Source: a virus. Taken from it: a stretch of DNA of 64,000 nt. The stretch is taken from the IMG/VR virus record IMGVR_UViG_3300006925_000010, positions 15,571 to 79,570 of that record. One strand, 5' to 3'. Both the position numbers and the translations under genes were made by a program. Position 1 is the first letter of the stretch. Each line of letters opens with the position of its first letter. Positions 1-64,000 of the stretch are shown here, in pieces. The notes under the pieces were generated by a model that searched no databases, was not told the origin of the DNA, and saw only the letters and a program-made list of their open reading frames with translations.

Positions 1-1
1 T

Positions 2-3000
2 TATCAAGCATACGACTTTGACACCATGCGTGGAGCAATGGTAGATTATGTTAAAACAAATTTCCCTGAAAATTTTAATGACTATATTGAAAGTTCAGAG
101 TTTATTGCTATCATAGAACTATTAGCATATCTATCGCAATCACTTGCATTTAGAATGGATATTAACACCAGGGAGAACTTTTTAGAAACAGCAGAAAGAA
201 AAGACTCAGTATTTAAACTAGCAAGAATGTTAGGATACAATCCTAAAAGAAATATTCCAGCAAGTGGTTTAATGAAAATAACTAGCATTAAAACCTCTGA
301 GCAACTTACAGACAGTTTAGGTAGAAATCTAAGTAGCAGAATAGTTTACTGGGACGATGCAAACAATCCAGACAGTTATGAACAGTTTATAACAATTTTA
401 AATTCTGCAATGAGCAGTACTAATAGATTTTCTTCACCAATTAAAGCCGGCGCAGTTAATGGCATACCAACCGACTTGTATCAAATAAATACACCTATCA
501 ACTCTCCGATAAGTTATAACAATTCAGTGAGCGTAGGCGGAGTTAACAAGCAAATTGGTATTGTCAATCCAGATTTTACAGACAACAGTCATTTCTTTGA
601 AAGACATCCTGATCCAACAAACTTATTTAATTTGATTTATAGGAATGACGGCAAAGGCAATAACAGTAAAAATACAGGTTTCTTTGTTATGTTTAGACAA
701 GGACAACTAGAGTCAGCAGATTTTAACTTTACATCACCTATTGAAAGTAGAGTGCAAGATATTCTTGTTAGTAATATAAATGAGACTGATGTATATTTAC
801 AAGAAGTAAACAGCAACGGACAAGTATTAAACAAGTGGGAAAAAATTCCTAACACAGTTGGTCAAACATTAAACTACAACAGCAAGAGTTTAGATACAAG
901 AAATTTATATTCAGTAGAGAATGTAGGAGACAGTAATGGTATTAGATTACGTTTTCCCGATGGTGAATTTGGAAACGTACCTGTAGGAATTTACAGAACA
1001 TGGTATAGAGCAAGTGACCCGTCAAGATATACAATTAGTCCAGAAGAAGCAAAAGGTTTAAACATATCAATACCTTACACAAATGCCGCAGGCAAGCAAC
1101 ACCGATTAACAATAACATATAGTTTACAGTACAAAGTAGGCAATAGTTCGCCGCCAGAAAGTTTAGCGGCAATCAAAGACAGAGCACCTAAGACATTCTA
1201 TACACAAAATAGAATGGTGTCAGCACAAGATTATAATGTGTTTCCAGAAACACAAAGTTCTAATGTTACAAAAATAAAAGCAATTAATAGAACACATTCT
1301 GGACACAGTCGCTATATAGACATTAACGACCCAACAGGTACATATCACAATATTGATACGTTTGCCGATGATGCATTTATATATTCTAACAACACAAACT
1401 ATACGCAAGAAATTATTGTTAACGATGCTACAACGGCTTTAGAAGTTGTTTCGAGTATTATACCTAACGCACTAAAAGATAGAAAAGTAAATAATTTTGT
1501 TTACTATAGAATGAGAAATGCATGGACTAATGCATCAACCGGTGGGTCTTATGCAAACTTTAGATTTCAAACACAAGATCAAGTTGTTTGGAATCCTCTT
1601 CCTTTAACAGACACCAGTAAGTCAGGATATATCAGTGAAGAATTTACTGATGGAAATAGGAATGTATTAATCAATACATTAACTGCAACAGCAATGTTTA
1701 AAGAAAACACATTCTTAAAATTTGTTGATCCATCAGACTCAATTGGTGGTTCTAAATGGGTAAGAATAGTAAACATAGAAAATGCAGGGCAATTGAGTGC
1801 TGGATTAAGTACCAGTATAGGACCAATAACACTAAGTGAAGATGTTAATGCTCTCTGGGAAGTTAAAGAAGTTATAGTATCTATGAGGAAATTATTTTTT
1901 CCTAGTGAGATATCTGGAAGTAATGGCATCGAAACAGCCATTAAGAACAGAGAAACATTTGGTATAGGGTATAACTTACTCAATGATACATGGTATAAAA
2001 TACCTGGCTCAGAGCTAACAACAGCCGCAAAAACAGGTTCATATAGTTTAGATTCTTTAAATGCAGGCCCAAACAGTTGGGTTATACTCATGGAGTATAG
2101 TGCTATTGATGTTAATAACTACAAGTATAAAATGACGATTCGTGGCAACGAATATGTTGTACAAAGTGAATCAGACCTTAAATTTTACAATGTTAAATCA
2201 GTTAAAACATTAGGAAGTGATAATAAAAGTAACAAAGATACCGTTATCATAACCAGCACAAATACAAAGCCAGGTACATCAGAAACATTTGAGTGGAGCG
2301 GCATAAAGTGGGTAAATTCAGAAGTAGGACTTGCTATAGAACCAATTGGTTTAGCAATCAACATTCCATTGAGGACTAGAGACACTAAGGCAGTAGACGT
2401 AGATACGCAATGGGTAAGTAACTTTGGGATAATGAAAACATCAGGAACAACAGTTGCTGATCAGGTTGCATACAATAGATATGTAGAAGAAGCAGTCATA
2501 ACATTAAACACTTTCCATCAAGCAGGTGGCATAACAGCAGAGACAAATGTTGTTATAGCAAACAACATGGGTACCATACAAAGTTTGCCTAGCAAAATTA
2601 CTATACCGTTTAACAGCACAACATTTGGTTCAAACTTTGTTGATACGTCTGAAGCAATACCGTACATTATATATAGACAAGTACCTAATGGGTTAAGTCT
2701 AGGTGCAGAGAAAATATTTAGAGCAAATGCACAAGTTGTTACTGCAAACGGAGTATCAGGAACAGGCGCAGGCTTAGACGATACAGTTAAATCTTGGGGC
2801 ACAGACGGAGCAAACCAAGATAGCTCACCAGACTTAGGAAGATTGTTTTTAAAATCATACGATACAGTAACAGGTGTAGGAAAATTAGAATACACAAGAG
2901 TACAAAATGGAGACTACCATTATTCCAGAGACGGTTCTGCAAACCCTCCTTACAGAGATAAACTAGTCATACATTACGAGAATAGTAATGAAAAATTAGA

Positions 3001-4138
3001 TAGGCCAATAGAATGGGAAGTAGTCGACAGTTTTAAAGAGACCGACGGATACACTGATAACAGAAAGATTGTTGTTGCTCCATTAGATACCGATAATGAT
3101 TTAGTACCAGATAGACCAATACAGTTCCTAGAATATGTAGATGCAACAGACTATGTGTTCTTTGAGTATTATACAGATTTTGATGGTTATAGATATGATA
3201 AGCCGTGTAGCGGAATCATATACGACTACCGTAGAGAAGAAAGTTTAGATATTGATGATACTAGAGATATAATCTCACCAACTTCTTACAGAAAAGAAAG
3301 CAAGTTGAGTACTGCTAAATGGATTGTTGTTAAAAATAAAACAGTAGCACTACAGTTTGAAAACTTAGTTAACAGTAAAGGATTAATTGTAACTACTGCT
3401 GACGATATGAAAACATATCAACTAACACCGCTGAGTACAGTATCAACACAAATTAAATTAAGTGAAACAACTGATTACTTTGTTAAAAACGGAAGAGGCA
3501 GAACACAAAATACTGCCGCACCGTTTGTAGCACCCGGCACTATACGTTGGAATCATGTCGCACCTAGTGACGTGAGAATTGATCCAAGTATTAGCAACAT
3601 TGTAGAAATGGTTGTGCTAACCACAAGTTATTACACAGAAGTAAGAGAATGGCAAGCAAGACCTATTAGTACTTTCCCACTAGAGCCAACAAGTGATCAA
3701 TTATCATCAGAGTTCTCAGGCCTTAACACATACAAAAGTGCTAGTGACAGCCTAGTGTATAGAAGTGCTAAGTTTAAATTACTATTTGGTTCAACTGCTG
3801 ACGAAACTTATCAAGCAAGATTTAAGATTGTTAAACTATCTGATCAAATTAGTGATAACGAATTGAAAGCACAAGTAATTAATGCTATTAATACATACTT
3901 CAATGTAGCAAATTGGGAATTTGGTGAGTCGTTTTACTTTACAGAATTAAGCTCGTACATACATCAAAGACTAGGTAGCAACATAGGAAGTATTGTTATA
4001 TTACCTAAAAATACTGCTGGTAAATTTGGAGAAATGTTCCAAGTAAAAGCAGAGCCTAACGAATTGTTTATTAGTACAGCAACAGTTAATGATATTGAAA
4101 TCGTAAGTAGATTAGACAACCAAACACTAGGATCATAA
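2..4138 (+). CDS. Baseplate wedge subunit, T4 gp6-like, enlarged; 5' end lies upstream of the window
   Basis: Frame is open from nt 2 (YQAYDFDT-MRGAMVDY). gp6/baseplate-J-like motifs: IELLAY...ENFLETAERKDSVFKLARMLGYNPKR, LRFPDGEFG, IKDRAP..FYTQNRMVSAQDY, and C-terminal INTYFNVANWEFGESFYFTEL. Confidence 0.85.
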   Translation, partial: YQAYDFDTMRGAMVDYVKTNFPENFNDYIESSEFIAIIELLAYLSQSLAFRMDINTRENFLETAERKDSVFKLARMLGYNPKRNIPASGLMKITSIKTSEQLTDSLGRNLSSRIVYWDDANNPDSYEQFITILNSAMSSTNRFSSPIKAGAVNGIPTDLYQINTPINSPISYNNSVSVGGVNKQIGIVNPDFTDNSHFFERHPDPTNLFNLIYRNDGKGNNSKNTGFFVMFRQGQLESADFNFTSPIESRVQDILVSNINETDVYLQEVNSNGQVLNKWEKIPNTVGQTLNYNSKSLDTRNLYSVENVGDSNGIRLRFPDGEFGNVPVGIYRTWYRASDPSRYTISPEEAKGLNISIPYTNAAGKQHRLTITYSLQYKVGNSSPPESLAAIKDRAPKTFYTQNRMVSAQDYNVFPETQSSNVTKIKAINRTHSGHSRYIDINDPTGTYHNIDTFADDAFIYSNNTNYTQEIIVNDATTALEVVSSIIPNALKDRKVNNFVYYRMRNAWTNASTGGSYANFRFQTQDQVVWNPLPLTDTSKSGYISEEFTDGNRNVLINTLTATAMFKENTFLKFVDPSDSIGGSKWVRIVNIENAGQLSAGLSTSIGPITLSEDVNALWEVKEVIVSMRKLFFPSEISGSNGIETAIKNRETFGIGYNLLNDTWYKIPGSELTTAAKTGSYSLDSLNAGPNSWVILMEYSAIDVNNYKYKMTIRGNEYVVQSESDLKFYNVKSVKTLGSDNKSNKDTVIITSTNTKPGTSETFEWSGIKWVNSEVGLAIEPIGLAINIPLRTRDTKAVDVDTQWVSNFGIMKTSGTTVADQVAYNRYVEEAVITLNTFHQAGGITAETNVVIANNMGTIQSLPSKITIPFNSTTFGSNFVDTSEAIPYIIYRQVPNGLSLGAEKIFRANAQVVTANGVSGTGAGLDDTVKSWGTDGANQDSSPDLGRLFLKSYDTVTGVGKLEYTRVQNGDYHYSRDGSANPPYRDKLVIHYENSNEKLDRPIEWEVVDSFKETDGYTDNRKIVVAPLDTDNDLVPDRPIQFLEYVDATDYVFFEYYTDFDGYRYDKPCSGIIYDYRREESLDIDDTRDIISPTSYRKESKLSTAKWIVVKNKTVALQFENLVNSKGLIVTTADDMKTYQLTPLSTVSTQIKLSETTDYFVKNGRGRTQNTAAPFVAPGTIRWNHVAPSDVRIDPSISNIVEMVVLTTSYYTEVREWQARPISTFPLEPTSDQLSSEFSGLNTYKSASDSLVYRSAKFKLLFGSTADETYQARFKIVKLSDQISDNELKAQVINAINTYFNVANWEFGESFYFTELSSYIHQRLGSNIGSIVILPKNTAGKFGEMFQVKAEPNELFISTATVNDIEIVSRLDNQTLGS

Positions 4139-4141
4139 TAA

Positions 4142-6589
4142 ATGTCTGAGAAGAAAGTTTATCAAAAGTTACCCGCGGTACTTCAAACTACTGCTATTAA
4201 AAACTTTTTTGAAAGTACAGTTGAGCAGTTATTCAGCAAGTCAAATGTAGAACCAATACAAGGATACATTGGATCACCGAGTAGTGATGATGTTAATGTG
4301 TCTGGAAAATTTCTTGCAGAACCTACAACAACTAAAAGGTTTTATGGGCTAACTCCAGCAGTTAATACTATTAACACCACAACAGGAACAAGCGAAAACT
4401 TGTTCTTCTATGACGAACTAGTTGAGACTCTTGAGACATATGGTGTTAACACAAAAAATCATAATAAAATTTTCTCAGAAAAATTTGCATCATTTATACC
4501 GCCGATAAACATAGATAAGTTTACAAACTACCAAGAATACTATTGGTATCATTATGGACCTACAGCAATATCTGTAGTAGGAACAGTTACAGATTATATA
4601 GATATTGATAAGGATATTATTGGTAGCACAACATTTCAGCCTGCAGGAGGAAAAGCATTCCGTAACGGTATGATTGTTAAATTCTCAGGCGATTACGTCA
4701 TTCCAAGTTCTAAACATAATATAGAATATGTTGTACAAGGTGTAGGCGAAAGTATTAACTTAGCAAAAAAAGAAATAAATTTAAGTGCAAGATATACATC
4801 AACAATGTACTCAGGTACAAGTATTGATCTAGAATACAAAGTAGCAGGATCAATATACGATACTGTTACATATACTGCCGCACAAACAGGTGACGCAATT
4901 ACATCAGACGTAGGTGAGCCTGAATCGTATATCAAAGGTTGTAATGCACCTGGACTGAAAGCAGAAATAAAAACAGTCAATGTAGGCACACTAAGTAGGT
5001 ACAATGGAACAACTTCTATAAGCGACGGCACAACAACTATATCAGTTGATCATAGTTCAGCAGGACCAAGAAACATAGTAGAACTAGTTGAGCAGTTACA
5101 AGCACAATCAGGATACAGTAATTTAAAGTTTACAATTAGTGTAGCCGATAGAGCACCAGTAGATTATGTTGTACAAGAAAAAAATGCTGTCAACAACAAC
5201 ACCTGGAGTAGAATTAACTTTTGGTATCATAAAAATAACTTTTTAGATGCAGGTGATTCTCTTCCTAGCAGATCGTTTCGTGCAAGTAGACCTATAATAG
5301 AATTCGAACGAGAGTTAGAACTTTACAATCACGGCACACAAAAAGCCATTGCTGATGTTGATGCGGTTGCATACAACTTTACATATAAAGATTTAGATGG
5401 TAGTCCTTCAACTACTCTTGTCGACGGCTTAAACAAATTAAACTACGGCAACATTATTTTTAATAATGAAGTTACTGATATTGCAAAATATGTTTACAAG
5501 TTAACAAAAGTAGTAGGTGACCCTACTGTTAATGTTACATCAAGTGCAGGTGATGGCGCACAATTTCAAATAGTACTTTCTGGTAAAGGCAGAGACAGTA
5601 AGATTAGTGCTGTAACTATTGATACTGGTGGCACAGGATATCAACAAGGTGATACTATAACAATTGGCACATCAGAAAACAATCCATACGGCACAGGTGC
5701 TGTATTAACTGCTACAGTGACGTCCGGAGCAATAGTTGGGGTAACAGTAGTAGATGGTGGTACAGGGTACTACAAAGACGGACAGTACAGATTAGAACAA
5801 GTTGGCAACCCTGATACTAATCCTGTAGGATCGGTAGAAGGTAATGCATTGTTTATTCCATTACTAGCAGAAGTAAATCAAACAATTTCAGTTATTGGTG
5901 GCGAAACACAAATTGGTAAAGAATTTCGTTGGGACGGATTACAGTGGATCATGTGCCAAGAGAAGACTCTACCTAATCAGGCTCCTTTATTTAATTTATA
6001 TGATGGCTCAGGCACGTTATTGAATGATGAAGCAATATACCCAACATCAACATTTAAAGGCAACAAAATATTTGGGTACGCAACAGATGTGCCTACAACT
6101 AATGCTGTAAACATCAGCAAGAGTACAGTAAAAGATACAGAATTAGGAACAGAATTAGTGTATAAGCAATACAACGCACAAAGTGAAATACTTTTTGAGA
6201 ACTTTATAGAAACTGAAACATATAACTATACACCGTTTGGCAGTAACATTACAACAGGTGTAACATTAGGTGCATCAAATACAGGTGGCCCATATTCCAT
6301 AAATGGATACTATCCTTTGTATGCTAAAGAAACATTAGCACAGGCGGCGGGTGACGGTACAGTACATGAGCATGTATTCTTTGGCAAAACGTTTTTTATG
6401 CCAAATGGATTAGAACTAGGAACTACATCATTCCATGGAAATTACAACGGAACATTGAATTCTTCTGCAGAAGCAGTTGTCGAAACTCCAACAACCTCTA
6501 CTGTAAATACCAGGAATTCTACAACGATAAATACTAGTACAAGTACAACCGGGTCAAGTTCCGGTTCAGGTTATGGAGGCTCGTACTAA
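4142..6589 (+). CDS. Baseplate/structural protein (815 aa), probably the N-terminal part of a split giant baseplate protein
   Basis: Directly follows the gp6-like gene. N-terminal LPAVLQT..NFFESTVEQL and PPINIDKFTNYQEYYW motifs are typical of the large baseplate protein of such phages; also GGTGY beta-repeats and an S/T/G-rich tail. Confidence 0.7.
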   Translation: MSEKKVYQKLPAVLQTTAIKNFFESTVEQLFSKSNVEPIQGYIGSPSSDDVNVSGKFLAEPTTTKRFYGLTPAVNTINTTTGTSENLFFYDELVETLETYGVNTKNHNKIFSEKFASFIPPINIDKFTNYQEYYWYHYGPTAISVVGTVTDYIDIDKDIIGSTTFQPAGGKAFRNGMIVKFSGDYVIPSSKHNIEYVVQGVGESINLAKKEINLSARYTSTMYSGTSIDLEYKVAGSIYDTVTYTAAQTGDAITSDVGEPESYIKGCNAPGLKAEIKTVNVGTLSRYNGTTSISDGTTTISVDHSSAGPRNIVELVEQLQAQSGYSNLKFTISVADRAPVDYVVQEKNAVNNNTWSRINFWYHKNNFLDAGDSLPSRSFRASRPIIEFERELELYNHGTQKAIADVDAVAYNFTYKDLDGSPSTTLVDGLNKLNYGNIIFNNEVTDIAKYVYKLTKVVGDPTVNVTSSAGDGAQFQIVLSGKGRDSKISAVTIDTGGTGYQQGDTITIGTSENNPYGTGAVLTATVTSGAIVGVTVVDGGTGYYKDGQYRLEQVGNPDTNPVGSVEGNALFIPLLAEVNQTISVIGGETQIGKEFRWDGLQWIMCQEKTLPNQAPLFNLYDGSGTLLNDEAIYPTSTFKGNKIFGYATDVPTTNAVNISKSTVKDTELGTELVYKQYNAQSEILFENFIETETYNYTPFGSNITTGVTLGASNTGGPYSINGYYPLYAKETLAQAAGDGTVHEHVFFGKTFFMPNGLELGTTSFHGNYNGTLNSSAEAVVETPTTSTVNTRNSTTINTSTSTTGSSSGSGYGGSY

Positions 6590-9500
6590 TGGCGACAGTT
6601 AATTTTGTTGGCGCAACTAACACAGTTGGCCCGTTTGCGATTAATGGTTATTACCCACTTTATGCAACGGAGACAGCATCTAACACACATAATGGTGGTA
6701 ACGGTACCTCCCACATGCATGTGTTCTTTGGACAAAATTTTTACATGCCAAATGGTCTCACACTTGGATCAACTTTTTTCCACGGTGACTACGACGGTTC
6801 ACTAACAGCAGAATATAATCAGTCTGCTACAACAAATAGTGCGTCTAATATTCAAGGTTATCATTACTATAAATTAGACAAAACTGCACCTGAGTATCAC
6901 AATGCGTGGAGAATGATTGACTCGCCTACTAACCAACGAATCATAACATCATACTCGTTTACACAAATTGATATTGATGCAGGAATAAAGGAATTTTGGA
7001 TAGGTTGCTATCCAGATGTTGATACTACTAGAGCATGTGGTTATGATATTATAATTAAAATAAATGCAATAGAAGATACCAATTTTACTTACGGTGCTGT
7101 AAACAGAGAAGGGTTTGTACAATTCCCAACAACAAAAACATTTAAGGCTGGCGACTTTATAGAAATAAGTGCATCAGCAGAAAAAGGATTAGTAAATACA
7201 ACCGGCGTAAGAAAATATGAATTACCACTAAGTTGGGGTCATAACACACTAAACGCTGATATTACTAACATATCATCGCCAGAGTTTACAGGACATTTTA
7301 AAAAGCACATAGAAGGACAGTCTTCGTTTGCTGGCGAGAGTCTAGGTAGTAACAACTACCAAGATAGTAAAAAAGTCGTAGGTGTAGAAGACGACATAGT
7401 ACAAACAAACCAAGACACATTATTGGGTGCGTTCTTAGTCGATGATCAGCCTGCTAATTTAGTAGATGCAATAAGATTCAACGCAAACGAGTATACTAAA
7501 TTTAAAAATCGTTTAAGACATGAGATAGAAAAGTTTTATACTGAAAAGGCAACAACAGGTCTAACAAACAATTATATATTAGAGCAAGTACTTAGAAATG
7601 TAACAAGTTTTAGAATAGGCAATGATGTTTTTAATAAAACTTATATTTTACCGTTTGGTGATAACTACACAAAAGAAGATTTTATAGTAACACTTGATAC
7701 TACAGCCTACAACTTGTCTAACTACTTAGATCTAGATAAAATTGAAAATAGTCTGCTAGTTTATTTGAACGACAAATTATTAGTTATTGAAAAAGACTAT
7801 ATAATCTCTAGTTTTAATCCTATACAGATAACATTAGTAACACCGGCATCAGGCGGTGATTCATTGTGTACTAAACTATATAATGCAGAAAGAGATAGTG
7901 CCCAGTGCCCACCTACACCAAGTACAATGGGTATATTGCCTTTACATAGACCAGAAATAGTTACTGACAATAGTTTTAGTACTCCTATTTCAACACTTGT
8001 AGGACATGACGGTAGCAGACAAAAAGCATTTGGTGATTTCAGAGACGACATACTATTAGAATTTGAAACTAGAGTTTACAACTCAGCAAAAGCAGAATTT
8101 AGAACAGCAAACAGTTTACCGGCATACAGCAGTATTGATATACGTTGTGGTGCATTTAGAAACACAGGTTATAGTCATGGCGAGTTTTACGATCTTATTA
8201 GACATTATTTTGCCGCATGGACGGTCAACGAAAAACTAGATCCAATTGTAAATGAATTTTACGATGTTAACAACGACTGGACATGGAACTACAGTAATAC
8301 TGAATTGCCAGGACACTGGAGAGGCTTTTACGAATTTCATTACGATACAGTAAGACCAAATACGCATCCTTGGGAAATGTTAGGATTCACAGAGAAACCT
8401 TTATGGTTTGATGAAGAATATTACGTTTATGCAATAGACGACATTGATAGATTGATACCTAGCATAAACTATAGTTCTACAAATACAAAACTTTGGAATG
8501 ATCTAGAAGAAGGCATTATTAGGCAAGGACCAAGAAAAAATACAGCATCTTATAAAATCAGTAATCCGTATAGACGTATTGGTTTAAGTAAAGTATTACC
8601 AATTGACGCTGATGCAAAACTAATTAGTCCTTATAAAATTAAGTCTACCGATACAACAACAATTACTGTTTCTTGGACTCCTTCAGAAGGTAGTGCTGAT
8701 GACGTATTCCCATTTAGAAGTAATAGTTTTAGAAAACTTCAAGGCATTAATGTTACAGTAGCAGACAAATTATATGTTGAGAGTAACAACTTACCAACTG
8801 CTACAAAGAAAACAATAGAGCAAGTAACATCGTTTGAGATTCCAAGACTTACACAATTAACTAATCAAGCGGCTTGGTCAGCATCTCCGCAAATAAAAGC
8901 AAAAGCAATTGGTGTGTTAGTTAACGGTGATCCATTGATGAGTATTGACAGCAATACACAATGGGACACTGATAAAGACATTTTAGATGCAACGTGGATT
9001 TACAACAAAGCACAACAAAAAGATTTAACAAATCCTGTAATAACTCCAGAAGGCATAGCAACTCATTATACTATTGGCCCTGATGTTTTAGGTCTTACAG
9101 AATGGTCCACAACTACTGCATCACCTATTGTAGGTTGGGCATTTGACGGTTTACCAATTTATGGCCCTTATGGTTACAGTGATGCTTCAGATAATACTAG
9201 TAGCATTGTAAGAATAGAAAGCGGCTGGGAGTTAGATACTAGAACAAGAGGAACTGCTAACTCAGACGAAACAACGGGACCAGGCGGCAAGCCAACTGGA
9301 CAATTTATTAAAGACTTTAAGATAAGTTCTAATGCAGGGTCAGGCGGTTATACAGATAGTTATAACTTACGACTTGCAGTTACAGCCGATAGTGCAACAC
9401 CTATATATCACTATGTAGCAACAATAGATGCAAACGGTAAACCTGCTTTCCCTTATCACGTTGGTGGCGGAATTGTAGGCACAGACAGATGGGCAGGAAA

Positions 9501-12500
9501 GTTTAGAGCGGCATCAGTTGCAACAGGTACTATCAGTTCGATAGATGTTATCGATGCTGGCGGCTTGTATACATCAGCGCCGAGCATTACAATTACAGGT
9601 GATGGTTCTGGTGCAACAGCAACAGCAGTTATAACAGATAAAAAAATTACAAGTATCACAATTAATACCCCAGGTGCAGGCTATACTTATGCAACTGCAA
9701 CAGTAACAGGCAATGGTGTAAGAGGAAAGGTTAGAGTAAACGTATTAGGAAAAGATAATTCAACATTTGCCGGAACTAGGAACCAAGGCGAGAATCCTGC
9801 TATAGGCAGTATTAAGTCTACTACATATTCAACAAAAATTGGTGTTGACGGCATATGGAAACTAGGAGACGGTGCACCAGTTGAAAATGCATTTAAGTAC
9901 AGTTCAGCATTTGCCTTTGCACAAACAGAAGCATTATTACTTGCTAAGCCGGGTAGATTTGCTACAATATTCTCAGACCCAACACAACTAGAAAGACCTA
10001 CAGTAAACAATGCACAGTTATTAAGTAAGTCAACTAAAAAACGTTGGAAATTCCTTGATACTACAGATTTCAAAATACACGGTGACGTAGATGTAAATTC
10101 TGGTAAGATGATTACTAATATTGGCTACACACAGTTTATTAACAGTTGGTTAAAATTTCAAGGACTAGATACAGTTTTAAATTTTGTTAATCCTTTAAGA
10201 ACTCTTAATGTTAAACTTGCACACAGAATGAGTGGCTTTATAGACAAAGACACACTGACAGCAAGAACAGACCAATATAGTAATGACGGTAATGCAACCA
10301 GTTTAATTATTCCAAAAGAAAATATAACAACTACATTACATAGCAGTAACTATAAATCAAGAAACTTTTACTCCGGTGTTATTATAGAAAAAACAAAGAC
10401 TGGTTATAGGGTTAGAGGTTTTGATAAGAACAGAGGATACTTTGAAATATTACAACCTGTAAAAACAGGAAAGACTGTAGAAGTAGAAGTAGGCGGCGAA
10501 GCCGAAGCATTTACTGTTTGGAAGCCGGGTGTAACTTATAACACAGGCAATATTGTACAGTATAGAAATAACTTTTACATAGCACCACTTAGAATTACGT
10601 CAGGCAATATATTTGATACAAAGGTATGGCAAAAACTTGCTAAACTTCCTCAGGTTGGTTCTGCAAGAGCAGTACACTATGTTGACACAAATAATGTTGT
10701 TGAAAGAGTGCCGTACGAAATAGAATATACAACAGAACAAGAAGTATTTGATTTACTAATTGGTCTAGGCAAGTTCCAACAAAGCAAAGGATTTGAGTTT
10801 GGTGAGTACAGTAACGATATTGGCGAAGTTAGAGATTGGGCCTATAGTGCTAAACAATTCCTTTTCTGGACATCAGGTAAATGGGAAATAGGTAACACAT
10901 TAGAATTATCTCCTTTAGCAAGTAAAATAAAATTTGTTGCTCCAAGAGGATTTATTGCTAAGATTAACAGATCTGACAGAGAGCAATTCACAATACTAGA
11001 TCAAATAGGCGAGGGAATTGATCCTACTGATTGTACAATAGTTAGAGAGGATAACTTTATAGAAGTTACTCCGCCGGAGAACAAACAGATATACAGCCTA
11101 ATGCTTTATACAAAAGAAGTAGAACATGCATTAGTGTTCGATAGCACAACAGACTTTAGTGATGTTATCTATAATCAAACATTTAATCAAAGACATAGAC
11201 GTATTAGATTAAAAGGACAACGAACAGAAAATTGGAAAGGTAAATTCCTCAGTGAAGGGTTTATTATAGACGGTGACGAACTATTGCCTAACTTAGATAA
11301 CTTAGCAGAAAGTTTAGGACGTTATCATGAGTTTGGATTTATTCCAGTAGAGAAGCAAGTATACAACGCAAGTAGAGCCTTGTTTGGGTACACAGAAAGA
11401 GACTATCTAACAGAACTTGATATTCAAGACGATGAGCAATTTGATTTCTATAGAGGAATGATACAAGGAAAAGGTACTAGCGAAAGTTTAGGACGTATTG
11501 CTAGAAGTAGTGCAGTTATTTCAGGCAACGTTAACATCTTTGACGAGTGGGCACTTAGAGTAGGAGATTTTGGTGATACAGATAACAACCAGAGTATCGA
11601 ACTTAAATTAATTAAGTCTGATATAAAACAAGATCCACAACTTATAACATTAGATTTTCCAGAAGATGTAACAAACATAGTAAGCAGGATTGATATTATT
11701 GATCCTAACTATGCCTATAATTCTGTCCCTACAATAGAGATATCACAACCACCAGTAGGCGGTGTTCAAGCAACAGCAACAGCATTCCTTGATAGTGATA
11801 CTAACAAGTTACAAAAAATAACAGTAACTAATTCAGGTAGTGGGTACGGAGAGATACCTACTGCTAGAGTATTAGCAAGTGACATTTTAATTAGTTCAGG
11901 AACAAGCACAATACCTAAGGTTGTTGCAACTACAAGTAATTACTTTGACTTTACTCAAACAAGTGCAAGTATTATTATTGCTGATGGCATTTCTTCAAAT
12001 GCCGCTGTTACAGTAAATGTTACAAACGGTGGTAGTGCTATTACTACAGCAAACGTATTAGCGGCTGTTAACGATAACGTATCAATTAATGCAAACGTGC
12101 AACTTAATTTAATACCGTCTGAAGTAATAAGCGGTAGTACAACTGTAACAAAATATACAGCACAATTTGTAGGTAACGACTTTTATTTACAAAGTGGTGC
12201 AAACTTTGGTCATGCCACAAGTAATGTACATTATCAACCTACACAAAGATATGCAGTTTCAAGTGCAATGGCTGGCTCAACAAGTCAAACAACAATAGAT
12301 GATGTAGAAGTATCTATTAATGATACTGCTATTGCTAACTCATTATTTACTTACGATGCTGGAAGTGTAAACACATCAACTACAACAGTAACTTATCCTA
12401 GTTTAAACACAACGGCAACTAGAGCAGAAGGCGAAATACTATTTCCTGAGCAAAACAATAGTTTTACAATTACACTATCAACGCCAATTGATCTAAACAA

Positions 12501-15500
12501 CTTAGAAGTAGACACAGACGGTGACTACAAATTCATAGAGTTATACATTGGTGATGTACTAATAAGTAACTCAAAAAATTCTATATCGTTTGGCGACCAC
12601 GACAACAATTCAGGTACAGCGGATCAAGAATATATCACTGTAAACGGCACAATGTTTACTATTGCCGCCAACGGTGCAAGTATTACATTCCCAGATGTAT
12701 CGAGACTTCCTGATAGTGTTAAAACAACAATTAAAAATCCTCCTACGCAAACACAGGCGGCAGGCAAGCAACAGCAGTTAGTAAAAGTTATACCAACTGG
12801 CTCAGTAATTAAAGTCATTGAAGACCCTACAGTACAACTTGATGCATCGCTGAAATCAGATATATCTGGTGCAAAATTAAATATTAGAGTAACAGCACAA
12901 GACGGTATTGCTGTGAGAATGGGCACCAAACGAAACTATCTGATAACCGAAGATGATAAAAGCGACAACACAATTTTAATTGATATTGATGACGCAACAA
13001 GATTTATTAAAAAGCCAACAGGTGTTAAAGAAAACAATTTATGGCCTGTAACTAAGTTAGTAAATTCTACAGGTATATACGATAACAAATATGCAACTGT
13101 AAGAAATGCTGGTTATGTAAATAGCAGTAATGTTACTTTCCAAGCATTTGATGTTGCAAGTATTCCAGACTTGTATGGAGATGATTTACTACTTACACCT
13201 ACAACAAATGACTTGATTCATGTTGCTAAGAGCGAGAATGCAGACTGGAACGTATATAAGTTAACAAAAACAGATGCATCAGTACATTACTTAGAACGTC
13301 AAGACTCAGGCAAAGTGAATCTTATCACTAACTTCAGTTTATTTAATTATCTCGACACAAACGAAATTGGTCAACCAAACACCGGAAGATACTTAGACTA
13401 TGTGTTGTCCTTAGACAATCCTAACGTTAATAATAATGTTGTTGTATGGACAAACGAAGAAGTTGTTGCTAGAAAAGAATCTAAGATTAAGGATTTTGAA
13501 GCACCACAAATGATACAAGCTCGTATAAAGAGCATAGGTCCAAGAGTAAACAAAACAATTTCAGCAGTTGCTCCACATTTTGGTAAAGCAATTACTGGCA
13601 TTACTTTAACACCTAAGAACGACAGCGACACAGTTGTGGCAACAGGTAATTTAAGCGACCTACAAGAACTTGATGCTTTTGAATTAGTGGACGGTGTAGG
13701 TGTTGTTACTAGAAATCCAGCAACAATATCCGGTCCGACAAACACTGACGAAATAACTGTAGATCCTATTAGGGTTGAAAGCATTGCAATAACCAATGGC
13801 GGTAGTGGCTACACAGCAAGACCAACTGTTTCTATAACAAATAGTGCAGGCGGTGATAATGCAACAGCAGTAGCAGAAATTAGTGGACCTATTACTAATT
13901 CAGTAACTATCGGTAACGCAGGTGCAGGGTATTCCGCAGATAATATCTCAATAGTGTTTAGTCCACCAGAAAATGTAGATGCAACAACAGGATTATCAAA
14001 CGTAGCAACAGCAACAGCCACACTAGGCTCAGACGGAGAAATTACTGCAATTACAGTAACTAATGTAGGTAGTGGCTATACGGCGGCTCCTACAATAACA
14101 GTTTTAGGTGACAGCACTGATAGAGCATTACTAACAGCAACACTAAATGCATCCGTGGATAACATTGTTATCATTAACGGTGGTTCTGGATACAGCTCAG
14201 TAAGTCCAACAGTAGCAATAGCAGGTGGTGGCGGTTCTAGTGCAACAGCAACAGCAACAAAAACTACTGTAGCAACAACTCCTATAGCAAAACTATTTGC
14301 GGCGGCAGGTAACGATGCAACAAAAGTAAAAATTAAATTCCTTGCAGGGATTAAAGACTCATTAGAGTTTGACACATCTAGAACGGAACCAGAACAAGCA
14401 ACACTCGATGCTATACTGTCTGTAAAAGATGAGCCGTTCAAACTAAAAAGTTATAATAATACTACAGGAACATTTGTACTCAAACATTCATCATTTGCAG
14501 TTGCAAATGTATTAACCAATTTAGAAAATATTGGATACGAATCTAAAGTTACAACAACATATACTCCAAGTGGTGCAAACTTCTTTGTAGCGGCAAACAC
14601 TGGATTTAGAAGATTTGAGTTCCAAGACATTACTGCAGGTGCAACAATCGGTTATTCAACTAATGTAACAATAAAGCACTTAAACAAAACTAAACTAACA
14701 GTAACTAATCACTCAATGAGAGTTGGTGATGTTATTAGAGTATTTACAAATACTTTTAGTGGTGCTTACAAAATTGATCTTATAGTTGACGAAAACAATA
14801 TTGTAATTAAGGCTCCATATATTCCAGGATTCAGTTCTGGTTCTGTATACGGAGAAGGCATAGAAATAAAAACAATCGGTGCTCACGGCATATCACCAAT
14901 ATATGCGGCATCAGATAAAACAATTTCTGTTCACTTTGCAGATCCTAAGAGTTATAATAGAAAGTATATAATTGATCACGTTACACCTGAAAGTATTTTC
15001 ATAAGTGGTAGATGGGCACCAGCAACAGGTACTTCAACATATTATGAACACAAAGTTGGAACGGTAACTGGACAAACAGCATACAATGGGTCAAACCAAT
15101 CTACTGCAACAAACATTATTAACGTTACTGATGATTTAAAACTAAGCGAGTCATTATTAACATACACCGGAAACGGTCAGATAGTTCCACCACAGCATGT
15201 AACAACATCAGGAAATAAAGTTTATATACAACCTGCGGCACTTCCAGCAGTAACATCGAGTGCAGTATATCCTCCAGTTGAAATAGCAGTAGTAAGACAA
15301 CGTAGCAGAGACATGAACAGATACCCTCTTGTTACAACAGGTGATTTTGACACAGTTACTATTAACGGAAGCCAAATTAAAATTGATAATATTAATAGTG
15401 CAAGTGCAGTAGAAAGTTCTATAAACAGACACATGAAACTGAAAAGAGAGCATGTTAAAGCAAATCAGTCAGGTATCGAAATAGGCTTTGCTATGCTCAA

Positions 15501-18500
15501 TGATCCTAATACACCACTGTATGACGGTAAAAAAGCAGGGGCATTGGCTAACTATAATCCTTACGTTCATGATCCAGAACTTATTGCTAAATTAAGTAAC
15601 GGTGAACTAACGGTTGAAAGAGAAATAGAGTACCAAGCAACCGGCGAAGAAGACATAGATTATAACTTTAATAAAGGACCTGATAACCGCGGTCCTGTAT
15701 TTGGCTTAACATATACTGACCAGGATACAAATATATATTATGTTTGGAATCCTACAAGATCAAAATATATACCATACACAAATTTAGAAGGTGGAACAGA
15801 ACCTAATAGGGAAGAAACACCAAGACCAATGCCTAGTAATCATGTAACAGTTCCTTCTGGTGCTACAATATATGGACCATGGCAACCGTCTGTTTCGTTC
15901 ACAATCAGCGATAATCCTTTAGAAAACATTGCTTATATAAAAGATACAGTTGTTTCTAAGGATGGTAAAGTATACAAAGCAACAGCAGATATTACATTTA
16001 GTAATAACATGGTATTTGAACCAGCACGTTGGACAGAAGTTGTAGGTAATAAGACATCTAACGATCCTGAAACATTCTTTGCAGATGATTATGAAGCAAG
16101 TATTGACCACTTGATACCAAAACTAATTCCTGGAACTGCAACAACAGTAGGTAGTGCGCCAGGTGTCAAACGTACAGTATACAACATGGAAGCAACACAA
16201 ACTAAGACGTTGGCTGATTCAAGTACTGTTACACTTCCAATGTTTAGACTGCATCCTAGCAGTGAAAACATATTCGAAGTTTATCAACTAGTTCAAAACG
16301 ACGGTGCCGGTAGTGCAAACGGTCCTGTGTATTATATATTATTAGACAAAGTAAATCCAGAACTAGTAAATGCAGAAATAGATTACAATGCAACAGTAAA
16401 TGAATACAGCAGTTTTGGTAACTATAAAAAAACAGAATACTACTATGTAAATGAGATTATTCCTACAGTCGATGCAAATTTAAGAATTACAAATGCAAAT
16501 GATCCTATAAGACTTGAAAGCACACTTAATGTAGTTTCATTGCCACCAGTTGAACCAGCGACTTTTGTTGGATTACAATTTGTCGAAGAGCCTTTTGCTG
16601 TAAGTGGCGGCAATAGTTCAGATGCAATAGCAAATTTACAAAGCATACCAGAACTAAGTATAGAAGGAAATAATGTTGTAGTTAACAGTACTGGATTTAA
16701 TAATTATCTTATGTGGACACCTGGACTAGGTCCAAGACAATGGAGACCAAATGCTGAAGGGCCTGGCTTCTTACCAGGAGTTAACGGTAACGATACACAC
16801 TTTGGATATGGCAGAGGATATTACAGTCTCAATGACACACATTTGCCAGCAGACTATCCAGATATTGCATCATACTATCAAGAAGGTAGAACAGCATACA
16901 ATGGCGTAATGCCTAGGTTTATGTACAGTAAGAAATTTACTGTGTCGCCTATTGCAGTAAATCATCCAGTAGAAACATTCACAGATGCAGAAGGTAATAT
17001 TATTTCTCATGCAGAAGCAGACATTCTGGGACTAGACGGTGTAGTAACACAACCAACTTATGTTCCTTCAACTGATGAGGATACAGGAAACACAGGCCTT
17101 AGACCAGAAGAAGTATTTGTTGCTTGTTTCTGGACAGAAGAATTCATATACGAAGATCAGTTAACAGGAGTTGATTATAACACAACATCTGCAAACGGTC
17201 AACCAACTCCAACTTACAGTAATTATACTGGAACAGTAGTAAGGGTAAAATATATTAGACTTACAGAGTTACCTGCAAATGCATTTACACAAAGATTAAT
17301 ACCTGATACAGGTTGGGCAGGAAGAGGATGGAACAATCTAGTTTCAGATAGTTTACCAGAACAAATAAACGAAGATAACATATTTGATTACTTTAATCCT
17401 GTGCCTACCGTAGGTGGCGCCACTGACAGTGACGACCCAGAAGTAACTATTGTTCTAGGGTTAGGTGACGGCGAAACAGCAGAAGATTCAGTTGCAATAA
17501 CTAATACAGGACAATTAGCACCAGATAAAAAAGTTGCACATACAGTACCAGCAACACAACTTGGACCTATTCTAAACGGGGATTTCTTTAACGGATTGCC
17601 AGGACCGTGTGCAACATTACCTCTATTAACTCCACCAGACGAGGATACTAGAGCATGTGATGACGTTCCTAATATACACGAATATCTTGCTATAGATAAC
17701 TATAGTGCTCAGTTACGAGGCAATGATGTTACAGTAACAGAAGAAGAAGCAATCGAAGTAGGGTTAGATCAAAGTGGAGAAGTAACATATAATGACAACA
17801 TGTCATTCGATTACTCCAGAGGATTAAGCTCAGGTACATTTGCAGATACATACGATAATGCAAACTGGCAATTTGTGAATGTTAAAGTTTCAGGTTCACA
17901 TCCATTGAGAGTATTCTTTGATTCCTTAGAAGGAGATTTAAAACACTTAGGTATAGTAGTAGTACAAAATAGTGAACCGTACTTTAGTGAACTTGGCGGA
18001 AAAGCAGACCTAATTGGAAATTGGGTTAGATCAAGTAGTTCTAATAATAGACCACAAAAAGAAATAGACTGGTGGGCAAATGCTAGAGTTGTTGAGAGTA
18101 CGTTAGTATCTGGTCAACCAATAGGAACAAGAGGTGATCAGGTTGCACAATACGGTGCGAATTCTATTGGTGCTGATAATAAGAAACGTGATAGTGTAGT
18201 AGATAGTTTGATAATCAGTCAGGACGATCATAGAAACTTATTAGAAAAAGATTTTGATAGTAGTTCTAATAAGCCGATTAACTCAAATGAACATAGAGTA
18301 AGTGCCAATCATATACATACTCAAACAGGCCCATTTAGTGAACCAATAGAAGAGGATACCACTCTTAGTTATTCCGATGAAGGAGCCAATGCTACACGTT
18401 GGTTAGTAAATGATATTGGTGTTCGAGGAATAGGATTTATTGGATCACAGGTTAATTGTGCATTAGGAGAATACGTTACTGTGTTCTTTAGACCAGATGA

Positions 18501-21500
18501 CAGCATAACAAGATCAGATTTAGGAACTAAATTACAATGGCAAGCAGTAATAGACTTCCATGGTGCAGTTGTTGATGGCTCTGAGTTAGGTGCCCCAGTA
18601 CCACCATGTTTAGAAGGCCACAGTACTGCTTATGCTCAAGGAGCCAGGAGAAGATCATGGAGAGGCAGAAACAGTTGGGGTTACTTTGGACAACATAGAT
18701 CTAGCAGAGAAAGATTTGATCCTAACAAAACAAGCCAACGTAAGTGTCACTTAGATAATATTTATTTCCCGTATGGAAAATTACCTCAGCCTTATAACTC
18801 AAATGCATACACAGAGATGGCAGATGCTAACTGGGGTTCGTGGACAACATGTCATAATGATAATAAATTTGCAGGCTGGAGAGAAAACCAAGAGTTAGCA
18901 CAACGAACTATACTTTCATTGAATAAAACAACTTTAAATACTTATTCAACAGATGAGATTAAGGGTTACTTTAAAGCACCATATACTGGTAGATACCAGG
19001 TAAACGGTTACAGTGATGACGGTATATGGGTATGGATATCAAGTGAATATACAAATACAACATACGCTGGCAAACCAGTTAGAAGAGGAGTCGACGACTT
19101 AGCAGGAATAGATGGTGACACCAGACACGAATACTTTAAGGAAGATGGTTTTAGAGCTCAAGACAAATATAACTACCACAGAGATAATTGCTTATTGAGA
19201 ACTGGTTGGTTAACAACTGACGATAATGTGAAGACTAACAAGCCTGGTGTACGATATGTAGACATGGAAGCAGGCAAGTACTACTTCATGAGAATTATAA
19301 CAGGTAATAATAAAGGTCCTGGTTACTACGATGCAACATGGACATGTAGAACTAATGTTTCAAACTTTACATTAACACAACAAGAGGCTGATGAAGGAAA
19401 TCATCAATACACAAATGGTTCTGTAAAGACAGGCAGATTTACATTCACCGGTAGAATATGCAATGTAGAGAATCCTGCAACAGGTTCATCAAATTCATCA
19501 AATTATGGTGGTAATGATAACCAAAACACTAATACAAGCGATGGTGTAAATGGCGAAGGCAATACAGGAGCCACTGGAGTAGGCGGTGGATGGTATAATA
19601 GATATTCACAGTTTGCTACTGACACCCAAGCAAGAAGATATGAAGCACTGGCAAGACAACAGGGCATATTTGATCAAAGAACATCAGCATTCACAGGCGC
19701 ACAAATCCAAGCATGGAACGACGTAGGTGTTGCATGTCCTCCAGGAGCATCAGGCTCACAATGCGACCGTTCAACATCAGTTAGCGGTAGTTCTGATACG
19801 CCAGGAGTTGCACCAGGATATGTAGGTAACTATGGGCAAATAGACGGAGAATGGATTACTTTGCCAGATGGTCAAAGAGTTTGGATTCCTCGTACAGATA
19901 TCTATGAGAACATCAATCTAAATATAGGAAGTGTCTTTAACACAACAACACCAGGGCAACGATTCTTAACAGGATTTAATTTCTTACCTTATAGTATGAA
20001 ACTACCTGTTAAAGCACCACTACTAGATACTAATAGTTACGCATTCAGCGAAGGCGATCTTAGCCAGTCTGTAGCAATAAGCGGACAAGCACAAAGAGTA
20101 AGTGGCGGATTAGTTATACCTTTTGCTAAAAAGTTAACTCCAGTAAGTAGACAAACTTATGTGTTAAAGTCTGAGGAATCGTCAAGCGAACCGTGGGCAA
20201 AGAATTTAGAAAATAATAAAGATATTAACAAAACAACAAAGTATGTTAAGTATACTCCTAAAAAAATAGGCAGTACTGTTACAATTGGTGGAACAACAAT
20301 AAACAATGTTACAAGTTCGGGTGCCGGGGATTATTGGAACAAGACAAATAATAATACAACAACAGAATATACTGGACCTGCATACAGCGAGCCAGATGTT
20401 AATACACAAACTGACAGCGGCAGTACAGAAACAGTCAATAATGCTAGTACTAATGATTCGAACACTATGGCAACGCAAAGACAAGAACTGGCAATAGCAG
20501 ATGTTAACGATATCATCTACAACCAGATGCCAGTTATATCAATAGTTCCTAGACAACTAGATAATAACGGTAATTTTTATAATGGCGGTCCTACAGCAGA
20601 AGTATACCTCAGACAACCAACTCCAGAAGTTGACATTGACATAAATGACCTAATCGGAATTACAGACGGAACTGAGCTGTTGGTTAACGGCAGAAGAATT
20701 GTTAAACGTGGAACATCAGGAATAGATATTAAGACACAAATTAATTGTGCAAACATGGGTGTAAGTGCTGAAATAAACGAAGACACTAATACACTAACAT
20801 TGATTAGTTGTAGTTCAAACCCAATGACTTTTGGTAACGGTTGCGGTGGCGGAACATTTAAACAAGTAGGTGACTTCCATGTTAATAGAGGTTTTGATCA
20901 AAGCAAAACTACCTCAGAAAGTTTTATTGCTCCATTTATAGGACCAAACACAGACTTGTACAAAACAGGTTCAGGTAATGCCACAGTTGCTATAGGCGGT
21001 GGTGGTGCAGGTGGTATTCCTGGTTTATCTGAAAGTATAAATGACTATAGACGTAAGCCAGATGGCAACTTAGAAAAATTCTTTAGACAACCTTCTGGAT
21101 TGCCAGATGTTTACGAACTGCCTGCAAGAGTACCAATGGAAACCACAAACAAGAGTACTGGCGGTAGTAACTATAGAGTAGGCGATAGATTGAGATTAAT
21201 AGGTGGTACACCTGAATCAGGTTTGTTAGGACCTCTTAACTCAGAAGTATGTATAGAATCAGCAGGTTCAGGATATACAAATCCTGCAAACCTAACAGTT
21301 ATATTCAATGAAAGCACAACCACACCAGGTGTAGGTGGTGCGGCTACAGTAACAGAACTAGACGAGAATGGCGGTATCGCAAATGTTGTAGTAATTAACC
21401 AAGGGGCGGCATATGATCCAAACAATCCGCCTACACTTACAATTCATGATACAAGTCCTTTACCTACTATAATTGATGTTAATGCAGGGTGGACTTCTAA

Positions 21501-24500
21501 TATCACATTAACAGCAGGACAAGTAGCGGCTATAACAGAATCAATTCCAGTATCAAATGCTAATGGCACAAACTCAGACGATGTTGTAATTAACAAAAGA
21601 TTTGTTAGAGCAATTGGTACATACGCAATGGGAGCCGAACAATCATATACAGTTGCATCATCTGATGTGAGCATTGTATCCGACGATTCAATGACTGACT
21701 CTGTTAAAATTACATTGCCTATAACAACAAATCATATTAGACCAGACAGTTATGTTAAACTAAAATACTACCCTGGATCAACACTAGACGATTATTATAT
21801 ATCAGTAAACGGTGCTGTAACTAGTTCTACTACTTTTGTATTAGACTCACTAAACGATGCTGGTGGACAACTGTTTATTAAAACAGGACAAGTTGTGTCT
21901 TATAACAATTCCGGTACTATGACAATACTTGGTTATGTAACTAATGTTAATACAAGTACTAAAACTGTAACATTAGACACAGCCGTTACATTAACTGATG
22001 ATCAAACATTATACTTTGTAGATCCGCAAGAAAAACTATATTATATACCTAAGAAAACTGCTGGCGGTATTGAAACAGTAACTAACTCATACTTTGTTAT
22101 TCAAAATTCAGCATTTAAAAACAGTAACTTTGTTACAAATTTATTTGGTGCTGGAGCAACAATAACTATTACAGGTAGGACACCATGGTATGAAAACTAT
22201 AATGCTAATGGTAATCTTGTTGATACTATAGATCCATTTACACCTAAAAATAAAGCAAAACTTAGCATTGCAGTAGGCGACCCTACTGATAGAAGAAACG
22301 ACGGACCGCTGAGAGTTGCTAAATTTATTGTTACAGATGTTAATGACACAGGTGGCATCACAGGTATTAAAATTATTGACAGAGGATTATATAAAGAATT
22401 CCCAACAGACCTCACAATGGGTATTCCTTTAGAATATGACTATGCATTACAGGGTGCAATGAGAATTAATACAGATATACCAGTAGCCGAGCAACCTGGA
22501 CAAATACTAAACGAACAAAAGAATACATTAGGGTACGGTGATCCAAGTCACCCAGAGTTAGCATTATATGGTGGAGAACATCCAGAGTACCAGTATACAC
22601 CATTTAAATCAACAGAGGCTTTATCACAACGATTTGCAGGCGAATGGTTAGATGCTGACGAGCAGAGAAAATTAAATGAATTATCTGCAAAACAAAACGC
22701 TGGAATACAGTTATCAGATAATGATAGACAACTATTAGATGTATTATTAGCAAAATTAGTAGACAATTTAGGATACGAACAGGGATATAAACACCCTGAC
22801 TTTGAAGCATACCCAGAATTTATTTGGGATGGCGCACACTTCCAACCTTACTCGGGTACACCTGGTGCTTATGATCCAACAACATTTATATGCATAGACC
22901 TTAGAAGTGCAGACCCAGGACAATACAAAGATGATCCAAGTGGTTGGGCTAAACTACAATTTAATTTAGGTAACTTAATTTTAAAAACAAAGATTGTAGA
23001 AACAGATCCTAAAAAATATAACTTTGGTAGATATAATCCTAATGAAACAGCAGGTGGTAGTGGTGCTAGAGTTTTCCTAACAGCACAAGAAATTCCTAAC
23101 TGTACGGAACGAGGTACAGCAAAAGATCAACTAGGACTACCAGATGAAGTAGATCAGATTATTGCTCCTAAATCATTAGCAAGAAACATTAATAATGGAC
23201 TAAGAGGTGCAGGTTATCTTCCAGACGAGGCAAGAGCAGAATTCAATCCTAAAGGTAACATAGGCGAATTTAAGTTAATATCACCTCAATTCGATGGATT
23301 CAAAATTGATTCACCTAACCCAGGAACATTAGAAAAAATAGGTTTCCCAATCGGTGATTATAATAATGGCATGTTATGTATAACGGCACAACTAGAAAAA
23401 GACGATGGCACTAGATATACTGAAGCCGAAGCATTAGCAGACATACAACGACTATATGATACTAACGATGACTTAGGGTTATTAACAGCAACAGAATTAA
23501 AAGCCAGATTCCCAAGTTATGATGATGGTAGTCTCGACAATGCAAGTGTACTAACAATAGTATGTGCTGAAGTTATACAGCCGCCTTTAAGAGTTAATCC
23601 ATTCGACAAATACGGAAAAGGCAAAATGGGTCCATTTGATGTATTAAGTCCAGGTAACCCAAATGCATTTGGATTAAACGATAACAATAGTATATTCGGT
23701 GATGGCACAATGGATGTGACCAGAGAAGTATTTGCATATAGCATTTCAGATATGTTTGGTGGCAATGTTACTTTAAAAGGTGTTAAGTCACAGAATTCAC
23801 CAATTAATATATTTGCTAGTAAAAGATTTAATGCAAGGAACACAATTGACGAACTCAGTGTCATAGCAACAAATACATCAGCAGTACCAGGATTAACATC
23901 TGAAGCAAATGCATGGGTTGATAGTTATACAAATACAAGACAAGCAATAATAGATAACGAGGCAGGTGTTACTGATTATACTAATACTGTATATAGTATG
24001 CCAGACTTTGTAGATGGTGGTTGGGCATATTTAGAAAACGGTGTTCCACAGAGATGGCAGACACCATTAGTAGATGTTCACTTTATTAATAATGCACTAG
24101 TTTATAATCCAGAGACTGGTGACAAGATATCTAATTTAGATTTTTGGGACCCGTTCAAAGGAATATTACCAGGCTATATACAGAATGAAATATCATTTAT
24201 CAGCGAACACGATCCTGTAAGTTATAACAATGCAAGAACTAACTTTGGCAGAAGTAATGTTGGTAAAGTTTGGTGGGACACTAGTACAATAAGATATAAC
24301 TGGTATGAGCAAGGAACTGATCAAGAAAGAAATGCTCGTTGGGGTTCTGCGTTCCCAGGTAGTCAAGTCACAGTTTGCGAATGGATAGAAAGCAAAGCAA
24401 AACCTAGTAATTGGTCTGGCAACGGAACACCACGTTGGTCTAACAAGTTTGTAACTGAAAGAAGATTAGATCCTAAAACAAATGAATATGTAATGTACTA

Positions 24501-27500
24501 TTACTATTGGATTATGAACAGAACTATACTTGATAATAAAATAAAGAGATCTCAAGGTAGACAGTTAGACACTAGGACTATTGCAAGGTATATTTCTGAT
24601 CCAGTAGGATACGGTTTAGACATGATAAGTTTTGCTAGTGATAAGAGCATACTGTTACATAACATCTCAGATATCAAAGAAGAAGAATCTCATTTACAAG
24701 TTAATCTAAGTAGAAACTTGAATCCTGAAGGTATTTCACATACTGCATGGAAACTCATGAGAGAAGGAGATTCTAGCAGTACAGTACCAGAACATCTAAG
24801 TGATAAATTGATTGATAGTTTGTGTGGAGAAAATGCAGAAGCATCACCAGTACCTGATCCTAAACTTAGCGAAGTAGAGAAATATGGTATTCAATTTAGA
24901 CCAAGACAAACTATGTTCAATGATGTTAAGTCTGCAAGACGTATTATGGTTAGTGTACTAAACAGAATTCTAAGCAACATTAGAGTTAATTCAGCATACT
25001 CAGGATGGGATAAAACATTACCAACTGCAAGAGCATACTTAACAACCACAGACTGGTTTGCAGTAAGCAGAATAGATGCGGTAACAAACGAGTCAGTTAG
25101 ATTCAACGATTCCATCAAGCCAGTATTTAATGTAACAAGTGTATCTGAGCTTAGTGGGTTAAAAGATATTAAAGACGGAACTGTAGTACAAGTTAAGAGT
25201 AATCAAAATGATACTTCACAACTTTGGATGTACGATGCACCTACTAAGAAGTTTAAATTAGTAAGTGTTGTAAACGATACAGTTCAGTTGCCTAAGACAG
25301 TTTATACAGATAATACCAATCCAACATTGAGCAGTGAATTAAGATTAATACTTATTGCATTACGAGACAATGTATTTAATAATACATCACATTGGAACGA
25401 ATTGTTCTTTGAAATGATGAAACATGCATACATGGAGCAAAAACAATTAAGTTGGGCATTTAAAACTTCTTACTTATATATTGAGAAAGAAGAAAACGAT
25501 CTAACAAACTTAAATGGATTTAAAGCAGACAACTTCCAGAAAGTTCTAGACTACATGAACGAAGTTAAACCGTTTAGTGCAAAAGTCAGAGAGTACAAAG
25601 ACGGTAAGAAGGCTCCTATAGATGTTATAGGACAAAACAATATAAGTGACTACGATAAGCCACCGTTTGTTGATTTAGTATCAGGAACTGTTAGAATACT
25701 AGATGAGAATGTAGAATTAGATACATGGATTATGTCTAACTCTAAACAATACATTGATTATGTAACAGCAACCAAAGATGGCTTACAAACAAGTGATCCT
25801 GTTAGACGTGCAAATACAACAATTAGTTTCGATAGAACAAACTATCTATTAACAGAAAGTGCATGGGACGTTGCAAATGTATCTCTAGAATCTAGTATAG
25901 GTTATAACATTGCTAACTTGTCTGTACAAACAAAACAACAAGTATCAGCAAATGCAAGTGTTAGAGCCGCAGACAAACTATTTAAGTTTGATGCAGAAGT
26001 ACAAGCACAATTTATTGCAGAAGTTAATACATATTACAATGATGTAACAGCCGCTAGAAACACAGAAATAGTTGGCAACGGTACTGTAATGGCAGGACTT
26101 GTTACTAGTGGACAACTTAAAAACACATTAGCACTTATTAAAGAAAAAGTAGGTGGCAACTTTAGAGGTGAAACTTTAGATGCTACTAAGTTCTCAAGCA
26201 TTGTTGATCAAGCAGATTACATGAGTGCTATACAATCAGACTTTGGTTTCGACTCAGACTTGTTTGACGAAAATACAGATAACGACGATACTGTATTTAC
26301 AGACAGCAGAGACTTAACAAATTATGGACCAGTAACAACATACGGCATAGGCGACACCAAATGGGACGATGTGAAACAAGTTGTTAACTATGAGGGTGTA
26401 TTTGATTCAAACGCAAACCCTGTAACACTTAGAAGAAGTGGTGATTCATATGATGGATTTGACGGAGTAACATTCCAGAGAGTAGCATACGGTGAAGAAA
26501 GACCTGAAGAACTTGCATTGCTTGATCCTTTAGAAAGTGTAATATTTACAGTTACAACTTCAGACTTCTCAAGAGGAGAAGCAGGAAACGTTAGTGTATT
26601 TGATGACTTAGATACTGGTAATGCATCGTTGTTCCATTCAACAGCATCATTAACTGAAGATAATACAAGTGTTGCAATTATTAATGCAGGTATTGGTTAT
26701 AAATCACCAACTGTAACAATAACAGATGCATATGGTAACAACCCTACAACAACAGCAGTAGCAACAGCAAGTGCCAACGCACAAGGTAGTATAACTGCTA
26801 TAACAGTTTCAAATGGTGGTGCTGGGTACACAGAAATTAATTTAGCATTAACAGAAACATTAACTGAACAAACAAGTGCAGAGGCATTAGTGGACTCTAA
26901 TACACTTTCACTAACAAGTGTTGCAAATGTATTAGTTGGACAAATAGTTACAGTTAATAATATTGACATAAGCGAAGTTGCAAGTATTAATGGTACTACA
27001 GTAACATTAAACAGTCACTTGACAAGTGATATTGCAAGTGGAACAACTGTTACGTTTAGAGGACAAGACTTTGCTTATCAGTTAAATAATTTAGTTATTA
27101 CTTCAACTGCTGGTGTTGACCCAGATGATGCTGATAACTTCTTTGCAGTTGATAATGTAGATGGTTGGGATTCAGCAACTGGCTTAGGACAAGCAGGTTC
27201 ATTTGATACTGCTTTAACAGTAGTCCAAGAAAGACTGACAACAAAAGTGTCTCCTAATGCAAGAGAAGTCACATACAGAATGCATCATAGTTTATTTGGT
27301 GATGTAGACTACTTGCGTATAAGCGGAGAGGCAACTACAAAAATTACTAAGAAAATGACACTATCATCAACATCAATCACAGTAGACGATGCAAGTTTCT
27401 TACCAAACCCAACATCAATAGTACCTGGTAGTATATGGGTCGGAGATGAAAGAATACAATACGGTAGAAGAAGTGGTAAAGTATTGAGTGCTTTGACAAG

Positions 27501-28077
27501 AGGTGCATTCGGAACATCACCACAAGACCACGCAGTTGATACAGCAGTATATAGTGCAGAACAGAACGAACATTTCAATCATTTGAATCCTTCAAGTAAT
27601 GTATGGTTAGATACCGGTACAAGATATGGAACTCCGCAATCGTGGGACAACGACGAGTGGGACGAAATAGAAGCGGCAAACATTGCAACAGCAGATGTTG
27701 GTGTAACAATCACTAATGTAACTTCAACAACAGCAACACTAACAGCGATAGGTACAGGATATGCTAATGTTGTTATAGGTGAAGGTGTTAGAGTATTTGC
27801 TAATGCTAATGTTAGTTTATTTGAAGTAGTAGAAATATCAGCAAATAATAGCGGTGTGTGGACAATAACAGCAAGTAACCAAGACACATTAGATAATACA
27901 TTATTTGTAGAAAATGGAACAGCAACATTGAGAAACTTTGTGTACGGAGCACAAAGCGACGATGATGACTTTGATTCAGCAAGTGTAACAGGCCAGTCAG
28001 CATTGAGTTTAGCAGATAGAGGAAACGCAGACTTGGCAAACATAAACAGTATTATGAAGTTTTTACATAAACTTTAA
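6589..28077 (+). CDS. Giant virion structural protein (7162 aa), baseplate wedge/tail-associated, with YHYH-like, CBM5/12-like and PA14-like domains and GSGY beta-repeats
   Basis: Uninterrupted 21.5 kb ORF; GGAGG at 6575-6579 and TAATG overlap. Motifs RPNTHPWEMLGF, IVGWAFDGLPIYGPYG, WKPGVTYNTGNIVQY, GYFKAPYTGRYQ..SDDG, VGKVWWDTS, YMNEVKP. Confidence 0.8.
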   Translation: MATVNFVGATNTVGPFAINGYYPLYATETASNTHNGGNGTSHMHVFFGQNFYMPNGLTLGSTFFHGDYDGSLTAEYNQSATTNSASNIQGYHYYKLDKTAPEYHNAWRMIDSPTNQRIITSYSFTQIDIDAGIKEFWIGCYPDVDTTRACGYDIIIKINAIEDTNFTYGAVNREGFVQFPTTKTFKAGDFIEISASAEKGLVNTTGVRKYELPLSWGHNTLNADITNISSPEFTGHFKKHIEGQSSFAGESLGSNNYQDSKKVVGVEDDIVQTNQDTLLGAFLVDDQPANLVDAIRFNANEYTKFKNRLRHEIEKFYTEKATTGLTNNYILEQVLRNVTSFRIGNDVFNKTYILPFGDNYTKEDFIVTLDTTAYNLSNYLDLDKIENSLLVYLNDKLLVIEKDYIISSFNPIQITLVTPASGGDSLCTKLYNAERDSAQCPPTPSTMGILPLHRPEIVTDNSFSTPISTLVGHDGSRQKAFGDFRDDILLEFETRVYNSAKAEFRTANSLPAYSSIDIRCGAFRNTGYSHGEFYDLIRHYFAAWTVNEKLDPIVNEFYDVNNDWTWNYSNTELPGHWRGFYEFHYDTVRPNTHPWEMLGFTEKPLWFDEEYYVYAIDDIDRLIPSINYSSTNTKLWNDLEEGIIRQGPRKNTASYKISNPYRRIGLSKVLPIDADAKLISPYKIKSTDTTTITVSWTPSEGSADDVFPFRSNSFRKLQGINVTVADKLYVESNNLPTATKKTIEQVTSFEIPRLTQLTNQAAWSASPQIKAKAIGVLVNGDPLMSIDSNTQWDTDKDILDATWIYNKAQQKDLTNPVITPEGIATHYTIGPDVLGLTEWSTTTASPIVGWAFDGLPIYGPYGYSDASDNTSSIVRIESGWELDTRTRGTANSDETTGPGGKPTGQFIKDFKISSNAGSGGYTDSYNLRLAVTADSATPIYHYVATIDANGKPAFPYHVGGGIVGTDRWAGKFRAASVATGTISSIDVIDAGGLYTSAPSITITGDGSGATATAVITDKKITSITINTPGAGYTYATATVTGNGVRGKVRVNVLGKDNSTFAGTRNQGENPAIGSIKSTTYSTKIGVDGIWKLGDGAPVENAFKYSSAFAFAQTEALLLAKPGRFATIFSDPTQLERPTVNNAQLLSKSTKKRWKFLDTTDFKIHGDVDVNSGKMITNIGYTQFINSWLKFQGLDTVLNFVNPLRTLNVKLAHRMSGFIDKDTLTARTDQYSNDGNATSLIIPKENITTTLHSSNYKSRNFYSGVIIEKTKTGYRVRGFDKNRGYFEILQPVKTGKTVEVEVGGEAEAFTVWKPGVTYNTGNIVQYRNNFYIAPLRITSGNIFDTKVWQKLAKLPQVGSARAVHYVDTNNVVERVPYEIEYTTEQEVFDLLIGLGKFQQSKGFEFGEYSNDIGEVRDWAYSAKQFLFWTSGKWEIGNTLELSPLASKIKFVAPRGFIAKINRSDREQFTILDQIGEGIDPTDCTIVREDNFIEVTPPENKQIYSLMLYTKEVEHALVFDSTTDFSDVIYNQTFNQRHRRIRLKGQRTENWKGKFLSEGFIIDGDELLPNLDNLAESLGRYHEFGFIPVEKQVYNASRALFGYTERDYLTELDIQDDEQFDFYRGMIQGKGTSESLGRIARSSAVISGNVNIFDEWALRVGDFGDTDNNQSIELKLIKSDIKQDPQLITLDFPEDVTNIVSRIDIIDPNYAYNSVPTIEISQPPVGGVQATATAFLDSDTNKLQKITVTNSGSGYGEIPTARVLASDILISSGTSTIPKVVATTSNYFDFTQTSASIIIADGISSNAAVTVNVTNGGSAITTANVLAAVNDNVSINANVQLNLIPSEVISGSTTVTKYTAQFVGNDFYLQSGANFGHATSNVHYQPTQRYAVSSAMAGSTSQTTIDDVEVSINDTAIANSLFTYDAGSVNTSTTTVTYPSLNTTATRAEGEILFPEQNNSFTITLSTPIDLNNLEVDTDGDYKFIELYIGDVLISNSKNSISFGDHDNNSGTADQEYITVNGTMFTIAANGASITFPDVSRLPDSVKTTIKNPPTQTQAAGKQQQLVKVIPTGSVIKVIEDPTVQLDASLKSDISGAKLNIRVTAQDGIAVRMGTKRNYLITEDDKSDNTILIDIDDATRFIKKPTGVKENNLWPVTKLVNSTGIYDNKYATVRNAGYVNSSNVTFQAFDVASIPDLYGDDLLLTPTTNDLIHVAKSENADWNVYKLTKTDASVHYLERQDSGKVNLITNFSLFNYLDTNEIGQPNTGRYLDYVLSLDNPNVNNNVVVWTNEEVVARKESKIKDFEAPQMIQARIKSIGPRVNKTISAVAPHFGKAITGITLTPKNDSDTVVATGNLSDLQELDAFELVDGVGVVTRNPATISGPTNTDEITVDPIRVESIAITNGGSGYTARPTVSITNSAGGDNATAVAEISGPITNSVTIGNAGAGYSADNISIVFSPPENVDATTGLSNVATATATLGSDGEITAITVTNVGSGYTAAPTITVLGDSTDRALLTATLNASVDNIVIINGGSGYSSVSPTVAIAGGGGSSATATATKTTVATTPIAKLFAAAGNDATKVKIKFLAGIKDSLEFDTSRTEPEQATLDAILSVKDEPFKLKSYNNTTGTFVLKHSSFAVANVLTNLENIGYESKVTTTYTPSGANFFVAANTGFRRFEFQDITAGATIGYSTNVTIKHLNKTKLTVTNHSMRVGDVIRVFTNTFSGAYKIDLIVDENNIVIKAPYIPGFSSGSVYGEGIEIKTIGAHGISPIYAASDKTISVHFADPKSYNRKYIIDHVTPESIFISGRWAPATGTSTYYEHKVGTVTGQTAYNGSNQSTATNIINVTDDLKLSESLLTYTGNGQIVPPQHVTTSGNKVYIQPAALPAVTSSAVYPPVEIAVVRQRSRDMNRYPLVTTGDFDTVTINGSQIKIDNINSASAVESSINRHMKLKREHVKANQSGIEIGFAMLNDPNTPLYDGKKAGALANYNPYVHDPELIAKLSNGELTVEREIEYQATGEEDIDYNFNKGPDNRGPVFGLTYTDQDTNIYYVWNPTRSKYIPYTNLEGGTEPNREETPRPMPSNHVTVPSGATIYGPWQPSVSFTISDNPLENIAYIKDTVVSKDGKVYKATADITFSNNMVFEPARWTEVVGNKTSNDPETFFADDYEASIDHLIPKLIPGTATTVGSAPGVKRTVYNMEATQTKTLADSSTVTLPMFRLHPSSENIFEVYQLVQNDGAGSANGPVYYILLDKVNPELVNAEIDYNATVNEYSSFGNYKKTEYYYVNEIIPTVDANLRITNANDPIRLESTLNVVSLPPVEPATFVGLQFVEEPFAVSGGNSSDAIANLQSIPELSIEGNNVVVNSTGFNNYLMWTPGLGPRQWRPNAEGPGFLPGVNGNDTHFGYGRGYYSLNDTHLPADYPDIASYYQEGRTAYNGVMPRFMYSKKFTVSPIAVNHPVETFTDAEGNIISHAEADILGLDGVVTQPTYVPSTDEDTGNTGLRPEEVFVACFWTEEFIYEDQLTGVDYNTTSANGQPTPTYSNYTGTVVRVKYIRLTELPANAFTQRLIPDTGWAGRGWNNLVSDSLPEQINEDNIFDYFNPVPTVGGATDSDDPEVTIVLGLGDGETAEDSVAITNTGQLAPDKKVAHTVPATQLGPILNGDFFNGLPGPCATLPLLTPPDEDTRACDDVPNIHEYLAIDNYSAQLRGNDVTVTEEEAIEVGLDQSGEVTYNDNMSFDYSRGLSSGTFADTYDNANWQFVNVKVSGSHPLRVFFDSLEGDLKHLGIVVVQNSEPYFSELGGKADLIGNWVRSSSSNNRPQKEIDWWANARVVESTLVSGQPIGTRGDQVAQYGANSIGADNKKRDSVVDSLIISQDDHRNLLEKDFDSSSNKPINSNEHRVSANHIHTQTGPFSEPIEEDTTLSYSDEGANATRWLVNDIGVRGIGFIGSQVNCALGEYVTVFFRPDDSITRSDLGTKLQWQAVIDFHGAVVDGSELGAPVPPCLEGHSTAYAQGARRRSWRGRNSWGYFGQHRSSRERFDPNKTSQRKCHLDNIYFPYGKLPQPYNSNAYTEMADANWGSWTTCHNDNKFAGWRENQELAQRTILSLNKTTLNTYSTDEIKGYFKAPYTGRYQVNGYSDDGIWVWISSEYTNTTYAGKPVRRGVDDLAGIDGDTRHEYFKEDGFRAQDKYNYHRDNCLLRTGWLTTDDNVKTNKPGVRYVDMEAGKYYFMRIITGNNKGPGYYDATWTCRTNVSNFTLTQQEADEGNHQYTNGSVKTGRFTFTGRICNVENPATGSSNSSNYGGNDNQNTNTSDGVNGEGNTGATGVGGGWYNRYSQFATDTQARRYEALARQQGIFDQRTSAFTGAQIQAWNDVGVACPPGASGSQCDRSTSVSGSSDTPGVAPGYVGNYGQIDGEWITLPDGQRVWIPRTDIYENINLNIGSVFNTTTPGQRFLTGFNFLPYSMKLPVKAPLLDTNSYAFSEGDLSQSVAISGQAQRVSGGLVIPFAKKLTPVSRQTYVLKSEESSSEPWAKNLENNKDINKTTKYVKYTPKKIGSTVTIGGTTINNVTSSGAGDYWNKTNNNTTTEYTGPAYSEPDVNTQTDSGSTETVNNASTNDSNTMATQRQELAIADVNDIIYNQMPVISIVPRQLDNNGNFYNGGPTAEVYLRQPTPEVDIDINDLIGITDGTELLVNGRRIVKRGTSGIDIKTQINCANMGVSAEINEDTNTLTLISCSSNPMTFGNGCGGGTFKQVGDFHVNRGFDQSKTTSESFIAPFIGPNTDLYKTGSGNATVAIGGGGAGGIPGLSESINDYRRKPDGNLEKFFRQPSGLPDVYELPARVPMETTNKSTGGSNYRVGDRLRLIGGTPESGLLGPLNSEVCIESAGSGYTNPANLTVIFNESTTTPGVGGAATVTELDENGGIANVVVINQGAAYDPNNPPTLTIHDTSPLPTIIDVNAGWTSNITLTAGQVAAITESIPVSNANGTNSDDVVINKRFVRAIGTYAMGAEQSYTVASSDVSIVSDDSMTDSVKITLPITTNHIRPDSYVKLKYYPGSTLDDYYISVNGAVTSSTTFVLDSLNDAGGQLFIKTGQVVSYNNSGTMTILGYVTNVNTSTKTVTLDTAVTLTDDQTLYFVDPQEKLYYIPKKTAGGIETVTNSYFVIQNSAFKNSNFVTNLFGAGATITITGRTPWYENYNANGNLVDTIDPFTPKNKAKLSIAVGDPTDRRNDGPLRVAKFIVTDVNDTGGITGIKIIDRGLYKEFPTDLTMGIPLEYDYALQGAMRINTDIPVAEQPGQILNEQKNTLGYGDPSHPELALYGGEHPEYQYTPFKSTEALSQRFAGEWLDADEQRKLNELSAKQNAGIQLSDNDRQLLDVLLAKLVDNLGYEQGYKHPDFEAYPEFIWDGAHFQPYSGTPGAYDPTTFICIDLRSADPGQYKDDPSGWAKLQFNLGNLILKTKIVETDPKKYNFGRYNPNETAGGSGARVFLTAQEIPNCTERGTAKDQLGLPDEVDQIIAPKSLARNINNGLRGAGYLPDEARAEFNPKGNIGEFKLISPQFDGFKIDSPNPGTLEKIGFPIGDYNNGMLCITAQLEKDDGTRYTEAEALADIQRLYDTNDDLGLLTATELKARFPSYDDGSLDNASVLTIVCAEVIQPPLRVNPFDKYGKGKMGPFDVLSPGNPNAFGLNDNNSIFGDGTMDVTREVFAYSISDMFGGNVTLKGVKSQNSPINIFASKRFNARNTIDELSVIATNTSAVPGLTSEANAWVDSYTNTRQAIIDNEAGVTDYTNTVYSMPDFVDGGWAYLENGVPQRWQTPLVDVHFINNALVYNPETGDKISNLDFWDPFKGILPGYIQNEISFISEHDPVSYNNARTNFGRSNVGKVWWDTSTIRYNWYEQGTDQERNARWGSAFPGSQVTVCEWIESKAKPSNWSGNGTPRWSNKFVTERRLDPKTNEYVMYYYYWIMNRTILDNKIKRSQGRQLDTRTIARYISDPVGYGLDMISFASDKSILLHNISDIKEEESHLQVNLSRNLNPEGISHTAWKLMREGDSSSTVPEHLSDKLIDSLCGENAEASPVPDPKLSEVEKYGIQFRPRQTMFNDVKSARRIMVSVLNRILSNIRVNSAYSGWDKTLPTARAYLTTTDWFAVSRIDAVTNESVRFNDSIKPVFNVTSVSELSGLKDIKDGTVVQVKSNQNDTSQLWMYDAPTKKFKLVSVVNDTVQLPKTVYTDNTNPTLSSELRLILIALRDNVFNNTSHWNELFFEMMKHAYMEQKQLSWAFKTSYLYIEKEENDLTNLNGFKADNFQKVLDYMNEVKPFSAKVREYKDGKKAPIDVIGQNNISDYDKPPFVDLVSGTVRILDENVELDTWIMSNSKQYIDYVTATKDGLQTSDPVRRANTTISFDRTNYLLTESAWDVANVSLESSIGYNIANLSVQTKQQVSANASVRAADKLFKFDAEVQAQFIAEVNTYYNDVTAARNTEIVGNGTVMAGLVTSGQLKNTLALIKEKVGGNFRGETLDATKFSSIVDQADYMSAIQSDFGFDSDLFDENTDNDDTVFTDSRDLTNYGPVTTYGIGDTKWDDVKQVVNYEGVFDSNANPVTLRRSGDSYDGFDGVTFQRVAYGEERPEELALLDPLESVIFTVTTSDFSRGEAGNVSVFDDLDTGNASLFHSTASLTEDNTSVAIINAGIGYKSPTVTITDAYGNNPTTTAVATASANAQGSITAITVSNGGAGYTEINLALTETLTEQTSAEALVDSNTLSLTSVANVLVGQIVTVNNIDISEVASINGTTVTLNSHLTSDIASGTTVTFRGQDFAYQLNNLVITSTAGVDPDDADNFFAVDNVDGWDSATGLGQAGSFDTALTVVQERLTTKVSPNAREVTYRMHHSLFGDVDYLRISGEATTKITKKMTLSSTSITVDDASFLPNPTSIVPGSIWVGDERIQYGRRSGKVLSALTRGAFGTSPQDHAVDTAVYSAEQNEHFNHLNPSSNVWLDTGTRYGTPQSWDNDEWDEIEAANIATADVGVTITNVTSTTATLTAIGTGYANVVIGEGVRVFANANVSLFEVVEISANNSGVWTITASNQDTLDNTLFVENGTATLRNFVYGAQSDDDDFDSASVTGQSALSLADRGNADLANINSIMKFLHKL

Positions 28078-28101
28078 AATTAAAAGGTGCTTTAATAAAG
28101 T

Positions 28102-28109
28102 GATAAATA
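28102..28109 (+). promoter_or_regulatory. Late-promoter-like GATAAATA
   Basis: One mismatch to TATAAATA, intergenic, just upstream of ATG 28115. Confidence 0.55.
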
Positions 28110-28114
28110 AAGGT

Positions 28115-28780
28115 ATGAGCAAGGATAAATTAAAAGAAACGAAAAAACCAGAAACAAAACCTGATGATAATATGGGACTAAATGTTAGCGGACACATCTT
28201 AATAAGAGATGCAGAGACTAAAGAAGAACTGGTAAACAAAAGAAACGCAATTCATTACGGTAACATGGCGTACATTGTTGCTCAAGCATTGACTAATCAA
28301 GACGATGCATTTATTCACTACATGGCGTTCGGTAATGGTGCAACAAGTGTCGATACCGCTGGTAAAGTAGTTTATAAAACACCGAGGGTAACAGAAGGGT
28401 ATGAATCAGGTGCAAACTTATATAGTAGAACTTTTGCTAAGCCAGTTAGTACTGATGCAGAAAATCCATCAAGTGAACGAGCAACTAATAAAATCGAAGT
28501 TATCCCAGGTGTAAGTTATACAGATTTAAAGATTACATGTACACTAGGATACAGTGAACCAAACGATGCTGATGCATTCGATAGTAGTGTATCCAATGAA
28601 GGAAACTATGTTTTTGATGAACTAGCATTATTTTCTAAGCCAACAGCAGATAGTTATGATGGATGGGCAAACGGTATCGATTCTAGTACTATGCTTACAC
28701 ATGTAATATTTCACCCAGTACAAAAAAGCAAAAACAGGGTAATAGAAGTTATCTACACAATTAGAATACAATTAAGTTAA
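28115..28780 (+). CDS. Putative baseplate/tail-fibre anchoring protein (about 221 aa)
   Basis: ATG at 28115 follows a late-promoter-like GATAAATA. Lies between baseplate and fibre genes; motifs HYMAFGNG, VFDELALF, THVIFHPVQKS.NR resemble tail-collar-type proteins. Confidence 0.6.
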   Translation: MSKDKLKETKKPETKPDDNMGLNVSGHILIRDAETKEELVNKRNAIHYGNMAYIVAQALTNQDDAFIHYMAFGNGATSVDTAGKVVYKTPRVTEGYESGANLYSRTFAKPVSTDAENPSSERATNKIEVIPGVSYTDLKITCTLGYSEPNDADAFDSSVSNEGNYVFDELALFSKPTADSYDGWANGIDSSTMLTHVIFHPVQKSKNRVIEVIYTIRIQLS

Positions 28781-28791
28781 GAGGATAAACT

Positions 28792-31134
28792 GTGCCATAT
28801 ATTATAGACAACAGAGCAGGACAAGCCATTACTATTCCAGATGGTGCCCTCAACCAAGACTTTTCAATTGAATTAGTAGGTAGAAATTATACTAATTACG
28901 GTGAACCTATTGCAAAATCATTTATAGATTTACTTAATAACTTTGCTAATAATACAGCACCTACAAAACAAACTAACGGTCAAGTATGGTACGATACATC
29001 TAAAAAAGTACTTAGAATATACGATAGTGTCGGCGGCAACTGGGTTCCAATGACGCCATTGATAAGTGCGTCTGGTGTGCCAAGTGGTGAAAACGCAACA
29101 TCTACAAGTTATTACGATCAAACAAATTCTAAATTTTATATTAACGATGGAACAGGTTATAAAGTTATAGGTTTAGCAGGTGAAACTAACACAAGTTTCT
29201 CAGGTGAAACAGCAGTTTCGTCTCCTACACGATACGGAACAAGACTAAGAAATATTTTCTTAGAAGACTCTTCATCAGTACCAAGAGCCGTTACAGCAAT
29301 AGTAACAACAAACAGTTCAGGTGCCGCTCCAGGCTTCACAAACGAAGAACAGATAGTTGCAATCTTTAGCGGACACGCAGAGTTTACTGCAGGTGATATC
29401 ACAAGTTCAACAGAAGGTGAAGCAGTAAATTACTATACGCAATTAACAGCAACTGGTGGCATTGGTGCAACTATTAAGCCAGGCTTAAACTTAAGAGCAG
29501 ACAACGACTCATTAATTAAAAATTCTAGCAGAGCATTTAGAAGTGATTCTGCATACAGTTTAAACACAGGTAGTTTTGGTTCAGACTCATCTAACATATC
29601 AGCAAGTGCGGTATTCCATAATGCATCAGATTCTATTCCTAACACCGATAACGTAATTGACTTAGGAACAAGCAGTAAGAGATTTGCAGAAGGACACGTT
29701 ACTAGTTTAACATCGACAAATATTTTAGCATCTGGTACAGCATCATTGGGTGCATCCGGAACACCATTTACAAATGCTTACCTTACAAGTGTAAACATTG
29801 CAGGGGCAGTAACATTTGCAGGGGCAAACAATTTAGGTACAACAAGTGCTAGAGCAGGAACTGGTTTCTTTTCTGGATTGGATACTTCAGCATTTAAACT
29901 AGGTACACAAGTATTCCCTGCTTCAGACGGAGCAAGTGGACAACAATTATTCACAGATGGGTCAGGTGCTTTATTTTGGAGAGACCCTGTAAGTTCCATT
30001 ACAAATATATTTGCAAGAGGTGGTACAGTAAGTTCTAATACAACAGCAGTAGTAAATGGAGTATCAGAAACTACATTCGCTATTGATATTGGAGCCGGTC
30101 CAGGCGTAACAGTACTAGACGACACTATTCAAGTTGACATAAGCAGTTTCACATCTGATAACTTGCCAGAGGGAACATCAAACTTATACTACACTAATGC
30201 AAGAGCACAGGCGGCAATTAGTGTTATTGATAGTGGAGGCTTAGGCAGTTTATCAGAATCAGGTGGTGCAATAACTTACGCAGGACCTAGCACAACCGAC
30301 ATTAGAGATCAGTTTAGTGCTGGAACAGGTATTAGCATATCAAGTGGTCAAATATCTACAGACGACAGTAATATTTCACATGATAACTTATCAGGCTTTG
30401 TGTCAAACGAACATATAGATCATAGTGCTGTATCTATAACAGCAGGTACAGGTTTAACAGGTGGTGGAACAATAGCATCTAGCAGAACATTAAATGTTGC
30501 AGGTGGCTACGGTATTACAGCAAATGCAAATGACATAGAAGTTGCAAATAGTGATATCAGAGCATTGTTTACTCCAGGAGTTGGCATTAGTATTAATGCC
30601 AGTGGAGAAATTTCTAACACAGGTGTATTAAGTGATCCAGACACCACAGACTTTGTCACCAAAGCAGGTACGCAATCAATTGGTGGTGCAAAAACATTTA
30701 CAACTGCCATTACTGCAACAGGTGGTATTAGTATGGGAGCGGCAGATGTAGCCTACACCGGCACATTGGTATTCACTGGAGGTAGTGGATCAGTATCATT
30801 TGGAACGGGTGGTACTATAAGTGCAACGGGTGACATCACAGCATTCTCTGATCGTAGATTAAAAGAAAATATAGAACCTATTGATAATGCACTAGAAAAA
30901 CTTCAATCAATTAATGGTGTAACTTTTAATACCATAGGCCAAGAAAAACGTCAAGCAGGACTAATTGCACAAGATTTACAAAAAGTATTACCAGAAGCAG
31001 TTCACGAAAACGAAGATGGCATGTTAAGTGTTGCATATGGTAACACAGTTAGTTTACTTGTTCAAGCAATCAAAGAACTGCAGGCGGAGGTGGCTGAGTT
31101 AAGGCAGGAGTCATCATCCAATGCCAATAAGTAA
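28792..31134 (+). CDS. Tail fibre protein with C-terminal peptidase S74-type intramolecular chaperone
   Basis: GTG start with GAGGA upstream; G/S/T-rich shaft; C-terminal FSDRRLKENI...GLIAQDLQKVLPEAV...VAYGN...LVQAIKEL is the S74 signature. Confidence 0.88.
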   Translation: MPYIIDNRAGQAITIPDGALNQDFSIELVGRNYTNYGEPIAKSFIDLLNNFANNTAPTKQTNGQVWYDTSKKVLRIYDSVGGNWVPMTPLISASGVPSGENATSTSYYDQTNSKFYINDGTGYKVIGLAGETNTSFSGETAVSSPTRYGTRLRNIFLEDSSSVPRAVTAIVTTNSSGAAPGFTNEEQIVAIFSGHAEFTAGDITSSTEGEAVNYYTQLTATGGIGATIKPGLNLRADNDSLIKNSSRAFRSDSAYSLNTGSFGSDSSNISASAVFHNASDSIPNTDNVIDLGTSSKRFAEGHVTSLTSTNILASGTASLGASGTPFTNAYLTSVNIAGAVTFAGANNLGTTSARAGTGFFSGLDTSAFKLGTQVFPASDGASGQQLFTDGSGALFWRDPVSSITNIFARGGTVSSNTTAVVNGVSETTFAIDIGAGPGVTVLDDTIQVDISSFTSDNLPEGTSNLYYTNARAQAAISVIDSGGLGSLSESGGAITYAGPSTTDIRDQFSAGTGISISSGQISTDDSNISHDNLSGFVSNEHIDHSAVSITAGTGLTGGGTIASSRTLNVAGGYGITANANDIEVANSDIRALFTPGVGISINASGEISNTGVLSDPDTTDFVTKAGTQSIGGAKTFTTAITATGGISMGAADVAYTGTLVFTGGSGSVSFGTGGTISATGDITAFSDRRLKENIEPIDNALEKLQSINGVTFNTIGQEKRQAGLIAQDLQKVLPEAVHENEDGMLSVAYGNTVSLLVQAIKELQAEVAELRQESSSNANK

Positions 31135-33853
31135 AACTAGCGGAATTTCTCTTTCAGAAATAAATTCATTTTTAAGCAAAGGCAATAATATTAGTGCTTA
31201 CTATGATGAATTTTATTTAGATACAAAAAGAAATACATCAAAAATATTTACACCAGATAGGCCTATTAATTTTGGAGCATTTGACAACCTTGATAAACTT
31301 CCAGACGCAGATGTAATACTTCCACTAGTTGAGTTAACCAGTCAAAGAGGTAGTGGTGATTACTTTAAGGGCGACGGTGCAGATATTACACTATCAGTTG
31401 TATTAAAAGCAAAGAAAAGTAGTGAGCCTCAACCAGTATTATCTTTTAGACCAGAACAAAGACCACAAAGTACAGTAATAAAATGGTACGAAACAACAGG
31501 TGGCGCATTTACAGAAATAACAAGTAACGTTACCCAAACTATGGCTCTCCCTACGTCTTGGAGGTTTAGTTTTGAATTTATGGGATTCGGCAGGAGTCCT
31601 AAGCAACCCGAATATGTATTTCGTTCAGTGTTAAAAATACCAAAAGACACCACAGGGACAAGAACATTTGTTGCTAGGGCAGAAGTATTCACATATAATA
31701 TTGAGACCGACGAAGTGGCAGGTTCGGCAATTACAACATTTGACCCATATAAGATTTCTATTCAAGAAGCAGGTGAACCAGTAGTAAAAGCAACAGTTAA
31801 TATGCCAGGCACTAATACATCAGGAACAATTATAACTTACACAGATGGTTCAGCAACGTCATATCCGGCACTAGGTGTAGGATTCAATTATACATTTAGT
31901 GAAGGTGAATCACCAGGCTATATAAAAACAGATAGATCGGAATCACATGTAAGTTATGTGTCATACAATGGCGGCGCATTTGTGGCTTCTACCGCTAATG
32001 GTGTTGGACCATATGGCCCGTTTCATCAGAGTCACGATCCTACTAGAAGTCCTAAAGAGTTTGGCTATTGGGTAAGAGCTCCTATCAAATATACTGTTCC
32101 GGGCGAGTATCGTTTCAAATTAATATCATCTGTAAGTAATACATTTACAAAACCAGACGGAACAACAGGTTATGTCATTACAGCAACAGATGAAGCCATT
32201 CACACAGCCACAATTGGAAGTAAAACAGTTGATAATGCCGTACCAACATTATTAGGTTGGACAATTAATGAAGATTCTATATCAGAGGATGGCGGAATAG
32301 CAACAGCAACATTATCTACACAACATGCTATAGGAGAAGAGATAACACTTGCCGCTAGTGAAAACTTTGGAATTAATCTCAAAACATGGAAGGTGCAGAA
32401 AATAACTGCTAACTCAATGACATTTAAGTTCACGTCAAAGGCAAGGAATCACGGCGATAACAGAACATTAACATTATATGCTACACCTAAGGGCAACGAC
32501 TGGGACGATACTACTAGGGTAAGTGATACTGTTACATTAACTAATTCCGGTGCACCTACACTATTGGATGGATATGGCATGAATGGTGTCAACTCAGTAA
32601 ATGAAGGCAGTTCGTTTACTTACACATTAAAAGGTGTAAACTTTCAAGAAGAGGATTATACATGGACAACTACATTCCCAGCCGCGTCAGTGGTTAACAC
32701 TAGCGGTTCGTTTTCAACTCCTTATGCAGGCAATTATTATACTGGTAATTATCACGGCACATTCACAGTTGATACGGTAGTAAGAACAGACCACTACGAA
32801 GATGTAACAGGTGGACAAATTAAGGTTTATAGGAATGGCCAGTTATATACTCAAAGTGGTGCAAAACTAAAAATTAAAAACACAACAGCACAACCAGTGA
32901 CATTACCGTCTTCATCTGGATTGGCTCCGATAGTACATAACAAGATAACGAGAGATACACTCAACGAACCATGGTATGGATTAGGAGGTGTTAGTATTAC
33001 ACTTAATAAAGATAGTACATGGTCTTCCTCATCCGGGCAAACAGGTACTTACGCAACACCGGCGCCATTAGAAGGTGACTGGATTCCAGTAATTTCGGAG
33101 GCTGGGCCTATAGCAAAAGCCATCTTCCAAGAAGATCAGATAATTAACATAAAACCTAGTGGCTACTTTGCCTTTACACAGCAATTTAGTCAGAGTAGTG
33201 CAACATTGAACGTTAGAGGAGTAGCGGCTCAAAGTATTATAGGCCATGGTAGTTGCACATTTACATACATTTTTAAAAATACAGTTTCAAAAGAAACAAG
33301 GACCGGAGGGGTACTTAATTTGTCCGTATTTGTACACGCAATACCTTCAAGACAAATTGGAGTTCAGGTAGTGAATAATTTTGAAGGGGAGCAACAAATC
33401 TACGGCGTTGACGTTGACCCAGAGATAGTTGAGGAAGTTCATCCGGCACGTGGCGGTCTAATTAGAGATTATTGTGGCAAGAATAATATAAAATGGGGGG
33501 CTTATCATGACGGCAATGGCGGTCATTATGCTCGTATTATAGAACGTAATTCAGTTGATTGTGGATATGTAAATCCATATACTGATAGTGGGATTAAGCC
33601 AACAGAAAGACATGAAGAATCAATTGATGTTACTACTCCAAGTTATGCCGCAGGTGGAACAGTTACTAACGAAGTTAACCAAAATATATATAATGCAAAA
33701 CTTGCCGAAATTGACGAAGAAGCACGCCAGCAGGTGCTAGACTCCATTGCTAAGAACGGATTACCCGATTTAACTAACGTGTTAGCCGGCATAACAGTTG
33801 ATATAAGCAAGATAAAGATCGATATAGGTAGCATAAACATAGGTAGTATATAA
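31121..33853 (+). CDS. Putative fibre-tip adhesin / receptor-binding protein (910 aa) with Ig-like repeats
   Basis: Overlaps the S74 fibre stop. N-terminus MPISKTSGISLSEIN...ISAYY...PINFGAF resembles the docking segment of gp38-style adhesins; repeats SISEDGGIATATLST and SVNEGSSFTYTL. Confidence 0.55.
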   Translation: MPISKTSGISLSEINSFLSKGNNISAYYDEFYLDTKRNTSKIFTPDRPINFGAFDNLDKLPDADVILPLVELTSQRGSGDYFKGDGADITLSVVLKAKKSSEPQPVLSFRPEQRPQSTVIKWYETTGGAFTEITSNVTQTMALPTSWRFSFEFMGFGRSPKQPEYVFRSVLKIPKDTTGTRTFVARAEVFTYNIETDEVAGSAITTFDPYKISIQEAGEPVVKATVNMPGTNTSGTIITYTDGSATSYPALGVGFNYTFSEGESPGYIKTDRSESHVSYVSYNGGAFVASTANGVGPYGPFHQSHDPTRSPKEFGYWVRAPIKYTVPGEYRFKLISSVSNTFTKPDGTTGYVITATDEAIHTATIGSKTVDNAVPTLLGWTINEDSISEDGGIATATLSTQHAIGEEITLAASENFGINLKTWKVQKITANSMTFKFTSKARNHGDNRTLTLYATPKGNDWDDTTRVSDTVTLTNSGAPTLLDGYGMNGVNSVNEGSSFTYTLKGVNFQEEDYTWTTTFPAASVVNTSGSFSTPYAGNYYTGNYHGTFTVDTVVRTDHYEDVTGGQIKVYRNGQLYTQSGAKLKIKNTTAQPVTLPSSSGLAPIVHNKITRDTLNEPWYGLGGVSITLNKDSTWSSSSGQTGTYATPAPLEGDWIPVISEAGPIAKAIFQEDQIINIKPSGYFAFTQQFSQSSATLNVRGVAAQSIIGHGSCTFTYIFKNTVSKETRTGGVLNLSVFVHAIPSRQIGVQVVNNFEGEQQIYGVDVDPEIVEEVHPARGGLIRDYCGKNNIKWGAYHDGNGGHYARIIERNSVDCGYVNPYTDSGIKPTERHEESIDVTTPSYAAGGTVTNEVNQNIYNAKLAEIDEEARQQVLDSIAKNGLPDLTNVLAGITVDISKIKIDIGSINIGSI

Positions 33854-33887
33854 TAAATATGTGCGTAGTTAATAAAGATGATAAATA
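33852..33887 (+). promoter_or_regulatory. Two late-promoter-like ATAAATA boxes upstream of the second fibre
   Basis: AATAAATA at 33852-33859 (followed by TGTGCGTAGTT) and GATAAATA at 33880-33887. Confidence 0.6.
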
Positions 33888-33925
33888 ACAATAATGAAAA
33901 ACAATTTTAATGAGAGTAGACTATA

Positions 33926-36625
33926 ATGTCATATGATATAACAAATACAGACGGTACGTTAAGTTATTCCGTTGCTGACAACCAGGTAAACACTAGTCAG
34001 TTTTCACTTGCATTAGTAGGACGTAATACAGCAAATTATGGACAATACTTTGCTCAAAATACCATTAGGCATTTAGAAAATTTTGCTGGTATTTCTGCAC
34101 CTACTCCAGGTACTAAACTGATAGGTCAACTATGGTTTGACAAAGGCGAAGATATACTTAGAGTATGGGACGGCACAAACTGGAAACGTGCAGGCGTTGT
34201 AGTAGGAAACACAAGACCAACAGACGGTGAAGGCTCAGGTACACAATTCTTTAACTTGGGTACAGAAAAATTAGAAATACACAACGGCACAGCCTTTGTA
34301 GAAGCAAACTACCCAGGAGAAGTAACAACAGACTATTCCTCAGATGCAACTAATGGTTCACCAGCACATTATGGTGCAAGACTAAGAACATTATTTTTAA
34401 AAGATTCCAACGGTAAGACATTACCAGTATTAGCATTAGTATATACTAAATCAGGCTCAACTGGTAACGCAGGTACAACAACAGTAAACGGGCAGAAAGA
34501 AACAATAATGACATTGTTCTCTGATCATCCTTCGTTTACGATAGCAAACCCAACAGCAACAGCAGTTGGTACAGAAACAATTGATTACTATCCAGAACTT
34601 ACAGGTACTGGTGGTATTGCATCAGCAAGAACAGGTAGATCAGCAGGTGTTATATTACCTGGATCTAATCAACGTGCTGAATACGAAGCGTCTCAAACAG
34701 CAAACTTCTCAACATTATATGCAACATCAATTGGTGATGCATCTAATCCAGTTTCATCTGGACATGTTGATACATTAACAGTTAATACCCAATTAAATAT
34801 TCCAGGTGCGGCCGCTGTAACCGGCGACTTAACTGTAGGCGGAAGTATAGGTGTAACAGGCGATGTTACAGGTACAACAAGTACAGCCACATTTGCAAAC
34901 ATTGTTGTTACAGCAGGTTCTATATTAAGTGGTGATACAACAATCAATGGTAACCTAACACTTAATGGTGTTAACACACAGACGTTAGGTACTGATGCAC
35001 AAAAAGTAGAAACTATATTTGGTAACGCAATTGATACACAAAGTTTAACAGTAGATGGTACAGCCACTATTGCTACACTAAATTCAACATCAATGACCGT
35101 ATCAAGTTTAGCAACACTAACAAGTGCAACCATTTCAGGAACAACCACATTAAATGGCGCAGTCAACTTAGGTGATGATAGTGCAGACTCTATTACAGTT
35201 AACGGTACAACATCGTTTGTGGGTGCAACCACATTTAACAGTGATATAGTATTAAGTTCAGGAACAGACTTAACTATCAGTAACGGTCAATTAATACTAG
35301 CAGGTTCAAGTAGTATCACTGGTGCGGCATCAAACATATTAATTGATAATCAGGGTTCATTAAACAATCCTAGATTTATTACATTTGTAAATGGTTCTAC
35401 TGATGATACACAATATAAATTAGAGAATGACGCAGGTCTTTCATATGTTCCTCAAACAAATACATTATCTACCACAGCAATTACGGCATCGGGAACATTA
35501 ACGTTCGGTACGTTAAGTGACGGCTCATTATCAGTAACTGCTTTTATTGACGATGATTCAATGGCAACAGCAAGTGCTACAACATTAGCATCATCAGAAT
35601 CTATTAAAGCATACGTTGATGCACAAGTAACAGCATCAGATGACGACTTAACTATATCAGGCGATTCTGGTTCAGGAACAATTAATTTAGATACCGAAAC
35701 ATTAGGAATTAAAACAGGTGCTGGTTTAACATCGGCGGTGTCTGGTAACGATGCAACTATCACTTTAAATACAACATTAACTGGCATGTCTAGTATTACT
35801 TCATCTGCGTTAGTAGGTGATTTAACAGGTGACGTTACAAGTTCAGGAACAAGTAGTTTTAATAATGTTACTTTATCAGGCTTACTAACTGGTATCTCTA
35901 CAAAAGCACAACAGATTAATTTAACAGCAGAAAATAGTTCCGGATCACAACATTCTATATTATTTAGTCCAGGTGCAACAGGTTACGAAGCAATCAAAAC
36001 TGACACTGGATTGTATTACACACCTAGCACAAATACACTTACAGCAAGTGTATTTGATGGTACAGCAGACGTTAGCACTAAGCAAACATTAACTGCTACT
36101 AATACATCAACTTCAACACATTACCCATTATTTGCAGATGCGGCAACAGGTGACGAAGACGTTAGAACTGATACAGGGTATACCTATGTTCCAACATCAG
36201 GAACATTAACAGCAACCATATTTAACGGTGAAGCAGTAACGGCTCGTTATGCGGATTTGGCTGAGATATATTCAGCAGATGCAGACTACGAAGCAGGCAC
36301 AGTTGTGAAACTGGGCGGCAGTGAAGAAATTACAATGACACTATCACACAACGACACTGAAGTATTTGGTGTCATCTCAACTAATCCTGCATACTTGATG
36401 AACAAAGATGCAGAGGGTTTACCAGTTGCATTAACAGGTCGTGTACCAGTTAAGGTAATTGGACCAGTAAGCAAAGGCGACAGGCTGGTATCAAGTGATG
36501 TTCCAGGTGTTGCAAGAAGTATTGGTAACGATACATACGATGCTAGAGCAGTTATAGGCCGTGCATTACAAAACAAACAAAATAGCGACGATGGCGTTAT
36601 AGAAGCAGTCATCGGTGTAAAATAG
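33926..36625 (+). CDS. Tail fibre protein with C-terminal peptidase G2-like autocleavage chaperone
   Basis: N-terminus paralogous to the 28792 fibre (LVGRN..NYG...LENFA...GQLWFD). C-terminal ARYADLAEIY...GTVV...GVISTNPAYLMN...VALTGRVPVKV.G...KGD.LV. Confidence 0.8.
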   Translation: MSYDITNTDGTLSYSVADNQVNTSQFSLALVGRNTANYGQYFAQNTIRHLENFAGISAPTPGTKLIGQLWFDKGEDILRVWDGTNWKRAGVVVGNTRPTDGEGSGTQFFNLGTEKLEIHNGTAFVEANYPGEVTTDYSSDATNGSPAHYGARLRTLFLKDSNGKTLPVLALVYTKSGSTGNAGTTTVNGQKETIMTLFSDHPSFTIANPTATAVGTETIDYYPELTGTGGIASARTGRSAGVILPGSNQRAEYEASQTANFSTLYATSIGDASNPVSSGHVDTLTVNTQLNIPGAAAVTGDLTVGGSIGVTGDVTGTTSTATFANIVVTAGSILSGDTTINGNLTLNGVNTQTLGTDAQKVETIFGNAIDTQSLTVDGTATIATLNSTSMTVSSLATLTSATISGTTTLNGAVNLGDDSADSITVNGTTSFVGATTFNSDIVLSSGTDLTISNGQLILAGSSSITGAASNILIDNQGSLNNPRFITFVNGSTDDTQYKLENDAGLSYVPQTNTLSTTAITASGTLTFGTLSDGSLSVTAFIDDDSMATASATTLASSESIKAYVDAQVTASDDDLTISGDSGSGTINLDTETLGIKTGAGLTSAVSGNDATITLNTTLTGMSSITSSALVGDLTGDVTSSGTSSFNNVTLSGLLTGISTKAQQINLTAENSSGSQHSILFSPGATGYEAIKTDTGLYYTPSTNTLTASVFDGTADVSTKQTLTATNTSTSTHYPLFADAATGDEDVRTDTGYTYVPTSGTLTATIFNGEAVTARYADLAEIYSADADYEAGTVVKLGGSEEITMTLSHNDTEVFGVISTNPAYLMNKDAEGLPVALTGRVPVKVIGPVSKGDRLVSSDVPGVARSIGNDTYDARAVIGRALQNKQNSDDGVIEAVIGVK

Positions 36626-36656
36626 GTAAATAGTAGTATAAATTAGGAGTTAACAA

Positions 36657-37622
36657 ATGGCATCAGGATCAAGTTATACAGTATCAGGCGGAACTACAAT
36701 GACAGGAGTCGTTGCAGGAGACGTTATCGATGATGCAGATTTCAATAATGCTAGAACAAACATTAATACATTAATGGGCAATGCCGCAGACGTTACAACA
36801 GGAACATTTACTGCATCAAGTACATACGGATGGGGTCAAGGTGGTGCAGGTGTTAGTGCCGCGTCAGCCGGTAGCACAGTTCAAGATACAGGTGCTGGTG
36901 GTTTTAAAGACTTACAGGACGATGTGCAGGCAATGTGTGCATTTTTAGGAATTACTGTTAGAGCAAATGTTGGAACTGACGTAACAACATCAACAACAAT
37001 TAATGCAACAACTTGGACTAACTTGATGTTAAACGTACAAGATTGTTGGAATGGCAGATTTTCACCTAGTTCACGAACTATCTCAACAGATGCAAGTAAA
37101 ACTTTTACTAGTTCATGGACTGGCACATTAAACCAAGAAACATCATGGACATTTGCAAATGAAGCCTCTACTAGAGCATTCTTTAATGGTGGTGGTAGAT
37201 TAGGTGTTTCAGGTTCATATACAGGTTCATCAGGTGATCAGTTTACAGCACATGCAAACAGAATGAGTGGCATGGGCGATTTTTATATGGGACATGATAA
37301 CATATCGGCAAGTGCCGGTACTAGTCAAGGCAAAGGTTTCTATGAATTAACAACATCATATGCAGAACTTTGGTCATACTACGGTGCAAGTTCACCTTAC
37401 TCAAATGACTATATTAAAGTTTTTGGTAAGGTAAATTCAACAACTAATCCAACTGTAGTAACATTAAAAACAACATTAGTTGACGCAACAGATAACGTTA
37501 TCGACGCCGCGGCAACAGGTACACTAACTCTTAACTGTAGAAGACATCAACCAGATGCAAGTGGTTCAGGGTTTAGTTTTGCAGTACCAACAGACAGCAT
37601 GGGCAATATTACAGGCTCATAA
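36657..37622 (+). CDS. Virion/tail-associated structural protein (321 aa)
   Basis: AGGAG RBS at 36645-36649, upstream TAAATA, G/S/T-rich composition, TF...RAFFNGGG motif, last gene of the tail module before a terminator. Confidence 0.6.
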   Translation: MASGSSYTVSGGTTMTGVVAGDVIDDADFNNARTNINTLMGNAADVTTGTFTASSTYGWGQGGAGVSAASAGSTVQDTGAGGFKDLQDDVQAMCAFLGITVRANVGTDVTTSTTINATTWTNLMLNVQDCWNGRFSPSSRTISTDASKTFTSSWTGTLNQETSWTFANEASTRAFFNGGGRLGVSGSYTGSSGDQFTAHANRMSGMGDFYMGHDNISASAGTSQGKGFYELTTSYAELWSYYGASSPYSNDYIKVFGKVNSTTNPTVVTLKTTLVDATDNVIDAAATGTLTLNCRRHQPDASGSGFSFAVPTDSMGNITGS

Positions 37623-37639
37623 TAAGAAACATTCTTATT

Positions 37640-37670
37640 AAAAAGCCAGTTCTAGTAACTGGCTTTTTTT
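37640..37670 (+). terminator. Intrinsic terminator, potentially bidirectional
   Basis: AAAAAGCCAGTT-CTAGT-AACTGGCTTTTTTT: perfect stem with A and T tracts, just after the 37622 stop. Confidence 0.9.
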
Positions 37671-37675
37671 ATGGC

Positions 37676-37683
37676 TATAAATA
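37676..37683 (+). promoter_or_regulatory. T4-type late promoter TATAAATA
   Basis: Exact T4 late consensus in intergenic DNA upstream of the 37721 ORF. Confidence 0.75.
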
Positions 37684-37720
37684 ATATCTGTATAACACAT
37701 TTAGTTGTGCAAGGAAATAT

Positions 37721-38140
37721 ATGAATATATTAAATCACATTACTAATAACTTGAAAACAGTTTTAGTGGATAGATGGAAAGACTTCAGCGGAAGAAGTAA
37801 TAGACCAGAGTATTGGTTCTTTAGTTTGTATGCATCAATTATAATGTTTGTGCTTATGGGTATAGACAACTTAATTGGTTTTACATTCTGGAATTGGATT
37901 GACCCTTTTGGATCACCTAACACAGGTATCCTTGGAGCAATCTTTTTATTAGGAACACTTCCAGCAAGTTTGGCTGTAACAGCCAGAAGGCTACATGACA
38001 GAGGTCATAGTGCATGGTGGATTATCGGATTATTTGTTCCAGGATTAAACTTTATTGTTTTTTACTGGTTAGTAAGAGCGGCTAAAGATACACCTGAAGC
38101 AAAGAAATATGTAAACCCTTACGGTAAATTACCTAAGTAA
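37721..38140 (+). CDS. DUF805 family (YhaH/YhaI-like) inner-membrane protein
   Basis: DFSGRSNRPEYWFF and LAVTARRLHDRGHSAWW signatures with three hydrophobic segments. Confidence 0.9.
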   Translation: MNILNHITNNLKTVLVDRWKDFSGRSNRPEYWFFSLYASIIMFVLMGIDNLIGFTFWNWIDPFGSPNTGILGAIFLLGTLPASLAVTARRLHDRGHSAWWIIGLFVPGLNFIVFYWLVRAAKDTPEAKKYVNPYGKLPK

Positions 38141-38159
38141 GTTTTCATAACGCATTAGA

Positions 38160-38186
38160 GGCCAGTTATAAATACTGGCTTTTTTT
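38160..38186 (+). terminator. Intrinsic terminator
   Basis: GCCAGT-TATAAAT-ACTGGC followed by T7. Confidence 0.85.
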
Positions 38187-38192
38187 GTGACT

Positions 38193-38200
38193 TATAAATA
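38193..38200 (+). promoter_or_regulatory. T4-type late promoter TATAAATA at the head of the enzyme cluster
   Basis: Exact consensus 25 nt upstream of the 38226 ATG; AGGA RBS present. Confidence 0.8.
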
Positions 38201-38225
38201 GTACTATATACATACAGGATCATAT

Positions 38226-38597
38226 ATGGCGGCTAAACTACAGACAGCATTAGAGTTTTCTAACTACAGACAGACACTAAACAACCAAAAAGAAGTATTA
38301 AAAGCAAAAACAGAAAGTTTGCTAAGTTATAGTATTAATGGTGGTACATTTACTATTGATCGAGAACTTATTACTTTTGTCAAAGTTTTAATTGACGATA
38401 AGCACACTGATGCTATACTATTAGATATTTACAATCATCCTATTGCAATAGACTTACAAAACTTTTACGGTGAAATAATGAGTAGATATTTTGAAGTAAC
38501 CAATGACTATTATGTAGAGTATGAAAACATAAGAAAAGCAAGGAAAGTATCTTCTGTATTAGACTTAAATAATCCAGGAAGTGATAGTGGCGAATAG
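38226..38597 (+). CDS. Hypothetical protein (123 aa), first gene of the glycosyltransferase module
   Basis: RBS, upstream late promoter, overlap with the next gene; function not recognised. Confidence 0.75.
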   Translation: MAAKLQTALEFSNYRQTLNNQKEVLKAKTESLLSYSINGGTFTIDRELITFVKVLIDDKHTDAILLDIYNHPIAIDLQNFYGEIMSRYFEVTNDYYVEYENIRKARKVSSVLDLNNPGSDSGE

Positions 38598-39546
38598 CAG
38601 TCGTGGGGTAATAATGTTTGCCCACAACAATACAGAGATAGACTACATAAAGTTAGCATACGTTAACAGCCTGCTAATACAAAAGCATATGGGCTTAGAT
38701 AGAACACAGATTACTGTAGTTACTGATCCTCATAGCCTCGAACACGGTAAAAAAACAATTGGTATTAGAAAAATGCAACAAGCATTTAAGAATACCGTTG
38801 TAGTAGAAAAAGACATAAAGTTTAAACAGAGTAATGTTAGAACATACAAAGACACCAGTCACACAGCAAAGCAATTACAGTTTTACAACGTTAATCGTTG
38901 TGATGCATACGATATATCACCGTACGACGAAACGTTGCTTATAGACGTTGATTATATTATACAAAGCGATTCTCTTAATCAAGTATGGGGTCATAACAAC
39001 GAACTTATGATGAATTGGGAGTTCCAGGATATACTTAATGATAGAAAGTTTCCTGCATTAGATAGACTAGGCCCTACTGGTATAACAATGTATTGGGCTA
39101 CAGTAGTTTACTTTAAAAAGTCCTCATACGCAGAAACGTTTTTTAACTTTGTTAAACATGTTAAAAATAACAAAGAATACTACGGTGACTTGTACAGATG
39201 GTATGGCACGTTATACAGAAACGATTATAGTTTTAGTATTGCGGCACACATGATAAGTGGCTATCAAGACAAAGGTGTACCCCAACTACCTCACAAATTA
39301 TATAAAACGTTTGATACAGACGATGTCGAGGAAGCCATCAGCGACAATGATTTATTACTGTATCTAGAGAAAGTTAGAAGTCCAGGAGACTTTATTCTTG
39401 CAAGATGGAAAGGAGTTGACTTACATATAATGAACAAGTGGGCTCTAAATAGAATAAGCGAAACAATGATAAAACACTTAATTACTGCAAAAAGACCTGC
39501 TAAGAAAATAGCAAAAGAAGTAGAGATAGAACATGTGGATGCATGA
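38581..39546 (+). CDS. Glycosyltransferase-like protein, GT-A fold (start may be GTG 38587)
   Basis: N-terminal RGVIMFAHNN..DYIKLA and SPYDETLLIDVDY (DxD) resemble GT8/GT71-type enzymes; paralogue of 40381. Confidence 0.65.
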   Translation: MIVANSSRGVIMFAHNNTEIDYIKLAYVNSLLIQKHMGLDRTQITVVTDPHSLEHGKKTIGIRKMQQAFKNTVVVEKDIKFKQSNVRTYKDTSHTAKQLQFYNVNRCDAYDISPYDETLLIDVDYIIQSDSLNQVWGHNNELMMNWEFQDILNDRKFPALDRLGPTGITMYWATVVYFKKSSYAETFFNFVKHVKNNKEYYGDLYRWYGTLYRNDYSFSIAAHMISGYQDKGVPQLPHKLYKTFDTDDVEEAISDNDLLLYLEKVRSPGDFILARWKGVDLHIMNKWALNRISETMIKHLITAKRPAKKIAKEVEIEHVDA

Positions 39547-39676
39547 TTGTGCTGTTGGCGGACCGACAGCAACAGAGTCTGACCAACCTTGCAATTGGTG
39601 TAATATCACGCAAGAAGACATTATGGATAAGGAAATAAACACAAACCACGATACACTGGAACCCGTAGATGAGTAA
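39533..39676 (+). CDS. Small Cys/His protein (47 aa), not in the ORF track
   Basis: MWMHDCAVGGPTATESDQPCNWCNITQED...; HxC...CxxC pattern; overlaps both neighbours and tiles the gap. Confidence 0.6.
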   Translation: MWMHDCAVGGPTATESDQPCNWCNITQEDIMDKEINTNHDTLEPVDE

Positions 39677-39848
39677 GTCAAAGGCACCAGAACTAGGAGA
39701 TATGATAGAACATATCTGTGCCCTTAACGGTAAGTTTGAGGGCAAGGTTGTACAACTATTAGCAATGCAATTTGTTTACGAAACCAAAGAAGGTAATCGT
39801 AGATTTTGTTTGTTTAAAGAACAATGGAAAAAGTTAGATGAAGACTAG
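39669..39848 (+). CDS. Small hypothetical protein (59 aa), not in the ORF track
   Basis: MSKSKAPELGDMIEHICALNGKFEGKVVQLLAMQFVYETKEGNRRFCLFKEQWKKLDED; overlaps both neighbours; SH3/KOW-like pattern. Confidence 0.65.
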   Translation: MSKSKAPELGDMIEHICALNGKFEGKVVQLLAMQFVYETKEGNRRFCLFKEQWKKLDED

Positions 39849-40290
39849 GTATTACATACTCGCAGGTATAGTTTACACATTGGTTGTAGGCTTTGTTGTG
39901 AATGCTGTAACCTACAGAGTGACATACGAAGAAGTTAAGGAAAAATGCTTAGTAGACGGCTGTATATCTGTATATGAATACACAGGCGAAGTAGGTGGTG
40001 AGGAGTGGGAAGAACTAATTCTCATTGCCGAAGAGGCTGAAGAAGAAGCAGAAATGTGGAAGGCAGATGCCGACGCAAAATGGGAAAGTGACGAGAATCC
40101 ATACTACAACACAGCATCTGATCAATCTGATGCCGCAATATATGTTAATATGTTTATGATGTTAGCAGACCCTATAAACTGGTTGTTCACATTTATAATT
40201 GCTACATTTATAGCAGGATTCTACTTAGCATTTTATAGTTGTAAACTTGCTATAGAAAGATATTTTAGGGGAGACCATGGGGAAGATTAG
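39838..40290 (+). CDS. Hypothetical membrane protein (150 aa)
   Basis: Hydrophobic N- and C-terminal helices around an acidic loop. Confidence 0.7.
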   Translation: MKTRYYILAGIVYTLVVGFVVNAVTYRVTYEEVKEKCLVDGCISVYEYTGEVGGEEWEELILIAEEAEEEAEMWKADADAKWESDENPYYNTASDQSDAAIYVNMFMMLADPINWLFTFIIATFIAGFYLAFYSCKLAIERYFRGDHGED

Positions 40291-40381
40291 ACAATGGATC
40301 GGTCGTTGGTTTGATTATCACTTAGAAAGAAGTATGCAACGACATGCAAATAAGCAATGGAAAAATAGGAAAAAGCAGTAA
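40277..40381 (+). CDS. Small basic peptide (34 aa), not in the ORF track
   Basis: GGGGAG RBS; MGKIRQWIGRWFDYHLERSMQRHANKQWKNRKKQ; its TAA overlaps the next ATG (TAATG). Confidence 0.6.
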   Translation: MGKIRQWIGRWFDYHLERSMQRHANKQWKNRKKQ

Positions 40382-41244
40382 TGAGCAGAGGTTATATAGT
40401 TATAGCACAGAACAATAGCACGACTGATTATCTAAAGCAGGCGTATGCATTAGCTCTGAATTTAAAAGCAACACAGACGACTGTAAGCAGTCTAACAGTA
40501 TGTGTTGACCCTGCTACTAGAGACATGATTAAACCTAAACATACTAAAGTTTTTGATAACATAGTAGACATTCCTTGGGCAGACGATGCCGAAAACGACG
40601 AATGGAAAATTAATAATAAGTGGAAATACTATTACATGACTCCGTATGATGAGACAGTAATACTTGATACTGATATGCTATTTCCTACAGATGTAAGTCA
40701 TTGGTGGGATATTATGTCACAACGTGATGTTTGGGCAACAACAAAAGTTAGAACATATAGGGGCGAAGTAGTAAACAGCGATTACTACAGAAAATATTTT
40801 GTTGCAAATGATTTACCTAATGTTTATACAGCATTCTTTTATTTTAAACAAAGCGATCTAGCAAGTGAACTGTTTGCAATGACTGAGATTATATTTCAAC
40901 ATTGGCAAAGATTCTTCCATAGATACATGCCCAAAGGTAAACCAGACTGGTTGAGCGGCGATGTTGCATTTGCACTTGCTATACAATTACTAGACATTGA
41001 ACAAGAATGTACAAGGGAAAACATAGATTCGGTTCCTACTTTTATACATATGAAAAGCCATATACAAGAAGTAAGAGGTGCCGCACTTAGTGAAACATGG
41101 ACTGAGAGTTTACCAACATACTATAACGATTGTAAGAACTTTAAGATAGGAAACTTTCAACAGCAATTACCGTTTCACTATGTTGAAAAAGAATGGTTAA
41201 CTGATAAAATGATAAAGCAAATGGAGGATTCGTATGCCGGCTAA
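40381..41244 (+). CDS. Glycosyltransferase-like protein, GT-A fold
   Basis: MSRGYIVIAQNN..DYLKQA and MTPYDETVILDTDMLF (DxD); paralogue of 38581. Confidence 0.7.
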   Translation: MSRGYIVIAQNNSTTDYLKQAYALALNLKATQTTVSSLTVCVDPATRDMIKPKHTKVFDNIVDIPWADDAENDEWKINNKWKYYYMTPYDETVILDTDMLFPTDVSHWWDIMSQRDVWATTKVRTYRGEVVNSDYYRKYFVANDLPNVYTAFFYFKQSDLASELFAMTEIIFQHWQRFFHRYMPKGKPDWLSGDVAFALAIQLLDIEQECTRENIDSVPTFIHMKSHIQEVRGAALSETWTESLPTYYNDCKNFKIGNFQQQLPFHYVEKEWLTDKMIKQMEDSYAG

Positions 41245-41947
41245 AAAAACAACAAAGAAGGCAGAGATAGAAAAAGTACAACAAGAGAATATTGTATCGG
41301 ACGCCGCACTAGAAAGAAAAAAGAGATTCCTTGCAGAAAAAGAGAAAGCAGGTGGAATTGATAAACTTGTTCAGACTCACAAAGAAAAGCCGTGGGTTAT
41401 ATATTTTACAAAGGCAGGAGAAATTGTTTGCTTTACACAGAACGAAGTAGATGTTAAAGACGATTGGCAAACATACGACTTCTCACAAGAACAATTAAAG
41501 ATACTTATTGACAATATGGATGACTTGTTTAAGTATAGAATTAATGTTGATCCTACTGTGGATAACTTGTATAGTATTCAGTTAAAAGAAATAAACACTA
41601 TCTACACAGAGTCTGAGAAAGACTTCCTCAACGAAATTGAGTACGGCAAAAGCACTTCGTTTGATGTAAAGGTTGCTGTTAACTCTGCTGAACTTGTTAT
41701 TACCTTAAGCAACAAAGCAAAGGAAGTATACAAAGATGTATATCCTATTAGTGCAACTGTAAAAGGACAACGGCTGTTAAAATTCTTCTTAACAGCAGAA
41801 CACGACCCACATGTAATGTTTCATTACGAAATCATAAGCCTAGCAGAACTTATTACAGAAAAGAAAGTTGTTAGACAATTACCCGGAGACTTGCGCCACT
41901 GTAGTGTGTATACTGTAAAACTGTTTGATAAATATCAGAGAGCATAA
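41234..41947 (+). CDS. Hypothetical protein (237 aa)
   Basis: GGAGG RBS, overlap with the upstream GT gene; no recognised motif. Confidence 0.75.
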   Translation: MPAKKTTKKAEIEKVQQENIVSDAALERKKRFLAEKEKAGGIDKLVQTHKEKPWVIYFTKAGEIVCFTQNEVDVKDDWQTYDFSQEQLKILIDNMDDLFKYRINVDPTVDNLYSIQLKEINTIYTESEKDFLNEIEYGKSTSFDVKVAVNSAELVITLSNKAKEVYKDVYPISATVKGQRLLKFFLTAEHDPHVMFHYEIISLAELITEKKVVRQLPGDLRHCSVYTVKLFDKYQRA

Positions 41948-41961
41948 CAGGACACATTTAT

Positions 41962-42972
41962 ATGGCAAAGCAAGATGTCACAGAACTAGATATATTCTAT
42001 ATTTCATACGACGAGCCAAACTGCGAAGAGCATTGGGCAGACTTATTAAACAAAGTACCTTGGGCAAAACGTGTCCACGGTGTTAAAGGCTTTGATGCCG
42101 CACATAAAGAATGTGCAAACCAATCTGAAACAGAACGTTTTATCACAGTAGATGGTGATAATATTGTTATGCCTGATTTCTTTGAACAAGCTCTTGACTT
42201 TCCAGAAACTGATCACGACGGTAATGATATTGCTGAAAGTATTTTTAGTTGGAATGGTAAAAATATTCTCAACGGATTAGTATATGGTAATGGTGGACTT
42301 AAATGTTGGCCTACAGAGTATACCAAAACAATTAACACACATGAGGCCGCAACTGACGGCGAGGGCATGGAGTTTTGTTGGAAGTTAAATTATATACAAC
42401 TTAACGACACGTTCTCAGAAGTACACCAAACAGCCAGTCCTTTTCAAGCCTTCAGAGCAGGGTTCAGAGAGGGTGTTAAAATGAGTTTGGACCAGGGCAC
42501 AAGGGTGAAGCCAAGTGAATTCAAAGACAAGATATGGTATGGAAATTATAATAGATTACAGACCTGGGCTAACATAGGCACTGATGTTACTAACGGCTTA
42601 TGGGCTATATACGGTGCAAGACTTGGTTGCCAAATGGCAGTACTAAGCGATTGGGACGTTAATTTAATATCAGACTACGACTGGTTTAAAAGTTTCTTCT
42701 ATGACGACGTGGCACCTAAGTTTGACGGCTTAAACGACATGAAGTGTAACTATACCAAGCAACAATGGCAACAGGAATTATTATATAAAGAGGTATGCAG
42801 ATTAGGGCACGAACTCAATGAAGAGATAAACGACATGATGTTGTTCAATCCTAACGAACAAATGTGTAGATTCTTTAAGAAAACTTATGTTAACCCTAAA
42901 CGCTGGGGAGTAATGATCAGAGAAAAACAAATACAGGACTTGTTAGAAAAAGGCCTCATCGGCTCATCTTAA
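41962..42972 (+). CDS. Glycosyltransferase-like protein (GT2-like fold)
   Basis: DIFYISYDEPN...RVHGVKGFDAAH..CA....ERFITVDGDN follows the GT-A nucleotide-binding pattern with DxD. Confidence 0.6.
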   Translation: MAKQDVTELDIFYISYDEPNCEEHWADLLNKVPWAKRVHGVKGFDAAHKECANQSETERFITVDGDNIVMPDFFEQALDFPETDHDGNDIAESIFSWNGKNILNGLVYGNGGLKCWPTEYTKTINTHEAATDGEGMEFCWKLNYIQLNDTFSEVHQTASPFQAFRAGFREGVKMSLDQGTRVKPSEFKDKIWYGNYNRLQTWANIGTDVTNGLWAIYGARLGCQMAVLSDWDVNLISDYDWFKSFFYDDVAPKFDGLNDMKCNYTKQQWQQELLYKEVCRLGHELNEEINDMMLFNPNEQMCRFFKKTYVNPKRWGVMIREKQIQDLLEKGLIGSS

Positions 42973-43755
42973 ATGAAACTATACGCCAATATAGGCATAG
43001 GGCACGAAAACGACATAGATGTTTTAAAGCAACGAGTTGTTAGTGCCGCACAATGCAATGCTGATGCAGTTATAATAGGCAAAAGCACACCTGTAAAAAC
43101 AGTACCAAGTAACAAAAAGTATGTGCCTATACAAAGTAAGTGGGGGACTATGGCATACTTAGAAGTTGCAAAACGCTCTGAAGTATCTAAAGAAAACGCA
43201 TTAACACTAACTAACTTCTGCAAAGAGATTGGTATACCATTAATATGGAGTGTGACTGACAATCAAGCAGGTGCATGGGTGAGAGAGAATTGCGACAGTA
43301 GTACAATCAAGGTCCACTACGATGCAATAGATCCTATAGAACTTATACAATATTGCAAAGAAAACTTTGAACATGCTATATACAGTCATGTACACATGGA
43401 CGATATTTTACAATATTACACAAATACTAATAAACGCAGAAACATCACAATATATTATACAACAGATCAGTTTCCGCCTAAAGTAGAAGACTTACAACTA
43501 GGTAATATAGACAAACTAACGAAAAAATGGCCTGATGTTAGAATTGCATACGAAAGCAGAGAAGCAGGCATATTCCCAGGAGTAGCAGTTGCATACAAGG
43601 GAGTCGACTTTATAGAAAAATATTTAGGCGACGATGACAGCGACAATCCATCAATACTAACACCAGAACAGTTTTATGATTTTTGGAATACCATGAATAT
43701 ACTGTTTGAAGCCGACCAAGTAAAAATAGAAGAGGATCTTCAACCTGATAAATAA
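42973..43755 (+). CDS. NeuB (N-acetylneuraminate synthase) family homologue, degenerate active site
   Basis: YANIGIGHEND...AAQCNADAV, FCKEIGI, GVDFIEKY and SILTPEQF align by eye with the NeuB TIM-barrel motifs. Confidence 0.7.
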   Translation: MKLYANIGIGHENDIDVLKQRVVSAAQCNADAVIIGKSTPVKTVPSNKKYVPIQSKWGTMAYLEVAKRSEVSKENALTLTNFCKEIGIPLIWSVTDNQAGAWVRENCDSSTIKVHYDAIDPIELIQYCKENFEHAIYSHVHMDDILQYYTNTNKRRNITIYYTTDQFPPKVEDLQLGNIDKLTKKWPDVRIAYESREAGIFPGVAVAYKGVDFIEKYLGDDDSDNPSILTPEQFYDFWNTMNILFEADQVKIEEDLQPDK

Positions 43756-43765
43756 GTGCGTAGTT
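43747..43765 (+). promoter_or_regulatory. Late-promoter-like GATAAATA with AGTGCGTAGTT extension
   Basis: Upstream of the sugar dehydrogenase; the same extended motif occurs at 33853-33870. Confidence 0.6.
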
Positions 43766-43795
43766 TAAAACTATGACAGACAACAGGAGAAGAAA

Positions 43796-45124
43796 ATGGC
43801 CTCAATCGGATTTATTGGGGTGGGCAAGTTAGGACAAGCCTGCGCCGAGATGGTTGCCGAAGTACATGATGTTGTTGGTTATGATGTTAACCCAGTAGAG
43901 CCTGAAAACTTTACAATGGTTGATAAGTTGGAGAACGCAGTTAAAGGACAAGACATTGTTTTTATTGCAGTACCAACGCCACATGACCCGCAGTATGATG
44001 GAAAAGCACCTACCAGCCATTTACCAAACAAGGACTTCGACTACTCGTTAGTACGACAGGTTCTCTCAGAGGTAAATGAGGTTGCGTCAAGCGATCAATT
44101 GGTAGTGTTAATATCGACGGTATTACCAGGAACAGTTAGGAGAGAATTAGAACCTTTAATTACTAATGCTCGTTTTATTTACAACCCATACTTAATTGCT
44201 ATGGGCACAGTAAAATGGGATATGGTTAATCCAGAAATGGTAATGATAGGAACTAGCGATGGGAGTGAAACGGGAGACGCAAAGGTTCTCGTAGATTTCT
44301 ACAAAACAATAATGCAAAACGAACCTAAGTACGTTATAGGTACATGGGATGAATGTGAATGCATTAAAGTATTTTACAATACATTTATATCAGCAAAGGT
44401 ATCTCTAGTAAACATGATACAGGACGTTGCAGAGAAACAAGGTAACATAAACGCAGAAGTTGTTTGTGATGCATTGGCTAACAGCGACAGACGTATTATG
44501 GGACCAGGGTACATGAAACCAGGAATGGGAGACGGAGGTGCTTGTCACCCACGTGATAACATTGCATTGCGTTGGATGGCTGAGGAATTAGAACTAGGAT
44601 ACGACTTGTTTGATGCTGTAATGCTTTCACGAGAAGTACAAGCAGAGAACATGGCAAAACGTTTAATGGAGTTAGCAGGTACAATCTACCCTACAACAAA
44701 AACATTAATACCAGTCATGCCTATTATTATAGTCGGTAAGGCTTACAAGCCTTTAGTGGAATATGATGCAGGTTCGAGCAGTATGTTAGTAGGACACTAC
44801 ATAACAAAAGCAGGATTTGAATTACATTACTATGATGAGAAAACAGGTGACGTACCGTTAGATGATATACTCAGTAGACCATGCGTATACTTACTAGCAC
44901 ATAATCCAGAAATCACTTACGGTGATCAATTAGATACTGTGCCTGGTTGGTATAACGGCAAACACAAACGTACAGATTGCGATAATGCTTTATCTGTTTC
45001 TACAGGAAACGGAACAGAGCTACAGTTTGCATCAGGAAGTATTGTGTTGGACCCATGGCGTAAAACACCCGACATAGCAGGTGTGCAAGTTGTACACTAT
45101 GGTAATACTAGGGGAAATGTGTAA
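43796..45124 (+). CDS. ugd: UDP-glucose/GDP-mannose dehydrogenase family protein
   Basis: Rossmann IGFIGVGKLG, FIAVPTP, STVLPGT, catalytic Lys region ECIKVFYNTFIS..S..N, catalytic Cys in GGACHPRD, AYKP. Exact nucleotide-sugar substrate unknown. Confidence 0.9.
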   Translation: MASIGFIGVGKLGQACAEMVAEVHDVVGYDVNPVEPENFTMVDKLENAVKGQDIVFIAVPTPHDPQYDGKAPTSHLPNKDFDYSLVRQVLSEVNEVASSDQLVVLISTVLPGTVRRELEPLITNARFIYNPYLIAMGTVKWDMVNPEMVMIGTSDGSETGDAKVLVDFYKTIMQNEPKYVIGTWDECECIKVFYNTFISAKVSLVNMIQDVAEKQGNINAEVVCDALANSDRRIMGPGYMKPGMGDGGACHPRDNIALRWMAEELELGYDLFDAVMLSREVQAENMAKRLMELAGTIYPTTKTLIPVMPIIIVGKAYKPLVEYDAGSSSMLVGHYITKAGFELHYYDEKTGDVPLDDILSRPCVYLLAHNPEITYGDQLDTVPGWYNGKHKRTDCDNALSVSTGNGTELQFASGSIVLDPWRKTPDIAGVQVVHYGNTRGNV

Positions 45125-45131
45125 GATAATC

Positions 45132-45156
45132 AGTGGGGGTTCGCCCCCACTATTTT
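45132..45156 (+). terminator. GC-rich hairpin with UUCG loop and short U tract (weak terminator or attenuator)
   Basis: AGTGGGGG-TTCG-CCCCCACT followed by ATTTT, 7 nt after the ugd stop. Confidence 0.7.
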
Positions 45157-45165
45157 AGGAATAGT

Positions 45166-46608
45166 ATGAGTGAACGAATAGAACGAATTGAAGAGATAGA
45201 CAAGTTACTTACTTCTGAGATAAGCGGGACCTTTTGTCTTGCAAAATGGCATCACACTACAATTTATTTACATAGAGGACAGACGCATAGTTGCTATCAC
45301 CCTAAGCCACATGACATTCCTTTACAAGAATTAAAATACGACCCGAGCGTACTACACAACACACCGCAGAAGATTGATGAGCGTATAGAAATGTTTAACG
45401 GTGAGAAGCCAAGTGGTTGTCAATACTGTTGGAACGTTGAAGAACTAGACGAAGGCAAAGGACCAAACGAAGATAAACATGTTAGCGACAGGCATCAAAG
45501 GAATTCAAGTATATACACAGAAGATAGACTAAACGAAATTTTATACAATCCACCAGACTACAAGATTAATCCAGAGTATGTAGAGATTGCATTCAGTAAC
45601 GAATGTAATTTTAAATGTGGCTACTGTCACCCAATGCATAGTAGTTTATATAGACAAGAGATTAAGAAACACGGACCATACAATATGGTTAGCAATCACC
45701 AAGCAGACATTGACTGGTTTGACATATACGAAGAGGACTCGCCTTATGTAGAAGCATGGTGGAAGTGGTGGCCTGAAGTGAGCGAAACGTTAAACATACT
45801 TAGGATAACAGGCGGAGAACCAATACTACACAAAACAACATGGAAACTATTTGAAGAACTCAGTGAAAACCCTAAGCCTAATATAGAAATTAATATTAAT
45901 ACAAACTTAGGTTATACAAGTAGACGTGTTGAAAGATTAGTTGATGCTGTTAAAGACTTAACAGAAAATAATAAAATACGTGGCTTTAAAATGTTTAGTT
46001 CTATTGACACTTGGGGCAAACGTGCTGAATATATTAGAACAGGTTTAGACATTGAACTTTGGGAAAAGAACCAGGACATATACTTACGTGGTGTTAAAAG
46101 TCATATAACACACATGGTAACATTCAATGTGCTAAGTGTTACAACATTTAAAGAGTACTTGAAAAAAGTATTGGAGTGGCGCAAAACATACGAAGATATA
46201 ATCCCTAACAACTTAGGTAGTTCACCTGATGTTAGAAAGATTAGGTTTGATACTCCTTACTTAAAAGAGCCTCTACAATACGATATGCACATATTACCTA
46301 AAGAAGAATTCTTACCATACTTTGATGACATATTAGATTTTATTAAAGAGAATATTGTAGAAGATGATCGCACAATGTTTAGTGGATTAGAGTATGAACG
46401 TTTTAGACGAGTACGAGATTATTTTGTAACTACACAATACGATGATGAAAAGATACGAAGGGGTAGAATAGATTTCTACAAATGGTTTAACGAATACGAC
46501 AAACGCAGAGACACAAACTTCTTAGAAACTTTTCCAGAGATGGAAGGCTTTTATAGAATGTGTGAAAAATTGAATGAAGACGACATTCAAATAGTAGATG
46601 TAAGTTAA
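45166..46608 (+). CDS. Radical SAM enzyme with N-terminal twitch-like auxiliary Fe-S domain
   Basis: CNFKCGYC, ITGGEP, NTN, SID..G.RAEYIR; N-terminal FCLAKW...SCYH...CQYC. ATG 45166 has an AGGA RBS. Confidence 0.92.
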   Translation: MSERIERIEEIDKLLTSEISGTFCLAKWHHTTIYLHRGQTHSCYHPKPHDIPLQELKYDPSVLHNTPQKIDERIEMFNGEKPSGCQYCWNVEELDEGKGPNEDKHVSDRHQRNSSIYTEDRLNEILYNPPDYKINPEYVEIAFSNECNFKCGYCHPMHSSLYRQEIKKHGPYNMVSNHQADIDWFDIYEEDSPYVEAWWKWWPEVSETLNILRITGGEPILHKTTWKLFEELSENPKPNIEININTNLGYTSRRVERLVDAVKDLTENNKIRGFKMFSSIDTWGKRAEYIRTGLDIELWEKNQDIYLRGVKSHITHMVTFNVLSVTTFKEYLKKVLEWRKTYEDIIPNNLGSSPDVRKIRFDTPYLKEPLQYDMHILPKEEFLPYFDDILDFIKENIVEDDRTMFSGLEYERFRRVRDYFVTTQYDDEKIRRGRIDFYKWFNEYDKRRDTNFLETFPEMEGFYRMCEKLNEDDIQIVDVS

Positions 46609-47894
46609 TGGCTAGAAAAATACCAGTACATAATATTACAGCAGACGAGGCTCTTAGTAATAATTCTTTTTGCATGTTACCTTTTGTACACATGCACATA
46701 ACACCTGATGGCAAGCCATTACCTTGTTGTATAGGAAACATGAAGTACTCTCATTCAATAGGCAGAAAAAATCTATCTATAGAAGAAATGGTTAATTCAG
46801 ATTTTATGAAAAATCTTAGAATGAATATGATTAACGGAATTAGGCACGAAGTATGCAGTGGTTGTCATAAGATAGAAGACTCGGGCACTGGTACATATAG
46901 TTTTAGAAATACTGCTAATGAGAAGTACAAGAAACATGCGCCAAGAGTATTAAGACGAACAACCAAAGACGGACACTTAGCAGACTTTAAAATGAGATAC
47001 TTTGATATTAGACTCAGCCATGTTTGTAATATGAAGTGTCGAACATGTAATAGTGGTTACAGTAGTTTATGGGAAGCCGAAGATAAGAAGCAAGGCATTA
47101 ACATAACGTTTGACATGATGCATGATCGTAATCCAACAACGTTCGAAGAAATACTAGAGCATGTACCTTACATGGAAGAATGTTACTTTGCAGGTGGTGA
47201 ACCAATGGTTGACGACTACCATTACTACCTACTAGAAGCATTAATAGACCAAGGACGAACAGATGTAAGACTTAGTTACAATACCAATTTGAGTAGACTA
47301 AAGTTTAAAAACTACAATGTTTTAGAGTTGTGGGAGAAGTTTGATCACCCAGTAAATGTTTATAGCAGTATAGACCATTGTGAAGAACGAGCAGAATATA
47401 TTAGAAATGGCACTAAGTGGAATGATATCGAAACAAATATTAAAAGGCTATTGCTGGAACCAAATGTAAATTTGCAAATTAGTTCTACTGTGAGTATGTT
47501 AAACTATGTAACACTAGAGCAGTTTTTTAAGAAGATGTTAACAACAGGTCTTATGCCTGGTGGTGATTGGCAATTAAATCCTGTATCAAATCCCGAGTGG
47601 ATAAGTGTATTTAACTTGCCACAAGAGATGAAAGATGCAGGTAGGCAAGGCATTAATAATATTATTGAGTATCTTACTAGCAAAGACAAACTAGTTAGAA
47701 CATATAAAAAGAGAAACTATAATTTTGAACATACTATAAACAATATTAAATCGTTTCCTGACTTAGTAGACAGCAGTGGTGTAGACTTTAATGATGTCCG
47801 CCCAGAGTTTGTATGTGAAACTAGAAGACTTGACCAGTTACGCAAAGAAACATTTGTTGAGGTGTTTCCTGAACTGAGGACTATGTATGAGTGA
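46608..47894 (+). CDS. Radical SAM enzyme with N-terminal twitch domain
   Basis: FCMLPF.H....PDG...PCC...CSGC; CNMKCRTC; YFAGGEP; YNTN. Confidence 0.93.
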   Translation: MARKIPVHNITADEALSNNSFCMLPFVHMHITPDGKPLPCCIGNMKYSHSIGRKNLSIEEMVNSDFMKNLRMNMINGIRHEVCSGCHKIEDSGTGTYSFRNTANEKYKKHAPRVLRRTTKDGHLADFKMRYFDIRLSHVCNMKCRTCNSGYSSLWEAEDKKQGINITFDMMHDRNPTTFEEILEHVPYMEECYFAGGEPMVDDYHYYLLEALIDQGRTDVRLSYNTNLSRLKFKNYNVLELWEKFDHPVNVYSSIDHCEERAEYIRNGTKWNDIETNIKRLLLEPNVNLQISSTVSMLNYVTLEQFFKKMLTTGLMPGGDWQLNPVSNPEWISVFNLPQEMKDAGRQGINNIIEYLTSKDKLVRTYKKRNYNFEHTINNIKSFPDLVDSSGVDFNDVRPEFVCETRRLDQLRKETFVEVFPELRTMYE

Positions 47895-49131
47895 TTATAT
47901 AGACTTACACGACATAGACAAAGAACACTTGCTAACAGAAAGTAAAACATTTTGTATGTTTCCGTGGATACACTTAAATGCAACACCCAAGGGGGATATC
48001 TATCCTTGCTGTAGTAATGACTACACGAATCCAATTGGTAATGCAAGAGACATGTCTCTTAAAGAAGCATTTAACACAGACTATATGAAAGAGTTAAGAC
48101 TAGCAATGTTACAGGATAAAAAATCTGATATATGTAATTTTTGTTATAGTCACGAAAAAGCAAGTCCACATAGTTTTAGAACATATAGCATGGATAACTT
48201 TTCAGACTCGTTTGATGACGTATTAGCAATGACACACAAAGACGGTACAGTTGATGAGCTAAACATGAAATATTTTGATATTAGGTTTAGTAATATATGT
48301 AATTTTAAATGTCGTAGTTGCGGTACAGAGTTTAGTAGCCAATGGGCATTAGAAGATAAAAAAACATATAACCCAGATGGGCCTGTTATTATACACGTTG
48401 ACGATGATAAAGGAACTGTACTGAAAGAAATAATGGACCAAGTAGAACATATTGACTTGGCTTATTTTGCAGGTGGTGAACCGTTGATCACACCTGAACA
48501 TTATGCTATACTAGAGGAAATGATTCGTAAAGGAAGAACAGATACAGTATTAAGATACAATACTAATGCTAGTACCATAAGTTATAAGCAATACGATATA
48601 CTAGAACTTTGGAAGCACTTTGATAAAATAGAACTAAGTTGTAGTATCGATCACTATGGTGACCGTGCTGAAATTATGAGGGCAGGTACCAACTGGGGGA
48701 GAGTTGAAGAGAACTTAAAAACATTCAGAGCATTAGATTATGTGGAGTTCCAACTTAATACAGTTTTTAGTATTATGAACTATCCTACAATAACAGAATT
48801 TTATGATTACATGAGACAACAAGGATTAGTAGACTTTGACAAAGATTGGTATCACACTTTGTACTTAGCAGACAATCCTAAGTACTATAGTGCAAAAGCA
48901 TTACCAAAGAGCATGAAGAAAACTGCTGGCGAAAGTGTTAGAAGTTTCTTTAAAGGTAACAAAGGTTGTATAGATAGGATAACTAATAGTGCGGCTGACT
49001 TTGCCGACACAGAAGATAATTGGGACGAGTGCAAGGATGCATTTTTTGAAAACACATTTAGATTAGATGACATTAGGGGAGAAGACTTCTTCAAAGCATT
49101 TCCAGAGCTTAGAAGATTACAGGGGAAATAA
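47887..49131 (+). CDS. Radical SAM enzyme with N-terminal twitch domain
   Basis: FCMFPWIH...GDIYPCC...CNFC; CNFKCRSC; YFAGGEP; YNTN. Confidence 0.93.
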   Translation: MSDYIDLHDIDKEHLLTESKTFCMFPWIHLNATPKGDIYPCCSNDYTNPIGNARDMSLKEAFNTDYMKELRLAMLQDKKSDICNFCYSHEKASPHSFRTYSMDNFSDSFDDVLAMTHKDGTVDELNMKYFDIRFSNICNFKCRSCGTEFSSQWALEDKKTYNPDGPVIIHVDDDKGTVLKEIMDQVEHIDLAYFAGGEPLITPEHYAILEEMIRKGRTDTVLRYNTNASTISYKQYDILELWKHFDKIELSCSIDHYGDRAEIMRAGTNWGRVEENLKTFRALDYVEFQLNTVFSIMNYPTITEFYDYMRQQGLVDFDKDWYHTLYLADNPKYYSAKALPKSMKKTAGESVRSFFKGNKGCIDRITNSAADFADTEDNWDECKDAFFENTFRLDDIRGEDFFKAFPELRRLQGK

Positions 49132-50414
49132 TGAAAACAGCAAAGCAACTAGTAAAAGACAGTAAACATTTTTGTGTCCTACCGTGGATACATTTCCATG
49201 CATGGCCTAACAAGCAAGTTATGCCTTGCTGTGTTGCAGACAGTGAAGCACCTGTAAGTGAACTCAAAGAAGGTGAAAGCATACTGGAAATGATGAACTC
49301 AGAAGAGTACATGAAGATGCGTACTGCTATGCTCAATGACGAGAGGTACGAAGCATGTTCTAGGTGTTATGACTTAGAGGACAATGGTACATGGACACTT
49401 AGACAAAGTCAAAACATGGTCCGTGGTATAGATAGCATTGACATAATTGAGGCAACTAACATTGACGGAAGCATAGACGAGTTCAAACTAAAGTATATGG
49501 ATATACGTTTTAGTAACTTATGTAATTTTAAATGTCGTAGTTGTGGACCAGGTTGTTCTAATTTACATGGTGAAGAAAAACTTAAGATGATAGACGAGCA
49601 TGTTTTCATTACACGATTTGGTAATGAAAATGACAAGAAAGCAAAGACACTTATATCTAATAACGAAGACGGTTCGTTTATGGATAAGTTACGTCCTTAC
49701 TTAGATGATGTAGAGGAATGTTACTTTGCAGGTGGCGAGATACTTGTTACACCAGAACATTACGAGTGCTTAGACTATTGGATTGAAAACGACCTAGCAA
49801 AGAATATACAGTTAAACTATACAACTAATATGAGTAAGATATCTCATAAAGGTAGAGACTTAATTGAGCTGTGGAGCCACTTTCCTAAAATGGAGATATG
49901 GGCAAGTATTGATTCTATTGGAGAGCAAGGCGAACTAGTGCGTAAAGGTTTTAATTGGGAGAAAGTGCAACATAACATGCTTACAATTAAGGATAAGGCA
50001 CCGCATATTAAAGTTGGCATCACACCGACAGTAAGTATATGGAACATATTTAACTATGGTGAAATGTATGACTGGATGTATGACAATGGCTTTGTAAGTA
50101 GAGAACTACCACCACGTGTAAATGTTCTAACTTATCCTGACTTTGCCGCTATACAAATTCTACCTAATCATGTTAGATTAGAAGTTATAAAAGAACTGAA
50201 GAACTATATTGCTAAGTTCCATGCAGACGAAGACACAGACTTAAGAAATGATTTTAAAATGTTAGTACAAACATTATGGACTGGCAAAGAAAACAAAGAA
50301 AAACTATTAGAGTTTTTCGATAACAACGACGAATACGATATGATCAGAGATGAAAATATGATCAGTGTAATACCACAACTACATGAGGTTTATGAATGGT
50401 GTCAAAGAAACTAG
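49131..50414 (+). CDS. Radical SAM enzyme with N-terminal twitch domain
   Basis: FCVLPWIH...MPCC...CSRC; CNFKCRSC; YFAGGE; YTTN. Confidence 0.93.
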   Translation: MKTAKQLVKDSKHFCVLPWIHFHAWPNKQVMPCCVADSEAPVSELKEGESILEMMNSEEYMKMRTAMLNDERYEACSRCYDLEDNGTWTLRQSQNMVRGIDSIDIIEATNIDGSIDEFKLKYMDIRFSNLCNFKCRSCGPGCSNLHGEEKLKMIDEHVFITRFGNENDKKAKTLISNNEDGSFMDKLRPYLDDVEECYFAGGEILVTPEHYECLDYWIENDLAKNIQLNYTTNMSKISHKGRDLIELWSHFPKMEIWASIDSIGEQGELVRKGFNWEKVQHNMLTIKDKAPHIKVGITPTVSIWNIFNYGEMYDWMYDNGFVSRELPPRVNVLTYPDFAAIQILPNHVRLEVIKELKNYIAKFHADEDTDLRNDFKMLVQTLWTGKENKEKLLEFFDNNDEYDMIRDENMISVIPQLHEVYEWCQRN

Positions 50415-51397
50415 TTGAAATAAAAGCACCTGAGAAATACCTTAGTGTAACCTGGCAGGTGAATAACTTTTGTAACTTCAGTTGCACATACTGTAATCCT
50501 GGAAACTGGATTGGAGATAGTCCTAACGAAGGTAACACAGAAAAGTATATTGCTAACTTAGATAAAATTATTGAGAAATATAAAGCAAGAGATTATAAAC
50601 ACTTTAAGTTTTTCTTTAGTGGCGGAGAACCTACAGCATGGAAAAACTTTATACCAATATGTGAACATCTAAAAACAGTATTGCCCGATTGTACTATTGC
50701 TGTTAACACAAACCTTAGCAGACCTAAAGCATGGTGGGAGAAACATTTACATTTGTTTGATGATGTTGTTGCTAGTTTTCATGTAGAGCAATCTAAGAAA
50801 GAACAGTATGCAGAGACAAGCATATACTTATGTGATAAACTAAACTATATGAGCTCTAAGATACTATTGCACGATGAAAGGTTTTGGGAATGTGTGGCAT
50901 TTGGCGAGCACCTTAAAAAAGTTATGCCTAATTATTTTATTGAGTGGACACCACTGTACGATGAGCTAAGTGCTAATGCTGGACCATGGGAATACAAAGA
51001 TCCAAAGAAAACAGAATTTATAGAACAACACTCTATAGAACAAGAAGAGACTATTGAGAATCCTAATAAACGTGAGAGTGGTACTGCTAGTTATACCGTA
51101 AGAGAAGATGGTGACGAACAGGTATGCACCAGTAACAATGTAATTGTTAATAGAGAAAACTTCTTTACAGGCTGGAATTGTGATATAGGCGATTGTGTGT
51201 TTATATCTCCAGTGGGCGAAGTAAGTTTAGCAAGTTGCGGACTAAGTGGAGTAGTAGGACACATACTCGACGATATAAGCAAAGTTGGACCTAAAACAAT
51301 TACTTGTACTAAGTTTCATTGCATGTGTGGTACAGATATTATTATTCCTAAGAGGTACAATGCAGAAGCGGAGGTAATAGCAGTTGGCACTGATTAA
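50396..51397 (+). CDS. Radical SAM enzyme with C-terminal Cys-rich (SPASM/twitch-like) domain
   Basis: CNFSCTYC, FSGGEPT, NTN, ASFH; C-terminal FTGWNCDIG...ASC...CTKFHCMCGTD. Confidence 0.92.
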   Translation: MVSKKLVEIKAPEKYLSVTWQVNNFCNFSCTYCNPGNWIGDSPNEGNTEKYIANLDKIIEKYKARDYKHFKFFFSGGEPTAWKNFIPICEHLKTVLPDCTIAVNTNLSRPKAWWEKHLHLFDDVVASFHVEQSKKEQYAETSIYLCDKLNYMSSKILLHDERFWECVAFGEHLKKVMPNYFIEWTPLYDELSANAGPWEYKDPKKTEFIEQHSIEQEETIENPNKRESGTASYTVREDGDEQVCTSNNVIVNRENFFTGWNCDIGDCVFISPVGEVSLASCGLSGVVGHILDDISKVGPKTITCTKFHCMCGTDIIIPKRYNAEAEVIAVGTD

Positions 51398-52616
51398 TAA
51401 ACAAAGTGGCGACACTATTAGATTTTATGACGTAGAGCAAGATGCATTCACAGGCAAGGTTAAAAAACTTTGGCACGAAGATCATGCTACCCCGATGATA
51501 ACATTTATGCACAACTGGAACGAAGATGATTTAGATTACTTTGTATTCGAGTTTCGCAAAGGGCCTGCATTAGGCCTAGTACCGCTAGAAGAGATACTAA
51601 CAGAAGAACAACTAATCGATTTAAAGCAACCTAACGGCAAGTTACACTTAGTAGCATCAAATAGTCACGAAGCCTTTCTAAGTTGCATACAAGACGTTTA
51701 CAGCGGTCTAGTGGACCGTTATAACATACCTGCACATAAAATAATTTTAATGACAGGTGCCTTTGAAGCAGGCAGAGTAAACGAAGAAATAATTGCTACT
51801 AGAGATAACCAGGATTCAATCAAAATAAAGATTATAGTTGACTTTGAGAAAGGCGCACAGAACCAATTAGAATATTTAGTAGGACATTGTAAACAAAAAT
51901 TTGCACCCACACTACAAGATAAAGAATACAAAAAATCATTTTTAAACTTTAATAGAAGATGGCGTAATCATAGACCGTTGTTTATTGCTATGTTAAAAAT
52001 GGAAGGCTTACTAGACAATGGACTAATAAGTTTTGGGCCTAGTGACGATGGCAGAGGATGGGGCGAAGCACACCCTACACTAGTAAACATGCTTAGAGGT
52101 CTTGGGCACAAAGAGTTTGCACGACAACTAGATAACATGAAAAAAGAATTAGAAAGTATGCCGCCTATGTACTTAGATCATAAAGAACTAGTTACAAACA
52201 GAGCAGAGTTTATTGCTGACGACGATTGGATGTATGCTGAAACATACTTCAGTTTAGTAAGCGAAACTCATTACTTTGAACAAGATGACGAGCATGGAAT
52301 ATTCTTTAGTGAAAAAATATTTAAGCCAATTAGTTTTAGACATCCGTTTTTATTAATAGCACCACATGGTAGTTTAGCCGCATTAAAAAGCATAGGCTAT
52401 AAAACATTTGAACCTTACATTGACGAAAGTTATGACAAAGAACAACACGATGTTAAACGTATGAAAAAAATTATAGCAGAGACTAAAAGGCTAGATGCAT
52501 TGCAAGGAAACGAATTAAGCGACTGGATAAAGGGCGTATCTAAAATATGTGAGGACAACTATAACATCTTGCGTAACAAGTCTGAATATCAATTTGCACA
52601 CAGAGTAAACTACTAA
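51384..52616 (+). CDS. Putative glycosyltransferase (GT-B/GT10-like C-terminal motif)
   Basis: TTG start with GGAGG RBS; FLNFNRRWRNHR, YFSLVSET...FFSEKIFKPI...HPF...GYKTF..IDESYD. Confidence 0.55.
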   Translation: MALINKQSGDTIRFYDVEQDAFTGKVKKLWHEDHATPMITFMHNWNEDDLDYFVFEFRKGPALGLVPLEEILTEEQLIDLKQPNGKLHLVASNSHEAFLSCIQDVYSGLVDRYNIPAHKIILMTGAFEAGRVNEEIIATRDNQDSIKIKIIVDFEKGAQNQLEYLVGHCKQKFAPTLQDKEYKKSFLNFNRRWRNHRPLFIAMLKMEGLLDNGLISFGPSDDGRGWGEAHPTLVNMLRGLGHKEFARQLDNMKKELESMPPMYLDHKELVTNRAEFIADDDWMYAETYFSLVSETHYFEQDDEHGIFFSEKIFKPISFRHPFLLIAPHGSLAALKSIGYKTFEPYIDESYDKEQHDVKRMKKIIAETKRLDALQGNELSDWIKGVSKICEDNYNILRNKSEYQFAHRVNY

Positions 52617-54121
52617 TGTCTCAAAAGAATTCAAAAGAAACAAGCAAGTCAGTAAACACACTGGATGTTGTACACACAGAAGTGTACAGCAGTCTAGCAT
52701 ATCATAATTTTCCTGAAGGTAGTATAGTTCATCCGAACATTATGAAAGCAACCATAGATGACATACCTCGTATTAGAACATGGCAAGAATTTAGAAGATG
52801 GAACGAACATGAGGATTTAGAAGCACCATGTTTGTTTTACCAAGCCAACGGTGAGATAAAACAATTACTAGATTTAAAGTTTAGCGAAGAGACTGTAGCA
52901 CTATGTAACGAAAAAGGATTGCACATATTTTTATACGAACCTCTTTGTTTATATTATGAAGACGACCCTATTGCAGGGTATTGGCTTAATGTACACAACT
53001 ATGGCTTCTACACAGAATTCCCTAGAGAAAATGTAAACGGCGACGATTCATACAACAGAATTAGAGCAACAGAATTAGATTCTATCGGATACTTCTTAGG
53101 ACAAAACAAATTGTACAATGTAATTGTACACACAGGCGACTATAATGTTGAGAAGGCATGTAGTGCCTACACTGGGCAAATGAAATTACTATGTGATGAT
53201 CCATTTTTAAACGAGCTGATAATTTACGACAACGCAGACACTACTATTAAACGCAAGTTTACCAAACACTTTGTTTGTACTTGTTGGAGATTTACAAGCA
53301 TACGAGCAATACTGTGTGCAATACTAAAGCAGTATGAGACACGTGGTGTAGACAGTAACCTCATCTGGTTCTTTGATACACCGGTGGAACATTTACTAAG
53401 TACTCCGTGGATGAACGTCAACGGCATAGGCGGTGAGGAGCCTTGTAGAGAACCAAAGTTCTTGTTTAATATGAAACAAGGAATAGAAATGCTTAACAAG
53501 GAAGCACCTATAACGTATGATGTTAAAGCAAGTAGCAGTACTCATGTGTTTGAATGTGCCGGTCACCATTATCCAACTAACACAGATTTTGATAATATTG
53601 GTAACCCTGTTGTAGTTAATCCTACACACTTACCACTAGAACCTATTTACAGAGAAGTGTTTGTAGATGTATGCATTGAAAGTAGATATGGTCAGCCAAC
53701 AGGTAACATATCAGAAAAAGTTTTACAAGCAATACAATTTAAGACACCGTTCATACTAGTAGCACCACCGTACACATTAAAATATATGCACGAGTTAGGT
53801 TATAAGTCGTTTGGAGATTTCTGGGATGAAGGTTACGATCTAGAAGAAGATCATTTAGTTAGAACAGAAAAGATTGTAGAAATAATGGATTACATATCCG
53901 GACTGAGTTTAGATGAGTGTCATGCATTATATTTAAAGATGTGGCCTATACTACAGTATAACTATAGAGTACTTGCTGAACGCAGTAGACTTGGCAGAAT
54001 AACACACATCGACAAAGACACCATGCCTCAAACAATAGATGCAGTTGCATGGGCACAACCCGAAGGCGAGACCTTACAAGAAAAACTGAATAATAACAAA
54101 GAGAGACATAGAGACTTTTAA
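52616..54121 (+). CDS. Putative glycosyltransferase (GT-B/GT10-like C-terminal motif), divergent paralogue
   Basis: FVDVCIES...ISEKVLQAI...PFILV...GYKSF..FWDEGYD. Confidence 0.5.
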   Translation: MSQKNSKETSKSVNTLDVVHTEVYSSLAYHNFPEGSIVHPNIMKATIDDIPRIRTWQEFRRWNEHEDLEAPCLFYQANGEIKQLLDLKFSEETVALCNEKGLHIFLYEPLCLYYEDDPIAGYWLNVHNYGFYTEFPRENVNGDDSYNRIRATELDSIGYFLGQNKLYNVIVHTGDYNVEKACSAYTGQMKLLCDDPFLNELIIYDNADTTIKRKFTKHFVCTCWRFTSIRAILCAILKQYETRGVDSNLIWFFDTPVEHLLSTPWMNVNGIGGEEPCREPKFLFNMKQGIEMLNKEAPITYDVKASSSTHVFECAGHHYPTNTDFDNIGNPVVVNPTHLPLEPIYREVFVDVCIESRYGQPTGNISEKVLQAIQFKTPFILVAPPYTLKYMHELGYKSFGDFWDEGYDLEEDHLVRTEKIVEIMDYISGLSLDECHALYLKMWPILQYNYRVLAERSRLGRITHIDKDTMPQTIDAVAWAQPEGETLQEKLNNNKERHRDF

Positions 54122-54930
54122 TGTACTACAATAATTCAAACATTGCTGATATAGACTTGTCTAAGTATGACAGGTTAGTAACACTTGGTTGTAGTTTTAC
54201 TAGATACCGATGGGCAACATGGGCCGACTTACTTGCACAAGATATGCCAAACGCAGAATATACAAACTTAGGCAAATGCGGTGCTGGTAATAGTTATATA
54301 CAAACTATGCTTAGTCAAGCAAAAAGAAGAATGTCATTAACTAACAAAGACTTAGTTGTTATTTGTTGGAGTACATTTTATAGAGAAGACAAATGGATTA
54401 AAGGTCAATGGCGTACACCAGGTAACGTGTTTGGCAGAAGTGATGTATTCTCTGATGAATACTTTAAACAACACGTTGATGTTCAAGGAATGACTATGAG
54501 GGATTGTGCTATTATTGATACTGTAACACAATCCTTGAAACAAGAATCGTTTGATAGTGTAGGCTTAATGGGTCTAGGACTAAACGGTCAGGGATACTAT
54601 GCAGGATTCTCTGACGAAGAAACACATAGCATACAGAATATGTACAACGACTTAGACATTGTAACGCCGTGTTTATGGACTTATAACGAATGCAAATGGC
54701 CAGTACATTACACATATAAAAGTTCACATGACGGCAGTGACTTTGAAGACTACCACCCTAGCAGTCCTATATACAGAGACTGGTTAGTACACATAGGCTT
54801 TCCAATGGGAGACGAAAGTAAAAAATATGCAGACTTTAGTCATGACATCATGACACAAACAACATTACAGGAAGTATTCGATGATCCGCAGTGGCCATGG
54901 AACGAACACGGTGAACAATGGACAATATAG
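54121..54930 (+). CDS. SGNH/GDSL-like acyl-esterase or acyltransferase
   Basis: Block I LGCSFT, NLGKCGAGN, block V DYHP. Confidence 0.7.
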   Translation: MYYNNSNIADIDLSKYDRLVTLGCSFTRYRWATWADLLAQDMPNAEYTNLGKCGAGNSYIQTMLSQAKRRMSLTNKDLVVICWSTFYREDKWIKGQWRTPGNVFGRSDVFSDEYFKQHVDVQGMTMRDCAIIDTVTQSLKQESFDSVGLMGLGLNGQGYYAGFSDEETHSIQNMYNDLDIVTPCLWTYNECKWPVHYTYKSSHDGSDFEDYHPSSPIYRDWLVHIGFPMGDESKKYADFSHDIMTQTTLQEVFDDPQWPWNEHGEQWTI

Positions 54931-56567
54931 ATAAATTTGATCAAGCAGGATTTATACTTGCACATAGTAAAGAGATTTGTTATGCAGGAAAAGATATTGC
55001 GAACCTTAAAAAACTAAATGCTCGTTTACATGCACAACTTGTAGGCAGAGGTGCAGTATTTACGCAACTGACAGATTATAATAAAACTAGAGACATGGCT
55101 TCTATGTACGGACCAGATGTTGTGCTATTGCTAGAGCAAGATGCACCAGAAGGATACAATACTAGCAGTTGGTCGACGTTGTTTATAGTACCAGAATACA
55201 GTAAGTCAAGAGATCATAAGCCGTGGAGAGATCAGAATAATAGAGATTGCGAAACATTCTTTTGGAATGAAGACGGCGACTCTGCTTGGTGGCTTTCTAT
55301 GCCATTGCAAGGAGCACCAGCAAAATATTTAAAGCCTTGGAGTGAAAATGCTGATAAACTGTTCCAACACCAGATATTAGGAATACACCCTGATCTTGCT
55401 ATACACTGGGATAGAATATTCCCAATGTACTTTGGTGCTGATTCTCAATATGCTCCATATAGATTACCGTTCTTAGAATTATTACATGCAATTAAAAAAG
55501 CAATAGAAAAAGGTAAAGACAAATTTATATTTTCAAATGCCGACGAAGCATTACAACCACATAGCATAGGAACAGCACATAGATTAATAAGAGCACTGAA
55601 CTTCATGCCTAAGAGTAGTTTCTTTATGTTAACAGCGGCACTTGATGGCACTGACAGTTATAATAAACTATGCGGAATCATGGGTATTGAACCTATGATG
55701 CAAATTATTAGTGGACATAGATTTGAAAATGTAGTTAAAGATAGTATGTATATGGACTACCCAAGTAGATCGCAAGACTTTACAGAACACCCAGTATGGA
55801 AGGACAGAGAGTATCATATAGGTAAACGAAACAAGAAACTATTGTGCTTTAACAGAATGCCTAGATGGCAACGTGCCAGGATGGTTGGATTCTTGTTTGA
55901 ACACGATCTTGTTAAAGATAGTTTTGTAAGTTTTGATTTATCTAACCATGCAGAAGGATTCTCAAATAAAGATGCTTGGTTACTTGAAAATAATAATCAG
56001 TTAGACAAAGAATTGAAGCAAGAACCTTATATGCACAATATCTATAAAAATTGGAGCAGACTCCCACTAGTGCTAAATAGAACAGTAGAAAGAGATAATC
56101 CTGTGGATATCAACGATGATGATTTACAGTATTTTGATAATAGTTATTTTAGTGTTGTAAATGAGACTAATTTCTATCATTGTTTAGGTAACGTAAGTAC
56201 TAAACCTATAAGTTGTGTACATACCGACGGTGTGTTTATAAGTGAGAAACTATATAAACCAATTGCACACAGGCATCCTTTCGTAGTAGCAGGTATTAAT
56301 AGAACACTAGAATACTTGCGTAAAGCAGGATATAAAACATTTGATGGAATTATAAATGAAGAATATGATCAAATCAGAGACGACGAATTAAGATTACAAG
56401 CATTAGAGGAAGAAGTATTACGTTTAGCAAATTTAACAGATGACGAATGGTTAGATCTACAAGTGCAACTAAAGCCTATAATAGATCACAACTATAAACA
56501 TTTGTTATCAATCAAGAAACTAAATACCACCGACTACGATTTAGTCGGGGAATATTTTAAAGGATAA
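54918..56567 (+). CDS. Putative glycosyltransferase (GT-B/GT10-like C-terminal motif)
   Basis: LLCFNRMPRWQR, YFSVVNET...FISEKLYKPIAHRHPF...GYKTF..IINEEYD; paralogue of 51384. Confidence 0.55.
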   Translation: MDNIDKFDQAGFILAHSKEICYAGKDIANLKKLNARLHAQLVGRGAVFTQLTDYNKTRDMASMYGPDVVLLLEQDAPEGYNTSSWSTLFIVPEYSKSRDHKPWRDQNNRDCETFFWNEDGDSAWWLSMPLQGAPAKYLKPWSENADKLFQHQILGIHPDLAIHWDRIFPMYFGADSQYAPYRLPFLELLHAIKKAIEKGKDKFIFSNADEALQPHSIGTAHRLIRALNFMPKSSFFMLTAALDGTDSYNKLCGIMGIEPMMQIISGHRFENVVKDSMYMDYPSRSQDFTEHPVWKDREYHIGKRNKKLLCFNRMPRWQRARMVGFLFEHDLVKDSFVSFDLSNHAEGFSNKDAWLLENNNQLDKELKQEPYMHNIYKNWSRLPLVLNRTVERDNPVDINDDDLQYFDNSYFSVVNETNFYHCLGNVSTKPISCVHTDGVFISEKLYKPIAHRHPFVVAGINRTLEYLRKAGYKTFDGIINEEYDQIRDDELRLQALEEEVLRLANLTDDEWLDLQVQLKPIIDHNYKHLLSIKKLNTTDYDLVGEYFKG

Positions 56568-56568
56568 C

Positions 56569-58857
56569 ATGGTAGACAAACATAAGAAACATTTAGACTT
56601 TAACCTCACAAACATAGCAGTGGATGAGGCAGACGAAGGTAGGTATATAAGACCAGAGCTCAGTGTAGAAGACGCAAGACATCAGCAGATGATGAATACT
56701 ATTGCGCCTTTTGCCAAGAAAGTACAACAAAAGAATACTAAGTCTGTTTATGTAGATTACAAAACTCGTAGTACAAAACTAATGCTAGTTTTATGTCCCG
56801 AATGGGCACCTGAGTTTCCTCCATTTAACTTAGCAAGACTAAGCGGAGTATGTAAAGCCGCAGGATACGAAACAAGTATACTAGACTTAAATGTTAAAGC
56901 ATATAACCTCAATCAAAACGATTGGCAACCTCTCAAGAAGATTCCTTTTAGGTTATGGGATCCTAGTGCTAGTTGGCACTGGCTTGGTGACACATACATG
57001 CATGACATTCACCCATTACTAGAACCATTACTGGAAGAAGGATTAGAACATATTATAAAAGAGAATCCTGATGTAGTAGGATTTAGTCAATACTATATTT
57101 CCGAAGAACCAACTAAGTGGATGTGTGAACAACTTAAAGAAAGAGCACCGCACATCAAAATTGCTGTAGGCGGAAGTAACGTACAGAAAGATTGGTTTGA
57201 CATTAGACCTTACTATGATTATATATGTACCGGAGAAGGCGAAGCGGCTATTCTAAGCATACTACAAGACATAGAAGACGGCATAGACCGAGGGCCTATG
57301 TATAAGATTACACAAGAAGAAATGGAACGTATCAATATTAATGATATGCCAATGCCTGACTATGAGGGATTAGACTTTAACGAATACAAAGTACCTAATG
57401 GAGTAACCTCAGAGTTCTCACGTGGTTGTACTGCTAAGTGTACGTTCTGTGAAGAGACACACTTTTGGAAGTACAGACAAAGACTTGCAGTAGATGTATT
57501 ACGTGAAGCAGAGTACTTGTACTATGAGAAAGGTGCAGACGTTATGTGGTTTATCGATAGTTTGATTAATGGTAACGTTAACGAACTCAGAGCATTTGCT
57601 ATTGCACTTAGAGAAAAGAATATTAAAATGAGATGGACTGGTTATGCTCGTTGCGATGGTAGAATGGACGATGACTACTTTAAAGACTTAGCAGAAGGTG
57701 GTTGCATTATGATGAACTATGGCTGTGAGTCTGGTTCACAAAAAGTATTAGACGACATGGCTAAAGGTGTTACTATCAAAGAGATGGAAGACAACTTTGC
57801 TTCAGGCAAGAAGCACGGAGTATATGCCGCCACTAACTGGATTGTAGGTTTCCCCACAGAACAACATCACGACTTTGCAAGAACAATGACTTTCCTTTGG
57901 CGTAACAGAAACATGAATATTAATAACGTCGGCGCTGGTGTAGGTATGGCAGTAGGACCTGAAACTATTGTAGGACAGAATCCACACAAGTATAATGTAA
58001 GTTATCACAAATATCAAAACCATTGGATAGCAAATGACTTTACTATTGCAGGCATTCACGTTATGCATAGAGTTAAACTGTTCCACACGTTCTTAGACTT
58101 TATGGTAGGTTGTACAGATGTACCGTTTGGTTACCCTGTACGTTTTAACTTACGCAAAGAACACTATATGATTAGACTTAATCAAACTGATGTACAGCAC
58201 GAAATCGAGTATGAGGACTTTGACTACAACATAATTAAGCCAAACATTTCTCCTTTTGCAGATAGTTTAGTAAATGAGATATGGCCATTCTTAAGAATGA
58301 TGTGGTTAACAAGAGGTGGCTACAGATGTACTGTAGAATTTAATCCGGATATAGATGCAAGAGAATTTGGTAATCAGTTTGGTCCAGCAGATCAGTTTAA
58401 TGGCTTATACAAGTTTGTTATTGATGATGACGGTAACTGGAAAGCAAACTTCAAGTACGATTACAAACAAGTAGACAATCCATATGATGATAGACCTCCT
58501 GTAAGTGAAGGCGGACGTAAAGGTCCGTTCTATGCACAGGACTACTCACGTATGCAATCTAACACAGCCAAAAGAGCAAGAAAACTTGCTAAGCCTGACT
58601 GGGATAGACTAGAAGGTAGAAGCCAATCAGACTTTGGTGATTTGCTAGACGAAGAAGAATTTTTAAACAAGACCATAGACTGGAGTTTTGATTACACATA
58701 CAAAGGCAAAGGACAATGGTTTAGAAACAAAGACACAGTAGAAGTACCAGACACAATTGGCGCAGGTGTTAACGAAGACAACAAGCATTTAGCACAATCA
58801 TCTAACTTCACAGCCATTGATGCCGATATGATTACTGTTAAGACAGTAGAGGAATAA
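56569..58857 (+). CDS. Cobalamin-binding radical SAM enzyme (class B methyltransferase-like)
   Basis: B12-binding domain (PPFNLARL...G....LDLN; PDVVGFS; VGG; GEGE), then SRGCTAKCTFC, GCESGSQKVL..M.KG, IVGFP.E. Confidence 0.92.
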   Translation: MVDKHKKHLDFNLTNIAVDEADEGRYIRPELSVEDARHQQMMNTIAPFAKKVQQKNTKSVYVDYKTRSTKLMLVLCPEWAPEFPPFNLARLSGVCKAAGYETSILDLNVKAYNLNQNDWQPLKKIPFRLWDPSASWHWLGDTYMHDIHPLLEPLLEEGLEHIIKENPDVVGFSQYYISEEPTKWMCEQLKERAPHIKIAVGGSNVQKDWFDIRPYYDYICTGEGEAAILSILQDIEDGIDRGPMYKITQEEMERININDMPMPDYEGLDFNEYKVPNGVTSEFSRGCTAKCTFCEETHFWKYRQRLAVDVLREAEYLYYEKGADVMWFIDSLINGNVNELRAFAIALREKNIKMRWTGYARCDGRMDDDYFKDLAEGGCIMMNYGCESGSQKVLDDMAKGVTIKEMEDNFASGKKHGVYAATNWIVGFPTEQHHDFARTMTFLWRNRNMNINNVGAGVGMAVGPETIVGQNPHKYNVSYHKYQNHWIANDFTIAGIHVMHRVKLFHTFLDFMVGCTDVPFGYPVRFNLRKEHYMIRLNQTDVQHEIEYEDFDYNIIKPNISPFADSLVNEIWPFLRMMWLTRGGYRCTVEFNPDIDAREFGNQFGPADQFNGLYKFVIDDDGNWKANFKYDYKQVDNPYDDRPPVSEGGRKGPFYAQDYSRMQSNTAKRARKLAKPDWDRLEGRSQSDFGDLLDEEEFLNKTIDWSFDYTYKGKGQWFRNKDTVEVPDTIGAGVNEDNKHLAQSSNFTAIDADMITVKTVEE

Positions 58858-59609
58858 TGTATTTGTACAATCTCGGAGATAGTTGGGCATGGGGTTTCGA
58901 CGATTCGTTTACTATTCCTTTTAAACGTACTTACGCAGATATAGTTGCAGAGAACTTTGGCTTAAAGAAAGTTACATGTTGCAAACCTGGTTGGGCACTA
59001 GGTAATGCTATAGAAGAATTTTTGCAGAAAGTTTATCATAAGTTAACAGCAGATGATTGTGTATTAGTAACAGTACCACCAGACACTAGAATATGTGTTG
59101 CTCATTACAAACAGTCTAGTCCATACGATACTCATGATCATAGAAGAACTCAAACAGTTTACTCAGACCAACCGTTATGGGAGGCTTTAGTAGAAACTAC
59201 AGGTTTCAATACATATCAGTTTGAACTAACACAAAACAAAGACTTAATGCTGATAGCATCTTTGTGCAAACTAAAAAATGTAAAGTATGCATTCCAACAT
59301 AACTATAGCAGTTTTACATACGATCCTTCCTGGAGAGACACTTTACTAACAGACGGCTTTGTGGATACTAATAACAGTATGACAGAGTGGTTAGGCATTG
59401 ACGCAACAGCATACCAAGGCAACAGCATTGACGACCAATTAAAAAGACGTATAGATGGTCCAAAAATAAATAAGAATAAACAGAAATATTTAACAGACAG
59501 TTTTCACCCTAACTTACTAGGACACGAAGTAATAGGGCAGAGACTTACACAGGAACTAACAGACAAATGGAATATGCAACCAACGAATGGGATAAACTAC
59601 AGCAAGTAA
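58857..59609 (+). CDS. SGNH/GDSL-like acyl-esterase or acyltransferase
   Basis: LGDSWAWG and DSFHPNLLGH. Confidence 0.75.
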   Translation: MYLYNLGDSWAWGFDDSFTIPFKRTYADIVAENFGLKKVTCCKPGWALGNAIEEFLQKVYHKLTADDCVLVTVPPDTRICVAHYKQSSPYDTHDHRRTQTVYSDQPLWEALVETTGFNTYQFELTQNKDLMLIASLCKLKNVKYAFQHNYSSFTYDPSWRDTLLTDGFVDTNNSMTEWLGIDATAYQGNSIDDQLKRRIDGPKINKNKQKYLTDSFHPNLLGHEVIGQRLTQELTDKWNMQPTNGINYSK

Positions 59610-60538
59610 TAGTAGGTACGGCAAGAGGTGCCAGGATACCTGACTTTGATCTTTCTATGAGGCTGGTTAACTATGCTGACGTTCCAGACGAAACAACTAT
59701 ACACACAGGACCTTATCCAGAGCAAGTAACACAAGAAGCAGACGAAGACTTAGAAACATTTGTAAAGTTTTTAGAAGGAGAAAGTGTTGATGTGTTACGT
59801 CCTATTAACAATGCTAGTATTCCTGTACACTACTACGACTATTGTCCAAGAGACATAGTGTTCTTACATGGTGAACATGCTATAGCAACACCGCAACCTA
59901 TTCGTGCAAGAAACCAAAACTATCAATCCATAGCACATCACTTGCCTGGCATTGTAGAGGCGCCTAGGTATTACGAAGACGATTTATATAACAAAGCATG
60001 TTTAGGTGATCCAGATACTCTAGCACTAACAGAAGTAGCACCTAGTTTTGATGCGGCTAACTGTATTCGTGCTAATGATGATATACTGTACTTGGTAAGT
60101 AACTCAGGCAACGTAGCAGGAGCAAACTGGTTAAGAGAACACACAGGCTTAAACGTACACTTACTAGAGGGTGTGTATTCATACATGCACATAGACTCAA
60201 CAGTTGCTTTCTTACGAGAAGGCTTGATGTTGCTTAACCCTACAAGAATCAAAGACGTTAGTGTGCTACCTGAACCATTTAGAAGTTGGGATTACATAAT
60301 GTGTCCAGAACCTACAGACATAGGTTACTTTGGAGACTATAACAATGCTAGTGTGTGGATTAACATGAACATGTTAAGTATATCACCTACACTGGTAGCA
60401 CTAGAAGAGAATCAACATTCTCTGAGAATAGAATTAGAAAAGCACGGCATCGACTGTGCTATGTTACCTACTAGGCATCAAAGAACACTTGGCGGCGGAT
60501 TCCATTGTGTAACAGCAGACACAAGGAGACAAGCATGA
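59567..60538 (+). CDS. Amidinotransferase (glycine / inosamine-phosphate amidinotransferase family)
   Basis: NEWDKLQQVIVG, YCPRD, FDAAN, HIDST, GGGFHCVT with the Asp-His-Cys catalytic residues intact. Confidence 0.92.
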   Translation: MEYATNEWDKLQQVIVGTARGARIPDFDLSMRLVNYADVPDETTIHTGPYPEQVTQEADEDLETFVKFLEGESVDVLRPINNASIPVHYYDYCPRDIVFLHGEHAIATPQPIRARNQNYQSIAHHLPGIVEAPRYYEDDLYNKACLGDPDTLALTEVAPSFDAANCIRANDDILYLVSNSGNVAGANWLREHTGLNVHLLEGVYSYMHIDSTVAFLREGLMLLNPTRIKDVSVLPEPFRSWDYIMCPEPTDIGYFGDYNNASVWINMNMLSISPTLVALEENQHSLRIELEKHGIDCAMLPTRHQRTLGGGFHCVTADTRRQA

Positions 60539-61101
60539 GCATAGCACACCAAGGACACGTTACACCTGTGTGGACAGACGAGCATAAGCATTTTGATTAC
60601 ACCAAGCAACCAATCAAACCCTCAGAGATAGAAGTTTGGAAAAGCAAAGGTTACTATCATGCAAGTTTCTCAGGCGGAATGTACGACAGCAGAAATCCTA
60701 TGCCGGACTGGGTAGACTATGTAGCAACCAAGATAGGATTATCAAACTGTGGCTATGTGTTTTACAAAATGGAAACACTAGACATAATGCCCACACATAT
60801 AGATCACTTTGAAACATACGAACGTGTATTTGGTGTTGCCAGAGATAACACATACAGAGCATTGGTGTTCTTAGAAGATTGGAAACCAGGACACTATTTA
60901 GAATTTAACGGCGAAGCAGTAACAAACTGGTCAGCAGGAGACTATGCACTATGGGAGGCTGACATACCTCATGCCGCATCAAACATAGGCGTTGCTGATC
61001 GTTACACATTACAAATCACAGGAGAACTTGACCCAGCAGTCAAGTATAACATAACACACAACACAAACATCCGTTTATACCCAGACTGTGATGTTGACTA
61101 G
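60535..61101 (+). CDS. 2OG-Fe(II) oxygenase-like protein
   Basis: AGGAG RBS and ATGA overlap; PTHID (HxD) ... PHAASNIG..RYTLQITG (distal His and Arg). Confidence 0.75.
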   Translation: MSIAHQGHVTPVWTDEHKHFDYTKQPIKPSEIEVWKSKGYYHASFSGGMYDSRNPMPDWVDYVATKIGLSNCGYVFYKMETLDIMPTHIDHFETYERVFGVARDNTYRALVFLEDWKPGHYLEFNGEAVTNWSAGDYALWEADIPHAASNIGVADRYTLQITGELDPAVKYNITHNTNIRLYPDCDVD

Positions 61102-61109
61102 GAGATAAC

Positions 61110-61304
61110 ATGGCTAAGAAGAAACAAGCAGATATCAGTGACGTTGGTGGTATCAGAGAATCATGGAAGCCCAGCGAAGGCGTTAATTGGGATATCATAC
61201 AACGCATGAGATTTATGAATGCTGATGCCGAGATAGCACCCGACGATTCATTTACTGCCACAGCTCGAGAGCACAACGAACAAGACACATTTACTCGTGA
61301 GTAA
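61110..61304 (+). CDS. Hypothetical protein (64 aa)
   Basis: AGGAG RBS; fills the gap between neighbours. Confidence 0.65.
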   Translation: MAKKKQADISDVGGIRESWKPSEGVNWDIIQRMRFMNADAEIAPDDSFTATAREHNEQDTFTRE

Positions 61305-62013
61305 GTGTTTGATAGCAGGCTGTTCTCATAGTGCAGGCTTTGAGATAGACGGCACAGAAGATAGTGCATACAACCGTAGCAAGTGTTTTGGTGCTGTGCT
61401 GTCAGGTATGTTGCAGTTAACACCACACAACATTTCACTAGGAGCACAATCAAATAGTGCTATAGCACGTTCAGTGATAGACTACTGTGAATCAAACTCA
61501 GACGTTGAGTTCGTAGTAGTGGGTTGGACAGAGATGACTCGTATTGATTTACCCTCAGGACACGACGTTGATCACGATGGTTCTAACCCTGCTGTGGATA
61601 CTTTTACCCAAATAAACAAACGTTGGCTACAGATAAACTCCGGATGGGAAGGCTTTACACCATATGAAAAGTCAATTATGCCTTACTGGCACGAGTTTAT
61701 GTACAACAAAACAGACATTCTAGACCTCATCACTGTGAAAGAAATGCTGTTAACACAACAATATCTACAAAGCCGAGGCATAGACTATGTGTTTGCCAAC
61801 ACCATGTTGCCTTATAATCCTTCTAGATATACTGATTGGTACTGGAAACTCATAGATGACAGCAAGTGTATGTGGGACGCAGAAGGCTTCTTTTTCAAGT
61901 ACAAAGAACTAGGATATGAAAATCCCAAAGCACAATACTGGCATCATGACGAATTACCTCATCGCCTGTATGCAGAAGAGCTGTATAATCATATAGCAGA
62001 AAGAAACACATAG
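61297..62013 (+). CDS. SGNH/GDSL-like protein
   Basis: AGCSHSAG, NISLGAQSN, VVVGWT...R, C-terminal YWHH...H. Confidence 0.65.
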   Translation: MSKCLIAGCSHSAGFEIDGTEDSAYNRSKCFGAVLSGMLQLTPHNISLGAQSNSAIARSVIDYCESNSDVEFVVVGWTEMTRIDLPSGHDVDHDGSNPAVDTFTQINKRWLQINSGWEGFTPYEKSIMPYWHEFMYNKTDILDLITVKEMLLTQQYLQSRGIDYVFANTMLPYNPSRYTDWYWKLIDDSKCMWDAEGFFFKYKELGYENPKAQYWHHDELPHRLYAEELYNHIAERNT

Positions 62014-62023
62014 AGGAATCTCA

Positions 62024-62233
62024 ATGAAGTATATCGATTATCACTTCGATATATCAGCACAAGGCATAGTGTTCACAGACACAGATGCAGATGTGTTAAA
62101 GTCAGAATTCATCACGCCAGGTGTTACATTTGTAGCAGAACAACTAGAAGATGGCAGAATATTCTTGCGTATTGTAAACCCTGACACACTGGACTACCAC
62201 CTAGGCGATATCAACACATACGACTTAATATAA
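62024..62233 (+). CDS. Hypothetical protein (69 aa)
   Basis: GAGGA RBS; last + strand gene. Confidence 0.65.
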   Translation: MKYIDYHFDISAQGIVFTDTDADVLKSEFITPGVTFVAEQLEDGRIFLRIVNPDTLDYHLGDINTYDLI

Positions 62234-62441
62234 GCGTCTCTAAGCAACGTTCTCACACAACTGGATATAATACCGCATACAAACAAAACAACACTTAAAT
62301 CGGCGTTAAACTGATGTATAAACACACCATATAACGGCCAAGGAGGAGATATACCACCCCATGGAAAACCGGTAAAACGCAATTTTTTTACCACCGGTTG
62401 GCCAGTAACTGTGATCAGAGTTGATCTAGTAGAGTTCTCGA

Positions 62442-62740
62442 AGTGTGTAGTAGAGTTCGTCTAGTGTGTAGTTAAGTGATGTGTTAATACTCGTATATGA
62501 TAATCTAGTGTGTAGTGCAGTTGTGCGTGATATATTCTCTATGATGTGCGTAGTGTGTAGTAAGGTGTTAGGAGATACATCTAGTATACACTTATATGTA
62601 CTAAAAAGTGTTATGTGTACGCATTTATATGCACCTAGTGTGAATAACGGTGTTTGCCTAACCGTAAGCACACTTGCGTAGTGATAGGCGAAGAGAACGG
62701 TGTAGAGTTGCGTAGTGTGTGCAGAGTTTATATAGTGTAG
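62442..62740. repeat. Dispersed AGTGTGTAGT / TAGTGTG short repeats in a GT-rich non-coding block
   Basis: Exact AGTGTGTAGT at 62442, 62463, 62507 and 62552; degenerate copies continue to about 62740. Confidence 0.75.
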
Positions 62741-62867
62741 GAGAAAAAAACCGGTCTATAGAGAATGACAAAAAATTGTACGCAAATTTCAAGCGGTTTT
62801 TCAAATTTCGCCATTTTCCCTATATATACCACCCACCCCCCTGGCAATCCAAAATTATATTTTTTCC

Positions 62868-62895
62868 AAAAAAAAGCACACAATAAAGTGTGCTT
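62868..62895 (-). terminator. Intrinsic terminator for the - strand genes
   Basis: A8 run overlapping AAGCACAC-AATAAA-GTGTGCTT, 17 nt beyond the 62913 stop. Confidence 0.85.
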
Positions 62896-62912
62896 AGTGT
62901 TATTGCTATGTG

Positions 62913-63416
62913 TTACGCAGTAACTTGAGAGCGTAGTGTAGCAAGTTGCTTTTCCAACTGTGCTATTTGCTGAGGTAATGCTAAGCCTTGCTCCTCAGTT
63001 AAGTGTGCATAGTCCCATGCTATGTTGCTATCCTCTTTGTCATTGTGTGTATAGTTAGCAACAGCATTGTATACTGTGCTACTAACTTCCTCACGCACAA
63101 CAGTATCCGCACATATATCCTCAATGCTGTCATACGCATCCTGCACACTATATTGCAAATTGTTTACTACACTATTGCCTATGCTGTATGCACAATCATA
63201 GTAGTGTTGCGCCATATCCATGCTATCCTCAATGCCATACATGCTAAAGTCCCCGCCCTCAACAATAGTAAACTCCCCACTGTAGTGTGTAGGCGCAGTA
63301 CTACAGTACAAGTCCCATGCTATGCTTGCCAAGTGTAGTGCAGTAAACTTTGCACTTACTGTGATAGTAGGCGTACTAGTTAGCATTGTGTTAATAGTTT
63401 GTGTTGCTTTTTCCAT
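62913..63416 (-). CDS. Hypothetical early-type protein (about 167 aa), acidic with C-terminal coiled coil
   Basis: ATG at 63416 preceded by GGGAG RBS and its own promoter; terminator downstream. Confidence 0.75.
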   Translation of the reverse strand: MEKATQTINTMLTSTPTITVSAKFTALHLASIAWDLYCSTAPTHYSGEFTIVEGGDFSMYGIEDSMDMAQHYYDCAYSIGNSVVNNLQYSVQDAYDSIEDICADTVVREEVSSTVYNAVANYTHNDKEDSNIAWDYAHLTEEQGLALPQQIAQLEKQLATLRSQVTA

Positions 63417-63453
63417 ATTTGTTACTCCCATAACTTATTTTTAATATACAAGT

Positions 63454-63481
63454 ATTGTACAATAATTACACAGTTTGTCAA
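63454..63481 (-). promoter_or_regulatory. sigma70-like early promoter TTGACA-N16-TACAAT
   Basis: Reverse complement of 63476-63481 and 63454-63459. Confidence 0.65.
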
Positions 63482-63483
63482 GT

Positions 63484-63822
63484 TTATACTGTGTGCGGTG
63501 TCATTAGGCCAATGTGTACCAAATGCTCAAGGGCATCACGCCAACCGTCACTGCCACTGCTACCCATTTCCGTGTTGTTGCATACTGTGTCATAGTCCCA
63601 TAACACAGTTTCATATTTGAGATAATCACTTAGTAGCCATGCATATATGCCAGCATTGTCATAGTTGTCTTGAGGGTAACCATTGCCGTCTTCCATTATT
63701 TCCGTCCAAGGATCATAATCGTCGCCATGTTTAGCCATCACAGCCTCAACTATTTCCTCAGTTTCAGCCGCCGCCTCAAGTTCGCTTTGTATAAGTTCGA
63801 TTAGTGTTTTTGCTATATCCAT
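63484..63822 (-). CDS. Hypothetical early-type acidic protein (about 112 aa)
   Basis: ATG at 63822 (MDIAKTL...) preceded by the same GGGAG leader as the 63416 gene. Confidence 0.75.
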   Translation of the reverse strand: MDIAKTLIELIQSELEAAAETEEIVEAVMAKHGDDYDPWTEIMEDGNGYPQDNYDNAGIYAWLLSDYLKYETVLWDYDTVCNNTEMGSSGSDGWRDALEHLVHIGLMTPHTV

Positions 63823-63855
63823 ATGTTTGTTACTCCCATAACTTAATTTATACAT

Positions 63856-63885
63856 ATAGTATAACGAAAAACGCACCATTGTCAA
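63856..63885 (-). promoter_or_regulatory. sigma70-like early promoter TTGACA-N16-TATACT (or N18-TACTAT)
   Basis: Reverse complement of 63880-63885 and 63856-63863. Confidence 0.65.
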
Positions 63886-64000
63886 TCCAATAGTGCGTAA
63901 TATGTGCGTAAACTTTTACGTTTTATGCTAGTGTGTTAACGTTTTGTCAAGTGTAACAAAAAAGAACATGTCGTCAGTGCCATCTAATATGCCCACTAAA

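What the first reader, a model, noticed from the sequence alone, without database searches (positions are those of the whole stretch)
38193..62013. 24-kb phage-encoded, late-expressed glycan biosynthesis and radical-tailoring cluster next to the tail genes
Seen: about six GT-like genes, a UDP-sugar dehydrogenase, a NeuB homologue, five tandem radical SAM genes, a B12 radical SAM, three SGNH proteins, an amidinotransferase and a 2OG-Fe(II) oxygenase. All are on one strand, mostly joined by TAATG/ATGA overlaps, behind TATAAATA-type promoters (38193, 43747) of the kind also found before tail genes. Known: this set of chemistries resembles secondary-metabolite sugar tailoring (twitch rSAM BtrN, B12-rSAM GenK/GenD1, amidinotransferase StrB1). 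Inference: the phage builds a heavily modified glycan late in infection, most plausibly on its Ser/Thr-rich baseplate and fibre proteins. DNA hypermodification or host-surface remodelling are alternatives. I know of no characterised phage pathway of this complexity.
Basis: partly seen in the sequence, partly recalled or inferred. Interest (0 to 1): 0.9.

Follow-up and report, generated by a model that had tools for sequence, protein, structure and literature searches.

The report
Phage fibre-linked radical-SAM sugar-tailoring operon
An uncultured marine giant phage carries, directly behind its tail-fibre genes, about 22 soluble enzymes that most likely build and chemically edit an unusual sugar chain; its product and target are unknown, but a cultured Ralstonia phage carries the minimal version and could be used to test it.

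Summary
The gene content is mostly real. Window 38226-62013 holds 22 same-strand genes, gap-free from 45133 to 61101:
- four N-terminal-twitch radical SAM genes (NF033640), a fifth radical SAM and a B12-radical SAM;
- a UDP-sugar dehydrogenase and a short NeuB-family protein;
- a StrB1-type amidinotransferase (PDB 1bwd, E 5e-75, catalytic triad kept);
- three GT-B paralogues (fold shown for one);
- three weaker GT-A-like proteins.

The SGNH and 2OG-oxygenase calls remain leads.

A five-gene core (g01-g02-g04-g05-g06) recurs in at least 600 IMG/VR stretches. Fibre genes lie upstream in 60 of 64 testable loci, and radical SAM genes lie downstream in 47 of 65. Ralstonia phage RsoM2USA, an isolate, has the minimal core.

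True bacterial homologues of the radical SAM set sit in surface-polysaccharide loci. No flippase, polymerase or priming transferase was found.

My reading is a cytoplasmic glycan-building and radical-editing pathway, probably acting on virion fibres. The target is untested.

One caveat is new. Late-type boxes head the cluster in this phage, but 57% of relatives have a near-consensus sigma70-type promoter there, which fibre genes almost never have (1 of 159). "Late expression" is therefore not a family trait.

The scan has already found this class on at least 22 other genomes.

The parts
28100..37622 (+). Context: distal fibre-type genes. These are u_226 (28100-28780), the 780-aa fibre with an S74 chaperone domain (28792-31134), a 910-aa protein, an 899-aa fibre (33926-36625) and the 321-aa S/T-rich protein u_321 (36657-37622).
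   Evidence: PHROG tail-fibre hits and PF13884. S+T content is 16-27%. Homologues lie upstream of the core in 60 of 64 relatives.
37721..38140 (+). DUF805 membrane-protein moron inserted between u_321 and g01. It has its own TATAAATA box (37676) and flanking hairpin terminators (37645-37663 and 38160-38179).
   Evidence: PF05656 77 bits; sequence read. One contig in run X20 joins 37624 to 38157 without this gene. In relatives g01 follows the upstream + strand gene, usually the u_321-like one, at a median of about 60 nt.
38193..38200 (+). T4-type late-promoter-like box TATAAATA, 33 nt before g01.
38226..38597 (+). g01: conserved 123-aa protein of unknown function; first gene of the invariant core.
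   Evidence: Alignment A7. Present in relatives and in RsoM2USA ORF354 at 38% identity.
38581..39546 (+). g02: GT-A-like protein with a DxD motif (consensus LLLDTDY); paralogue of g04.
   Evidence: Alignment A3; BLAST against g04 E 1e-7. No Pfam or PDB sequence hit.
39838..40290 (+). g03: small acidic protein with two TM-like segments. It is the only membrane protein in the cluster and was recognised in only one of the relatives' loci examined.
40381..41244 (+). g04: GT8-like (glycogenin-like) GT-A candidate; a core gene.
   Evidence: Profile against PDB gives glycogenin at E 0.003 over the N-terminal 100 residues. phrog_1903.
41234..41947 (+). g05: protein of unknown function. It is homologous to the ORF that occupies the same slot between g04 and g06 in relatives.
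   Evidence: Alignment.
41927..41934 (+). GATAAATA box 35 nt before g06.
41962..42972 (+). g06: the best-conserved core gene. It has an SYDEP...IDGDN motif and is probably a GT2-like GT-A glycosyltransferase.
   Evidence: Alignment A1; AF2 pLDDT 74. VIA Z 5-6.4 to both GT-A enzymes and nucleotidyltransferases. BFVD list mostly GT25 or GT2-like. At least 600 viral stretches. 50% identity to RsoM2USA ORF350.
42973..43755 (+). g07: short NeuB-family TIM-barrel protein, found in only a few relatives, mostly close ones.
   Evidence: PF03102 58.9 bits; TIGR03569 50.8 bits against a cut-off of 399. Relatives.
43747..43754 (+). GATAAATA box 49 nt before g08.
   Evidence: NATAAATA lies upstream of UGDH in 4 of 9 relatives.
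43796..45124 (+). g08: nucleotide-sugar (UDP-glucose-type) 6-dehydrogenase.
   Evidence: About 68% nucleotide identity to the UGDH of Synechococcus phage Bellamy. Contigs from RNA libraries of three studies cover it.
45133..50414 (+). g09-g12: four tandem N-terminal-twitch radical SAM enzymes (Tw1-Tw4).
   Evidence: NF033640 296-369 bits. Four N-terminal Cys plus CxxxCxxC are kept in all four.
50396..51397 (+). g13: fifth radical SAM enzyme with a C-terminal Cys cluster. It pairs with Tw4 in phages and in bacteria.
51384..54121 (+). g14 and g15: GT-B-fold glycosyltransferase paralogues from a family with no Pfam model and no functional name (hits named at all are 'hypothetical protein').
   Evidence: AF2 pLDDT 92.6. 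Foldseek E 1e-5 to glycogen synthase and SdgB. VIA Z 10.7 to T4 BGT and 10.1 to FucT. 373 homologues, none with a Pfam domain. Paralogy.
54121..54930 (+). g16: SGNH/DUF6071-like candidate (GCS...DFSH motifs).
   Evidence: GDSL_2 17.3 bits, below the cut-off. A homologue hits DUF6071 and, weakly, GDSL_2. Motifs.
54918..56567 (+). g17: third GT-B paralogue, with an N-terminal extension.
   Evidence: BLAST against g14 E 5e-23.
56569..58857 (+). g18: B12-binding radical SAM enzyme (class B; putative C-methyltransferase).
   Evidence: PF02310 48 bits and PF04055 60 bits. All named subfamilies fall below their cut-offs. 62% identity to a gene on a Halobacteriovorax MAG contig.
58857..59609 (+). g19: SGNH-like protein (GDS at residues 7-9, DSFH at 214).
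   Evidence: Motifs only. No Pfam or PDB hit.
59567..60538 (+). g20: StrB1/AGAT-family amidinotransferase.
   Evidence: PDB 1bwd E 4.9e-75 with the triad conserved. 6249 environmental homologues.
60535..61101 (+). g21: cupin-like protein; possible Asp/Asn-hydroxylase-type 2OG oxygenase (lead only).
   Evidence: Atlas neighbour cluster with PF05118 in 21% of members. A homologue scores 16.9 bits, below the cut-off.
61297..62013 (+). g22: DUF6071-related protein (GCSHS motif); last gene of the cluster.
   Evidence: Homologues at 24-25% identity hit PF19547 at 42-47 bits.

Best explanation
This is a cytoplasmic glycan-assembly and radical-editing pathway of a T4-like jumbo phage. It has two tiers.

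Tier 1 is an invariant five-gene core: g01, the GT8-like pair g02 and g04, g05, and the GT2-like g06. It is anchored directly behind the distal fibre genes. I infer that it starts a sugar chain on an acceptor, most probably a virion fibre protein such as the neighbouring S/T-rich u_321 or u_899.

Tier 2 is a lineage-variable tailoring cassette.
- g08 makes a UDP-uronic acid.
- g07 may make an ulosonic acid.
- The GT-B paralogues g14, g15 and g17 add further sugars.
- The four N-twitch radical SAM enzymes plus g13 abstract hydrogen from sugar carbons. The outcome could be epimerisation, oxidation, deoxygenation or C-C chemistry; the actual reaction is unknown.
- g18 adds a methyl group to an unactivated carbon.
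- g20 moves an amidino group from arginine onto an amine, giving a guanidino group.
- g16, g19 and g22 handle esters, and g21 may hydroxylate.

Shown: gene families, folds, operon structure, conservation and linkage. Inferred: every substrate, the order of steps, the timing and the target. My odds are about 0.8 that it is a glycan-building and editing pathway, and about 0.4 that the acceptor is a virion protein.
For: - Families and folds.
- All six radical SAM motifs are intact.
- All enzymes lack TM segments; only g03 is membrane-like. None of the 22 genes gave a Wzx, Wzy, priming-transferase or ABC-exporter family match.
- The core plus fibre linkage holds in all 18 Tw-seeded loci that carry the core and have upstream DNA. 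It holds in 60 of 64 g06-seeded loci.
- The same linkage is seen in phage contigs mis-binned into MAGs and in the isolate RsoM2USA. There the core lies just downstream of ORF356 and ORF361, both confirmed in virions by mass spectrometry (PMC8504454).
- The tailoring part is optional: radical SAM genes lie downstream in 47 of 65 loci.
- Genuine bacterial loci keep Tw4-g13-Tw-x-Tw1-B12 next to UGDH, GT2 and AsnB-like genes. Other Tw loci hold carbamoyltransferase, DegT, GT1, GT2 and ABC-ATPase genes.
- In this phage, [GT]ATAAATA boxes precede g01, g06, g08 and the fibre gene u_899. Sigma70-like sites are not above chance inside the cluster.
Against: - No acceptor has been identified, and no glycan has been observed on any related virion.
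- Before g01, 57% of relatives have a near-consensus sigma70-type promoter, a type found upstream of only 1 of 159 fibre-gene copies. Much of the family may therefore express the cluster early or from the start of infection.
- The top structural neighbour of g14 is the DNA-modifying T4 beta-glucosyltransferase, although it is tied with many other GT-B enzymes.
- The GT-A assignments of g02, g04 and g06 are weak.
- I found no paper describing a tested member of NF033640, and it is only a subfamily-level model. The chemistry is therefore guesswork.
Confidence: 0.42

Rival explanations
1. Host-surface remodelling. The enzymes make or edit nucleotide sugars and glycans that enter the host's own capsule, O-antigen or glycoprotein machinery during infection. 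The purpose could be blocking superinfection or altering the cell envelope.
For: - Bacterial homologues of the radical SAM set lie in surface-polysaccharide-type loci.
- UGDH is shared with a cyanophage and a pelagiphage.
- Sigma70-type promoters in 57% of relatives would allow early expression.
Against: - None of the 22 genes matched a flippase, polymerase, priming phosphoglycosyl-transferase or exporter family, and all enzymes are soluble.
- The strict linkage to fibre genes in about 94% of testable loci is left unexplained.
- The GT core has never been seen in a genuine bacterial locus.
Confidence: 0.15
2. DNA hypermodification. The glycosyltransferases put sugars on modified bases of phage DNA and the other enzymes tailor them, protecting the genome from host nucleases.
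For: - g14's best VIA match is T4 beta-glucosyltransferase (Z 10.7). T4 alpha-glucosyltransferase scores Z 9.0.
- Phage DNA glycans are known to be diverse (Pyle et al. 2024, cited in PMC12619734).
- Sigma70-type promoters in many relatives fit an early function.
Against: - Those structural matches are tied with dozens of other GT-B enzymes.
- No hydroxymethylase, kinase or base-modifying gene was found in the cluster.
- Two complete relatives (363 and 365 kb) each have a single ordinary-scoring thymidylate-synthase-family gene, far from the cluster.
- In this phage the boxes are late-type.
- The bacterial context of the radical SAM set is polysaccharide biosynthesis.
Confidence: 0.13
3. A free secondary metabolite. 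The cluster would make an aminoglycoside-, aminocyclitol- or nucleoside-antibiotic-like compound that is released at lysis or acts inside the cell.
For: - g20 is closer to StrB1 (E 5e-75) than to AGAT (about 1e-40).
- Twitch radical SAM, B12-radical SAM and glycosyltransferases occur together in aminoglycoside pathways (my own knowledge).
Against: - No cyclitol synthase, aminotransferase, exporter or self-resistance gene was found.
- g20 and g18 are accessory, whereas the invariant part is the GT-A core tied to fibre genes.
Confidence: 0.07
4. The radical SAM enzymes mature a protein or peptide (RiPP-like cross-links, epimerisation or methylation of fibre proteins), and the sugar genes are a separate function.
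For: - SPASM/twitch radical SAM enzymes often act on peptides; weak NCBIfam hits to sactipeptide and ranthipeptide maturases were seen.
- S74 fibre-like proteins lie in 6 of 75 bacterial Tw loci.
Against: - g01 shows no precursor-like leader and variable-core pattern.
- All RiPP-family scores are far below their cut-offs.
- The recurrent bacterial neighbours are sugar enzymes.
- Enrichment of the S74 co-occurrence was not tested.
Confidence: 0.05

Closest known systems
Virion glycosylation by mycobacteriophage-encoded glycosyltransferases (Freeman et al. 2023; seen only as a citation in PMC12619734)
   Same: Phage-encoded soluble glycosyltransferases lie next to structural genes, and the proposed acceptor is a virion protein.
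   Different: Those systems have one or two GTs and no radical SAM, B12, amidino or uronic-acid chemistry. Their hosts are actinobacteria, and glycosylation was shown experimentally. Here nothing has been tested.
Virus-encoded glycan machineries of giant viruses (chlorovirus PBCV-1 A64R; Mimivirus fibril clusters)
   Same: A virus encodes a multi-gene, host-independent, cytoplasmic pathway for nucleotide sugars plus GTs that decorates its particle. PBCV-1 A64R and Mimivirus R699 appear among g06's weak fold matches.
   Different: Those are eukaryotic viruses. To my knowledge no radical SAM tailoring has been described there. The fold similarity is weak (E about 1e-2).
NCBIfam NF033640, N_Twi_rSAM (twitch domain-containing radical SAM protein)
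   Same: g09-g12 score 296-369 bits against a cut-off of 170.
   Different: My literature searches found no paper describing a tested member. Membership therefore names no reaction.
Aminoglycoside tailoring enzymes StrB1, BtrN and GenK/GenD1
   Same: g20 is a true StrB1/AGAT-family member. Twitch radical SAM and B12-radical SAM enzymes act on sugars in those pathways.
   Different: The auxiliary-cluster domain is at the N-terminus here, not the C-terminus. g18 misses all named subfamily cut-offs. No cyclitol-forming enzymes were found.
T4 DNA glucosyltransferases (alpha- and beta-GT)
   Same: GT-B fold, with a VIA Z of 10.7 for g14.
   Different: Identity is 8-9% and the match is tied with many other GT-B enzymes. 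The genomic setting is different.
Ralstonia phage RsoM2USA ORF348-355 (MG752970.1), all annotated as hypothetical
   Same: It carries the same fibre-linked core: g01 38%, g02 33%, g04 39%, g06 50% and Tw1 34% identity.
   Different: It is the minimal version, with one N-twitch radical SAM and a second g06-like gene. It has no UGDH, B12 enzyme or amidinotransferase, and its host is a soil bacterium.

Membership tests
NF033640 N_Twi_rSAM | Whole-protein score above the curated cut-off of 170 bits | tested here: met
   g09 296.3, g10 354.2, g11 362.4 and g12 369.1 bits. g13 scores only 39.6 bits and is not a member.
NF033640 N_Twi_rSAM | CxxxCxxC SAM-cluster motif plus N-terminal auxiliary-cluster cysteines | tested here: met
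   The motif lies at residues 131-165 in each protein, and four N-terminal Cys are conserved in all four.
Amidinotransferase (AGAT/StrB1) family | Full-length homology to solved members | tested here: met
   1bwd E 4.9e-75 covering profile positions 6-327 of 329. HsvA, AGAT and SxtG score 1e-36 to 1e-42.
Amidinotransferase (AGAT/StrB1) family | Catalytic Cys-His-Asp triad | tested here: met
   g20 D96, H208 and C314 align with StrB1 D108, H227 and C332. That these StrB1 residues are catalytic is from my own knowledge.
Class B (B12-binding) radical SAM | B12-binding domain followed by a radical SAM domain, both above the Pfam cut-offs | tested here: met
   PF02310 48.2 bits (cut-off 32.1) and PF04055 60.2 bits (cut-off 29.5).
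Named B12-rSAM subfamilies (PhpK, RiPP C-MT, BchE, HpnR, KedN5) | Score above the subfamily cut-off | tested here: not met
   The best is 92.3 bits against a cut-off of 600.
UDP-glucose/GDP-mannose dehydrogenase family | NAD-binding and central domains above the Pfam cut-offs | tested here: met
   59.3 and 65.8 bits. TIGR03026 scores 147 bits against a cut-off of 189.8, so the subfamily cut-off is missed.
NeuB / PseI nonulosonic acid synthases | Equivalog score and a C-terminal SAF domain | tested here: not met
   The Pfam NeuB domain is met (58.9 bits against 22.1). TIGR03569 scores 50.8 against 399 and TIGR03586 scores 29 against 340. The protein is 260 aa and no SAF domain was matched.
GT-B glycosyltransferase fold | Two Rossmann-like domains matching solved GT-B enzymes over the whole length | tested here: met
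   g14 model pLDDT 92.6. Foldseek probability 1.0 and E 1e-5. 33 chains at VIA Z of 8 or more, and the top of the list is all GT-B enzymes.
GT8 (glycogenin-like) GT-A | Sequence or profile match to GT8 plus a DxD motif | tested here: inconclusive
   g04 profile against glycogenin gives E 0.003 over the N-terminal 100 residues only. g02 has a DTD motif but no PDB or Pfam hit.
GT2-like GT-A | GT-A fold with a DxD motif | tested here: inconclusive
   g06 has an IDGDN motif. VIA Z of 5-6.4 is shared with nucleotidyltransferases. The BFVD list is mostly GT25 or GT2-like at E of 1e-3 or weaker.
SGNH/GDSL hydrolases | Pfam score above the cut-off, plus the GDS and DxxH blocks | tested here: inconclusive
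   g16 scores 17.3 bits against 32.9. g19 has GDS and DSFH but no hit. Homologues of g22 belong to DUF6071.
2OG-Fe(II) oxygenase (Asp/Asn beta-hydroxylase type) | Family score above the cut-off | tested here: inconclusive
   g21 gave no hit in the Pfam scans. A homologue scores 16.9 bits against 22.6. An Atlas neighbour cluster carries PF05118 in 21% of members.
T4-type late transcription unit | TATAAATA-type box shortly upstream of gene starts, shared with structural genes and absent from early genes | tested here: inconclusive
   Met in this contig (7 of 12 boxes within 60 nt of + gene starts, p 2e-8). However, 39 of 68 relatives have sigma70-type promoters before g01. No expression time course is available.
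Wzx/Wzy- or ABC-dependent surface polysaccharide locus | Priming transferase, flippase, polymerase or exporter | tested here: not met
   No such family was hit, and no multi-pass membrane protein occurs among the 22 genes.

The most novel reading that the evidence does not exclude
A very large clade of aquatic and soil jumbo phages decorates its tail fibres with a phage-made glycan. The sugars of this glycan are rewritten by a never-characterised family of N-terminal-twitch radical SAM enzymes, with C-methyl and guanidino groups added in this lineage. That would be a new class of glycan-editing radical chemistry and the first elaborate virion glycosylation system in phages of Gram-negative bacteria.
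Probability: 0.33. Interest if true: 0.9.

Novelty: new variant of a known kind. Interest (0 to 1): 0.74.

Why it matters
- If the product sits on the fibres, phage-made glycans could shape host recognition, particle stability or evasion of host and grazer recognition in abundant marine phages.
- The system is widespread. At least 600 IMG/VR stretches encode the core gene g06, and this phage or a near-identical one was found in metagenomes from 14 or more studies.
- The N-twitch radical SAM family (NF033640) has, as far as I could find, no tested member. A defined biological context plus a cultured phage (RsoM2USA) makes its chemistry directly testable.
- A StrB1-type amidinotransferase and a B12-radical SAM in a phage operon point to guanidino and C-methyl sugars, which I do not know from any viral glycan.
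- The promoter split between lineages gives a natural experiment on when such a pathway must be switched on.

Tried and rejected
- PDB profile or sequence searches gave nothing usable for g02 (no hit), g06 (a spurious ammonium-transporter hit), the g14 family (a spurious sphingomyelinase hit), g21 and g19.
- Pfam and PHROG were silent on g01-g06, g14, g15, g17, g19, g21 and g22.
- Rfam found nothing in 36000-64000.
- Literature searches on jumbo phages with radical SAM and glycosyltransferase genes, and on twitch radical SAM enzymes with polysaccharides, found nothing relevant. The 'moraphage' paper (PMC12619734) describes another lineage and does not mention radical SAM enzymes.
- The 'Haliscomenobacter' locus L077 looked like a bacterial version of the whole system. 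It turned out to lie on phage contigs with giant virion and fibre genes, mis-binned into the MAG. The same holds for the 'Rickettsiales MED657' contigs L083 and L084.
- g01 as a RiPP precursor was rejected: it is a conserved globular-looking protein with no variable core.
- Only contigs were available for the RNA runs, so no transcription start or timing could be read. Parts without cover say nothing.
- The thymidylate-synthase-family search in four relatives gave one ordinary copy in each of the two complete genomes. This is no support for a hydroxymethyl-pyrimidine pathway, but it is not decisive.
- S74 fibre-like genes lie near bacterial Tw genes in 6 of 75 loci. I did not test this for enrichment and give it no weight.

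Full report
WHAT THE DNA IS

The window is bases 15571-79570 of a 79.6-kb IMG/VR contig that CheckV rates 16% complete. A close relative (81% g06 identity) is a 250-kb contig rated 66% complete, and more distant relatives are complete at 363-365 kb. The upstream genes are T4-type structural genes:
- a gp6-like baseplate wedge, 39% identical to those of PA5oct, SCTP-2 and Atu_ph07;
- a 7162-aa virion ORF;
- a fibre with an S74 chaperone domain, and further fibre-like proteins with 16-27% Ser+Thr.

The phage, or near-identical DNA, is present in marine metagenomes and viromes from 14 or more studies.

CHECKING THE OBSERVATION

From 38226 to 62013 there are 22 ORFs on the + strand. The junctions include five TAATG overlaps, one ATGA overlap and several short overlaps. 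Between 45133 and 61101 no gap exceeds 1 nt.

Firmly identified genes:
- g08, a nucleotide-sugar dehydrogenase.
- g07, a short NeuB-family protein. It passes the Pfam cut-off, falls far below the NeuB and PseI equivalog cut-offs, and has no matched SAF domain.
- g09-g12, four NF033640 N-terminal-twitch radical SAM enzymes scoring 296-369 bits against a cut-off of 170.
- g13, a fifth radical SAM, and g18, a B12-binding radical SAM. All six have intact CxxxCxxC motifs.
- g20, an amidinotransferase. A four-sequence profile hits StrB1 (1bwd) at E 4.9e-75 over the full length. D96, H208 and C314 align with StrB1 D108, H227 and C332.

g14 belongs to a family with 373 environmental homologues, none with a Pfam domain or a functional name. 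Its AF2 model (pLDDT 92.6) has a GT-B glycosyltransferase fold. g15 and g17 are its paralogues.

Weaker calls:
- g04 matches GT8/glycogenin at E 0.003, and g02 is its paralogue.
- g06 has a GT-A- or nucleotidyltransferase-like N-terminal domain with an IDGDN motif. VIA Z is 5-6.4, and the viral fold list is mostly GT25 or GT2-like proteins.
- The three 'SGNH' proteins rest on motifs, a sub-threshold GDSL hit and DUF6071 membership of g22 homologues.
- The '2OG oxygenase' g21 rests on two sub-threshold Asp_Arg_Hydrox leads.

PROMOTERS IN THIS PHAGE

Exact TATAAATA occurs only three times in the window, at 37676, 38167 and 38193. That is fewer than the roughly nine expected by chance, and position 43747 reads GATAAATA.

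Relaxed to [GT]ATAAATA, the contig has 12 sites on the + strand and one on the - strand. Seven of the 12 lie within 60 nt upstream of a + gene start (binomial p 2e-8). They precede fibre gene u_899 (33880), the DUF805 gene (37676), g01 (38167 and 38193), g06 (41927), g08 (43747) and one gene upstream of the window.

Three more sites look promoter-like by position. They lie 63 and 71 nt before gene starts, or 14 nt before a likely internal ATG start of u_226 (28102).

Sigma70-like sites are not above chance inside the cluster (67 found against 75 expected). Near-consensus sigma70 promoters (11 of 12 positions) precede the small - strand genes beyond 62.4 kb.

By analogy with T4, where TATAAATA marks gp55-dependent late promoters (established knowledge), the cluster in this phage looks late. 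This is an inference.

CONSERVATION AND ANATOMY

Seeding with Tw3 gave 30 viral loci. Seeding with g06 gave at least 600 stretches, of which 80 were examined. The anatomy has two tiers.

Tier 1 is the core, g01-g02-g04-[g05 slot]-g06.
- It is invariant: g02 or g04 is present in 64 of 64 loci that have upstream DNA.
- Recognisable fibre homologues (u_226, u_899, u_321) lie upstream in 60 of 64 loci. The same holds in all 18 Tw-seeded loci that carry the core and have upstream DNA.
- g01 normally follows the upstream + strand gene, usually the u_321-like one, at about 60 nt. In this window a DUF805 moron with its own box and terminators sits between them. One variant contig in run X20 lacks it.
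- g05 is homologous to the ORF in the same slot in relatives.

Tier 2 is the downstream cassette.
- It is variable. N-twitch radical SAM genes are present in 47 of 65 loci, with Tw1, Tw4 and g13 recurrent.
- UGDH, GT-B paralogues, the B12 enzyme, g16, g20 and g22 come and go.
- In 18 loci no N-twitch gene lies downstream; in most of these the core and a second g06-like gene are followed by genes on the opposite strand.

An isolated phage, Ralstonia phage RsoM2USA (343.8 kb), has the minimal form. A fibre-like ORF355 is followed by g01 (38%), g02 (33%), g04 (39%), the g05 slot, g06 (50%), Tw1 (34%) and a second g06-like gene. All are annotated as hypothetical. The block lies just downstream of ORF356 and ORF361, which were confirmed in virions by mass spectrometry (PMC8504454).

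BACTERIAL CONTEXT

N-twitch homologues at 30-37% identity are common in MAGs of Bdellovibrionota and Bacteroidota, often as two to eight clustered paralogues.

Recurrent neighbours are carbamoyltransferase, GT2, GT1, DegT aminotransferase, ABC ATPase and another SPASM radical SAM.

One Halobacteriovorax-type locus reads UGDH, GT2, an unknown gene, an AsnB-like amidotransferase, Tw4, g13, a short N-twitch gene, another unknown gene, Tw1 and a B12-rSAM. That B12 enzyme is 62% identical to g18. This is a surface-glycan context and argues for sugar substrates.

The GT core, in contrast, was never found in a genuine bacterial locus. The apparent exceptions, binned as Haliscomenobacter and Rickettsiales MED657, carry giant virion and fibre genes and are phage contigs.

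MECHANISM

- All enzymes lack TM segments. No flippase, polymerase, priming transferase or exporter family was matched. Assembly is therefore cytoplasmic, on a soluble acceptor.
- I infer that the fibre-anchored GT-A core starts a chain and that the cassette supplies and edits the sugars.
- Proposed contributions are a uronic acid (g08), possibly an ulosonic acid (g07), extra sugars (g14, g15, g17), radical hydrogen abstraction (g09-g13), C-methylation (g18), amidination to a guanidino group (g20), ester handling (g16, g19, g22) and hydroxylation (g21).
- From memory only, BlsE is a radical SAM enzyme that acts on a glucuronic-acid derivative. This shows such chemistry is possible, but it is a lead and not a test.

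A NEW CAVEAT ABOUT TIMING

In relatives, the region upstream of g01 carries a near-consensus TTGACA-16/18-TATAAT-type promoter in 39 of 68 distinct loci (57%), against 1.7% of random windows. NATAAATA is present in 15 of 68, and 11 loci have both.

The fibre genes carry a sigma70-like promoter in only 1 of 159 cases, but NATAAATA in 17-52%. Other lineages have TCTAAATAC or GTAAATA boxes.

The cluster is therefore its own transcription unit, with lineage-specific promoter types. In most relatives it probably starts from an early, host-type promoter.

This does not exclude virion glycosylation, because precursors could be made ahead of assembly. It does remove 'late expression' as general support, and it raises the DNA and host-surface rivals. 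This phage and its close relatives (L121-L126) have only late-type boxes.

EXPRESSION DATA

RNA-library contigs from three studies cover mainly g08 at 98-100% identity. These are contigs, not reads, so they show neither timing nor transcript ends, and DNA carry-over cannot be excluded.

VERDICT

The glycan and radical-tailoring reading is well supported.
- I found no description of this system in the searchable literature.
- Within this scan the same class has been reported on at least 22 other genomes, with follow-ups reaching the same general reading.
- Six points are added here: the confirmed StrB1-type amidinotransferase; the quantified two-tier architecture; the cultured-phage model RsoM2USA; the exposure of mis-binned 'bacterial' copies; the bacterial UGDH/AsnB context of the radical SAM set; and the promoter dichotomy.

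Noticed in passing
window 37640-38190: The DUF805 membrane-protein gene (37721-38140) is a self-contained insert with a hairpin terminator and a TATAAATA box on each side. One contig in run X20 joins 37624 to 38157 with 17 other letters, so a strain without the insert exists.
   Followed up: partly
window 39669-39848: A 59-aa + strand ORF lies in the 291-nt 'gap' between g02 and g03, and its end overlaps the g03 start. It may be a real small gene. An RNA-library contig covers 39542-39750.
   Followed up: no
L077, L117-L119 (G001 contigs C1 and C3); L083 and L084; L032: Contigs binned into a Haliscomenobacter MAG and a 'Rickettsiales MED657' MAG carry giant virion proteins, fibre genes and the full cluster, so they are jumbo-phage contigs mis-binned into MAGs. 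A 1.7-kb contig of a Flavobacteriaceae MAG (L032) holds only N-twitch rSAM sequence at 64% identity and may be one too. The binning might hint at hosts but proves nothing.
   Followed up: partly
L062:11369-13486: A Halobacteriovorax-type MAG contig with ordinary bacterial neighbours carries a B12-radical SAM 62% identical to phage g18. The other shared radical SAM genes are only 33-42% identical, which suggests a fairly recent transfer of this one gene.
   Followed up: no
window 62400-64000, - strand: The small - strand genes have near-consensus sigma70 promoters (TTGACA-16-TATACT at 63885 and TTGACA-16-TACAAT at 63481). A two-way hairpin terminator lies at 62874-62895. This is probably an early-gene block converging on the cluster.
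   Followed up: no
window 28792-31134 and 33926-36625: The 780-aa and 899-aa fibre proteins share their first 250 or so residues (34.5% identity) but have different C-terminal parts. Only the 780-aa protein carries the S74 chaperone domain. This is a modular fibre pair.
   Followed up: no
window 43804-45131: In three RNA-library runs from different studies, the contigs that match this stretch pile up on the UGDH gene, some with 0-3 differences. The neighbouring genes are hardly covered.
   Followed up: partly
L143, L145, L150, L153, L172, L186, L190, L195 and L197 (downstream of the core): Many relatives without radical SAM genes share a conserved block of about 12 small - strand genes straight after a duplicated g06-like gene. 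Its function is unknown.
   Followed up: no
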